Shown here: in pieces, positions 1 to 64,000 of the stretch
Position numbering within the stretch: the stretch's first letter is position 1
Layout: each line of letters begins with the position of its first letter
Assembly: GCA_047495785.1 (NCBI GenBank)
Contig: JBLDXI010000024.1
Coordinates: 930,001 to 994,000, forward strand
DNA length: 64,000 bases
From: Lepidodermella squamata
Lineage: Eukaryota > Animalia > Gastrotricha
Reading direction: 5' to 3'
Translations under genes and position numbers: made by a program
The notes under the pieces: generated by a model
The model's input: only the letters and a program-made list of their open reading frames with translations
Databases searched by the model: none
What the model was told of the DNA's origin: nothing

Positions 1-698
1 ACCGATTTTCACTAGGGTTATTGTTTCCTAAAATACAAAACTGAGTAAAATTCGCCTTTCTGTCAAGTTACGACTACATTTCGTAGTCTATTTTTCTATT
101 TTATTTGAGCCACGCTTGAAACTAAAATTAGTTGAAGCGCGTGGGAGATATTTTTAGCCAGAGGGAACTCCTAAAACCGTGCGCCACATCAACATTTCAG
201 TTATAAATAATATTAGCGCGACCATGGTATGAAAAAATAGACGGGGACATGTCTCATAGATACAGTCGAATAAATTCAATTATATTGGCTGAAGTTGAAA
301 GAGGATGAAATTGATCCTTTCCTGATCATAAACGATTTGATGACGAACGAGATGAACGAATGTGCCGCTTGAAAAGTCGATGCCGTATTATCGCATTCAA
401 ATGGCAGCAAAAATTAGTCAATAAAAAAATAGACCCAATTTTCAAAGATAAAAATTGAGTTTTTCTAAAAAAAACCATCTCGAAAAATGTCCAGTCCTGT
501 GAACTAAATTTTCGAATGACGGTCGAAATAGGACCGAAAAATCTCGCAGATGTCAAACCCGCAGCTGGCCCCATATTTCTTGTCATAATTTCAGCTTTTT
601 TCCTAATAATGAAATGATTAGAGGCTGTCAACATTGAGATGGACGAAACTAGTGTGAAAATCGTAAACAGAGGTGAGCTACACGCAAATCGAAGATAA

Positions 699-738
699 GC
701 TACCATGGTTATTCATGAATAATGACATTGTTGTTTAC
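699..738 (+). promoter_or_regulatory. Candidate RFX X-box (GCTACCATGGTTAT, 699-712) plus forkhead/FOXJ1 site (TGTTTAC, 732-738)
   Basis: Degenerate X-box palindrome about 90 nt before the ATG. Similar motifs precede paralogue 2 (4132-4145) and paralogue 3 (7544-7557). Confidence 0.35.
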
Positions 739-795
739 AATCGAGTTCAATCGAGTTCTCACACTTGTTGAACTCATGCTCAGTAAAATTTAACC

Positions 796-3700
796 ATGCT
801 TCCAAGTATAAGAACACCGAGTTTCACGCCTAGCACCCCGCGGAGTAAAACCGCCATCACAACTAGTACCAGCAGCATTTCAATTCCAGTTGCTAGTACA
901 CGACATCCAACAGCTTTTCTGAAGTCACCTCGATCGGCCTATCCAACAAGTGGTTCAAATGCGTCTGTTGGAAGTTCCCGGGGAAAGCCACACAGAATCC
1001 TTGCTTTACCGGAAATTTCCGACATAGTTAGAATAGTGAAAAAAGTATAGAAATTTCATTCTTGACTACCAGATTTTTGTAATTTTGTTTCATAGCGAAA
1101 AGTCAAACCGAAATCGGCTGAAAAGCCCGTTATCAAGCTTCGCCTGCCGCTTAAACTTGTGGCGAGGATAATAATTTGGTTCCGACGAAAGGCGTTGTCT
1201 CACCATATCGGGTAGAAAAACTTTGTTCCTCTTATGAAGAAATATTCTCCTTATTTCATTATAGGAATCAAGAAACCGACGATAAATTATTTCCATTTTT
1301 GAAAGAGTTTTCATTTCTCGAAGTACGTAAAAAAGATGACGTGGTGTTTGACCGCGTTCATTACCGGGCGAATAAGGACTTTGTTGTGCTGAATAAGAAG
1401 ACACTACAATTGCTGGACAAAAAGCCAACCCTTCGGACTAAGGAAGACGCTCACTTCGTAAGCCAATTGATTCCAGCCGTTAGCAATTTTTTCATATTTT
1501 TCATAGCTATGCATGAGGCTTCGTCAATTGAGCACCTTTGCTGATTATCCAACCGTTGTACAAGAAAAACTTGCTCGATGTGCGATCTACCAAAAGTGCA
1601 TAATGCAACTATTTCCGATTAACTAATTTGTTCACGCTTTGATCCAGGTATGGTCCGAAGCGAGTAATATTACGTCAAGGGCACAAGCCGGCAGGTTTCT
1701 ACATCATCCTAACTGGATGTGGTAAATTTTCAATTGAGTCATCAATCATCTTTCAGCTGATTATTTCTGTCGCCAAGTCTTCGCCTTTTCTGTGAACTAC
1801 GAAACCAACTACGTTTTGCCAACGATGATTCTCGATCAAGGAGGGACGTTTGGGGTAAACATCTTTATTTCTTTGATGAAAGGATTATGATTTTTTTGCT
1901 TTCCAGGATTTCGAAATGCAGGAGAATATAAGGCGACAGGCAACGTGGGTCTCCGCAACTGACCTTGAGGTGCTGTGGATCACCGTCCAAGGTAGCTTTC
2001 ACGTCGATTTTTCCATTATTTCGATTAAATCGCTTTCTGTTTTCAAGACTACGCTGAGATATATCACCTTGGTAAATTGAATCTGGATTTTTCAATAACT
2101 GACAATTTCTTCGTTCCGAAGATAACATGAGCTTACTAGCGAACCCTGATGACGACGAAGATGAAGAGAAGGAAACGAAAATTCAACAATTTATCAAGTT
2201 TGGCTCAACTGAAATATTTAGTCTTGCTGAATATATTATTTTACAGGACCTTGCCCCACTTTGCCGGCTGGCCGGTTCACATTCTACCAAAGCACCAATC
2301 AAAATTCGCTTATCGACTCTACAACAGGCATGACATTGTCGAAGCTCATACGAACAAGTCAACCATGCTCTACTTTGTTATGGCTGTAAATCAACAAAAC
2401 CTTAATATCCCTTAATCTACTTTAATTTTTAACACAGGGTAGTATTTCGGTGGTTAAACGGCTGTTACGCCCCGAACCAACTGAGTTTCATCACAGCAAT
2501 GCTATTTACATTGGCGGTTCTCGACGGGGTATGCTTCGTCAAAAGATCGCTAAACAGCTTGAGGTATTCGAGCCGTGGATGGAAGACACGTATCAGCAGC
2601 TCAAAATTATCTATAAAATCGGCCAAGAACAACAGGAGATGGCCGTACCAAAAGCTTCAACTCAGCGGACAATTAATCGACTTTTGAACCCTCCTGATGA
2701 GGTTGAGGAAGAGGAAGTCGTAGTTCCGCAGAAGGAACCGACAATGTTGAGCAGCTACCGATCAAAGTCAAGGTCGAGTAAATCAAGCCGGCGACAGCTA
2801 TCGAGCAGAATTCGGAGTGCAGCAGCTGATGGAGAAAACGAGACGATTTTCGACGAAGAAGATGACCTGTTTCCTATGTCCAGCGAATCGACTTCTCGCG
2901 CTACGACGACACCGAAAAGCACAGCTTCTGGCAGATTGAGAAAAATTTCGAAGGACATTGCTCTTTATCAGGGGTTTCTTGTTAACGTTCAAACGTCAAA
3001 AACAGTGAAGCGAGCTTCGGTTGTTGTCCCGCCGAGGCAAGGTCGCCGGCAAAGTGTGATGCCGATTCGGGCCGGCTCTGGTCTAGGATTGATGGAGGAC
3101 AAGCCAGCGAAAATCCTGTCGTTTATTGAAGACGAGCAAGAACCTGGCGACGAGCCATTAATAAGTCGTCAAGAGCGTTTGTCTAGTTTCCAACAAAGTA
3201 GACAACCCCTAGCTAGCGTTGCTTTCTTTGAAACTGAAACTGATGGCATAGAGTGGTTGTCGCTGCAGGGTCTACGTTTGGTCAGGAGCAGGCAGCCTAT
3301 TGACGAAAAGGCATTGCAAAAAATTGAGGAAGCTAACGCGGCTCCGGCTACTAATTTCAGTATTCGAAAACGCCATGCTCATATTTTGATCGAGGTCATC
3401 GAACGCGGACACTTCTTCGTAAGATTTTTCCTAAATTTACGGCTCCAGCTTCAAATTTCCCCATGGAGTTTTCGAGTTTTAGGACTTCTCTAGAATCTGA
3501 ATTTTTTATCATCCTTAATAACCGATTAGAACTTGAGCCCATAGATATCGATTCCAATTATCGATTTTTCAGATTCGTGATTTTCCGATATCAGGGGTCA
3601 TAGAACTGATAGCTGATATAAAGATTCCCAGGGTCTCATAGGGGCATCAGTAGGGATCGAAAATCAAATCCAATCGAAAATAATTAAGCTAGGGTTGGAG

Positions 3701-4092
3701 CCTCGATGTTAATGGTTCGAATATTTATACAAATTTTTATGAATAAATTAATTACTTTTTATTTTTATTGTAAGGGGCTGGCCTCAAATTTTCATTCACG
3801 TCAACCTGACTGCATGCTTGTCGCCCAAACTGGAGCCGAAGTACTGATTATGGACCGCGATTTTTACTACGCGAACTGCCCGCAGAAACTCCGAGTAGAA
3901 CTTGAAGCTAAATTGGTCGGTTTTTACCAAGATTGATCCAAGATGTTTTGAATTTTTTCCTTTTATAAGGTAAATGGATATCCGACAGAGAATGAGCTTC
4001 GAAATTCGCTCCAGCATTACATCAACTGGGATGAGTACAAAAAGGAAGTATTGGCAAACGAACTCCAGAAAAGAAAGACTCGCAACGTTTGA
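796..4092 (+). CDS. Cyclic nucleotide-binding domain protein, CNBD2-like, paralogue 1 (multi-exon)
   Basis: Exons joined by short GT-AG introns encode YGPKRVILRQGHKPAGFYIIL (cNMP-binding beta-roll), a second CNB-like region (WPVHIL...), a GGSRRG motif and C-terminal GYP...LQHYINWDEYKK, matching the CNBD2 family layout. Stop TGA at 4090-4092. Confidence 0.75.
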
Positions 4093-4254
4093 GTGACAGC
4101 AAAAATTTCACACGGACTGCACTGCCGTGACAACGCTATGGTAATATCGCCTTTGCGTGTTGCGCGAAAAATAAAAAAAATTAAAGCTTGAAATTATTGC
4201 TGCACTGAAAGACCAGTGCAGGTAGATTTTTTTCAATTTCGCGGTTATTTTAAA

Positions 4255-7200
4255 ATGAGTTCGGTCAAGCTACCGAAGCTTGTTCACTCTTATAGCCTAC
4301 CTTCACAAAAGGCAGCGCCGAAAGCTGTTTCCTTCTGGCTAAATAAGCCAGTCTCGCTTGATTCATCAAGCAACAATAGTTACACTTCCAATTATCCGAA
4401 CAGCACCCGATCTTCGAACTTGGAAACATTCAGCCTATCCTCGCTATCCGAACCAGTCAGGCATAAAAAGGTTCTTTCCTCGCAGAACGACTATTACTTT
4501 TTATTGGATTTATCATTTGCTCAGCGCTTGAAAAAAATGTCCATCAGCAAGAAAAAACCGGTGACATTAAGGTACCATTTAAGAACCCTGGCTCAATTGG
4601 CGATTTGGTTAAGGCGGAAGATATCTTCAACAACTGAATAGTAAAGATTCCCTGCATTAATATAACCAAACACTATAATGTTTCTTGTATAGTAATCTCG
4701 AGCGAGTTCTGCCTCCGATATTCAGCCAATTTCCGTTCATCGATGAGCAGTATCGCGATAACGACGTCGTGTTTAACAAGTCACATTTCAAGTGTGATCG
4801 AGACTATATTGTCCTAAATAGGAACGTCCTGGGGATCTTGTACAAAGTTCCGAACCTTCGCACCGATGAAGACGCTCGACATGTCAGATTTCTGAATGTT
4901 TGACTTCAAGCTCTTGCAAAAATCTGTTCTATTTCAGCTGTGTATTGCCCTCAGGCAGCTCCGAACCTTCGCCAGCTATCCTAATAGTATGAAAAATTCT
5001 ATAAAATGTCCACAAAGCCATAAAATAATAATAATAATTCATTCCAGTTGTTCAGGAAAAATTGGCAAAAAGCGTCATTTATCAAAAGTAAAATTCAACA
5101 ATTTAAATCTTGATTCAAGTTCCCCTTGTCCTTATTAGGTTTGAACAGAGGCGAGTGATTTTGAAGCAAGGACACAGGCCAGCTGGTTTTTACATTATTC
5201 TCAAAGGAAAAGGTTGGTTAGCTTTTCATCCAAGTTCTTTTCAAATTTAACATTTGTTCAGTTCTTTCGTTTTCAATCGTAAATTACGAAACGAACCAGG
5301 CTGTTCCGACGAATATGTTGGATCAGGGGGCAACCTTCGGGGTAAGATTCCTTTAAATCCAAATAAAAACTTAACCATCTGTCCCAACTAAAAAGGACCG
5401 AGAAATGTTGGAAAATCTGCCTCGAACAGCTTATTGGGTTTCGATGACAAAGCTGGAACTTCTGTGGATAAACTCCCAAGGTAATATTGTATTTCAACTT
5501 GTCGAAATTTACTTGAAATTCGAACCTATGTACCTAATAGACTATGCCAAAATTTATCATTCAGGTGGCGTTTCTTATGGGATTTTTAATGTTGTCACTG
5601 TCACTATCACAAATGGTCCATAGAATTCAATTTTACGTAAACTATTCACGATTTGTTTTCAGAGGAAATGGGTAAGGTGATGCTAGAAGATGACGATAAT
5701 AGCGCCACTCCCTCGACTATCAGTCCATTACACAATATGCATCCTTTCATCAGGTAGTAAAAATGTCTTTGAATAGTCAAATTTTACAAACTATACAATA
5801 GTTCTTTGCCTCATTTCGAACATTGGCCAATGGAGCTTTTGCTATCGCATCAAGGAATGCATTCATATCAGATTTACAATCGCGACGAGGTCCTTGTTAC
5901 AAACACAAAGTCTTGCCGTTCGGTTTTCTTCGTAGTATCCGTATGTTCGGAATTTTCAAAATTTAAGAAATTTTTATTTCCGGTAAAAAAAATCAGGGTT
6001 CTATTTCGGTTATCAAGCGACTACCGTTGCCAAAAACATCCCGAGGAATGGTCGAAATGTACGTCGGGGGATCTAGGCGTGGTTTGGTCAACCCGAAAAT
6101 CGCTAGAAAACTCGGGGCCTACAACCTCAAAGTCGCTGAAGCGTATAATCGCATCTCCTTGGCTTACGACATTCAAGCAGATCGGCAGAAATTATCCACG
6201 AAAGAGCACATCAACAGACTTCTGAATCTGCAAATGCCACTGAAATCTACTACAACATTCCCGGTGATCGAGAAATCTTCGCTGAGAAATCCATCAACTG
6301 CGATGAAAAGACAGGCATCGAGGGTCGGGTTTAAAAGTCAAGCTTCAGTGATAACAGAAGACGGAGATGTGATACTTCAGAACTTGCCATCCCTTCCGTC
6401 TACCCCCAAGCCGAAACAGCTGACTCTGCGACGAATAACTAGAGAAATGGCAATGTACCAAGGTTACCTGCTATCGCAGCAGTTGAAAGCAGCTGTTGGC
6501 CCACTTGACGATGTACCTGTACCTCAATTCGACGGAGAGGCACCGCCAGGCGATTTTAAGGCGCGAAATATTCTTCGGAAAATTGACCAAAACAAACAAG
6601 CCGCTTCTCAGCCGAGAAGAGCCTCACTTTTGCCCCCTATCGCAGCGGCTCGTCGCGGGAATGATACCGTAATTTCTACGAATTTCATGGCAGATAGGCC
6701 ATCGGTGTTAGCAGCGATAAATGACGAGAGTGGCAGCGATCGGCCCTCCTTAACAGAATCCTCAATTGTTAGCGAAGAAGACTCGCTAGAGGCGAAAAGT
6801 CGCTTCACTCTCGTGCCTTCAGACGAAGGCAGTGGCGGAAACAGTGATGGAGACGAAGATATTGATGTGGGGAGTGAAGTCGAAAATGAGTATGATGATG
6901 AGGCCGACGACCAAGTTCTGGAACTTATCGAGAAAATTAACGCCGAACTGCCGAAGGAAATTCATTTACGAAAATCTCTGCGATCTCCCCCTCCGAACGA
7001 ATGGCTCGAGAAAAAAGGCGTTAAAATTGTTGAATCGCGATTGCCTTTCGATCCGCAAGCTTTCGAAGACAAGGACGGGACGGCTTTTTCGAAAATTGAG
7101 GAGGACTTTGAGTTTCAGCACGGCAAAGTTGTTGATATTCTCATTGAAACGATTCAACCCGGTGGTTTCGTGGTAATTTTGTTTTTTTTAATGAACCTTT

Positions 7201-7524
7201 GACCTTTTATTTCTGAATTTTGAAGGGGTTGGCCGAAAAATTACACGGCAAGCAACCCGACTGCATGTACCTAAGCAAAACTGGAGCTGAGGTTTTTGTA
7301 ATTGATCGAGATTTTTACTACGACAATGCTCCGAATTCTGTGCGCATCAACTTACAAACAAAACTGGTATTTCGCCCTCAAAAAATCGATATTCCTGATG
7401 TAATTTTATATTCAATTTCTAGGTCAATGGATATCCAAGCGATCGAGACCTGTTGAACAACCTGCAGCACTACGTCGATTGGCAAAAGTATAAGAAAGAG
7501 CTGATGAAGGAGCTGACACAATAA
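4255..7524 (+). CDS. CNBD2-like paralogue 2 (multi-exon)
   Basis: Same motifs and exon layout as paralogue 1: RRVILKQGHRPAGFYIIL, YVGGSRRG, QPDCMYLSKTGAEVFVIDRDFYY, GYPSDRDLLNNLQHYVDWQKYKK. Stop TAA at 7522-7524. Confidence 0.75.
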
Positions 7525-7790
7525 TAAAAACCCGTGTGATATAGTTACCATGATTGCATCGCGAAAAAAATGAATAGCGTTTATTTGATCAATACGCACG
7601 CTCGAGTTTGAAATCGATTTAATATACACTACACCCATTGTACTGAAAGCAGCATCCCTAAATGGAACCTGGCGTTGCTTGGAAGCGGGGAATGGTAGTC
7701 GGGTAGAGCGCGTGGCGTAGAACAACAATTATAAGACACCTATAGTAGTTGGCTTATTTTGACTTCAATTATCTGCTATAAGCTCATGGG

Positions 7791-10702
7791 ATGACAGAGC
7801 TAAAGGTGAAAAAGAGGGTCCGGATCGCTCCGGATCAATCTGATGGTCTCGCCACCAGCAAGTACCTACCGAGCATTATTTCTCTGATGCCGCTCGATCA
7901 CAAGTTCCACCGGCAAGAGATTATGAAAATGGTCGCCAGATCCGGGCTGCCGGCCAAACTTCGATTGATCGCAGCAGAGAATCAAAGCTTCGAAAGCGAG
8001 TTCGGCACTGGGCAGGTACATGACGTTTAATAAGTAATTAATCCAATAAAACTGTATATCAGTGCGTGCATAAAAAATTCCGAGATGCCGAATTAGGCTC
8101 GCACCTTCATCTCATAATATCGCCAATCTAAATAATTAAGGCGCACTTAATATATATGGCGTTTTTGTTTAATGGGAGATATTTACGACAATTTTTTTAT
8201 TCGATTGAAACATGGACTACAGAACCCTAAGTAATAAAGAAGCGTTACCCAAAACGCTTCTTACAACCACGTTTAGTGACTTGGAACGGCGTAAGTCTCT
8301 GAACATTGAGCAAGGCCTCGCGAATTCGTATGAAGCCTTGGTTTGATAATTTCCAAGTAATAATTGCCTGTTTTACACGAGATTTTGAATTTACAGGCGA
8401 AATATCGACGGAAATCTTTGGCAGCTATTAATTTTACGAACAAGGATCGATCGAAGCCGCTGATGAGTTTCTACAGACTCGTCAAGTTCATAATAGTCTG
8501 CGCCCGAACTGCCAACAGAGTCAAATTGGAGTAAGGATGCCAATTCGATGATAGTTTGAGGTTAATTAATTCAATTTTTTAGAAATCGAGAATTCGATGG
8601 AGAAATGAGGCCCTACATCAAGGCATTCGCTACCGTAGATATCAGAGACCAGCCTGATGATGGCATAGTTTTCCAACGATCGAAATTCAAAGCGAATAAG
8701 GAACTTCTCGTGCTGCCATCGAAGGCCTTGAAAATATTACGATCTCGCTTCCGAACCGATGCCGAGGCGCAATTTCTCGCTAGGCGGATTCGCGTTCTTC
8801 GCAAATTCGATGAATATCCAGAGTCGATACAGGAGAAACTTGCGCATAAACTTGTCTATCAGCAGTATGGCAAGAAGCGAATCATACTCCGTGAAGGCCA
8901 CCGACCTGAAGGCTTCTATTTTGTTGTCAGTGTTGAGGTGGCCTTGACCTTGGACACGGATGGTGGTTACGTCGCGAGGCCATCATTTGCAGTTGGTCAA
9001 GGCGATATTTTCGGGGTAAATTGAAAATCGAGCATTTTTTCTTCAAATTTATTTTTTTTAATTTAGGAAGCTGCGCTGATACAAGGAACTGAAAGACCTA
9101 GAACCTGGATATCTCAAACACCGATTAGCCTTCTTTATCTTCGAAAAGAGGTTTACAAATTCAAGAAAATTTCTTTCTCATCAACCATCTCCCTTGTTTA
9201 TATTAGGATTATTTTACGATTTTTAACATCACGACTAGTTTAAGGACACCTCAAGCCGATGATGCTGTGGAATCGTCGAAACTCGAAGAATTTCTTGCTT
9301 CGACGCGTTGGTTCCGCGACTGGCCGTTGAGCGTCATGCACACAAATCGAACGAAGCATCAGGTCCGAATGTTTAGGAAACATTCAGTTATAGACGAGCA
9401 TGTCAACTCATCGCCTTGGATATACGTTGTTATCTCGGTTGGTATGAAACACCCTGGTTTTACAATTTCGATTTATATCTCAAATTTCCAGGGTTCGATT
9501 TCTGTTATGAAAAAGCTTACTAAAACGAAGCCGAAAAATTTTGACGACGAACGCGATTTATTCGTTATAGGTAATCATTTTATTTAAATTAATCAAAATA
9601 ATTTTCAATATTATATTTTTAAGGCGGAAGTCGTCGAGGATTGATTAAGCAAGACTACGCTCGCCAACTGGGTGTGCACGAAGAGTGGTTCGATCGGCTC
9701 TATCTCGAATTCGAAAGTTTCCGCGAGAAAGAAGCGATGCGGCTGAGTCTTCGTCAGCAAAACATTCCGCTGACTAAACTCGATGAAATTTCGCTTTCAA
9801 AGCAAAATACTACGATGTCGCTGGCGAGCCGGCGTGGTAGCATAAAGCCGATTAGTCGGAATAACACCAAGGGCCAGGTTATATTGGAAGACCCTGAAGA
9901 AGAGCAGCCTGTGCAACGCGGTCCAACCATTGGCCAGCATAGCTTGAAAATGATGTTAGACATGTTCGGAAAGGGCGTAAACAAGTTGCCGCCTATCGTC
10001 AGCCAAGATCATCAGCAGCCGAATTCACGCCACGTAACGCTCGACCGAAATGACACGCAAGAATTTTTCATCGAATCGCGGAACAGCGGCATGATGAGTA
10101 GAGAAATTTCGTCGTCATTCATCGCGCAATCTCGCTCGGCTACTTTTATGATTACCAACGTCGAATTCGATGTTTCTAGCTCGGTCAACTCGTCTTCCTC
10201 CCACGACAGCTACGACACTCAAACCCATCACAATCAACATCATCATAAAGAAGAAGAGACGGTGACAATAATTATCGAAACCCTGGAGCGTGGGCAGTTA
10301 TTTGTTAGTTAAATTTTGAATCGCATTCCCGTTTTAAGGTGGAATAATTATAATTTTTAGGGTGGGGGCCATTTAGTCCATGAAAATCAACCCGACGTCA
10401 TGTTGGTAACAACGAATGGAGCCGAGCTATTCATGATTGACAAGGATTTATACAAAAATAATGCTTCCGACAAACTTCTGACCGATATGGTCAAAGAGGT
10501 AAGTCGTCAGAATTATATTACTAATGACGGTCTATTTAAATCTTCAAATATTTATCAGATAAGCCCGTACCCTAGCGACCAACAGTTGCAGTACAAGTTG
10601 AATACGTTCATCGATTGGGAGCGTTATCGCCTCAAGCTAATTCAAGACGTGGTTTCTCTGAAAAAAGCACCTGTAGTATTACCGAAAATTCAATCAAAAT
10701 GA
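7791..10702 (+). CDS. CNBD2-like paralogue 3, with two candidate first exons (7791-8015 or 8212-8340)
   Basis: YGKKRIILREGHRPEGFYFVV, WFRDWPLS, GGSRRG, PYPSDQQLQYKLNTFIDWERYR. Both candidate first exons end in phase 0 and fit the acceptor before 8397. Confidence 0.75.
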
Positions 10703-10734
10703 ACTGAGAATAAAATGTCGAACATTGCGAGCCA

Positions 10735-10816
10735 GGTTGGCTTTTGATTGTGCTCAAAGCGCCGCTTTTCGTTCGGAAATTTCTAGGGCACTCCGAGCTT
10801 CAATCAAAAACCCGCC
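10735..10816 (-). ncRNA. mir-315: microRNA precursor mir-315
   Basis: The minus-strand 5p arm UUUUGAUUGAAGCUCGGAGUGCC (10809-10787) aligns without gaps to the conserved miR-315 (UUUUGAUUGUUGCUCAGAAAGCC). It pairs almost fully with the 3p arm GGCGCUUUGAGCACAAUCAAAAG, using G-U pairs that exist only on the minus strand. Confidence 0.85.
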
Positions 10817-11745
10817 ATGACTGCGTTGAAGAAAGCTGAAAAACTGATCATTAAATGAAAAAATCACAAGTTATGTATTCATCGTAAACTCGAGCGACTG
10901 AGGCGGCGCATCGAGACATGGCGATATAAATAGTCGGCCCAGGTAGCGACTTCACCTATTGCTGTTCACGCTAGCGCAAAATTACATTATTACGAGGTTA
11001 TTGTTACACGCGGCAAGGGGCAGGAGGACAAAACAAAACAACTTTTAGCTGTATAATATATGTGCTAACTAGGGCGTGGCGATGTGTTTAAAATGGCGGT
11101 GTGTGGTTGATGAAAATCGAATTTGGCCGCGAATGCTCGCATCGCCGATCATCATTTTCATCAACACCACGAGCTTTGATTTTAATTAGCTTCGAATTTT
11201 ACTTATATCGCAGTTAGGCAGGCCCGTGAAATTCGAACGAACGAACGAACGACTGGGCGAGACGGCGGCGCGATGCGATGACGTTGATGAAGGTGGATCA
11301 GGAGTGAGCGCGCGTGCGCGAAATTATTTGCGATTGAGTGTGTGTGATTACAGTATTTTTCGAAAAATAAATACGCCGGCAATAGCAAACAACGCCATTA
11401 GCAGTTCGCGTATAGGCCAACAAATTGCAATAATAACAAATTCGTAATCGGAAAATAAATAGCCGGCGCTCTTCCCTTATTTTCGCCGATCTACCAACGG
11501 GACAAATTGTCGCGGCCGGCCTGAGCGCGCTCAGGAAGCGAAAAACGTTACTTAGCACCACTCATCGACATCTTCTGAGTCCATTTTATACTATTTGCGC
11601 GCACGAAACACGTGTGCTGTGCCGGCGTTAATAATAATGTGAAATAAACGCTAAATATTATAAAATAATGCGAATTGATAGGAAGCTATCATCAATTGTT
11701 GTAATGTTTTTGCTTCATCGCCGTGATGTTTGTAAATCGAGCGCC

Positions 11746-11787
11746 GACGACGACGACGACGACGATGATGATGATGATGATGATGAC
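11746..11787. repeat. (GAC)n(GAT)n compound trinucleotide microsatellite
   Basis: Directly visible in the sequence. Confidence 0.9.
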
Positions 11788-13958
11788 GGGGCTACGGCGG
11801 CGGAAAAGCGGCGACATGAGAACACGGCGCGCGCGCGAAATCGAAAAACGCGAGCGAGCGCCCAGTGCGCGCAAAATTAGACGCGCTATGCCCCAGCGCC
11901 TCCATTATTGTTGCTTCGCAAAGCCGTGAAAAATTAAAATCGATTAGTCACACGCGCGCGCAACGGTACCTATGAAAATTTGCGTTGAGGTCTATTTAAA
12001 AATTACTCGGAGAAAGCGCGATAAAAATTTTCGCTAATAACGTTCGAAGACCAAAACAAAAATATTAGAACTGGCGAAAATGTGAGAAGTGATGAATTTT
12101 CGGGCGACACGCGCCCCTTATAAACACGCACCGGTCACACAACACTGCGCAACGCGTGAAGCCGATTGTGCGATGATGCGATATTTATTGGAAGTTGCGC
12201 AAAGCCCAACGCCCCTTTCTCGCGCATTTATAAGGTGCGAAATAAGATAGTAATTACGCGCGCGCATCGCCCCGGGCCCGCCGCGCCTCGTTATTAACGC
12301 AGAAATATAGAGAGCGGGGCCCTGCGGGTAGTCAATAATCGGCTCACCTTCGAGAGGCCACTTTCTCACAAGACAATAATTAGGACCGGTAGACGGGTTT
12401 TATCCGGCAATCGCGCTCCCACTGCGCGCGTTAACGAGTTTTCGGTCGGCGCGACGACATTTCAAAGAGGAAAAAATGTTGTAAATGCTGACGTGTCGGC
12501 GACACGACGGTTGTTGTGGAACGAGACGCGGCTTTATTTCAATAAACACCGGGCAGTTATTACTGTATTTATCGCTGACAAGTTTGTTCAAGCGAGTCGC
12601 GCGCGGCTTCACACGATGACAACAATAATAGCAGCAATATTACAAAATAAGCACAAAGTTCGCTGTTGCTTAGGTGAACGAACGAGCGAGCGAGAACAGG
12701 CGAGTGCGAACAAAAGCGGGCTTCTGCGTCGTTGGACGTTTGTTTTTACAGCGTTGACGTTTGTTGATATAATTTGACGCTATTGAGTGCGTTCGGCCGC
12801 GCAAGATTTTGATACACCCAATGGCTATTGTTTAGCCGCTAATACCCCGGGTGTAACAACAATCGCCCGAGCACGTACCAGCGAAATCAACGGTCGAGAC
12901 ATGACGCTTGAAGTTCAACAAAATGTTCACCGAAAAATAAAGAAATAATTACTAACAGAGATCGCGGCTAATATACATCACGCGTGCACAGGCAAATAGT
13001 TTTTTTGGTCAAGTGACAATATGCCTTAATGTGACGAAAATAATAGACATAGCGAATTCAAGGGTTAAAATATTCATTGAAGGCTTGAAAAAATGTTGTT
13101 AAACTCGCAATTAAAGCCACCAGCTATATCGCGCCGACATCTACGAGCGCAGCAAGATTTTTTCAAACAAACCGCTTGTTAAGGCAGCAAAAGAGTATTT
13201 AAATTAATCCCGACAATGCGACCCGTCCATCTCACCTCGTATATTACAACGGCTGTGTTATTAAAATTGTTTCTTGTTATTAAAACATTTATAAGATTTT
13301 GACGAGCGACAAGATGCACGTATCTGTTGTAATAGCAACAAGATTTTAATAGCCGCTATAAGTGGTTACACGGGTTGCAACTTGAATTTTTTTGTTAAAT
13401 GCCAAGTTTCTTATCGCTAGATGCGAAAAACACACACATCTTATAAAAATTATTACGGTGAAAAATAATAAACGCGTGTGTGTTGTTCAGCCTCCTACAC
13501 TACTACAACTACTCAGGTACACGTGTATTATTCGAAAAAAATCTCAGCGCCCGCAACGTCGAGAAATTCGTGTACTTGAATATTAGTTTTTTCAGAGGTG
13601 GCTTGCCACCACAATTTGTTATAATATTTACACATTTCTATTACTCTCATTTGGATAATGACGAATGCAGGTGAGAACAAAACTCATTAGCTTCTTCTGG
13701 TTCCGCAACTTAATTTCAAATTATTTTGCCGATTTTTCTTTCACGCCTCGATTGAAAAACAACATTTTTCCAGTGCGTTACTTTATTTTTCTCCTCGAGG
13801 TTATTTGTGAAACAATAAGAAGTCAGACTAAAAGACAGCGGTGCAGTTTTGATCGTTCCCGAAAAAAAACGTATGTAGAAAAAATTAATCAACGAGTACC
13901 GAAAGTTTAATACAGTTTATCACATCGATTTTAAATCAGAATCGTATTGCAACGATCT

Positions 13959-15236
13959 TTAGCAGGGCTTGAAAGCAGGCCGGCCTGCAATGACCTTAGC
14001 CGAAGTCGACATGCGTGACGCAACGGCCTGGGTTGAGGCGGTTCGGCTAGCCACGGTTGAATGGCGAGTCAAACGCGTTCCAACGCTGTGATCGGCAAAT
14101 ATGTTGTCCAGTTGAATTTCGAGATCGTTCACTAGTTCACGGGTGAAACCTCGGGGGTCATGATCGCCGCCTTTCGTGACAAAGCCTTTCGGGAATAGGC
14201 GAAATGCCAGCTTAAGACCGCCGGTCATTAGGAAAATGTTGTCGTAGCCACGTTCGCACAGGGTTTTCGCCACCTGGGGCGCAACGTGTTCCTCATCGTC
14301 GTAAACAATGATAAGCTTGCCGGGCTTGTTACGCTGTAATACAAAGAGGAAAAAGGCTCGTTGAGTTACACGGATTTAAAAGGTCATTCATCGGCTTACA
14401 TATGCCAGCAGTTCTTTTGTCTCGTAATTGATCGAACGCGCCAGCATTGCACTTGGATAGTTGAAGGCCGTGATTATGTGAAACTTCTCGTAATCTTCCG
14501 GTGGGCGCACGTCGAGCAGCAGGTATGGACAAGGCGAGTCGTAACTCCAATTCCAGAGCGAGGCGGGAATCGGATTCTGCCTATTCATATCCATCTCACC
14601 AACGCCAACAACAACGCTATTTAAGAATACATTAGAATATCCAAAAAATAATGCAAAAGGGTTCAAGTACCTTTTGAAAGTAGGTTCTTTCGGAATGTCC
14701 CTAGTGCGCTTTCCGTACAACTCCAAAATCTCCTCATCAGCAGCTCGATCGGTGTTAGCAGTCCCTGGTCTTCCATTATTGTCATGGCTGTGAAAAACTT
14801 GTTCGCCCGATGCCGAGTTGGTTGGATACCGATCTACGTCTTCAACGTCTGACACTTGGATGATCTATGAACAAAATAGAAGCTAACATAAAAGGCAACA
14901 GCCGGCAGTTAAAAATTACCAATTGAACGAATGTTGTTACTTTCATTCTTCTATACAGTTCGTTCGGTCGGGTTTTAACATCTAAACAATAAAGCGATGT
15001 GAAAAGTTGATATCTGAGGTAATCGAACTTACTTTCTCCTTTACGCTCGATTCGGTCCATTTGCCTAGTGACACTGTCACCGGAGTCCACAGTTGCTTTG
15101 ATGTGATCGAACTTTGGATTTCTTGGTATCTTCTTCTGAAGAGGCTAAAATATGGAGGGTAATGATTACACAACAGAAATCTTTCAAGGATGGCGTTACT
15201 TACATCACCACGCCGAGAAGTACCGAAAGCCGACAT
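13959..15236 (-). CDS. CEP41: Centrosomal protein 41 kDa (rhodanese-like domain)
   Basis: KKIPRNPKFDHIKATVDSG, ELYRRMKVTTFVQL, CPYLLLDVR...YPSAMLAR, LCERGYDNIFLMTGGL all match CEP41/TSGA14. Short GT-AG introns. Confidence 0.92.
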
Positions 15237-17370
15237 ATTTCAGCTATGAATGAAAGTCTACATGGCAAAGTGATGGATTAGTTTTAAAGCAAATCGATCA
15301 TACAATACACCCTGGTTAGATGCCGCTTGGTTAAATAAGTACTGGTTATTCTAGCGTCATGGCTATCAGAGACCAGAAAAAAAGATATACAGCGGAGCGG
15401 CATCAGATCGGTTTGGACGAGTGCCAATCATACTAGCGGAGTAAAAATATCGAAGGCTTTGATTATGTTACGAATAATCAACAAGCAACCAAGCATTCAA
15501 ACACTAAATGAAGCCTCATTAGCATCGTTATCACAAACACCACGGAGAGTGGTCGCTATCGTGTGATTTGTTGAGCATTTCAAAAATAACTAAATGCATT
15601 TTGATAGAAGAACATAACTTTAAACGCTCTCATGATCGAGGGCTGATCGTCAGAATTGCTGGGTCCTTTAAAAGTTGCAGTACAGCAAAATCTCTGAAGA
15701 AATTTGGGGTGGATAGCTAACTATTCGCTTCAGATGTACTTGTAAAAGACCAAACTTATTTTGAGCATTGAATAAGCTCGTTGGCGGCCGGGCACTAACG
15801 ACCTTAAACGAGGACCCCTGCAAACCGACCTCCCGACCGCCTTCCTTTCATCCTGAAAATATATTTTCTCCCCGAGACGGCTGACATCTCAGCTGAGAAA
15901 AACAGATTACGGACAAATATCTCATCTCACATCTAGGCGGGGAAACATCGGCCGGAAAGAGCGAAAGAACAGATAGCGCGCGACTTGCCCTTTGAGCGCT
16001 AACGAACCTGCATTTTTCAGGTTTTTCAGGGCCGGCACATCCCTGGTAAAATAATGAGCAAGGGTATCGATTTCTAACTCATTTTTCTCAATTACGATCT
16101 CGGTGATCTGGGCATGTAAGTTTTTGTGTATCTGACAGATGAAGGGGGATGTCGATTTTTATGGATAAAGCGGCGAACAAGCGAATATCGTTAACTAGCG
16201 ACGTAGGACAAAGATCCAACGTAAATTCAGAGGGATTCGAAATGCATCTTTAGGCGGTGACAATGAAAATTAATGTCACGCCGCGTCGCTGACATGGCCA
16301 GTGTGACATGGTCGAACAAAACCGCAAGTCAAGAAACCGATTTACCAGCCTGCAAAGTACCAGTTTCGTTCAAAACAAACCGGCTGAAAATACCGCACAT
16401 GGTAAAAGAGGGTTAACAAAGATGAATGTGAATCGAGAGATGAGAGATGAATGGGAAGTTCGAAACCGCAAGAAAAGAGCGTCAGAGCGTTATCCTGTGA
16501 TTGTTTGCGCGCCAGTTGCCATTGACGACGCATTTTAATTCATTTTGGTAATTATTGTTATCAAAATTTATAAAAATGTATTATGTATATTTTTAATTTC
16601 TTTGAGTGAAGGTTGCTTTTATTCACGTGATCTGGTCAAGTTTATCGTTTTTTGCTCCAAGTTTTTGTCGCGACCCTTTGAACTCAAAGCGTTTTCCAAA
16701 TACTAAAAATAAACAAACTAAAAAACTGAATCATTTGCGCAGACCAAGTGCGTAGTGTGTCGTCATCCCGTCTGATCACATGATTATTTTGTCTGCGGTC
16801 ATTTAGTCGATTTGATGCTACCATGCCAAAGCCTCATTATTATTGTTTGACTTCCTATGACACTAGCTTTTTAAACAATCGTTAATAACATGACTCATTA
16901 TTCTCACTTTGGACTTTGCTCTCTTAATAAAGCGTTTGACTCTTTTGTTTGTATTTGTATTTCTCGGTTTTGTGTTCTTTCATGATGCGGAGATTCCGTT
17001 CCTTATGCCTTATGCAAATCATCATTCCCATATCCCATCTTCGATTGTGTAATTAATGTAACCAACAATGGACACCATTGAGTTCGCATTTTTGCGCTAT
17101 TCTGACATATCTTATCTATATTGATTTGTTATCTGTTCCCTGTTACTGTCCGTATTAACTTTTATTCCATGAGTGCATGACTAGGTCACTCAAAAGGTAG
17201 TCGATTAAGGTCATTTGAGCGAGATTGGTCTCTCTATCGGCGGGTGTGGATAGTTCCTATATGACTGCCGTTTCTTCAGAAACGTACTTGAGCTTTACTT
17301 TGAGTTCACTTGTAGTGCATATTTGTCTTTGCACTTTTCTTAGAGTAGTTTATAACCTTGGCTTATATGC

Positions 17371-18437
17371 ATGGGACACGATCACAAACGTGGACACCAG
17401 CGGCATCAAAAGCGCAAATGGGAGGTTTGTTGCAGCATTTTACTTTTTTTAGTTTATGAGTGACAACATTATTCGTAGGTTGTCAGCCATAGCTCACTAC
17501 CAGAATGGTTGAGGCGTAAAGCAAACGAGTTTCTTGTGAATGGACATCGTCCTGAGTTGAGTTCTTTCTCTGAGTGTTACAAATCAATTTTCTCGATCCA
17601 CTCGGAGACGGGGAATATATGGACTCATCTTATTGGTATTCTTAATATTACTTGAGTAATGTATGACTTGACGGCTACTTAATTCTTATTGGCAGGATGT
17701 TGGCTATTCATGTTCATAACGGCTTCGATAATTCTTAACCCTTCAGAAGCTCTTGCTCGAGAAGTAAAACTTTATGATCAGGTTGTATTCACCATTTATG
17801 GAATCGGCGCTGTATTGTGCCTGTCATTTTCTACCTTGTTTCACACATTCGCATGTCACTCGGAAAAAGTTGGAACCTTTTTTCAAAAGCTTGACTATTG
17901 CGGAATTGCAGTCATGATCATCGCATCGTTCATACCATGGCTATACTATACATTTCTGTGTCAGTTTTGGCCGAAAGTGTTATACATGGGAATTTGTGGT
18001 GTTCTTGGTCTTGGTTGCATATTCATATCACTACTTGATCGGTTCACTCCGTCTCACTACCGCGGCTTTCGTGCCAGTGAGTTTGCGTTCCACTCTCTTG
18101 ATTTCTAAGAGTTTATTTGTTCTCTTCCGCAGCGTTGTTCGTGGCTTTCGGTCTCTCTGGCGTGTTACCAGCATTACACTACGTGGTGACTGAGGGATTT
18201 TACAATGCTTTCTACGTCGCCGGTCTCCACTGGTTGATACTTATGGCATTTCTCTACATCCTGGGTGCCGTCATCTACGCACAACGATTTCCTGAGCGCT
18301 TCTGGCCGGGAAAGTTTGACTACTGGGGACAGAGTCATCAAATATTCCACATTCTTGTTATCGCCGCCGCCCTTGCTCACTATCACGGAGTTAAGATTGT
18401 ATCAGCAAACATGGCATCGACCACATCTTGTGCATGA
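17371..18437 (+). CDS. ADIPOR: Adiponectin receptor/PAQR class I, copy 1 (short N-terminus, 3 introns)
   Basis: ETGNIWTH, STLFH, KLDYCGI, PERFWPGKFDYWGQSHQIFH; seven TM segments. Confidence 0.9.
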
Positions 18438-18695
18438 CATTAGATATTTCAAATCTTAGATAAGATGACTGGTGCTTGTTCCCTGGTTATTGCTACTACT
18501 TTTTACAGGTGTGTAATTATTTTTACGTTGCGCCATCCGAAGAGTGTCAGCGTTTTACCTCTTCAACGATCCCCGAGTTTGCTGGTTTGCCCTAGCGTGT
18601 AATAGGCTAACGAAATTGCTTTCATCACTCAACAATATGTTTTATTTTTTATTAATATTTACGCCTTGTTGAATTATAGACTTTTATTGACTTTG

Positions 18696-19727
18696 ATGGG
18701 GCACAAACATCTAATTCAGCGCAAATGGGCGGTATGTTCAGCTGTATTTGATCTTTATTGGCTTTACATGAGGTTTTAAGTTGGTAAGCCACAGTGCTCT
18801 GCCATCTTGGCTTAGACACAAGGTCAACGAGTACATCCTTCATGGACATCGCCCCGAACTTCGTTCGTTTTCCGAGTGTGGTAAATCTATTTTCATGATA
18901 CACTCGGAAACCGGCAATATCTGGACTCATTTACTTGGTGAGTTTTGTTTGAATTTGTTTTTCGATTTTTTCTAACAGGTTGTAACAGGTTGTGCCCTTT
19001 TTGTGATGATAACTGCCGCGCTCATTCTCGACCCTGCGGACGTTCTTTCGCGACAAGTCAAGCTCAGCGATCAAACCGTTTTTGTGATTTATGGTCTCGG
19101 TGTCGTTTGTTGTTTGATGTTCTCGACCCTCTTCCACACGCTATGCTGCCATTCCGAAAAAGTCGAAAATTTCTTCCATCGACTCGATTACTGTGGAATT
19201 GCAGTGCTCATTATGGCTTCGTTCGTCCCCTGGCTTTATTACACCTTTTACTGTCAATGGTGGCCTAAAGTCATCTACATGACCGTTTGCATCGTGCTCG
19301 GAGTTGGTTGTATTTGCGTTTCGCTTATTGAACAATTTTCAACGTCTCAGTATCGCAGCTTTAGAGCAAGTAAGCTCCACCTTAATTTGCTAGAAAGAGA
19401 TTATTAAATTTGTCATTTTAAGGTATGTTCGTTGCCTTTGGCCTTTCTGGCGTTCTGCCAGCTCTGCACTACGTTATCGCCGAGGGTTGGCACAAGGCCA
19501 TTCACGTTGTTGCGATTCATTGGCTGATTCTGATGGCGTTCCTCTACATTTTCGGCGCATTCATCTACGCCAAGCGTATTCCGGAGCGTTTTTCGCCCGG
19601 AACTTTCGATCGATGGGGCCAGAGCCACCAAATCTTCCACATTCTCGTTGTTGCAGCCGCCCTTTCTCACTACCATGGCGTGAAAATCGTTTCGGCTAAC
19701 ATGGCTGCGATGGGTTCATGCCCATGA
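18696..19727 (+). CDS. ADIPOR: Adiponectin receptor/PAQR, copy 2 (short N-terminus, 3 introns)
   Basis: Same motifs and intron positions as copy 1. Confidence 0.9.
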
Positions 19728-20155
19728 AGTGACAACTGTTGTGATGTGAAGAGAAAAGATCGAAGATGAACTTATACCAATGGGTGTAAATTTAGGCGCG
19801 CGATATTTAAGGAGGATTTCTCGCTAAAATAATATTTTTTCAAAATGATGTTCGCACCTGGTGCAATATCTACCTCGAATTCTGATCTTAATTTAGATTG
19901 ACTTCCTTTTTTTGAGTATTCAAGAAAAAGCTCTCAATTTGAAATTAATGTTGCTTTCGTAATGAAGGAAATTTGATAATTTGCATAATTTCGCAGAATA
20001 TTTTCACAAATTGGAAATTTATATACCTCGTGCCATTGATATTTACCTATTGATACTGGTGTAATCTCTAAACTGCTAACAAATCTTCCCTATATATATA
20101 TAAAGTCTTCTATCGAATCGATTATATATATTGCCTATTTTTTTTTATAGATTTG

Positions 20156-21328
20156 ATGTCATTAACTAAAACAGATTTTATCAAAGCGATGTTGAGGAAC
20201 GGCGATGGCGAGAAGCCGTTCGCTGGCAAATTGGTGGATGACAATGAATTCGCGCCACATCTGGTTTGTCGCCGTCGATCTTCAGTGTCGACGCCGAAAC
20301 GACGTTTCAACATCGATCTCGACCCGACATCAGAATCCGACGGCGAGCTGGAAAAATTCACGCGAAACTCGCCATCATTTGCCCGAAAGACGTTCGAGCG
20401 ATTCAACCGCCGCGCTCACAAGGCCATGGACCAGGCTCAGGAAGCTTTCGAGCAGGTCGAAGACTACATCATGCACGTCTGGGACGTCGTCAGTCATCAC
20501 TCATTGCCGGACTGGTTGAAAGATAATGAATTTCTAGTATCGGGCCACCGACCTCAGTTGAACTCGTATGGCGAGTGTTTCAAATCGATTTTCCGGGTCC
20601 ACACCGAAACGGGCAACATTTGGACTCATTTGATCGGCTGTATCGCTTTCATCATAGTAACTGCTTACGTTTTGTTAGAACCTTCATCACCCGAGCTGCA
20701 GCCGGATGATAAGCTGGTATTCACGATTTATGGCATCGGTGCGATTCTATGCATGGGCTTTTCATGGCTCTTCCACACGTTGTATTGCCACTCGGAACCA
20801 GTGGGTAGACTGTTTAGCAAACTCGATTACTGCGGCATTTCAATCATGGTTATGGCCTCATTCGTCCCATGGGTCTACTACAGTTTCTATTGCGAAACTA
20901 CTCATAAAGTCGTGTATATGTCGATGACGATGCTGCTCGGCGTCGCTTGCATTTACGTTTCCCTGAAGGATAAGTTCTCAGAGGTTGCCTTCCGGCCGGT
21001 TCGGGCCGCGGTTTTCGTAGCATTTGGCAGTTCTGGCGTGATACCAACTGCTCATTTCGTGGCGAATCACGGCCTGCATCGCGCATTTGAAGACTCGCCC
21101 GTCGGCTGGCTGCTTCTCATGGCCGCGTTTTACCTATGCGGAGCGTTGATTTACGCCTACCGTGTGCCTGAACGCTTTTGGCCTGGAAAATTCGACTACT
21201 GGGGACAGTCGCATCAGATCTTCCATGTATTCGTCGTTGCGGCGGCTTTTGTTAATTACCATGCAATGAACCTGCTGAACAAAAACCTTGCTTCCATTAG
21301 CGAATGTGCCCTATCCGCAACCATATAG
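20156..21328 (+). CDS. ADIPOR: Adiponectin receptor/PAQR, copy 3 (intronless)
   Basis: Single ORF with LPDWLKDNEFL, ETGNIWTH, SWLFH, KLDY and HQIFH. The ATG at 20156 follows an acceptor-like TTTTATAG. Confidence 0.93.
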   Translation: MSLTKTDFIKAMLRNGDGEKPFAGKLVDDNEFAPHLVCRRRSSVSTPKRRFNIDLDPTSESDGELEKFTRNSPSFARKTFERFNRRAHKAMDQAQEAFEQVEDYIMHVWDVVSHHSLPDWLKDNEFLVSGHRPQLNSYGECFKSIFRVHTETGNIWTHLIGCIAFIIVTAYVLLEPSSPELQPDDKLVFTIYGIGAILCMGFSWLFHTLYCHSEPVGRLFSKLDYCGISIMVMASFVPWVYYSFYCETTHKVVYMSMTMLLGVACIYVSLKDKFSEVAFRPVRAAVFVAFGSSGVIPTAHFVANHGLHRAFEDSPVGWLLLMAAFYLCGALIYAYRVPERFWPGKFDYWGQSHQIFHVFVVAAAFVNYHAMNLLNKNLASISECALSATI

Positions 21329-21823
21329 AGATTTTGGTTGAAAACCACTTTAAACAAAACAAAAAAACTGACTTTTTCAATCACCGCTGCAAATTTAAGA
21401 TGTAAACACTCATTTCAAATTAAGGCTGATACGTGAGTGTTCAATCTGAACCTTCCCATCTGATTTTGCAGTAAATTTTGCTCCTTCGTGCCATCAGCTG
21501 CTGAAATAACTTGTTGCTCTAGATTATATTCTATAGTTTTAAAGAGATATTATTATTATGCAAAATAGTCGATTATTTTATTTTTTTGTTGACATGACAA
21601 CGGCTCCGTTTTTCAAAGCTTACATGTGTTATATGTGTTGTTGTAGGTTTACGTGCAACTGAATGACATTTATTATTAATATTTTTTTCTTTGATCGATT
21701 CATAATAAAAGAAGAAGAAGAAAAGCTGATCCCACATATTCTCCGGTGTATTCACCTCAAACATAAAAATCGAAAATATTTTAATTCGAATGTCTTATTG
21801 TAATTTTTTAGTGTTTTTATAAT

Positions 21824-23005
21824 ATGAATTCTGATCCTGGAGGGTTTGAGACAACTATGGATGCTAAAAATATGGACCATGAAGCTGAATATCGGCTGTC
21901 CGACAATGAACAACAACAACAACAACAAGGCGAGTCGAATGGAAGACTCAAGCATCGTAAGCCGTCGGCGACGAATGCGGCCGAGTGCGGCGCCGGTACA
22001 GAATGCGAATTCACGGGGTTCGCGAAAATGAAAGAACATATGCCACTATCTGCTCAGAAGGCGGTGGAAGAAATCGAGGACTTTGTCCACGGCATGTGGG
22101 ACATTGTCAGCCATCACTCGTTGCCAGACTGGCTCAAAGACAATGACTTCCTAGTCTCTGGCCACCGGCCGCAGCTTAACTCGTACTGGGCGTGCTTCAA
22201 GTCGATTTTCCGCATTCACACGGAGACCGGCAATATTTGGACGCATCTGCTCGGCTGCGTTCTATTCGTTTGCTTCGCCATCTACGGCCTGCTAAACCCG
22301 ACTATTGAAATGCAGTTCTACGACCATATGGTGTTTTTCATCTACTTCACCGGCGCCGTGTTGTGCCTCAGCTTCTCGTGGCTTTTCCACACATTCTGCT
22401 GCCACTCGCCATCGGTGGGGCGGCTATTCTCGAAGCTCGATTATTGCGGAATCTCGGCGATGGTCATGGCCTCTGTCATCCCATGGATCTACTACTGTTT
22501 CTATTGCGATCTGATGGCCAAGACCATCTACATTTCCGGTTGCCTTATTCTCGGTTCAACTTGCATCGCTGTCTCGCTAATTGACCGTTTCGCCGATGCG
22601 GCTTATCGTTCTGTTAGAGCAGGTGAAAAAAATCAATAATTTCTGAAAAAAATCCGCCTTAATAATTTTTTTCCAGGTTTATTTATTGCTTTTGGTTTGT
22701 GTGGCGCCGTCCCAGCTATTCACTACGCTTACAATCATGGATTTTATCGTGCCATCCATCACGGCTCGTTAGGCTGGCTGAGCTTGATGGCATTTTTGTA
22801 CATCGCCGGTGCCGTGATTTACGCCCTTCGCTTCCCCGAACGCCTTTGGCCTGGAAAATTCGACTACTGGGGCCAGTCGCATCAGATTTTCCACATTTGC
22901 GTCGTTCTAGCCGCGCTCATCCACTGCTACGGCGTCGCTAATGTTGCCAAGCATAACGTGCGACCTGATGCCTGCCTGCCGACCGCCACTGAGGCAGCTT
23001 CCTGA
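21824..23005 (+). CDS. ADIPOR: Adiponectin receptor/PAQR, copy 4 (1 intron, 22623-22677)
   Basis: Two exons carrying all PAQR motifs. Confidence 0.92.
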
Positions 23006-24072
23006 AACAAAACAGAACAGATAAAAATGATTTAAGAATGACTTTCGGTGTCTCACAGTGAACTTTTTATTTACAATGTTCGAAATCGATGAAAAAATAC
23101 GAAAATACCTATCGCGTGAAATCTTTGCTTGTAGCCGCGTTATTTTCATTCAAAGTGGCTTAAACAGGTAGCATACAAAAAAGAACAAAAATCGCACGCA
23201 CGTTTTACAACAAAATTATCCACCAGCCAACCATTTCTTTATATGTTGTCCGATGAGTGTGTTTTGCCTTGCGAGCTTTCCTTACGTGACCGTTTCAACT
23301 CGACGAATAAGATCTAGGCGTAGAATTACGATTAAGATCGGTATAGAATTCGTGTAGTTGAAACTGTATACAAAAAGCACAAATACTACTAGATGTCTAT
23401 CAGTCGGAGAAATAGGTGACGACGATCATGATGAAAGAATTACTGCTTAAGATTTACCTTCTCAAAATGAAATCGGGCGAAATTGCTTCTCTTTTGCTAA
23501 TAAACTTCTGAAATTATTCGAAAAAAAATACATATGATGCATCGTGTTGTGTTCGTTCATTTATTCTTGAGAAAAATTACGTTTAATTTAAAAAATCGTG
23601 GTCGAATCAACTTTTTCGATTGAACCCTGTTATATATCACGTATGTTATTATTATGATTATTACCCTGTTGATTTTGTTGATTGTCTTACAGTAAAAAAT
23701 ATCACTATTTTCTTTCGAATGCGAGTTATCGCACCCTAATTATTGATTCGCGGATCAGCTATACAAGAAAGGAAGATTCCATGATGATATGATACTTACA
23801 CACATTCATTCGTTCGTGGTGTTTTTGTGTCGAGTGTACGTGTGTTGCGTCAATTTTCAAGATTCATTTAGTTTTACTTTTACTACTACCAGGTTTACTG
23901 TATCATAAATTTGGATGGAAGGATGAATGAATGAATGAATATAATTGGTCAATCACTTTTGCGCGAGCCATTTCCTATAGTTTTTCTAGTATGTATTATG
24001 TTGTCGAACATATAAAAATATGTGTCTTGCAATTGTGTTTTTTTCTAATTTTTTAGTAATTTTAAAAAAATT

Positions 24073-25915
24073 ATGAAAGGCGACACTGCTCAGGATCCTG
24101 AGCAGAATGGCGGCGGAGATGGTTCAATTGCTTCAACGCCATCTACCCAGGCCACAAAACTGACTTCAACGAATTCCAATTTTTTCAACCCGAGTTCGCT
24201 AGGCGATGACATTTCGCCTGTTGAAGAAACTAATGTGGATGAGGTGAAGAAGCCGTTTTTGCGGAAAGTTCGCTTCTCCCACGAAATGTCTAGTCACAGA
24301 GCGGCGATGAGCGAATCAGATTCCGAGGCAGTCACGCCCAGCTCGGAAAGACCTGTATCAGGCATGGCCGGTTGTATGCCTGGCATGGTTGAAAAAGCCA
24401 TCGAAAGGGCTCATCGAGCCGTTGAACACGTTGAAGAATTCGTCTACGCCGTTTGGGGCGTTGTTGGCCACCATTCGCTACCGGAATGGCTGAAAGACAA
24501 CGACTTCTTGCTGTCTGGCCATAGGCCCCAGCTTAACTCCTACTGGGCGTGCTTCAAATCGATCTTTCGCATTCACACTGAAACCGGCAATATTTGGACT
24601 CATTTACTAGGTATTTTACGGAAATTTATTGAACAGAATATCTTCAAGCTGAACCAAAATTGAATAATTGGCAGAATTTAAGCGTTATTTATTTAAATTT
24701 CTGATAATTATTTAATTATTTAATTTGAATTAATTTTATTAAAATTTGGAAAATTTTTGGGCATAAAAGATCCAAATTTTGGTTCAGCTCATGGTAAAAA
24801 ATTTCAATGTCGGGCTAGATTTGATTTTTTTTAATTTTAGTTATTCTGATGAATAAGAAAAAATCTGAAATTAATCTAGAATTTGGCTGTTCTCATTATT
24901 TTTATCTTCACTGCCGTTGGAGGGTATTAGTTGAAAAATTACCAAATTTGGAATTTAAAATGACAATTTTTTCGTTTTATTTGAAAAAGCAAAATGCGAA
25001 ATTTATTAAGGAGGAATTTTTCAATTTTATTTAATTTTATATCAATTTTTTTTAAATTTAGGTTGCATCGCTTTCATTGGAATCGCTATTTATCTCGTCG
25101 TTAATCCTGCCCTGGAAATGCAGGCTCGAGACCGCTTAGTCTTCATTATATACTGCATCGGCGCTATTTTATGCCTCGGCTTTTCATGGCTTTTCCACAC
25201 TCTATATTGCCACTCGGAACCGGTCGGTAAACTGTTCAGCAAACTCGACTATTGCGGCATATCAGTCATGGTCATGGGTTCATTCGTACCCTGGCTTTAC
25301 TACTGTTTCTATTGCCAACTAGCGACGAAGTTGATCTACCTCAGCATTTGCATCGCCTTCGGCATCGCTTGTATAGTCGTGTCGCTGTGGGACCGCTTCA
25401 GCGACGCGTCTTTCCGCCCCGTGCGAGCAGGTTCGTTCTCATCTTATACCTACTCTAATTTTGTTTACTATATATTAGCTATATTGCGTTTTAATTAAAA
25501 ATGCAGCGCTTTTCATTGCGTTCGGCCTATCCGGTGTAGTCCCAGCTGTTCACTACGTGATAACAGACGGCTTCTACCGCGCCATCTACGTCGTCGGCAT
25601 GGGCTGGCTCGTTCTCATGGCGCTGTTGTACATTGGCGGCGCGGTTATTTACGCGCTGCGCGTGCCCGAACGCATCTGGCCCGGCAAGTTCGACATTTGG
25701 GTACGCGACCTTTTTAACCCCGTCGCGAATATTTCATATAAAACGTGACTTTTTTGTTCGTTCAGGGTCAATCGCATCAGATTTTCCACGTTTTCGTCAT
25801 CGCAGCTGCGTTCGTGCATTTTCACGGCATCACCATCGTCGCGTCTAACATGCTTCGATACGGCGACTGCCTCGATCAAACAGCCCACCTGAGCGCAATC
25901 GCACCTGCAGCTTGA
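24073..25915 (+). CDS. ADIPOR: Adiponectin receptor/PAQR, copy 5 (3 introns)
   Basis: Exons 24073-24611, 25062-25430, 25508-25700 and 25767-25915; all PAQR motifs present. Confidence 0.92.
24647..24790. repeat. 15-bp inverted repeat in an enlarged AT-rich intron (possible MITE remnant)
   Basis: AGCTGAACCAAAATT ... AATTTTGGTTCAGCT inside a 450-nt intron, where introns are otherwise about 50 nt. Confidence 0.4.
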
Positions 25916-27557
25916 ACATCATTTTCTATTTTGATCTTTAATAACAACAAAAAATGCGATGAAACGTTGAAAATTCGCAATCACTCTTTTCTATAAAAAA
26001 AATAACAATAATAATTAAGGCGGGGAGATGGAAGAAAACAACGGCTTTCATTATTTTGCATGGTATTTTCATTGTAACTGTTCTATGTCGTTCTAAAACA
26101 TGAAAAACATTGATGCGTGAAAAAATTATTGCTCTCTTTCTTTAGAAAAATTGTTGTTTTAGTCTGTTCGAATTCGTTTCCGAAGAAAAACGAATAAATT
26201 TCTGTTGATATGATCGGGTCGTGTTTTGAAACTTAGTTTTCTCGAGCGTTTAATTCACGTTTAACTGGTGGTTTCATAGTGTACCCGATTCGACTTTCCG
26301 GCGGTGTATAAAATTGTAATTTATAGTTTTGTTCGTGTCATGAAAATCCGGAATAAAAAATGTGCGATGTTTATAATCTGGCTTTTGTTTCTCGCAGTTC
26401 CGGACAATATCCCAATCTGGCGGTTTTTTTTTCGTTTTATCTGGAGCCGTTCTCACATCGCACTCTGTCTGGCTGCTGGCCTCGATAGCGCGCATTATCT
26501 TTTCCGCAAGCCACTCTATATAGTAATTCCTCATTTTTTTCGCCCGCCAACTGTAACTTCCCAAAGCAGCTGAAGCATAAACAAACACGAGGCAAAAATG
26601 GTCGAGTTTTTTTGGCCTAATGAACAAGTAGGCAGAGGTGCTGCCCTCTCATTTACTGCTATATGCGTGGCCCGGGCATTTATCATATAATATATAGAAA
26701 AAGTCTTCAGCCACACCGCCAAAAGGTAGGAAAAAACTACGTGCTGTAAACACGCACCTACGCCGTTGTATTTTTTACGGCACCAGTTGCGTGGTGGCGT
26801 GACATTTGCCTCTCTAATGATGCTGGAAGATTTTTTTGCCTTTTTATTATCAAACCACCCGGCGGCTGTTTTGGCTTCAACGCGCGCTGCTGGTCAGCGG
26901 TTTGCGTGCAAAACGAGATCAATTCGAGTGCGCACTCGGCACGAGCCACGCCAGCTGAGAAGAAATGAGCGCGGAAAAAAACGCAACTACTTTTGCAACG
27001 GCGTGGCTCGTCCGCCAGGGTGCGGATAATGACTTGAGCGGGCCCATAAAAAAAAAATTCAACCTGAAAAAAAACTTGGCACGTAATCATGCTACGGCGT
27101 GTTTTGACAGTCTTATCTGTCTGCTGTTTGTGTTTATTTGGCAGGGGACCGGAATTTAATTTGGCTCATCTCATGCGAATGTGATTCACGACGCGCAGCT
27201 GAAAAAAATATCACGCAAAAATAATTTCGAGTGACGAGACGAAAGACTAAATAACGTCAGCTGAGAACGAAAGCATCATACGCCTAAAAACCAAAAGGAA
27301 AAAACCAACAGCAGATACTAGGTATCGGCTCGGAAATAACATCAAAGCAAAAGCAGGGGATTAATCTCACGATATCGGTAGAATCCGAGTCGGCAACGGG
27401 AATGTAAAATTGAGTCATATTAAGCTCGCACTGATGCGCAAAAAACATCGGTTTCGGCTTAACTGTGAGCCGTATCAATACTTCCGCGAACTGCGATAAT
27501 TTCACGCTTTTACTCAGTAGTGAATATATTCTAAAAACCAGCGTATTTTAACTTGCA

Positions 27558-28501
27558 ATGAGCGATGAAAACTGCGACCCTCGCGTGACAGCACTGCTCG
27601 AGAGCTGTGAACCAATGAATCTATGCATCTCTCAGACGGCCAGCGATGAATACGAGGACGATTCGGATGAGTATGATGAAACAAGCGAATCGGTAAATTT
27701 CTGCAAAATTTGGCTCTATTTTATTAAAAAAACACTATAAATTATCCCCGAAATGGAACAAATTGAGAATTCTTATTAAATGTAGCGACCACATTAGGCC
27801 GAGAATTGTCTTGAATATTAAGAAGTATGTATATATTATTATAATATTCATTTTTTATACAGCAATCTGAGACCGATGGAGATAGTCTTCATCACTGTTC
27901 ACATGATCACAGCTGTTCGATTCCGAAAAATGAAAATCCATGTCCAACAAGTCCATTTGCTTTTAGAGGATTTTCCCGCGATTTTCTTACGATGCAAGCG
28001 ATACTTAGCAGTTCGATTTCGAAAAATGAAAATTCAATTCCTACAAGTTCATATGCTTTTAGAGGATTGTCCCCTGAGGCAACTCTTGCGCATCAAGCGA
28101 TACATCAGTCGATCTTTAACGAATTCGCCAGGCCGACATTCACCCCTATGTTGCATCTATCTCAACAAGTGATGCAGGAGATAACTGCGGTCGGCAACAG
28201 CGAAAAATTTCTCATTGCTAGTGGCCAACTGCAACGCCTGGTTCAGGAAAATTCAGCTTTCGGATTCACCGCCAAGCTGTTCGAACACTTTGCACCGGTA
28301 TCGCTGCTGTTGCACGATTGCAGCGAGCCATTCAACGACCCGCAACTCTCCACCGCCATTGCTGTTGAGGTGCAGCGGCAGTACCGCGATGAGACGATTA
28401 GCGTTTTGCCTATGCCTGTCCCGTTTGAATCATTTAAACCAGAAGCTCTCGCCGATATACTGAAGTGCAAAGTAAGTGCCCTGAAAGACTGTCGAGGCTG
28501 A
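27558..28501 (+). CDS. Putative BEN-domain protein, paralogue A (intron 27693-27862)
   Basis: Two exons joined in phase 0. The C-terminal AVGNSEKFLIASGQLQRL..SAFGFTAKLFEHF..DPQLSTAIAVEVQRQY resembles the BEN pattern and is shared with the next gene. Confidence 0.5.
27911..28105 (+). repeat. Two-copy ~96-99 bp in-frame tandem duplication
   Basis: Encodes SCSIPKNENPCPTSPFAFRGFS.. and SSSISKNENSIPTSSYAFRGLS.. Confidence 0.85.
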
Positions 28502-29650
28502 GAAGTCTAATTTATTCGTGAATGTGTGTTCAAAAGCCCAGCTTTGAAAATAATGGCCTAAGCCATCAGGAACCATTAGCTAAACGCTTGGTAATCGTTA
28601 TGCAATTTTGTTTATCATTTATATCCGCTGTTTCTACGTTTTTTATTATCATTATTTGTTTCGCACATTATGCACGTATCAGAAATCAGAAATAAACAGT
28701 TAATCGTGGATTCCTCGATTTTTTTGCTTATTTTGGGCAACATCAAGAAATCGGATAGGTATATTATCCCGAAACAAAGTGATTGAGAAATGGAGCATGG
28801 GAGAAGGTGAGTGAGTTCTACCTATATTGTTGATCAAAAAGTACATAATTGAGGCCCTATGATGTTTCGGACGCTTTAACATTTTGGTACCTTGTCCCAG
28901 CTGCTGGTAAATCGATCGGCATTTAATTGGAGCTTCATTTTAAAACAGAGGGGCTTGGCATATTCATCCAATTTCAACTCTGTAAGGTGGGTCAAAAAAT
29001 GAAACTGTATTTTTTGTTGCCTCCGCACACCTGGAGTCTTCGACACTATGTCTATTTGCTGATTTTTTGACGAAAATTTTGTGTACATAGAATAGTTTCA
29101 TCCCCAGCGAATCCTCAGCTTTTTTCAATTCAATGAGGGTTTATAATGGTCTACAGATTCGAATCGAAAAAATGCGCACGCCAATTTGACACCTAAATTA
29201 AGGGTCCCAATCTTGAGCCCCATCACTAGATTTTAGACCCTTAAATGGTACGTCTTTTTCGTTATGTCGAATCTGGAATTACAAGAATTGTTGACCAAGC
29301 TCCACCCTTTACTAGGTCAACATTACGGGTAACTCCAACAACCAATACTATTATGGCCTGCCAATCTTCAGCATATTTTTTTCCAATCTCCATCGGAGGA
29401 ATCATGTTTCCTGCGGCGAAGTTTACTGAGCGTCGGCTTCAAGGATGCGTCAAAGCAAGCTATAGACGGCGGTGAAATCAGAAACTCACTAGCGAGGATG
29501 TGCGATAGAACGATTTTAATCCGCTATGCGGCGCGTTAAAAGTGCGCACAAATTTGCGCAGATTAAATCTAACACATTCGCGCACAAGCCTCTTCTTTTA
29601 ACCTACCATATCCAATACAATCTACATCTTATCTTCAAGTAAATTTTTCG

Positions 29651-30527
29651 ATGGCCGAGTTTCTCGATGCGAGGAGTGAGACGCCAGCTCCGTTAGATTC
29701 CATGCAAATTGAAAATATCGGCCCCATCGGTTATGGCCGGTTGTACTCAGGAATATTCGCTCGCGATTCAGAAGTTATTTGGTACCCGGTCGTCGTAATT
29801 GAAGTTTTGCGAAAATTGCCCCGGGTTATCGACCGCAACAACCCGGTACAAGCTGGAGGGATTGAGGCTTTCAATTTCGCAACTGAAGACTTCTGCCGCG
29901 TCTACGAATTTCTCGAATTACCGTGTTCGGAGTCGGCTTTGGCTAACCTGGATATTCATCCAATCCTGTCCCCATCAACGGCTCAAATTTTCGAGGAAAG
30001 TGTTCGCAGAAAGAGTGAAAGAAACAATAGCAAGGTATATTTTCGCTAAATTTTTCTCAAAATACAACGGCTACATTTTGCAGGCTGATCGAAAATCCGA
30101 ACTACGATCGACTCGCCAGCCTAACAAGCGAGATAAGTCATTACTGTCTAAACTTGACGGTTGGAAAATATCTGTGAAATATCATCGATGCCCGTTACCC
30201 GACACCGAAACCGACCTGCCTAGACTGGCGCTCGTCGGAGGCAACAAGAAATTCGTCATTCCCGGCCGCGTTCTGCGCCGCTTCATCGACGAAAATTCGC
30301 CGTTCAAATTTGCCGCAAAGCTGTTTGACTATTTCGCCCCGGTTTCGATGCTCTTGCACGGCTGCGAGAACCCGGCGGATGATCGTGAGTTGGCTAGGGC
30401 CATTGCGGCCGAGATTATCACCCATTATGCTTGCGGTTCGTCGCGACTCACGATAAGGACATCACTGGCACATGTAAAGACCTCACTGCTAGCTGATTTG
30501 ATCAGGAAAAAATCATTTAAAAAATAA
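29651..30527 (+). CDS. Putative BEN-domain protein, paralogue B (intron 30034-30083)
   Basis: LVGGNKKFVIPGRVLRRFIDENSPFKFAAKLFDYFAPVSMLL..DDRELARAIAAEIITHY is homologous to paralogue A, but the N-terminus differs. Confidence 0.5.
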
Positions 30528-30752
30528 TCGCACTGTTATTATTGCCACCTAGCATGTTTTCTTGTTTTTCATTATTCAATTAATAAATCGTTCATCATTG
30601 CGATAAAATTCGATAAAATCGAATAAAATTGTGTTTTCCATTGCGCCTGACTCAAAAATTGGCTAAAAACTCGGGATTCATAGTCTTCATTTTACTTTAA
30701 TTTAAAAAAAATCATATGGCACTTTAATTTTGCTATAAAAAATCAATAAAAG

Positions 30753-32925
30753 CTAGGCACCAATCGAACTTGAAATGGAAATGATCAGAATAACGGCCGT
30801 AATCGTGCGATGACTTGACCCGCTATTTCGCTTTGGCGTCGTCCGAATCGCCTCCGTATTAGACGCAGCTTTCGTTGTTGCTGTTGTTGGCGCTATCGTC
30901 GTTGTCGTATTCGAAACCGGCATTTCTTGTTCACACCTGATATCAGGTGATGGCGGTGCAGATAAATGTACACATTTCATAATTTGCGACAGTGCCCGGT
31001 ACGAGTCCGCCGATGAATTGAACACCGTGAATCGAGAGGCGAAGTAGAATAGAAGACCTTCGTCTTCACTCAGACACGGACTATGCAACAGCTCCAAATT
31101 TTCCAGCAACTGGTAGCACCACAAGGAGCATGAGGGTGCTGGGTAGGTTGAACAATAACAATTACTGCTGAACATCCCATGCTCAGTCGAATTCAAAGTA
31201 TCGATGAATTTCATCATGTCGCACTTGCCGATTGTGCCCTTCATATAATTGCAATATCCAACCTTAGAAAAATAAAAATAAAATAAAAAAATATTAAGAA
31301 ATTAGCAAATAAATTTATTACATTTCCCGTGTTGTCCAGCATTTCCGATAGACGCTTTGTCGGTCTTGGATAGATGTCGATGAAAGCGAAACACATCTCA
31401 TCCGTTGTATTAGGGCCGTAGAAAGTCCAGTCAGCGCGGCCTGTTGAGTTGTATCGGCATTCAATCTCGAAATTGTCACCGGGTTCCAAAACTAGATTAT
31501 CGCTTCCCGACCACATTTTGACCGTGGGGCGTTCATAGATCATCGGCTCGCTAATTACGTCAATCCTATCGCCAGACCGCTTCGAAATAGACAATCTACC
31601 GAACATTCCCAACTTGTGCATATGAAACATGATCGAAGTAATGTTGTAAGCTGGATTGGCTCCGAAAAAATCCATACTGCATTCATCTGTTGTGAAACTG
31701 CGACCGGTAACCGTTGTTAGCATTTTATTAGGAGGAATCGCTATCGCCTGCTGGCCGATAACGAGTAACCCAGCGTCATTTGGTCGAAGCTTGCTGGTGT
31801 AGTAAAGGCGAATTCCGGACGAGTCGATGATTCCACCGATTTGAGACGGGTTGTTGTAGTGAACTTGTAGGACAGCTACCTTAAAACTCGATTTACCCAT
31901 CGGGAAACCAGCCGCTGAGTCGTAGCATTTTGGCAACTGCCCGTAAGCCCAGACAGCTACCATGCTATTGCACTCTACAAAATCAGTGATCAGGATTATC
32001 GAAAATGAAGGAATTTCGTTGATTACCTGGAGTGATTTCGCATTCTCTTGGCGCCAGATAGCCACCAGAAGCCATCATTTGATCGTAACTACTTGTATCA
32101 TCGCAAACGTACAGAATTAAATGATGCATAAACTCGAAACTAGCGGCTGCCACAATTGGTTCCCACTATAGATAAAATGCACGTAAAAACGTGAATATGG
32201 AGACAAAAAATAATGCAAACTTACGCCAACAATGTGGTAATTTTGATCATCAGGTACGTTGAACTGCTGGCAAACGTACGAAGTTGTCTGTCTTGGCAAC
32301 TCCAGATTTTGGAAATTTATATCGATGGTTTTAAAATTCTCATTAGCTAAGCTTGGACACCAAGATGGCGCGACCACTGGGACTGATGTGCTATTTCTTG
32401 GCTGGGTCGTTGTCGCAACTGTACTAGTTGTCGTCGCCATCGCCTCTACACACTCCGGATTTTTTGTTAGAAACGAATTGAAAGCTGCACATTGTGGGCT
32501 AGTGATAGGCTCACAAACGCCTGGGTGCGATAGAGGCCGACCGGTGGTGGCTAAAATTGTCGAATTATTTTGCCAAACGCAGTCAGGGTCGCCCAATTCC
32601 TCCCCGTTCGTGCGACCATCGTTGTCGCTGTCGAGCCGGCAAATCGGCGTCCATTGCTTACCCTTCGCCAAAAAATCTAGCCCAAACTGGTTCAAACGAC
32701 CGTCCTTGCTTGAAAACTGATGTCCTACGCCTGACGATTGACGGCGGTTCAGAAAAATAATAGGAAATTAAGGTGGATATGCTTACTCGTCCAAATGGCG
32801 CGTGTCCGGCAGGGGTTAGGTACCCTCTGGCCGTTGGGAATGCGAAGTTGAAATGAAGCGAATCCGGTAGCGGGGTCGGGCCTGCTGATGGCGGCCAAGA
32901 AAAATGCAAAGCAGCGCAACAACAT
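30753..32925 (-). CDS. Temptin-domain / copper type II ascorbate-dependent monooxygenase (MOXD1/DBH-like)
   Basis: Signal peptide; temptin motifs IPNG.VPNPC, VGH, LNQFGLDF, WT..C.LDSDNDGRTNGEELGDPDCVW and LSHPG; Thr-rich linker; CuH ligands MHH and QVHYNNP; CuM ligands FHMH and DEMC; hydrophobic C-terminus. Confidence 0.88.
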
Positions 32926-33917
32926 CTTGCGGCTCTGACGTGACTGAAAATGTGCTACAGGTGAAATCTTGGCCTGCGTTATTGTTTACCGAGACGCGTA
33001 TCGTATAACCAACCACCACGCCATGATACCCCATGTCTTAGAACCGCTCACTCACTCACGTCTATTTGCTCTCGGAGAGGTGTTGATACGCAAGTGGAGT
33101 GGGTTGCCTGCAAATGGTTTTTAGTCACGGCCGATTGCAATCGGATACGAAGCAATCCCCTTCTCTGGAAACAAAAGAGCTCTTTGCACGCTGTTTTTTA
33201 TTTTATTTCTTTTTACGTCGCTTTTTTACACATGATGCGCTGATCGCAGGTGGCGTTAATGCGCCGCCGTCGTGTAAGCGCGAAGAACTTATATAGTAGA
33301 TAGCCGACGAACAGTGTTTTATATTCGAAGATAAATTTGCACCGACGCGACTCAACAACCTAGTTAACATCGTAATGTCCTAGTTGAAAATTGCCACCAC
33401 CTTAACAGAAGAACAGACCTTGTGGCAATCGATATATAGGTATATCTAATTGTATTATAGATAGAGATAATTGTGCGATACACAATCATAGTAACGTGAC
33501 CACGTTTTTTCAAAGAACGAACTTTAATAAAAGCGAGAAGAGAAAAGGGCTGTCTCTCTCGCGTATTCATGATGTTAAGTTTACATATAGAGTAATGATT
33601 TTATTTATATGTTTTTTTTAATTAAGCGCAAACATAGCGCAACCTGGTTTGTTTCCCTCTTCAGCCATCATCGTCCCTAGTGCACAAAACAGCGCACAAA
33701 ACAAGCATAGTTCAAAACCACAATGATCTTCATCAAAAAACATTTCATCAAAAGTAAAGTAGGGCTACAAAAATTACTAATTGTCATCTGCGCCACAAAT
33801 CACGCAACCACTATAGTATTAATATAGATGTATATATATAGCGAGTTATATAATATAATATAATAGTAATGATAATTCACTTTCGCGGTGCACCGATAAG
33901 TTTTCGAATGTCGGCTA

Positions 33918-36900
33918 TCACTTTTCCTGAGCCGATGGAGATACCGGGCATTTGTCCTCGCTTTCGTTCAAATCGGCGTCAAAAGATTCGTCCAGTAATG
34001 CATTGTTATCGGTGTCCCTGAAAATAAAAATTACAAATAATTAAAGTTTGTAGATTATAGGTATCTTGTTGAAAAAATTGACGCGTTTATTCCGACGTTT
34101 CGGTTATTTGCATCTTCAGGGATTAGTTCAGGAATTAAACCAAATTCGAAGTTAATATTTAAGATGGATGTTTTAAAGAAATGGAATCAAGCTAATTTTT
34201 CATCTTCTTCTGGGTCTTATCAGATTCCTCAAAATTATAAAACATCCATCTTAAATATTAACTCGACTTCAAACTTTTTAATTTTTGTCAGCAACAAATA
34301 TTTTGGAATTGGGTTTTATTCTTGAAATAGCGACAAACCCTTTTTCGATGACGGAGCCACCACGGCCAACACCCGGGGCCTTTTTGCCCTTGCCCCTGGC
34401 GCCGCCAGGGATAGTCAGACCCCGACCACGGCCCATACCAGTCAAAGCAGCGCCGGCAGAACCACCACGCTTGCCCGATCCGCCTCTTCCGCCCCGTTTC
34501 GCAGAATCAGCGTACCGGCCGTAAGGCGCTCCATATTGCGGCTGACCCCACTGGGGTGCTCCGTAGTAAGCGGCCTGGGGGGCGTACATACCGTAACCGG
34601 CGTAAGGAGCAGCATAAGCGGCGTGATGAGGCGGAACAGCCGCACCCCGGTAACCACCCCACTGCCCAACGACAACACCGCCAACCTCCAACTGACCGCC
34701 TTTATGGTTCGAAATCGGGGCAGGCTGGTCGTGGGCTCGAGGCACCCCGCGGTTACCGGCCATGACCAAGATTTCGGAGGAAGACGGGACCGAGAGAGGC
34801 GCGACTGACATGTAACCAGCCTGAGGCGACAGGCGGTACCTGGCGAAATGAGGCTGGAGATTGTCGAGGATAGCCTGGCGAAGGCTTGAAAATAGGTACA
34901 GTTGCTCGTGATTGCCGTCGCAGAGGTCGCGAGGCGCTGCCCCTTGACTAGCCATCGACAACTTGGTCTGGAACAGCTTGCCGTCGAAATACAACCACGG
35001 CGCGGTGTACTCCGCCTGGATCGGCTGGCCGCAGACGTCGTTGACGAAAATCGCGTGATCGACACCGCGCATGAAAATCGACGACAGGTGGATGCCGCGA
35101 GCGCTGATTGAAACCAGCTCCATATCAGCGAGGTAGTCCGGGTTTTGCAGGGCCGGCGAAACCGCCTGGGCTATCAAAGCGTCGAACTCGTGGGGCAGCA
35201 AAATGCCGACAGATTGGCTGAGCAGGAAGCGCAACACCGCACATGGAACGATGTGATGGGGCTGGACGCATGAGGTCTGGTACATCATTGGCGCATCGGA
35301 TTTGAAGCAGGACAAAAATGTCTTCAGACGAAGCATCCAATCGCCAGAGTCCCGAGAGAGCCATAGCTTAGAAATCGGCGGGTTGGCGCAGTTTTGTAGG
35401 ACTACCGATGGCACAAGGTCGACTGCCGGGGTCGGAACGCCGTTCGCTCGTTCGATAAACCACTCGCGAATGAGTACGGTCTTCGGCGCGGCGGGTGCAG
35501 CGGGTTCTGAAAAATGTTTCAAGTATCTTCAACACACATTCACACGGCAGGAAAAATGAAGCATGAGAGGAGAACCGACATTGATGTAGTCCCGGAAATA
35601 ATTTAAATACAAAGGCAACGCAATAATTGCCAATTGTATTGCTACAGGGACAAAAAACTAGAACATAAATGAAGCTGAACTAACCTTCCGTTTTAGACTT
35701 TTCACCCGAGGCGGCGTCTTTGTTTTCAGAATCCGACTTGGCAGCTGGTTGGCTTTGCGTAATGTCAAAAAGGACGGCATAGGCGTTTTGCCGAACAGGC
35801 CGGTACAAATGAACGAGAAGTGGGGGAACATCTTCCACCGGGACGATCACATTAGCGTTGACACCCTGCACGCAGGCGTGGGGTTCGATGCACGTTGGCA
35901 GTTTTATTTCTCCCTGCGTCAAAATGTGGTGCACCCATGGGTGCATGCCGCCATGAATATGGCGTTCCTTGGCGATGCTGAGAATGTTTTCGTCGACCTT
36001 CCCGATGACGGGCTTGAAGGACTCACTCAGTGAAGCTATCACGCTCGGGAGTTGCGACATCGAAACACCAAGGGCGGCCTAAATGAGAAGTAAAGTCAAA
36101 AAGCAATTCAATGCAAAATCTAACTTACAAATCGTTTTATTGAAGGCACGGTAGAACCATTAGATTCAGTTCCATCCAAAACGGTTGGCGTAACCTTCGT
36201 AGCGCCGTTATTTCCGTTCGATTCGCTGGATTTTTCTTTCAGTGGTACCGCCAAATCCTTGTAGTAGTTGAATTGCTGAGCAAATTTAGAGACAAGAGTC
36301 GTGGCAGATTCGGCGGGCATTTCGCTGAAAAGTTTGGCGCCGACTTCAGACGGCCTGTCGATAATACTTTCGGGGATCTCGCGAACGACGGCGGCCAAGT
36401 CCTTCAAAAGAGCAGGCCATTCGAAGTTTCCATCCTTGTTTTTCTTGGCAGACAGCTTCTGCTGGAAATACGGAGCCAGATCGTCATCGGTGAGCAAATG
36501 GCTGCCGAGCAATGAAAGAAATATGAGAAAGTGCGAGCTCGGAATGTCGAAGTGTTTCTGAATAGCTTCCAGACATGCCTCTCTCGCTTCGAGAGTTTGC
36601 TTGACGCTAAGTTTCATGGAATGAGCTGAGTAAAGGCGAGGAAGCTGTTTGCTGGTGAGAGCAAAGAAAACTGCAGACTCGGCGAATAGTCCTTCGTAAG
36701 AGCAAGGCAAAAACGCAGCGGCAGTCAAAACTGAAGGATCGAGGCCGAGGGCAGCTGGGCCTTGGGTCGTTGCGGCCGGAATTTTCGGAGGTTCGCTCTG
36801 CAGAGCATTGATAACCTCACGCGTATGATCATCGAGTGTAACCAAAATCGGTGCCTAAGCGAATAAAATGGCTAGTTGTCAACCGATAAGAATAAAATTG

Positions 36901-37438
36901 CTTACCCGAAGACTGCTAAAAACGAGTTTCAGGCTAGATTCAACGGCGATAGGCGGAATCCAAAATGCTTTGGGTGGAGGAATACCTCTTCTCCCAACGA
37001 TTTGCACAATTCGGTCAGATCTGTTAGCCAACTCTAGCTGATTGGCGAACCATTCGCAGATGCGATCACTTTCCATTGTTCCGTTGAAAATTAGCACCAG
37101 TTCCGTGCGACTTTTTCTGGCGCATTTCAGCAACTTCGACAGGAATTGATAAGTACGACACCATTGACCTCCATGAATCCAGTCATTGAAAAATCCGCCT
37201 GAAGAACAAAGGTTAAATAAGAACGCCGAAATACGAAACAATTACCATACAATCTGTCGAGACCCCCATCGGCATCAAACAATATATACTTTGTAGCAGT
37301 GCCATTCTTATCGGATGGCTCGGCAACCTTGCCTGGGGCTTTTGCGATACTGCAACTCTTGAACAGGTCAGAGCTTTTCTCGTCAGAGACGATGCTCGCC
37401 CAGAAGTGTTCAAGCCCACTAATTACAGGCTTTGCCAT
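33918..37438 (-). CDS. FAM120A: FAM120A-like (constitutive coactivator of PPAR-gamma-like protein 1/OSSA)
   Basis: DADGGLDRLY|GGFFNDWIHGGQW, PPPKAFWIPP, LYRPVRQNAYAVLF, PWLYFDGKLFQTKL, GGQLEVGGVVVGQWGG and an RGG-rich tail. The last exon ends at TGA 33918. Confidence 0.92.
34080..34120 (-). other. Degenerate minimal hammerhead-ribozyme motif of Penelope-like/retrozyme type
   Basis: Minus strand reads CCUGAAGA-N11-GAAACGUCG...CGUC. Stems I and II pair poorly. Confidence 0.35.
34150..34263. repeat. Perfect 26-bp inverted repeat in the last FAM120A intron (MITE/foldback-like)
   Basis: Arms at 34150-34175 and 34238-34263 are exact reverse complements. Confidence 0.8.
35512..35652 (-). ncRNA. 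Intronic box H/ACA snoRNA, copy A (FAM120A intron 35684-35507)
   Basis: Hairpin 1 closed by GUCCC/GGGAC, H box ACAUCA, hairpin 2 with an internal pocket, then ACA plus 3 nt; 141 nt. Conserved blocks and compensatory stems are shared with copy B. Confidence 0.8.
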
Positions 37439-37914
37439 GAAAACAAGGCCTAGCTGAATAGAGAAATAACATTTTTCAGTTTTCCGTTATAACTGAGTAG
37501 AAGAGAAAGGGCAATAAGAAGACACAATTGATTTCACATAAGCTGGCTTGATGCATCAGGCATAGAGTTTCAAGTTTACAACAAAGACGCGCAGGCGTTG
37601 AATCGAGTAAAACTAGCAACATAAAACATAAGAGCCATTGCTAATTGAGATAACTATTTTTGCCGTAGCGCTTCACGCAGTGAGAATCTCGTAAGAAACA
37701 GAAAAATCATTTTCCAACAATTTTATCAAGTGCCACCGTACACCATGAACAATATTGTGCACAACTGAAATGAAGATCGAGAGGATTATCAACTTAAAAT
37801 GACTGAAACATCGAAGATGAAGCTTCCAATTTGAACGATAATCAAACATCAGATGAATGCGGAATTGCCAAGGTCGGCCAATGCGATTAGTAGACCAACC
37901 TGAAATATATATAT

Positions 37915-38047
37915 AAATGTATCAAGTATCTTCAACATATATCCATATGCTAGAATGAACAATGAGAGGAGAACCGATGGTACTTTAGTCCCACACCGAA
38001 AATACAACACAAGCACAATAAAACTTCTGATGTATGCTACAGGGACA
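37915..38047 (-). ncRNA. Intronic box H/ACA snoRNA, copy B (non-coding leader intron 38079-37900)
   Basis: Same conserved blocks (GUCCCUGUAGC, GGGACU, UCGGUUCUCCUCUCAU, UGUUGAAGAUACUUGA), H box AAAGUA, ACAUUU; lies inside GTAAGT...TTTCAG. Confidence 0.8.
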
Positions 38048-39214
38048 AATGTGTTAATAAAAGCATTTTCGGGACTTACCTCGTCGGTTTAAACAATCAA
38101 CAGCCGATATTGAGTTTCATCTGAATCGATATAGTCCATCAGAAGAGTTGAGAGCGACAGTAACTGAATCCCATTAACCGCCAAGGAATCAACGACACGA
38201 GCAAATGCCTGCGGAGTTTGGGACATCAGCTGCCACGTCTAGCACCAGGGCGATTAGACTTCATAAAACAGAAAGACTTTCCACCAAAGCGATTACTTCA
38301 GCCAGCCGGTAATCACGGTCCACGAGGTGACACTTGAGATTGCGACGCTTATCCCTGCTGCGTTAACAAAAAAACAAGCATGGTTTTCAAGGTGAAGGTC
38401 ATTAAAAAATATATTTCATTGTTGAATTGGTTGTAAAATACAAGTTAAACAATATCGGGAAGATATTATCAAAAAAATAAGCGAAGTTATGATCGCGGTG
38501 CTTTATTAAATTTTTGGGTTTTTTTCCGCTTTCAGGCCTAAGTCAACCGCCAGTGGAGATATTCGCCAAAACTTTTGTTCTAAAGCGCCATCTCTTAGTT
38601 CTTGGTCGATGAATTAAAAATGAATTCGATGAAATACGTGTTGATGAAACACCATTATATTCACAGCAACCTTTTTACCTTTCATTTTTACATTCTTATG
38701 CGACGAAACGGAAAGGTCCCAATGATTTTTTTTCCAGTCATCAGGAACCTTGAACTAGCTACTTCATTTGAAGCTACTAAGAACAGCAGTCCCCGGTCAC
38801 TAGGGAGCATTCTTCCACAATCCAGTCTCCGAATGAATTTGTAATGGTTTTCTGAAATTAACCAAGTGTTCAACAGTTGATCACTTGATCAGAAAGGCTC
38901 TTGAATAAGTCGTCATCAACGACACTTCATTGCTTTCTGCCACCCGGCTCCAATTCATCAATCATGCGAGCTAGTGCGAGGAGCGCTGCAACTGTAACCG
39001 GCCATTCATCCGATGACAAAAACATGCGCACACATTTGCACAGCATACAGTGGCCGGCGGCATTCGATTAAATTAAAATTAAAATTTAATGAGATGTGGC
39101 GCCAAGCCCCTGCACTGGTGCGCTATAGATGGTCATCTCAAATAATACCTAATACATTTAGTAGCTAAGATATAACATATAACTCGGACTCTGCATTGCC
39201 CGTAGCCTTCATCG

Positions 39215-39457
39215 ATGAATTCCGACGATTTCATATCATCCATATCATCAATCTGGCCAGATTCAATCAAGCGAACGATAGCAGATAACAAAGCTGTTAT
39301 GCAGTTGATTATGGCGATGTTCGCAGTTATCTTCCCGACTGTTTTATTCTTCAGCTGTCAAATATTTCAAAACAAGCGAGCGGTGAGGGTGCGCTTAAAT
39401 TCTTTGGAAGATAGCAGGAAGGTTCGGAAGCCTCGCCCCAAAGCGAAAGACAAGTAA
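39215..39457 (+). CDS. Small single-pass membrane protein with C-terminal KxKxx ER-retrieval-like motif
   Basis: 80-aa ORF with one hydrophobic helix and a basic tail ending KAKDK. Confidence 0.5.
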   Translation: MNSDDFISSISSIWPDSIKRTIADNKAVMQLIMAMFAVIFPTVLFFSCQIFQNKRAVRVRLNSLEDSRKVRKPRPKAKDK

Positions 39458-39704
39458 AATATGAGAAACACCATGTTTAAACATGCATGAATTAATCAAG
39501 GAAAAATACAAGTATTTTTTTAGCCATTACCTATCAACTTTTAACTGTGGCAATTTACCATTTTTGTTGCGCTTGTGAATGAGCTTAGGAGACTGAAATA
39601 ATAAAGATAATCCGAGTGTTTTTGTGGTCGCAAAATGTTTAGGCTCACCGGATGTATCAAAGAGAAACGGCTCTCACTTTATAAACAAATTTCTTCCTTC
39701 TTAA

Positions 39705-40202
39705 ATGCTTCAGATGGGCATAGTTCCACATTTTATTAACCGCCATACCGCCGTTTTATGCTGCATTATAGCTTCGTTGATGGTTTCCATACAATGTCAA
39801 CGTAGTGATATAGAAACCACAACAGTCATTAGTACTCGTCGAACGAGAAGAACCACCGAATATTTGACACCTGAGACTGTGAAACCTGAGCAGAAAGCAA
39901 CTCCAAATTGGATCTTAGCTAATTGGCGGCGTACCTGCAAAAGGGACTGCTACAATCTCTACTATGCCACGGGTTACTCCCAAACACGGTAGGAACATAT
40001 TTACTATGATGGGTAATTTTTATATGCTTGTTGTCTCCTTGTCACTAGAGGCTATGAAACTCGACTATATGGGCAAGATCGAGTGGTATGGAGATGCGAA
40101 AGTATGTGTAGCCAAAGAAAGAAGTTGAATACCGCCAATCCGATTGTTCCGTCCATGGCTCTGGCTTCCCTTCTAACTCTCGTCGCCCTCATAATACGTT
40201 GA
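39705..40202 (+). CDS. Secreted/GPI-type Thr-rich protein with CxxxC...CxxxC domain, paralogue A (intron 39989-40048)
   Basis: Signal peptide; TPETVKPEQKATPNW..NWRRTCKRDCYN..CESMCSQR; hydrophobic C-terminal tail. Confidence 0.75.
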
Positions 40203-40556
40203 GATTTCATTGCCCTCATGGAATAAAGACTAGTGAATCACAATTATTTCCAATGGCGTTTGGCGTTTGATCATCGGATCATCATGTATCTTCGATCTCT
40301 AAACTTCGCTTAAATAAAGCCTTCAATGCAGCTGCATTGCATGAAGTTGTTATCCGAAGTCAAGAGAAAAAAATGATTCAGTGGGAAAAACTGAGGTGGA
40401 GGTGTTACGCTTGGTAGGAAAAACAAAAGCAGCCCCCATCTATTGTCGCAGAATACAATGAGAATGTAGCGAAACATAGCGATACTACAGCACTTGCAAA
40501 CTCATTCTCAGAGTTCAAGAACCTATTAAATATCTAATTGAAGCATTTTTTTTACA

Positions 40557-41024
40557 ATGCGGCGGATTATGGCTAACTGGAGTAAACATATCCCTTGTTT
40601 CCTGTTCACTTTAACCATAACTCTTCAAATGATCGATGAGGCAAGGGGACAAACGACAACTGCAGCCACAACAACAACAACAACGCGAACAACGGCGAAG
40701 GCTACCACAACTACTCCGCTTTTCACTCCGGAAACACCGAAACCTGAGCAGCGAGCTACCCCCGACTGGAATTACAGCAATTGGCAACGGAAATGCAAAC
40801 GCGACTGCTATAACCGGTACTACGCCTTTGGCTACTCAATTACTAGGGGTTATGAGGACAGAATCGGAGGGTTCGACCGGACGGTTATGAAATGCGAAAC
40901 TACGTGTCAACAGCGCATGCTCCTTTCGGGCGGCAGTTCGAGCAACTCGGCTACAACTATCAAATCACTGCTTTCTTATCCCGTGACAGTAACGCTCCTC
41001 CTTTTGCCCATGCTATTCAAGTAA
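40557..41024 (+). CDS. Secreted/GPI-type Thr-rich CxxxC...CxxxC protein, paralogue B (intronless)
   Basis: Clear homologue of paralogue A (TPETPKPEQRATPDW..NWQRKCKRDCYN..CETTCQQR), with a Ser-rich spacer and hydrophobic tail. Confidence 0.8.
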   Translation: MRRIMANWSKHIPCFLFTLTITLQMIDEARGQTTTAATTTTTTRTTAKATTTTPLFTPETPKPEQRATPDWNYSNWQRKCKRDCYNRYYAFGYSITRGYEDRIGGFDRTVMKCETTCQQRMLLSGGSSSNSATTIKSLLSYPVTVTLLLLPMLFK

Positions 41025-41744
41025 AAATTAGCACATAATAAGTAAATAAAAAATGATTGAAACTGTACAAATTACCAAAACCGATTTTTATGTCAGAGAA
41101 TATTTTATTTCAATTTCTATAAATTTCAATGCATAAAGATAGAAGCAATAAGCAATCTAAATATGTTTTAAAGCAGTATTTCGAGACACAATGGTAGTTC
41201 AGTAATAAAATTAGCACTGTTGAACAGCGGTCAGAAAATGACACAAATTGCTGCACAGCTACGAAGTTAAGGAGAAAATAACAACATTAGACACATTTAA
41301 AAACCTCTCCTCTGAAATGATCATGCGAAAACATAAATAATATAATCTCCTCACCAAATGAAGCAGCAGTCAATGCGGTGAACAATAGGTAAAAAAGGCA
41401 CAATCGAAGCTTTTTCAGTAATATTCTTGGGTTCAAGCAATGAGCAGAAGGGGTTCAAGGCACACAGAATAAGAACGAAAATTGCGAAAAATGAGCTGGT
41501 GGGTTCTAGATTTTGACGTAATAAATGTAAGAGCCGCAACCTTCGCACCAAGTGAGCAGGGTTCGAAAATACCATATAGTAATATCATGCGCAAAATACT
41601 CAGGGGTGAAAAACTTTGATCTGCGACAGACGGTCCACTCAAAAAGCACCAATGATTGAGTGCGCGCTTCTTGTTGTTATATAATAAAAAATCTCAAAAA
41701 GTAAAACAACGAGGTATAATTCGAGAGACTACATAGAACTGAAA

Positions 41745-44476
41745 TTAAATGCTCCGTCCTGCAGCGACCGGCTGGTCCCGACCCGATGATGGAGTTGTCG
41801 GCGTACTAGCCGGGTAGCTATCCAGCGATACACGGTGATGATTGCTTGTATTGCTGCTAGGCGGTATCGTCCCGAGGTGGGCAACGCTACGAAAACGCCC
41901 GAGAGATGCGTACGGATTGTTATCGACACCATCTAGCACCGTAAGAGGCGGCGGGGCTGGTTTTTGCAGCGGACGGAAATTTTGCCGGGCATGACTGCTG
42001 GAATTACCGTTTTGATGATTCACCCCGAGCAGGTTTATCTGAGGCCCCTGGGGTATGATCAAAGAGCCTTGTCTCGGGAAAAAGTTATTCCCATTGGCTG
42101 TAGCCACGACCTTCTTGTTACCGGCGAAGAACTGCTGGCCTGACTGCGGCGATAACGTCGAGGACCGGCCTAAAGTAGCCGAGTCCGTAATTTGATTTGG
42201 CACCGCAGCGGGCTCAGGCTGATTATTTAGCACCAAATGCGCGACCGATAAATGATGTTGCGGGTCTTGGCGCCGCCTCCGTCTGGGTGGCGGAAGCGGA
42301 GGCGGGGGCGATACCTGCCCGCCCAGAACCGCCTGAGACGTCACAAGCGGATTCTCCTTATGCAATACCGGTTCAACCACCGATTTCAACGCAACGTAAG
42401 GTGGGCTAATATTCGACAGGTCCACAACAATCCGTTCCTGGTTATTTTGATTGCTAGTATCGATTGACAGTGACGCCGACATGATATCAGCATCAGTTGG
42501 GGGCACACCGAGTTCGTTTATGTTGTCATAAGACCCGGAAAGCTGGCGACGGTGGGTCATCCGCTGCTTGCGAGACGAGGGCGACATCGGAGACGACGCT
42601 GATAACTTCTCAACCGAGCTGACCAACTGGGCTAGTTGCTTTTCAACACCTTCAAGCCGACTCAAAGCTATGACGTCCTGCTGCTGGGTTGGTACCACCG
42701 GCTTGTCGAACCTGGGTGGAGGCGGCGGTTTGAAGATAGCGCTCGATGACGCGGGTCCGTTCGGCATTATTGGCCGGCGAATCACTAACGGCGTCTCTGC
42801 CGTTGAGGCGCGGCGTTGAACAGCTGGTTTTTGGCTGCTGGTCATGTTAGCTAGCCGGGGCAAACTCGGCGAGGCGATTGTTGAGTTTTGCAACGACCGG
42901 GGAATCGCCTCGGCCAGTAGTTTCGAGGCCCGTCGTAAAATCGCCCAATCGCTCGTGCGATGAGCCACAACCAATTCACTAGCGATTTCTGTAGCGAGCA
43001 GCCGCCCCGACGCTACAGGCCTTTGATTAGCAGGCTGGGCCAGGCTGCTGTTCGACCCGCCAAACGGGTCTGGCGGTTTCGGCGGCGGGGGTGACGGCGA
43101 ATTCGCCGGAAATTCGCGATGTAACTCTTGGCCTGAGTTGAGAACGACTGAAACACCCAGCTTAACCAGCCGTCTCATGCAACTCCTTGAAATTCGGCGA
43201 AACAACGTCGCAACGACTTGATACAAAAACACGTACTGATCAAACGTTTGCACCATCGACGGCCGTTGATAGCGCAGCGATTTGACCAGCTCAAGCATTC
43301 CGTTAGACAGCATATTAGCGTCCAACTGATGGATTTTCAGGAGGACGCAAATTTGGTGTAGACTGATAAAAACACCCGTCCTCCCGCAACCGGCCGAACA
43401 GTGGATCAACAGCGGACTCGCCGGTGCTTCATGCTCGAGTCCGTTCATCTGCCTGTGTGGCGATGGCGGATAGGTGTGAATTAGAAGTGAAGCTAAATCA
43501 ATGAGACTGGTTATAGCCGATGGAGGGGGTACGCCGTGATCGGGCCAGCCGTTCATTTGATACTGCCGACACCTAGTTATCACCGACCGGCCGTCTTCCG
43601 TAGTTGAATAAACCTCGAAAATTCGGCAAATCGGCGTGTAGAGCGTCGGCGTTTGATTGACATATGTCACCAGCTCCTCTGCAACCAACGTGACGGTTAT
43701 ATTGCCGTAGCTGTGAGGTTTCCCGAGCTCATCAGGCCAGTATTTGGCACACTTTGACCGTCCAGATTCAACCAAATCACATAACATAACTATTGCAGGA
43801 CATCGATATCTGGAAAAAAATAGCAGAAAATTTAGCACTTGACAAAAAATAAAATGAGAATCCTCCTTAATAATCAATTCCTATTTTTTTCGCTAAGCCA
43901 AAGCACTAAATTTACCAATTTTATGATCCAACTTGCTGAAGAGTGGACGTGTATCAGATTATATGACTATTTTGATGAATAAAAAATCTACCTTATCACC
44001 ATTCGCCAGAAATCACAAGCCTGGCCGGGAAGAGGACCCTGTGCCGCGATGTAACTGCAACAACTTGCCAGACCTTCGATAAGACTGGCATTGATGTAGC
44101 TATCCACTGAATCTATGACAACGCGCGATCTATCGAAAGGAATTATATCTCGATATCGATTTTTCGACGCATTTTCCGGTTTTTGACCGACGGTTTGCGG
44201 AAATTCTTGCCGTACGTGCAAACCATACATTTTTATTTCCTAAAAGGTAAGATTTCAAAATTTCGATTGCATAAAGGGGATCAATCTTCTTACCATGAAT
44301 TCTCTACTCACTCCATCATTCGGGTCCATTTGCAACTTATTTGAGCCGTTCTGCTGGCCATTCGATTCTTCGGAGTGAAGCGCGGCTAGCTTAGCAACAG
44401 TAGGCCACAAATTGATGTCCTCGGCGTGATTCAGGAACGCAGCAAAGGCATTGCAGAAAACTTCGAGCAGTGCCAT
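41745..44476 (-). CDS. PTPN12: Non-receptor protein tyrosine phosphatase, PTP-PEST family (PTPN12/18/22-like)
   Basis: KNRYRDIIPFD, WPDHGVP, HCSAGCGRTG, MVQT..QY and a long proline-rich tail; three coding exons. Confidence 0.8.
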
Positions 44477-45299
44477 GTTTGCGCCGCAATGACCACAAAT
44501 CGCTCACTCAACGTTTAAAATGTAAGTCACATTCTAAAAATTAACAAGAAAATTATTGTTCGATGTTATCCTCAATTATTATTCTGAACTCTGCGCTTCA
44601 GGTTTCAGCCAACCTTTTTGCGCAAATTACATTTTGTTTTGTTTACATTCTCGTTATTATTATTACTTTAACGAGATGGACATTTTTGTATAAACGAAAC
44701 AAAAGAGACACAAGGTTTTTGCAGTGTTTCAAACCTAGATTGCTGTTGCAGATGGACTGAAAACGACGCTCGCAACTATGTTTCCACACAACAATTCTCA
44801 ACAGACTCCGCGATTAGAGCGCGTTTCATCATCATCACTAAACATGTGAAATAACAAAAATGAACGCCCGGAAAAAATTGTTGCATTATTTGTTTTTCGA
44901 CCGGCTTATTTTCACGTGGCGGTCATTTTGAACGTTTTCTTACAAACAGAATAAGACTCACGATGAATAAATCCGCCTTAAAAACTAAAATCAACTAAAA
45001 TAATTGAGGCGCCATCCAAGAAGTCATGTTTTTTTTATATAAAAAGAATCAATTTACAATAATTATTATAATAAGACACACGGAGATAACAGCGTGGCGA
45101 ACCGAAAAATTCGAAATAAGAAAAACTGACATGACAAGCAAAAACATCGGTATAATTGACGACACATGATAGGCAACGTACTACGATCAAAAGTCACACA
45201 GTATGTTTTTTTTCGTTGATTTCTAGCGTAAAAACAGGCTAAACTGAGGTTTGATACTTTTATTCCCATATATATATGCGCGTTCAACAATGACTATCA

Positions 45300-46657
45300 T
45301 TATTTGCTTCTCCGCTTCGAGGATTTTTTCGACAGCATCATAGCTTTAGGCGCTTTCTTTATCAAGCCATTACTCGGCGACGAGGTCCGGTGATGTCCCT
45401 GAGAAGAAGTGCTCCGAGAGTTATGCGGGGCTGTGAACGGGTTGTCCGCTTTCCTCGCCGGCAAGTCCCAGTCGAATTGCAGGTAGATCTTATTGATGAA
45501 AGGTTGGGTCTGTGCGACCCATTCGTCTTCCTCGTCGGAGTCACCCTCGTCAACCCCGTTAAGCACCAAATCATCAGCCTCGTCATCTTGCTCTCGCTGC
45601 AATTTCCGCCTCTTGCTGTGACTACTATGAGAAGTAGTCGATTTCTTAGACGGCGCGGTTCCGTTAACCTTTTTCGGCGCTGAATTTGTCTTATTCGCAC
45701 TTGGCTGGGTTTGAGGCTTTTTATGAGCAGCTGCTTTCGAATTACCGTTCACCAGGGGTTCATCGAATTCGTAGACTTTCATAGAATTAGCATCACTCGG
45801 CGCCTTCTTCGCGGCAGTTTTCACTGAGATTTTCTTGCTATGATGGTCAGCAGCAGCAGCAGTTGACGGGGCGGGAGGGGCTGAATTGCGGTGGTTCTGG
45901 TTTTGCTTCAAGTGGGAAGAGGGCGACGACGGTGGGGAGTGGATGCTTTTCGTATGTTGTGGTATACGCGGGGGCGAAAAGTTGCCACAAGCCATTGCCA
46001 TCGCCAACACTTCGAGAACGGCGTTATTATCCGAGAAGATGGCATTGTTAGACTGGTCCGACGAAGCGATCACAGTTTGGCGGGACACAGCAGTCGAGGA
46101 TGAGCTTTTCGTGGGAGATGCTTGTTTTTGAGTCTGGGTACGGCCATGAGCTTCTCGAGGAAGATCATTAGTTTTGTTGCTGAAAAGAAATAAATGAAAA
46201 ATAATTCAAAAACTCCTCCTTAAAAATTGGAAATCGTCCAAACATACCCTATTATATTGGCAATATTGAAAGACGAAACATTGCTATTATTTGGAGACGA
46301 GTTCTGGTGAGCGACCGGGGCGGATTGATGTGAGAGAAGCGACGCAGCCGTCTGATTAGTCAGCTGGTTAAGCAGCGATGCAGCGGCCATGGCCAGATTG
46401 TTTGCATTAGCCTGCGCTACGGCAGCATTGTTGGGGCCGGAGTGCGTCGGTGACGTAGAAAGGTTCATCGGATTAGTCACACCAGCACCAGGCTGACTTT
46501 TTAGGCTGGATTTGCCGCCGCTCACTGCCCCGCTACTGCCGTGTGCTGGCACCGGGGCTGCACGTGCGATTTGTTGCGGCGATGAATGCTCGTGTGCCTT
46601 CCCAATTTTCGTCCCGGTACCGTTACTATGCGCCACGCTAGTACCGTTTGTATTCAT
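45300..46657 (-). CDS. Orphan low-complexity, probably nuclear protein (2 exons)
   Basis: ORFs 46657-46247 and 46180-45300 join in frame. Contains basic NLS-like clusters and the short motifs PMNLS, FNIANII and VYEF. Confidence 0.65.
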
Positions 46658-46794
46658 TTATCAGCGCTGGTGCCAGAAATTATTCTGGTTCAAATCATCG
46701 ATGATAAAATTCTATAGGAACAGCGTAAATAGCTTAGATCTAACAAATCTTTGCACAATATTTTTGCATCATTTAAATTGAGCCCATAAACAAA

Positions 46795-48615
46795 TTAATA
46801 ACTGCTGAAGTGGCGAAGTCGCCATAGAAGCACTCGGCCGCTGCTGTTTCCGGCTGCCATGAAGCCACTGTTTGGCGACAGCGCAACAACGGAAATGTTC
46901 TTCAACCGCATGTCTTCCGGCTCGGGGAAATTCGCGTAAACGCAACGAGACGAAAGATGAACGGCTTTTATGGCCCTTGGCGCTTGTGTTGACCACGCCA
47001 TCATCAGCTCTGACGAGTGATTGGTAACGATACCCGTTACAGGGGTAGTCAGGTTCTTCAACACCTTAACCGGCTTCGGATCACTGGTAAAAGAGCAGTT
47101 TTAAAACTTTGGATGACAATTCTGATGAAATTTACCGATTTGTGATGCAGTCAGCTGCGTTGTAAATGTTAACGATACCAGAATCTGACCCACAGCTGAT
47201 CATCGAGCCATCAGGTGAGGCGTTGATGCTGGTCCCATGAATGCAGCCAGAGTCATTGAAGCGATTCAGGCACTCTTTTTGCTGCCTGATATCCCACACG
47301 AAGACCTCGCAATCGTTACCCGAGGCGTACAAGTTGTTTCCGACCATAGCTAACCCTCCAACTTCGCCGTTTCGTTTCACATCGAATAGCAGCTCTTTAG
47401 TTCTCGTCGATATGATGTGAACGTAACCGTTCCGCGACGAAAATGCCATCATTTTACCATCGGGAGCAAGCGTCATATAACGGAATGGGGTACAGCCGTG
47501 GTCACGATAACGATCGTACAGAATCATTTTTTCACTCATCAAATCGTAGGCGTAAAAATTGGGTTGGCAAATAGCACATTGCAGGAAAATTTCCTGCGTA
47601 TGAGCATTGAACTGAGCGCGTTGGATGGGCCATTTTTTCATGGTTATGCTATGTACTAAAGCATTTTTCTTGCCATCCACCTAAATAAATAAATAATTAA
47701 TAAAATTTGCTGTTTCGTTACATCATTCTGCAATACCTGAAATAATTTTAAGGAGGAATCATGACTAGCGACCAGAGCTAACGTTGATAGAGGATAGAAA
47801 TCGATGGAGGAAATTTGAGCAAAATGACGCAATTCTTGATTCAGATCAGCACATCGAGCAAATTCCAGAGTTTGACCCCCAGGGAGAGGCGAATTTACGG
47901 ATGACGACGGACCTTCTTTCGTAATGTAGTCACGCAGTTTTCTGAAACCGTCGTCATCTTCATCGTCTTCTTCACTGCTTGATCCAACAGCTGAATCATC
48001 TTTGCCTTCAGAACCGAGTCCTTTTTTCTTTTTCAGCCGTTTCTCGGCCTTTTGAGCCCAGCGCGGTTGGCCAACAAGCTGTTCGTATTGCTCACGATTT
48101 AAGGCGGCTTGCTCTTCTTCCTCTGAATCGTCCTGCCAGGCAGCGTTTTTCTGTTTCTTCTTCGGCTCAGGAGCCTGATTTTTCCTCTTTTTCTTTGAAA
48201 TTTTCGGCTCGGGCTCTGATTCCGAACTTTCAGCCTCGGCTAGCAAAGCTTCGGCCAAGACATCAGCCCGGTTGAAGACTGACCTTTCCAAATACTCCAA
48301 GGCATCTTCATTGGCTTTTTTGTTGTCTTTCCACTTCGCTGAGACGTTCCGTTTAGGCTTTTTAGGCTTTTCGTCAATTTCCTCCTTTGCAACCTCCTCA
48401 TCGTCTTCGGTAAATTTTTTGACAGGCTTCTTTTTCACTTCAGGCTTTTCGGTAATTTCAACTTGAGCGGGTTTTTCTTCAACGGGATCCGCAGATTCGT
48501 TCGCTCCTTTCCGGTCGATGACAAATCCGTAATTCGCCGCAGGTTTCGAGGTTAAAAAGCTATTTTTGGGCTCGTTATTGCCCATATCGCGATATTTTCT
48601 TGCCAATCGATTCAT
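46795..48615 (-). CDS. UTP18: U3 snoRNA-associated protein 18 (WD40)
   Basis: AAWQDD, PRWA, LFQVDGKKN, WD repeats, SQAPRAIKAVHL..VYANFP and C-terminal LWRLRHFSSY. Confidence 0.9.
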
Positions 48616-49034
48616 TTCAAAGTTATTAAATTCCTAAAAAACACAAGAAAAAAATTAAAAATCATATTTTTAATATGGAAAAGGCTGTTATTGGATTTTT
48701 TCACTATATCACTATACTTGAGATTTCAACTGCTTCTTTGAACAGTGATATAAGTAATAAAAATAAAGAAAGAAACAAGTGTCGAGCCGTTGATAAATGG
48801 AGTGTGCAAATGAGAAACATCACGCAAAGAAATAAAACCACAGCTGAAACGAGCAGGGGAAGAACGTAATTTGAGTCACTAGAATATTATATCACATTGA
48901 ATGTCGGTAAGACATTGACGATAAGGCAAGAAATCAAATCACATCTTCGGTCCCTCTAAAATCATTTCAGCAGCTAGAAAAACATCAATTATAACTGAAA
49001 AGTTTTCGTTGTATTGATTGAATTGATTCACTGA

Positions 49035-50878
49035 CTAAGAGATGAGCTCAAAATATTTCCCAGTCTTTGGATCGTAATAGCAATTCAAAACAGGATCGAA
49101 CAATAGTTCCACTTCAGATTGTTCGGAAGCAACGCTGGCTTGAGTCTCTGAGGAAGGTAGATCAGCGCTTTTATCGACAGCATTTTTTCCGTTAAATTGA
49201 GCTGGCGCGTCATGGTCATCATCAGCATCCTTAAATTTGTCCATATAACGTTTGGCATCGTAAGAAATCGGAGGACTTTGAACTTTGGGACTACCGCCAG
49301 CCGGTTCGAAGTCACTGTTCAAAGCAGGTCCAGCGTCATTCAACATCGACCATGAAGTACCTTCGTCATCTGAAAATTTCTCTTCCTGCAGAAAAGAACG
49401 CTTTATCAAATCAAGCGCTTCGTTTTTCGACGATGTAGCTGAATTTTTAAGCTGGAGGTTTAACAGCGCTGCTTTTGCTGCGGGTTTAGCAGCATCGGGT
49501 GCCACTAAAGAGTAAGTTTGCCGAACAGCGGGCAATTTCGGCACGTCAGATTTTTTGCCTGCGACATTTGAAACAAAAACCTCGGTAGTGTCCTCGCGAT
49601 CAACAACACCGGGTATTGAACTTTGTTTCTTTACCGCGACATGTAGGCTGGACTCGATATTCAACAAATCTATCGCATCAACAACAGATTCTGTGAGAGA
49701 GGATCGTCTCTTCGATTGTTTCTCTGGCTCAATGTAGGGAAGAATCGGCTCCTTATGGCCTGTTAAAGTCAAGTCAGGTTCGTTATGAACTTTGCCGGCC
49801 GAAGATTTTACGATCGGTTTTGTTTTCTTCGCGACATGCTGACTCCCTGACATTCGAGCCGTGTCAACAGACTTAGATGAAGTGCTTGTTATGACTAGAC
49901 CATCTCCATTTTCATCATTTGATGTGACACATGGACCTGAAACAACTACCCGGCGGACAGCAGGGGCTCTCTTCTTATTGGTCGGTGGAGGTTCTGGTAG
50001 TTTTTCGCCAGCAGAGAGCGCTGATCGGCTACTGGCGAATCCACTTGGAATTGCACTACCTACACCGGTGATCACTAAATTTCCAGCTGGAGCAGACGTA
50101 ACAGCATTTCCGCGAACACTATTCGGAGGTGCTGACGATATTTGCTTTTGCAACGAATTTATTGAAATCAACTAAATTAACGAGAACAAAACGATTAATT
50201 TCAGGGAATTTAGCTACTAGAAGTATAACAAACCTGAGTTGTATGGGTGACTTCGATGGGGAAATCGCAGCTCTTTGGCATATGCTCATACGCATAACTT
50301 TTCTCGATTTCTTCTTCAACGCAATCGCTGTCGATTTGACTGCAAGTCGGCGGCGGCGGGACTTTCAAAGTGAAAATTTTGCGCAACTTGAATGTTCCAG
50401 CAAGTACAATGGATGCGACACTATGGTAAACGCTAGTCGGCCAGCAGGTTGAAACAAAGGATGGAAGATCGATACATAAATTCGTCCACAAATTGTGTTG
50501 CAGACCAGATAGAGGCAATCGAGCATGTAAAGCAGTCGAAGATATCTCTTTCTGATTTCCTGAGAAAAACAAACGTCTTCTCGTGCCACGTACATCGCGG
50601 ACAGTCAGTTCAAAATAGAAATCGTGCAGCCGAGGAACGTAAACTTGCAAAACAAAGAACGGTTGTATCAGAAACAAGTTTTGCTTAGAATCCTTTGGCA
50701 ACTGAATTTGCGCTGAGCCAGTTGCTCCTTTCGCTTGCAATATAAATCCTTTTGCATCTTTCTCATAGACTTTCTCGAAGGAGCCACTCTCGGATACTTT
50801 CCATTCTTTCAATGGCTCACGTGCGTTCACAGTAAAGATTTCCACATGGGTTCCGCCTTGGTATTCCTCTTTGAACAT
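49035..50878 (-). CDS. CFAP20DC: CFAP20 domain-containing protein (C3orf67)
   Basis: N-terminal MFKEEYQGG plus a CFAP20/DUF667-like domain, and C-terminal LFDPVLNCYYDPKTGKYFEL. Confidence 0.9.
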
Positions 50879-51015
50879 TAAAAGTCATATGAATTAAATG
50901 TCTAAAAACGAAATTACAATGAATAGTTAGATTTGCTACACGACTTTTTCTATCTTCATCGCAAGAAAATTTCAAAATTTAAAGACGATCAGCACCCTTC
51001 TCGACGTCGTGAAAG

Positions 51016-51310
51016 TTACTGGCTGCTTCCGGACTTGTTGTTTCCATTCTTGTTGTTTTTCCGCGCAAATCGGAGGTTTCGCAGCAGTTTAGCATCAATC
51101 TTATATGAATAATAATGATGATGAGGTGATTCTTTACATAACGAAATAAACTTACTCCCTTAGTCGAAGTGTAGCGGAATCGCTTGGGCTTCTTGATGCC
51201 GTTGCGATGGTCCTTGCGGTCTGTAAAAGTATTACAGTTAAAGCTTGATAAAATACTGAAAGTGAACACTCACTTTGGTTATGACTGGTGTGGTTCTTTG
51301 ACTTCGCCAT
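51016..51310 (-). CDS. RPL29: 60S ribosomal protein L29 (eL29), 3 coding exons
   Basis: MAKSKNHTSHNQ|NRKDHRNGIKKPKRFRYTSTKG|IDAKLLRNLRFARKNNK. Confidence 0.95.
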
Positions 51311-51420
51311 TATATACGCTGATCTGAATAATTTCTCTAAAGAAAATATATAACAATTGATCAGTTGACGGTGCCAAGAAGTAGAGTTAATAAAATCTTA
51401 GCTAAATTAAACAATATGCG

Positions 51421-51580
51421 CTAGTTACTCGAGTGAGAAGTGTCAAGTCATAATATAAAGGAAAGACATAGGCAATTCCAGCAGTATGGGCCTGCTTTGA
51501 TTGCCAGCATGGTCTCGAACGCCAAGTCGAATGCCGTATGTTCCGACACGATCTCACTAATACTCGAGTAGCAACACTAG
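51421..51580 (-). other. Candidate structured RNA element (long closing stem plus multibranch junction) in the RPL29 leader
   Basis: Nested pairs UACUCGA/UCGAGUA, GUGAGA/UCUCAC, GUGUCGG/UUGACAC and CAUA/UAUG enclose two hairpins and a pyrimidine-rich strand. Confidence 0.45.
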
Positions 51581-53163
51581 AATTAACATCAGAAACAGCG
51601 TGACACCTGACACTAATGACTTCAATTCAAAGTCATGGTTTGGGGTTTGGGGTTTGGGCTTCAACATTTTCATCATCGGAATCAGAGGGTAGGAGCAGGG
51701 CCAGGGTATGATAAGATAGGTGATTTATTGCCAGGTTGAGGTGATTCAACTGCACTGTTTGCCTTAGCCTGAAGTTTAATGCCACATGCTTAACGCAAAG
51801 TCATCATAAAGTGACAATGCTAAACTATTTTGGAAGCATCACAAAGACGCAGCGATCTATACACATCCTCGTTCGACAACAGGAGAAATGAGCATGGAAC
51901 CAGTTTCGCGGCGGGAAACATCAACAGTAGCCATTAACCGAAACGAATTCAACGGAAACATCTAGGTGGCCAAAAGAATCAATAATTGCTGATGCGTGGC
52001 ACCATGGTCGGCGCCAACAGCAGGAATCCAGTCTGGAAACGATCACAACGATTTAGCAACCTTGCGTAGCGAGGAGCGGCGAATAGTTGAGACCGCGGGG
52101 CGCCTTGCCGCATGATGAATGAACGATTTCGATGTCAAGTATAATTGTTGTATTTTTTATTCCAAATTAATTACTAATACATCAAATAATAATTTTTCAA
52201 TTATTCTAGGACAAAAACAAGTTTGATTATTGCAGCATGCTATTAAGCCACTTTTTTGTGGTTGTGGTTTCCTCAGCATTGCCAATGTCTAAGGTCTAAG
52301 GTCACAACCTTAGGTCACAAGAATCGTCCAACAGTAAACGAATGTCAGAGGTCAAAGCTTTGATTACAAATCAAAAGCACACGACCAACCTCTTGACAGA
52401 TGTCATTATCCTGGGTGAAAAATGTAAAGACAAAGTTCAATTTTCCATGTTCACCTTGGCCCAAAAGACCACCGCAGAAAACCTTCGGATTACTAGGAAA
52501 TAATAACTGCACTGATCCTACAATATGCGGTGGATAAAAGTAGAACAAATAAGCCTCAAGATCAATGATCAGCGGCACAATGAATTATCCAAAATAAAGA
52601 TTGTCAATGAGAACAGCGATCAGCTTTGTCATTAACTTGATAATAAGCGCCTACATGAAGTTATTCTTCTTTTTGCTTATTGAATATCGAACAATGCGCG
52701 AATGGATGTTGCGCCTGAAGTTTCAAATTTCATGTCAATTCATATAAACTGTCAACCTTGGACATGGTCAATGAGAGAACAAATCAGATAAATCCAGTTG
52801 AACTAATCGAATCTGGAAAATGAAAGATTCGCCAATAAGTTCCTTATATTGTGTACCTATAGGTAGTACTGTTGTGTTTAAATGATAGGAAATGCTCTTG
52901 CTGGCTTCAGGTTATTAAACAAATTCATGCGTTTTCTATAAAAGTTGGTTATAATATCGTGTCATTCCTGTCATTAGATTCCTCTTTGGCTGCAGTCTTG
53001 ACGGCCGACCTTTAATCGACGTACAGCCGCTTAACTGCATCTTTATAATTTATTTATTTGTTCCCTTCTCGCGCCAAAATGTTCAACTTCCAAAACAAAT
53101 TTTTTAGCATTGCGCCGAATTTATTTCACCAATTAACAATTGAGCATTAAAATCGATTCACAT

Positions 53164-53496
53164 TCACTTTTTGCCCACTTGAGCTCGTCGACCTTGTCCT
53201 TTGGTAGGCTTAACTCGACCTCGAAGACGCCTGAGACGGTCCATTTCTTCCTTGAAGTCAAGATGCTCATCGCGATACAAGCCAAACTGCCGCATCAGAA
53301 AAAACAAACGAGAAATATTAGGATGATCGGGATAATAATTGACGATGTTCGGTTTGTAGCAAGGTGCCGGTTGAGCATAACGATCCACAATACCCATGCT
53401 ATTTGCCGACGTGGGCCGCACGACCTCGCCGAAAATTCTTCCAGCTAAACGAGTCATGCGACGTCCATAAATAGAACCAACGCTTGCAGCACTCAT
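53164..53496 (-). CDS. MRPS33: Mitochondrial ribosomal protein S33
   Basis: RMTRLAGRIFGEVVRPT..YYP.H..LMRQFGLYRDEHLDFKEEMDRLRRLRG. Confidence 0.95.
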   Translation of the reverse strand: MSAASVGSIYGRRMTRLAGRIFGEVVRPTSANSMGIVDRYAQPAPCYKPNIVNYYPDHPNISRLFFLMRQFGLYRDEHLDFKEEMDRLRRLRGRVKPTKGQGRRAQVGKK

Positions 53497-53607
53497 TTCA
53501 AATATTGAGAAACATACACTATAAACAACACAGAAACGTTATACAAAACCAAACTTTATCGTCATATATGATAAGAAGATTGATGATTAGCAAAATCGAA
53601 TGACTAG

Positions 53608-54669
53608 CTAGCTATTCATGAAAGCAGCAATTGACCGCTGCGAGCAGCAAAGAGCAGCATCAATAGGTTTGAGAGTATCAGCAAAAGTTCCGAACAAAGA
53701 AAGACCAGCCAAGGTCAAATAAGCGTGAAGAGGATCGGCGGGACAACCGGGCAGCTTCCCGAAGCCTCCAATAACGCGATCTTCAACAGAACGATAAAAT
53801 CCGATAACCGATCTAGGGTCAATGAAATGAATGGCATCTAATATTTTCAAAGACGCTCCAACCCAGAAAAAGTAGCAAGAGTCTGACGGCTTATTCGGCC
53901 GCCCATTGAATCCACCATCAACATTCTGGCGCCGGAGTAGCCATTTGATAAGCGCAGTCTTCTTCTCAGGACTCAAAACTGTGTCTAGTTGATCGGTTAA
54001 CTTCAATGCAGCCAAACTGCAATAAACTGCGCCTGCATGGCCTTCCAGCTCGGGTTTCACGGTAATCGCTTCATCATACGTGAAGCAAGAATTAATGAAT
54101 AAAGATAATTTATCGAAATCAAATGCTTTCTTTGCAAAAGATGTCCCGCGCTTCTGGTCTACCATTTTTAAGACAGCAAAAATGCAAGCTGCGGAATAAG
54201 CGAATCGAACGTCGTATTCATCGTTCGGGAGCAAAGTTGGCTGGAAACAGCCGTTAGTTAGCTGGAACTTGGAAAGACCTTCTGACAACTTTTCCAACTC
54301 TAAATGCGAGTCATCGTCGATTTTCTCGCCGAGAATAATCAGAGATAACAATACGGCCGAAGTCATGGTAAGATGAGAAGTGTCCATGTCGTGATTTTCG
54401 AAGCCAACAGCCTCGCTGTGCCTAAAGGTAGATCCTCCTCGGAAGCCGAAATCATCGTTATGCTTTTGAAGATGCTTCAACCAAGCAATCAATTGCGGCT
54501 TAATTTTCTCGATGCGACCCAGCTCGTTCAAAACGTCGAGACCACACAAGCAGAAAAACGCGATGAGAGGCCGCTGCATGTCTTGGCTTTTCGCGGGGAT
54601 GCCGTTGAGAACCATTTGGAAATATCGGGCATGCCTATGAACATCAACGACGTCGTCCAACCCGGTCAT
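53608..54669 (-). CDS. PGGT1B: Geranylgeranyltransferase type I beta subunit (intronless)
   Basis: HARYF, AFFCLCGLDVL, GFRG, YDVRFAYSA, EGHAG, GFNGRPNKPSDSCYFFW, DPLHAYL. The first ATG is at 54669. Confidence 0.9.
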   Translation of the reverse strand: MTGLDDVVDVHRHARYFQMVLNGIPAKSQDMQRPLIAFFCLCGLDVLNELGRIEKIKPQLIAWLKHLQKHNDDFGFRGGSTFRHSEAVGFENHDMDTSHLTMTSAVLLSLIILGEKIDDDSHLELEKLSEGLSKFQLTNGCFQPTLLPNDEYDVRFAYSAACIFAVLKMVDQKRGTSFAKKAFDFDKLSLFINSCFTYDEAITVKPELEGHAGAVYCSLAALKLTDQLDTVLSPEKKTALIKWLLRRQNVDGGFNGRPNKPSDSCYFFWVGASLKILDAIHFIDPRSVIGFYRSVEDRVIGGFGKLPGCPADPLHAYLTLAGLSLFGTFADTLKPIDAALCCSQRSIAAFMNS

Positions 54670-55198
54670 TTCAGTATTTAATAACAACTAAAAACATGAC
54701 AGTAAAATAATCGATTTATTCAGTTTACATAGGGCTTAAGTGTCAAAATAATAATCATTTCCGTGTTATTACAGGTGTCATTGTAAGATAACAATTTTCT
54801 GATTTCACAGGGAATTCTTCCAAGCGGCCGCCTTAAAAATATCGGCGATAGTGATTGCAAGAGAACACAGACACACAACCTGACTAAATCAGGACAGATA
54901 GAAAGAGCGATAACGTATCCGTTGTCAACGATAATTTCATAACAAAGATCAGAATGTGTTTGGCAAAGCAAAAAGCAAAGAATTGCATTACGCAGTGTAC
55001 AAAGTTACCGGTTGACTTTTTTTCGTTCACAAATAAATGCAGTGAAAAGGCAGCGAATATTCTAAGATTCTGCTGTTATGTGGGTAACATCAATATTTTC
55101 ATCAAATAATCATGTTTTCAAAAATATATATGACATTTTCGGTTTTTATAGGCCGAAGAGTGTTTTTGTTAGCCAATGTTCCACCGGTAATGATTCGA

Positions 55199-57247
55199 TT
55201 ACAAACGAGCATTATTCGGTTGTTGCCAGCGATATGTTCCAGAGTACTTGAAACCAACCTTTGAACATAATTCGTCACTTTCTTTAGGACCGCGACTGAA
55301 AATAATTGAGCATATTATTTGACTTGAGCACGATTATCTAAAAACTCACCCTCCATATTGGTAAGGAAGTGGTTTAATTTTTTCGCTTTCAATTTTGTGA
55401 AGAAGTGGGGTGAAAATTCTCCAGGCTTCAGCCAATTCATCAGTTCTCACGAAGTTTATTTGACTGCCGCCCAAAACTTCAAGCAGCAAACGCTCGTAAG
55501 CATCCGGGAATTTGACCTCGCTGTAACGCGACGAATAGGTCAGATCGAGTTCAGTCTCCTCGAAACTGAAACCCATGCCGGGCTTCTTTGTCATCATCTT
55601 GAGGTAGACTGCTTCGTTGGGCTGCACGCGAAGCACGAGTTCGTTGCGCTGGATCGGATTGATGCTGTCGAAAATTGACGCGGCCACATCCTTGAATTGG
55701 ATGCGAAGCTCGGCTTTACGCTCATTCAACGCCTTGCCACACTTCATGATAAAAGGAACCCCATGCCATCTCTCATTGTCAACACTAAGAAAAATTCGTA
55801 AATTTAAAGAAATAATTAGTCCACCTTAACTAACTAAAGAACAGCTGTGGCAAAGGTGGGCGTAACGGAATCTTTCGGTACAGTTGAGTCGTCCAGGTAG
55901 CCGTGTTTTGAGTCGTCAGTCTTGCCATCAGGATCGGCAGTGTATTGTCCAAGAACGCAATTGCTCGTCTCAATCGGACACCATCTCGTGAGAGTCCTTT
56001 GACTTTTCGTCGCGGATATCCTCGGCGCCGACTGAGCTTGGTCGTTCCATGGCAGCCAAACATAGAATCTGCATCAAATGGTTTTGCATGACGTCGCGAA
56101 TAATACCGAACTGGTCGAAATATCCACCACGACCCATGGTTCCGAAGGGCTCTTTGAAGGTGATTACAACCGCTGAAATGTAGTGACGATTCCAGATCGG
56201 GCTGAACAAAACGTTGGCGAAACGCAGAACCAACAAATTCTGAACCATTTCCTTGCCCAAGTAGTGATCGATACGGTAGATTTGCTGTTCGTTAAACAGG
56301 CCAGCCAAGTGGCGCGACAACTTTTCCGACGAAGCCAGGTCATGGCCGAACGGCTTTCGACAACCACGCGAGTCCAACCCTGGCCTTTCGCCATGCAATT
56401 CTCGCGAATATTAGCCGAAACAGGTTCGTAACACGTTGGGAGGCAGGGCCATGTAGAACAAGCGGTTGACTGGTGACCCGTTGGCGCACAGTTTTTCGAT
56501 GTGTCATCGAGCTTCTTGAAGGTAACTACCGTCATCGTAAACGCCCTTGACATACGAGTTGATCGAGAAAAATCGCTCGAATTTTTCCATTTCTTTCGGG
56601 TTCTTCTATCCAGCTTAATTGAAAATAGCAACAAAAATTAGGGTAAATAAAGCAGTGCGTTTTCGAAATTGCATGCCAAAGTTAAAAACATTGACTTGAT
56701 ACAAAAAATGTTGGGAAGCGTTAAGTTTTCACGAGTACTTAATGCTAGCAAATTTTCTGTCTACTACAAAATTACAACGAAAAAACATATAAAAGTGCGA
56801 CATATATCTCTCACCTCGTTCTACAAAATTAAATTTCAAATTTTCAGTAGAGTTGCAAAAATAAAAAATCTGAAAAAATGAAAACTGCTTAAAAACGGGT
56901 ACAAACCTTCATGAATGGCTCGCAGCTTTCACGGATTTTCGCAATGGTCAGGTCGCTTCGGGCGAAACCAATGATGTGAGTCTTTTCGGGTAGAAGACCG
57001 TCGCGATACAAGCACCACAAAACTGGGTAGATTTTCTTCTTCGCAAGGTCGCCCTACAAAATCATCGCATTTAAAAGGAAATTTCATCAGATTTAGAAAG
57101 AAATACCGAGGCGCCCATGAGGATGAACGCGACAGTTTGAGTGAAGGAGTCCGGTTGTTCGGACTTGATGATTTGCAGCACATCTTTCTCTTCCAGCTGC
57201 ACGGTGCCTTCACGCTTGAGACCAGAAGCCAAGTGTTCCTCAGCCAT
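55199..57247 (-). CDS. G6PD: Glucose-6-phosphate 1-dehydrogenase; exon 3 is frameshifted in this assembly
   Basis: [42 protein letters not shown] and DAYERL are present. Several single-base indels lie between about 55975 and 56530. Confidence 0.9.
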
Positions 57248-57479
57248 TACAAATGATTGCCAAAAAATAAGATCACTAATGACAATAAAAAACACAATCA
57301 ATTCTCCAAATCCAACGAAGGGTAGCGCTATGAAGTAGCCCTGAGTAGTGAGGCGCAAAGTTAGTTTGGCTTTATTCACCGATATTTTTGTATAAATTGT
57401 GCGACGACGTCTGTTACGTAAACAATGATTAAAGAGGCGCTGCTGAGAAATAATAAGAGCCTCACCGGAAAGTGAACAA

Positions 57480-60400
57480 TCAATCATCATCATCTGAAAT
57501 TTCAATAACAACTGGTTCGGTTGAACGCGGAGCCGGAGTCAGCATTGGCGGGGCTTGATACATTGAACGAGGGACTGGAGCTCTTACCATCGGCGGGATG
57601 GCTGATGGCATTGGTATGAGAGGCGGCATTACTGGAGGAGGCGGGCCCCTCGGAATCGATTGGGATGGCAAGGGAAGTAGCGGTAATAAATTTGAAAAAC
57701 CGGGCGGGGCTGGTAATTGATAGGACGGCAGGCTGCTTCTTGGCGTTGACGAAAACGAAGGAGCAGGAGGTAAGCTGTAGAGGGGTAGCGACGGTAGAGA
57801 TGGCTCTATAGTAGAGCTTATTGATGGCTTCGGTGAAATCGGAGACGGCGCGCGAGGCAACGATGAAGGTGAACTAAGAGCCGGTGTAGATTGAATAGCA
57901 GGCCCGCCTGACAACATATTAGACAGAAGAGACGAATTCTGCCGCTGTTGTTGTTGTATTTGCAGCTGCTGCAGCTCGGCAAGTGATTGACTTTGAAAAC
58001 TAGAGGAAGTAGTAGTGCTCGTTTTTGTGGCAGTTGTGCCTTCAGCTGTTATCAGCGATGAAAGCAACCTGGTCGAAAAAAATCGAAAAATTTCCCAACA
58101 ACATGAGCAGTTGTCTCACTTACCCTTCAGTTGTCAAACGAGGTGGGGGAGGAGGGTGAGGTTTAGCCGCCGGTTGTCTTGGGGCTTGCTTAGATGCGTC
58201 ATCGTCATCCGATTCTCCTCCAGAACCGCCCTTTTTTCGCTTTTTGCCGCGGTTGTTCTTCGCAAAAGTGGGAAGCACAACCTGCTCGTACTCGATTTTA
58301 TCAGTTTCGTACTGCAGCAATGCTCTCCGCCGTTCCAGCTCAGTTAACCGCGTCGCAGGGTCAATCTCTCGAAAAGTGTCATGCCGTTGAGGTGGCTGTA
58401 ATTGGGAAGATAATACTAGCCTATTTGAATCACTTTTAATGAAATTTTACCCTTGCGAAATAAAACGACAGTTCTTTTATCACTGAATTCAGCACGTTAT
58501 CGACTACCGGGGCGTTGAAAGCAGCGATCAAACTTTCGGCTTGTTGCTTTGAATCAACAGGTGGTTTTGAAGGAACAACTTGCTCCTCTGGAAATTGCCG
58601 ATAAATGTTCTATAATTTAGGCATTGTTGCATTTTTCCTTTGAAAATTTGAAAATAACTACCTTAATGTCATCTCTTGTAAATCGTCGATTCACCGGAGA
58701 ATCGTCCACAACCCTAGTTGAAAGAGCTTCTTTCTGCACTTGTCTATCGTAGACGACCCGCTCGAGCGAGCAATCACTGACCAGCCGATACACAAAACAC
58801 GGCTTCAGCTGCCCAAAACGGTACACCCTTGCAAGGGCTTGAACATCTTGGCACGGGTTCCAACTCGCGTCCATCAGACACACCCGGTTGGCACCGGTCA
58901 AATTAATACCAAGCGAGCCTGCTCGGGTTGAAATAAGAAAAAGAACGGCTTGGTTGCTCAGACTAGACACTTTTTCATCAGAATTTTGCACTTCATTTTC
59001 AACTTTGACTTTCGGAGTTTTCCCCTGTTGAAAGCGGTTGACTAGCAATTCTCGGCTCGACCCGGGTGTCGATCCGTCGAATCGATAGTAGTCGACATTG
59101 GCCCGCCAGTAGTTATCAGCGCTCGGCGTTTCATCAATTGAACTCGGCAGAATCGCGTGTGGCTTGACTGACTTTTGCAAAATTTTCTCAATCATGTCAA
59201 GTGTAGCGATGTTTTGGCTGAAAACCAGCATGCGATCGCCGGCAAGCACCGCGTATTTAATCAGGCATAGCAGCACGCGAAATTTCGGGCTATCCTCCGG
59301 GTTGCACTTGGGCGTGTAATTCTCGAGCAGCGGAAGTGCCTGTGTGAATTGACAGATAATGATGAAGCAAGTAGAAGTAGAAAATGAGCCGGCAGATAAT
59401 GAATTAAAGCGCGCAGTGACCACGAGTCATGACGCGAAATCGATCGAACGTGCGATTGATTCAATTACGCGACGTCTCTGTAACACTGAATTCAGCGGCA
59501 GATAACGAACAATCAATCAGTACACTGTTTCTGTGGTAAGAAATGGATACTAAATGTAATATAGCCCAGTATAAGATCATCAACTTGACGTCGACAGCTA
59601 TACATGAGGGGCCGAGGGAATCCTAGATGTAGCAGTAGTCGTAGTACTTGGGGCGATACATTCTCATTTAACTACATTTTCCCTCAGGACGCATTACATC
59701 GTTCTTTGCTAAGATAGTTTTTGCGCGCTCTTACTGTATTTTCATATACCAATTTTTAAACATGATAAAAGCTCGAAAATGGTACTTGGCGTGACTGGCT
59801 CCTTCTTTAGAGCAACATTTTATAGAATGATTGATAGCATTTTAACCTCTCTACTATTCGCGATGGTTATCAACTTTTTCCTTCAAAATCCAACATTAAA
59901 CCTAGTAGAAGCTAACAATAACAAAGGTAAGGTTGCCTTCGCTTTGTGATTCCTAAATAAGTTATGTTTTTCCAGCAACCGGAAGTCCAGGTAACTGGGT
60001 AGAAGAATTCTGTCAAGAGTGCTCGACGTTTGGAGACGCTTGCATATTTCACGCCCCAACGAGACGCTGTTTTGCATTTGAAAGGCACCAACCGATGACG
60101 TGGCATCACGCTAACGACTGGTGCTTAAACGAAAATTTCACGGGTCTTGCTCGTTTAGTAACAAGGGACGCAGATTTAGCAGTCAGAACTTTCTTAGAGC
60201 GTATGTTTTTTCTGATTTATAAATCGAAACTAATCAATCTATGCAGGAAGGAATTGGCACTATGGCAATAGCTTTGCATACTGGATAGGTGGTGAATTCG
60301 AGCGGCGATTCGAGAATTGGCAATGGATAGGCTCAGATGGGTACCCAATGAATTACGTTAATTGGGAGATCAGATTGCCGGGCTACAAATCTCAGCCTGA

Positions 60401-62585
60401 CAATCCGTCTCTAGACAGTTGTGTTGATTTAGAGCTACGATACGTTGAAGGTAAAACGCTTCACTACGGTTGGTATGACACTAGATGCGACCACATGCAA
60501 TTTTTTATTTGTGAGCTTGTTACAAGCTAGAATTTTACTCAATTTTGTAAGATATTGCCTGCTAAACAGTACAAATAAATCAAAATTTACCCATCTCATA
60601 TCGTACTCGTTTTCATCTGATTTCTTTTCATCCTGATAACCAGCTCGCTTAGCAACCGCTAGCCAATTAGACCATTCGGAGCTTCTCATGTTTTGCTCAT
60701 TTTCCAAATCGATAGGCTGAGATTTAGGGGCAGAGCTCGTACTTGGCCCTCCGTTATTTTGAGATTTTTTGCGATTCTTCTTCGAGTTTTTCGAGTCGTC
60801 TACGAAGTCCTCTTCGCCCGACCAGATTTCATCGTCATCCACACCGTCACCAGCAACTTCCGCACGACCCCTAACAAACCGATAAAAAACGTCCGGGTGG
60901 TTTGAAATCTAAAATTTCAAACATTTATTATCATTTCAAGCCACTGTCGCTCCTAAACCTGCCTTCATTGCCATGGCGAAAGCTCGAAATAAGTTCCTAG
61001 TAAACAAGCCACCTGTCATTGAGCACCTAGCAACGCACATATTGTACGCTCGAGCTTGGAAATCGGTCATTTTCAACGACAAAATGTATTCATATTTTGG
61101 AGGTAGATGTTGATAGAGCAGTAACGCGGGTCGTCGGTGGACGAATCCTTTGAGCAAGGAATGTAAAATGTGACTCCGATCTCGCATCTGCTGAACTTCG
61201 ACTGGAACGCTGTCCGCGGCCGAGCCTCGTAAAATAGGCGAGACGAATAGGTCTTTGAATTGAACGAGCGGGCCGAGATGCCCTGGTCGAATGAAATCAA
61301 CCATATACCAATATTCCATCAAATTATTCTGCACCGGGTAGCCGGTCAAAACTAAACGCCGTCTAGTGCGAATTTTACGCATCAATTGCACAACCTCGGC
61401 GTTTTCCGACTTTAAACGATGTCCTTCATCACAGACGACTATATCGGGTCCGGGTTTGAATAAAGAAGTAATAAGTGTTTCGAATTCCCGTTTCCTCTCC
61501 GCTCCGAGGGCTTTCTTCTCCTCGGCACTCTCCTTGTTCTTTTGGCGAAGGTGAAGATATCCGCCACTCGCTTCCTTTTTCGCAGTGGCTTTCAACCTTT
61601 TTTGAGCGTTTTTCCATATGCTGAGAAGCATTTCATAACCGATAAGCAAGACGCCGCCGTTGCTTTTCCAATTAGCTGTAAGCAGGCGTTATCAATTATT
61701 TAATATTTAATAGGTTAGAAAATAATGCTGAAACTTACAAATTATGGCAAGTTTATCTTCAAAGGTTTTGCATTCATCGTCGATAAATGCCAGGCCAAAG
61801 GTGCGATATCTATCATCGACGTCAACTTCAACAACGCTGTTGACATCAGGTGTTGGGCTCTGTTGATGGCTGCCACTCTCATTATGAGACTTTTCAGGTA
61901 GCCACTTGTTGAATTCGGCAAACCACAATCTAATCGTATTTGCCGGTGTAACAATCAAGCACTTCTCGAGTTTGGTAGAACGGAATAAAGCTTCGAGAAA
62001 CGCTACGACTTGTAGGGTTTTCCCAAGACCCATCGAGTGAGCAAGAATACATCCAGCACCAGAAAGTCCAGCATTGAAATGAGGAATGCTACCAATCAGA
62101 TTGCTGTACATGAAACGCAGCCCACTAATCTGATGCGGCTTGAGCTGCTTGCCAATCTAAACAGGAGGTTCGAACATATTGAATCGTAACTCTCAAGTAT
62201 ATCTCACATGAAACGCAACAAATATATCATCTTCATTTTTTGCGTGTGTCGGATTCAACAAAACTCGCCCAAATGAATCCGGTTGATTACATTCGTCATT
62301 CTCAAGCAAGTTTGCGAGTGCAGAAATGGGCGAAGGCCTCGTATTGACAATTTCATCATCGCGAAGGGAAGATATATCAGCAACTGGATTGGATTCATCT
62401 GGTAAAAGAGAGGAGTCAATTTAAGCTATACATTCGAATCGCGTGGTGGAAAAATATTACTAATAATAATTAATTGTTCAATGTTAACAAGGTGTACAAT
62501 TTGCTATTTTCGAGTTCTCATAAGGCGTTAACTAAAAAGTACCTGCACTGCTTTCATCGTCGGAAATAACGATGCAATCGCCCAT
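57480..62585 (-). CDS. RAD54L2: Helicase ARIP4 (SNF2 family)
   Basis: GCILAHSMGLGKT, PGPDIVVCDEGHRLK, LTGYPVQNNLMEYW, ISNHPD, LISTRAGSLGINL, VYRFGQLKPCFVYRLV. SIM-like CIVISDDE and VIEISDDDD at the two termini. Confidence 0.9.
59827..60530 (+). CDS. Secreted C-type lectin nested in a RAD54L2 intron (exons 59827-59926, 59976-60200, 60247-60530)
   Basis: Signal peptide; CFAF..MTWHHANDWC..GLARL, YWIGG, WQW, YVNW, QPDN..C, WYDTRC..FICE. Exon phases are consistent. Confidence 0.88.
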
Positions 62586-62916
62586 AATTATTCATTTTTC
62601 ATCATAAATGATATTAAAATCTAGAAATCAAGTTCAAAAATTGCGTTAGCTGGTTGAACAAGCGAACTTATATTTCCAATGTTTAATGTTTACTCGTCTG
62701 TTTATAATTGAATTCAATATGGTACCTTGAAAAGAAAAGGTGTAGCCTCAATAGAGAGATCGGAGTTGCTAATAATCACGAAAAGGAAGTAGTATGATGC
62801 ATGTGATAGTACCAAGCATCTTTTAAACAATTCAATTTTTCGACTTCAAGATTAGGTAATCAAAATATAATATTACATGCGAACTCCCTGGAAACACTTA
62901 ACACCCGCTATATCTA

Positions 62917-62989
62917 AAATGTCAGAAGCTAGAAATCGAATGCGAATAAAATCATCCTAAGGTAGCCAAAACTTCTAATCATTCCATCC
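62917..62989 (-). ncRNA. Box C/D snoRNA antisense to 28S rRNA, in intron 63027-62914 of a non-coding leader
   Basis: The terminal stem GGAUG/CAUUU, box C AUGAUUA and box D CUGA give k-turn geometry. The guide UUUGGCUACCUUAG, just upstream of D' (AUGA), is complementary to the conserved 28S sequence UUAAGGUAGCCAAA. Confidence 0.72.
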
Positions 62990-63468
62990 GATAAAATTCC
63001 GTTCGAGAAAGCCCAGCTTCTTCTCACCCCAAACAGCAGCTCATTCGTCATTTGCTTCGTGCTCTCTGGATTAGCATTCCACCCCCTATCAGACGGTGAA
63101 CTAAAAGCCCTGAAGAAATAACAGGCGATGCCCTTCCAAGGGTAAGAAAGAATTGCGTGACAGAACTACATTCTCGAAGGCTCAACAACACGGCAAAATG
63201 AATAATATTGAATATGGAATTGTTGACCTACGGCTAAAACGGATGTAGAACAATCAATAAGACTTCTAAAGGCAGGCAAGCCAGGAGAGCAGGTGCGACT
63301 AACAGTCAGGAGGGATCAGTCAAGGCCATCAGCTGGGCGAAACTGATAACCAGGTCAAATCTCGTTTTCAAAATAGCTCATTATTTGAACTTCGCCAGAT
63401 TCATACTTTTTCGTGAAATATTATTTCTAAATTTAATTTGTCATTACTGACAAGTTTGAATAAATGCC

Positions 63469-63481
63469 GTTGCTAGACAAC
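63469..63481. promoter_or_regulatory. RFX X-box (GTTGCTAGACAAC)
   Basis: Near-consensus 13-bp RFX palindrome upstream of the RAD54L2 leader. Confidence 0.45.
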
Positions 63482-64000
63482 GTGCCGCTCCCTAACCCCA
63501 CCCTCTTACGGCTTGAAAAGGGTCAAAATCTTCAAGAAATGACCGCAGACATTTGTAATTTTTGCGCTGTTTATTCAGACCGTTCTAGTTTACATCAGTT
63601 TGCATGAATACGGGAATGTAGGGAATAAAACTTATCTTCAATTCTTCACCATTCTTGACTTTTGACCAAGACGATTCGGCCATTAGGTTGCAAATCAATA
63701 ACATCGCTTTGATGCGTTACGCATATCTGCGACCTAGTTTCATTCTTTATAACTGTCGCCTCTTGCTTTATCCTTCTGCATAGTCTCTCTTTCTTTCGTA
63801 TTTTTTAATTTATTGTTATCTACACCATCTTGATAAACGAGAGATCGCAGCTGATCGTAATATTTACCTACACTTACTGTAGGTTTGTTGAAAGCATTTG
63901 ACCTTATTCACTTCACAATCATGCGATGGATAGTTGTTGGATTGCTGTTATCGTTGATTAGTGTAGCAAAATCTGCAGATTCGGTCGTTACTGCGGCGCC

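Follow-up and report, generated by a model that had tools for sequence, protein, structure and literature searches.

Spliced-leader trans-splicing at an operon-like locus of Lepidodermella squamata, and a predicted H/ACA RNA pair with one copy upstream of a probable trans-splice acceptor

Introduction

In a 64,000-nucleotide stretch of the genome of the gastrotrich Lepidodermella squamata (GenBank assembly GCA_047495785.1, contig JBLDXI010000024.1, positions 930,001 to 994,000 of the forward strand; hereafter, the window), four genes resembling CEP41, FAM120A, RPL29 and RAD54L2 each follow a non-coding segment that ends in what looks like a splice acceptor. A first-pass annotation held these segments to be stereotyped leaders, 0.75-0.9 kb long, that are removed from the head of each unit by spliced-leader (SL) trans-splicing and serve as hosts of snoRNAs. 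The locus raises the question of whether the segments form one system or are ordinary upstream DNA in which snoRNAs reside now and then. We favor the latter, with a probability of roughly 0.6: the four segments would be promoter-proximal non-coding DNA heading SL-trans-spliced units, with snoRNA hosting specific to the gene. Present evidence does not bear out a stereotyped leader system of general extent.

Results

Four non-coding segments upstream of gene blocks

The four segments, which we refer to as leaders, contain no open frames longer than about 80 codons:

15246..16050, reverse strand: CEP41-like leader; predicted acceptor AG 15245-15244, ATG 15236; delimited by ORF-freeness and composition only
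37456..38365, reverse strand: FAM120A-like leader; predicted acceptor AG 37455-37454, ATG 37438; 5' limit from composition only
51339..52112, reverse strand: RPL29 leader, the DNA upstream of a proven SL acceptor; 5' limit at 52112 is a sharp AT-to-GC composition step only
62623..63360, reverse strand: RAD54L2-like leader; predicted acceptor AG 62622-62621, ATG 62585, with a 5-codon uORF between acceptor and ATG

As first described, each leader is GC-richer at its 5' end (0.44-0.52 in the first 250 nt vs 0.37-0.41 in the remainder) and finishes at a pyrimidine-rich AG (13-14 pyrimidines in the preceding 20 nt) that lies 7-35 nt before the ATG. Use of such a 3' splice site is proven at RPL29 and at MRPS33, and is predicted at the sequence level for CEP41, FAM120A and RAD54L2. 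The supposedly uniform length does not survive: the whole intergenic regions are ORF-free (1.8-2.3 kb; 1762 nt at RPL29, about 2.2-2.3 kb at CEP41 and FAM120A, and at least 1.4 kb at RAD54L2), and the similarity in leader length therefore rests only on 5' ends that were chosen by composition. In three of the four leaders, the composition does pass from an AT trough to a GC rise at 0.74-0.91 kb, but the deep AT trough nearest to the CEP41-like leader is at 16520, not 16050. We rejected the idea that the GC-rich 5' ends are CpG islands: the window has an observed/expected CpG ratio of 1.24, and the GC-rich ends do not rank with its most CpG-rich places. The motifs that pairs of leaders were said to share are likewise without substance, the k-mers in common (10-mers at most) being as numerous as in shuffled sequences.

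Gene identities, for which exons were searched singly and not as joined spliced models, held up in part: Pfam recovered a CEP41-like (rhodanese) gene, RPL29 and an SNF2/RAD54L2-like gene, whereas FAM120A obtained no name from either Pfam or Atlas. The search with the CFA20-domain exon returned no match at E<=1e-30, a cut-off that was too strict, and an exact-protein look-up of MRPS33 returned none.

Trans-splicing and operon structure at RPL29 and MRPS33

RNA evidence is at the level of contigs and covers one 6-kb stretch, which includes one of the four leaders (RPL29) and two acceptors:

51337..51338, reverse strand: RPL29 trans-splice acceptor AG; RNA contig loose end at 51338, ATG at 51306
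53519..53520, reverse strand: MRPS33 trans-splice acceptor AG, within operon-like cluster A; loose end at 53520, poly(A) site at 53100

RNA contigs from both X1 and X3 span positions 50927-51338 and end there in a non-genomic tag. The same 5' tag, ...GCGATTGAATATTAAATTTTCTG, is present on the RPL29 and MRPS33 mRNAs, joined in the former at the very acceptor that had been predicted from the letters and in the latter at 53520 (both as loose ends of X3 contigs, which have ...GCGATTGAATATT...TTTTCTG in common); a common non-genomic leader of the kind that the first-pass annotation anticipated thus exists at both acceptors. Because the tag apparently ends in AG, the RPL29 junction is ambiguous by 2 nt. 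The tag is encoded neither in the window nor in the other loci searched, its sequence has no match that we could find in the literature, and our search of the literature returned no published report of SLs in this animal group. Poly(A) sites are located at 50927, 53100 and 54703, each followed at a distance of 34-49 nt by the ATG of the next gene, and the PGGT1B-MRPS33 junction is bridged by a single X1 contig. Since one non-genomic tag occurs on two genes and the poly(A) sites so closely precede the next ATG, SL trans-splicing and operons are real at the RPL29/MRPS33 locus.

Upstream of the RPL29 acceptor, X1 contigs are limited to scraps of 1-4x (about 51339-51405 and 51600-51970), with nothing across 52001-53000; inverted repeats do not account for odd X1 joints. 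Apart from these scraps, the RPL29 leader is missing from mature mRNA contigs, and it must therefore be an outron or a promoter region, not a retained 5'UTR. The view of the leaders as outrons accordingly gains support at RPL29, with the SL at the predicted acceptor and the leader gone from the mRNA, but not as a common stereotyped system. For the CEP41, FAM120A and RAD54L2 heads, we infer SL use from their predicted acceptors.

A probable leader intron related to a coding intron of the FAM120A-like gene

Within the FAM120A-like leader, about 444 nt from its acceptor, lies a GT-AG segment that has a counterpart inside the coding gene:

37900..38079, reverse strand: probable FAM120A-like leader intron, GAG/GTAAGT ... 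TTTCAG/G, 180 nt; paralogue of coding intron 35684-35507
35507..35684, reverse strand: coding intron of the FAM120A-like gene, 178 nt; second predicted H/ACA copy at about 35651-35512, H box ACAUCA, ACA 35517-35515
37915..38046, reverse strand: predicted box H/ACA-type snoRNA, leader copy; hairpin 1, H box AAAGUA, hairpin 2, ACA at 37920-37918

The coding intron is supported by its length, which modulo 3 fits the frames of its flanking exons, and by the match of those exons to a syntenic relative. The leader intron aligns to it over 143 nt with 70.6% identity (E 2e-14; nhmmer E 1.9e-37). Both copies present the order hairpin, H box (ANANNA), hairpin, ACA, with the H boxes at the matching place, and hairpin 1 has a z of -2.9 in the leader copy and -3.2 in the coding-intron copy. 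In the lower stems and pocket strands, positions identical between the copies gather into three unbroken runs of 15-16 nt (P<5e-5, from two sequences only), and the upper stem of hairpin 1 has one shape in both copies despite its changed sequence. In both copies, 33 nt separate the 5' splice site and hairpin 1; the leader copy has kept consensus splice sites, and its intron ends 18 nt after the ACA, as against 8 nt in the coding copy. The pocket of hairpin 2 could form 11-12 bp with 18S UCUUC-UU-AGAGGG at about 13-14 nt from the ACA, where the target U of an H/ACA guide is expected at 14-16 nt. This pairing was judged, like all rRNA targets here, on 16 environmental rDNA loci rather than the organism's own rRNA, and it is not significant by itself, since 8% of shuffled pockets find an equally conserved site. 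The presence of an H/ACA-type RNA under selection in this GT-AG segment is a supported reading, and because the segment is the paralogue of a true coding intron and the pocket and stem strands are conserved, a genuine snoRNA intron is very probable in the FAM120A-like leader.

A candidate C/D element in the RAD54L2-like leader

The RAD54L2-like leader contains a second plausible intron, with an element of another type:

62914..63027, reverse strand: candidate RAD54L2 leader intron, GGG/GTGAGA ... TTTTAG/A, 114 nt
about 62989-62919, reverse strand: box C/D-like element in this intron; C-like box 62983-62976, antisense 62970-62956, AUGA 62955-62952, CUGA 62925-62922

Its candidate C box, AAUGAUUA, has one mismatch to RUGAUGA and is accompanied by a CUGA; the terminal stem does not exceed 1-3 bp, and the candidate escapes a strict scan. 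Adjoining the D'-like AUGA is a 15-bp antisense to 28S (with 1 G-U), which is the best box-adjacent rRNA duplex of 41 matches in 252 kb and whose target is present in 13 of the 16 rDNA loci. The 28S nucleotide indicated by its register, within UA-A-GGUAGCC, is not known to be methylated in yeast or human, and a literature search on methylation at the predicted site found nothing relevant. The case for a C/D snoRNA in this intron is suggestive, and the candidate is the weaker of the two. Another rRNA antisense, next to a CUGA at 63092, was rejected: it has no C box, and its register is wrong for known sites.

The CEP41-like and RPL29 leaders

In the CEP41-like and RPL29 leaders, we found no snoRNA, credible intron or strong 5' splice site. 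The intron claimed at 15930-15893 in the former would be 38 nt long, vs 50-62 nt for introns confirmed by RNA contigs, and is without support. Two spots in the RPL29 leader that resemble C/D boxes (ATGATGA...CTGA, at 51807-51682 and 51676-51589) were discarded, with no terminal stem, z = +0.7/+0.8 and no rRNA antisense; one contains a polymorphic CCCCAAA repeat. A strict scan of the leaders for C/D RNAs, which asked for RUGAUGA, CUGA and 4 bp or more of terminal stem, was negative. Rfam searches of the entire window, with the gathering score and with E<=10 as limits, and of two leaders alone with lax filters likewise yielded no snoRNA match in the leaders. Among the three introns originally proposed, the one in the FAM120A-like leader thus stands by its paralogy with a real intron, that in the RAD54L2-like leader is plausible and that in the CEP41-like leader lacks support; as for the two proposed snoRNAs, the H/ACA RNA is well supported and the C/D RNA suggestive, and neither is in Rfam.

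Comparison with a syntenic relative

Three of the genes, FAM120A-like, RAD54L2-like and RPL29, stand first in blocks that are syntenic in a relative, and synteny ends just upstream of each of these three block heads, and after MRPS33. Judged by synteny, the units are conserved blocks for three of the four. None of the three comparable leader sequences is conserved in the relative, homology in the FAM120A-like gene begins exactly at the ATG, and a search of 62 kb of the relative found neither snoRNA. The total space upstream of the relative's homologous heads (about 700, about 755 and 1616 nt) is smaller than here, and at RPL29 the relative has its composition step about 240 nt before the acceptor. 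With length undefined, motifs at chance level and no leader conservation, the claim of a uniform leader system is not supported.

Discussion

We read the four segments as promoter-proximal non-coding DNA before the first gene of SL-trans-spliced units, in an animal with small introns. Transcription would begin somewhere upstream of each leader, and the stretch from the start to the pyrimidine-rich AG would be an outron, swapped for the common spliced leader and discarded, as the RNA contigs indicate at RPL29 and as we suppose for the other three. The snoRNAs of this genome would reside in enlarged introns, and the H/ACA intron of the FAM120A-like leader would have been duplicated from, or into, the coding intron of the same gene; if this leader does hold an H/ACA intron, then it has to be part of the transcript and to undergo cis-splicing ahead of its acceptor. 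The RAD54L2-like leader may likewise host a C/D snoRNA. Hosting would be a property of individual genes and not general to leaders, with neither a fixed leader length nor a common leader sequence.

It is unlikely, in our judgment, that most of the leader DNA is intergenic or promoter sequence that goes untranscribed, with starts near the acceptors, and that the snoRNA-like elements are independent small genes with promoters of their own or decaying duplicates. The lack of any RNA contig of appreciable depth over the RPL29 leader and the lack of leader conservation in the relative would fit such an arrangement, as would the finding that some C. elegans snoRNAs have their own start sites (PMC3687364). 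But the leader copy of the H/ACA RNA retains its consensus splice sites and their spacing to hairpin 1, and its differences from the coding-intron copy avoid the functional blocks, a pattern that favors intronic processing over decay; moreover, X1 contigs run on upstream of the RPL29 acceptor for 65 nt or more. We give still less credence to the FAM120A-like leader being a separate short non-coding host gene, with its own splicing and polyadenylation, that merely happens to lie upstream of the coding gene. The distance between leader intron and acceptor leaves room for one, but we saw no AATAAA-type signal or strong 5' splice site in 37899-37456, and a single host transcript would agree with the other snoRNA copy being located within the coding gene.

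The original proposal, in which every unit head bears a stereotyped spliced non-coding first cistron or outron of ~0.8 kb that hosts snoRNAs and couples their output to operon transcription genome-wide, appears very improbable. It can draw on the snoRNA-type elements in GT-AG segments of one, perhaps two, of the four leaders, on the composition profile that three of them have in common and on the X1 scraps, which are confined to the proposed RPL29 leader and absent from the next 1 kb. It is at odds with the two leaders in which neither snoRNA nor intron was found, with the chance level of common motifs, with 5' ends picked by composition and with the relative, where upstream spaces are smaller, leader sequences unconserved and the RPL29 composition step much closer to the acceptor. 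That operon-head outrons regularly host snoRNAs, as cis-spliced introns within RNA discarded by trans-splicing, has an equally slim chance of being true; if it were, outron hosting would tie snoRNA supply to operon transcription without cost to the mRNA.

The RNA contigs are direct evidence that SL trans-splicing and closely packed operons occur at this locus. The analysis also identifies what appears to be a lineage-specific H/ACA pair, one copy of which lies in a predicted intron upstream of a probable trans-splice acceptor. If confirmed, the FAM120A-like case would be a snoRNA host intron inside an outron, and among titles and abstracts on outrons and snoRNAs we found nothing similar.

Each component has a counterpart in known systems. 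The C/D candidate differs from snoRNAs guiding 2'-O-methylation near 28S helix 69, the U15/snR13 region, in its C-box mismatch, its nearly absent terminal stem and its lack of an Rfam match, but resembles them in its intronic position, its D'-like box, its downstream CUGA and its antisense to a conserved stretch just 3' of that helix. GAS5/UHG-type genes are non-coding hosts of intron-encoded snoRNAs, and like these the H/ACA copies would show the order hairpin, H box, hairpin, ACA in a GT-AG intron, with several copies in the introns of one host and flanking exons without code. Unlike in such hosts, the introns here are very compact, with the ACA close to their ends, the RNA belongs to no Rfam family, and the host exons would be removed by trans-splicing rather than by decay of a spliced non-coding RNA. 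The nearest parallel to the locus as a whole is SL1/SL2 trans-splicing in C. elegans, in which a common non-genomic leader is also joined at a pyrimidine-rich AG situated some tens of nt upstream of the ATG, the preceding RNA is discarded and genes of the same strand are packed with very short spacers. The leader sequence differs between the two animals, and the spacers from poly(A) site to ATG are 34-49 nt here, whereas C. elegans operon spacers are roughly 100 nt. C. elegans outrons have a median length of 260 bp and average 753 bp (PMC3687364), and leader lengths of the order proposed here are therefore ordinary for outrons.

Spliced-leader trans-splicing and operons

The window comes from an animal, has a GC content of ~42% and very short introns, and yields zero tRNA genes and zero Rfam matches at gathering score. 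Its minus-strand genes lie in tight same-strand runs (Pfam), and four genes follow the proposed leaders:

15246-16050 (-): leader of a rhodanese/CEP41-like gene (ATG 15236; Pfam)
37456-38365 (-): leader of a FAM120A-like gene (ATG 37438; named by the first-pass annotation, no name being obtained from Pfam or Atlas)
51339-52112 (-): leader of RPL29 (ATG 51306), followed by a CFA20-domain gene, a WD40 gene, others and lastly a tyrosine phosphatase (Pfam)
62623-63360 (-): leader of an SNF2/RAD54L2-like gene (ATG 62585), followed by G6PD, geranylgeranyltransferase beta (PGGT1B) and MRPS33 (Pfam)

The CEP41-like gene stands head to head with a tandem array of ~5 HlyIII/PAQR-type paralogues (17411-25000, +) whose first exons are alike (blastn E down to 3e-24).

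For 50001-56000 (6,000 letters) the evidence comes as contigs from three sequencing runs: X2 is DNA and covers everything, whereas X1 (SMART cDNA oligo) and X3 (poly(T) ends) are RNA. RNA contigs cover RPL29 from its poly(A) site (50927/50932) to 51338, confirm its two introns, and continue at 51338 into non-genomic letters that also follow 53520, the 5' end of MRPS33. Because this tag (as RNA, ...GCGATTGAATATTAAATTTTCTG) is common to both genes and is encoded neither in the window nor in any fetched locus, it shows spliced-leader (SL) trans-splicing at the acceptor predicted for RPL29 and at MRPS33, inside an operon-like run. The tag reads ...GAATATTTTTTTTTCTG on RPL29 (two contigs, 85% agreement) versus ...GAATATTAAATTTTCTG on MRPS33, and there may be two SL variants.

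Mature RPL29 mRNA lacks the 51339-52112 leader. Upstream of the acceptor, X1 coverage is 4x to ~51405, falls to 1-2x scraps at ~51600-51970 and is absent at 52001-53000; these scraps, though very few contigs, fit a low-level outron precursor ending close to the 5' limit that had been proposed. The poly(A) site at 50927 precedes the next gene's ATG by 49 nt, that of G6PD (54703) precedes the PGGT1B ATG by 34 nt, and one X1 cDNA contig spans the PGGT1B-MRPS33 junction: the RPL29 and RAD54L2-like runs are operons. The X1 PGGT1B cDNA contig has 23 unaligned letters upstream of 54671, which no AG precedes; these may come from SL addition at an unusual position, from an allele or from a join made in assembly.

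Leader extent and conservation

Single exons, searched as separate queries, found a relative in ENA metagenome contigs, with proteins 51-71% identical and loci syntenic with the window:

L001: FAM120A-like gene, then copper monooxygenase
L005, 3180-11530: RAD54L2-like, G6PD, PGGT1B and MRPS33, in the same order as window 53100-62622 (-)
L114: RPL29, CFA20-domain gene, WD40 and others, then phosphatase

Synteny is lost just upstream of each head gene and right after MRPS33, breaks that fit transcription units kept as blocks. The run from the RAD54L2-like gene to MRPS33 is a conserved operon, since its order is kept in the relative, its poly(A)-ATG gap is 34 nt and a cDNA contig crosses PGGT1B-MRPS33. 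An HlyIII cluster occurs in the relative too, near its FAM120A-like locus (L001 16995-20861, -).

Each of the four leaders closes, as had been described, with a pyrimidine-rich AG 7-35 nt before the ATG. None contains a long open frame, but the remainder of each intergenic region is equally ORF-free: 1762 nt for RPL29 (from the MRPS33 poly(A) site to the RPL29 acceptor), ~2.2-2.3 kb for CEP41 and FAM120A, both faced by a divergent plus-strand gene, and at least 1.4 kb for RAD54L2. The similar lengths of 0.74-0.91 kb therefore depend entirely on 5' ends picked by composition, and the composition step is clear in RPL29 (20-23% GC at 52120-52200, then 56-57%), fair in FAM120A and RAD54L2, and not clear in CEP41. 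Motifs common to pairs of leaders were no more frequent than in shuffles; no 11-mer is common to the leaders, and sensitive blastn found zero leader-to-leader similarity. The RPL29 leader has a polymorphic CCCCAAA x3 repeat (51630-51660, -), with 7 nt missing at 51637 in one X2 DNA contig and two allelic contigs over 51615-51858.

Nucleotide homology to the relative sets in at the ATG or no more than 5 nt from it, and the three comparable leaders (FAM120A, RAD54L2, RPL29) hold no sequence conserved with it. Its total upstream space is ~700 nt for RPL29, ~755 nt for RAD54L2 and 1616 nt for FAM120A, and the AT-to-GC step ahead of its RPL29 gene is placed ~240 nt from the acceptor. Leaders are thus not conserved at a fixed 0.8 kb. 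Some 55 nt past that step (L114 9241-9300, +) comes G|GTGAGT, a consensus 5' splice site; in the relative, RPL29 might carry a short first exon without coding sequence that is cis-spliced to this same acceptor, whether in place of an SL or in addition to one.

Candidate snoRNA introns within leaders

Among the proposed snoRNA host introns, one has good support and another is a possibility. In a blastn search of the leaders against the window, 38079-37900 in the FAM120A-like leader resembled 35684-35507 (143 nt, 70.6% identity, E 2e-14), which from its sequence we read as a real intron of the same gene, because it has GT..AG ends and its length of 178 nt leaves the remainder (modulo 3) that brings the two flanking exons, each with a match in the relative, into a common reading frame. 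Each segment is three times the usual intron length (50-62 nt) and is laid out as a box H/ACA snoRNA (hairpin 1, H box, hairpin 2, ACA). Hairpin 1 begins after 33 nt in both copies, is closed by GUCCC/GGGAC, has an internal loop, and folds far better than shuffles (z = -2.9 and -3.2); its upper stem differs in sequence between copies and keeps its shape, and the H box is AAAGUA or ACAUCA. Identities are uneven: the lower stems and pocket strands hold three stretches of 15-16 nt without a mismatch (P<5e-5), a pattern to be expected from selection on a guide RNA and not from decay of a dead copy. The hairpin 2 pocket could form 11-12 bp with UCUUC-UU-AGAGGG, a conserved site in 18S, a match equalled by 8% of shuffled pockets; the site probably falls in a known cluster of human 18S modifications. 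The element matches no Rfam family and is absent from the relative, where the matching intron is ~70 nt. We conclude that the leader very probably holds a working snoRNA intron; if so, its transcription has to start upstream of 38079 and the leader has to be cis-spliced. ATGs number ~10 in the 444 nt from this intron to the acceptor, where a strong 5' splice site is lacking; trans-splicing likely removes this stretch.

The snoRNA proposed for the RAD54L2-like leader (63027-62914) would be of C/D type, and guides were tested against 16 complete environmental rDNA loci. In its favour, a 5-nt gap separates a C-like box (AAUGAUUA) from a downstream stretch of 15 nt that pairs (1 G-U) with 28S rRNA immediately 3' of helix 69, where conservation is universal; the duplex directly abuts an AUGA box, and a CUGA lies 8 nt before the segment's end, the spacing of the ACA in the coding H/ACA intron. 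This is the best of 41 box-adjacent rRNA duplexes (252 kb, this genome and the relative), and since the 114-nt segment that contains it had been picked beforehand, it is unlikely to be a chance match (roughly 1 in 1000). Points against it are a mismatch in the C box, an almost missing terminal stem, folding that does not stand out, the lack of a match in Rfam or in the relative, and a predicted target nucleotide that is not known as a methylation site in yeast or human maps. We regard this snoRNA as a tentative candidate, at somewhat under even odds.

In the same leader, 63102-63089 (-) carries 11 nt antisense (1 G-U) to a conserved 28S stretch (GAUGGUGAACUA) directly before a CUGA, with no C box upstream and a register that does not fit the methylation sites known in that stretch; it may be a coincidence or a guide in decay. 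Between the predicted acceptor and the ATG, a 5-codon upstream ORF (ATGATGAAAAATGAATAA; 62620-62586, -) would remain in the trans-spliced mRNA.

No strong 5' splice site occurs in the RPL29 leader, whose C/D-like spots failed every test and were rejected. The 38-nt intron proposed for CEP41 is shorter than any confirmed intron and found no support.

Comparison with known systems

The core of the first-pass annotation, trans-splicing with removal of an outron, was right and is shown for one leader (RPL29), but the evidence does not support a stereotyped system heading each unit. Intron-encoded snoRNAs among non-coding 5' exons are no novelty. An outron containing a snoRNA intron would be a small new twist; literature joining 'outron' and 'snoRNA' held no comparable case by title or abstract. 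Outron length in C. elegans has a median of 260 bp, averages 753 bp and passes 1 kb in 21% of cases (PMC3687364), and the distance between initiation and the trans-splice site is not fixed (PMC3730107); long outrons are thus unremarkable.
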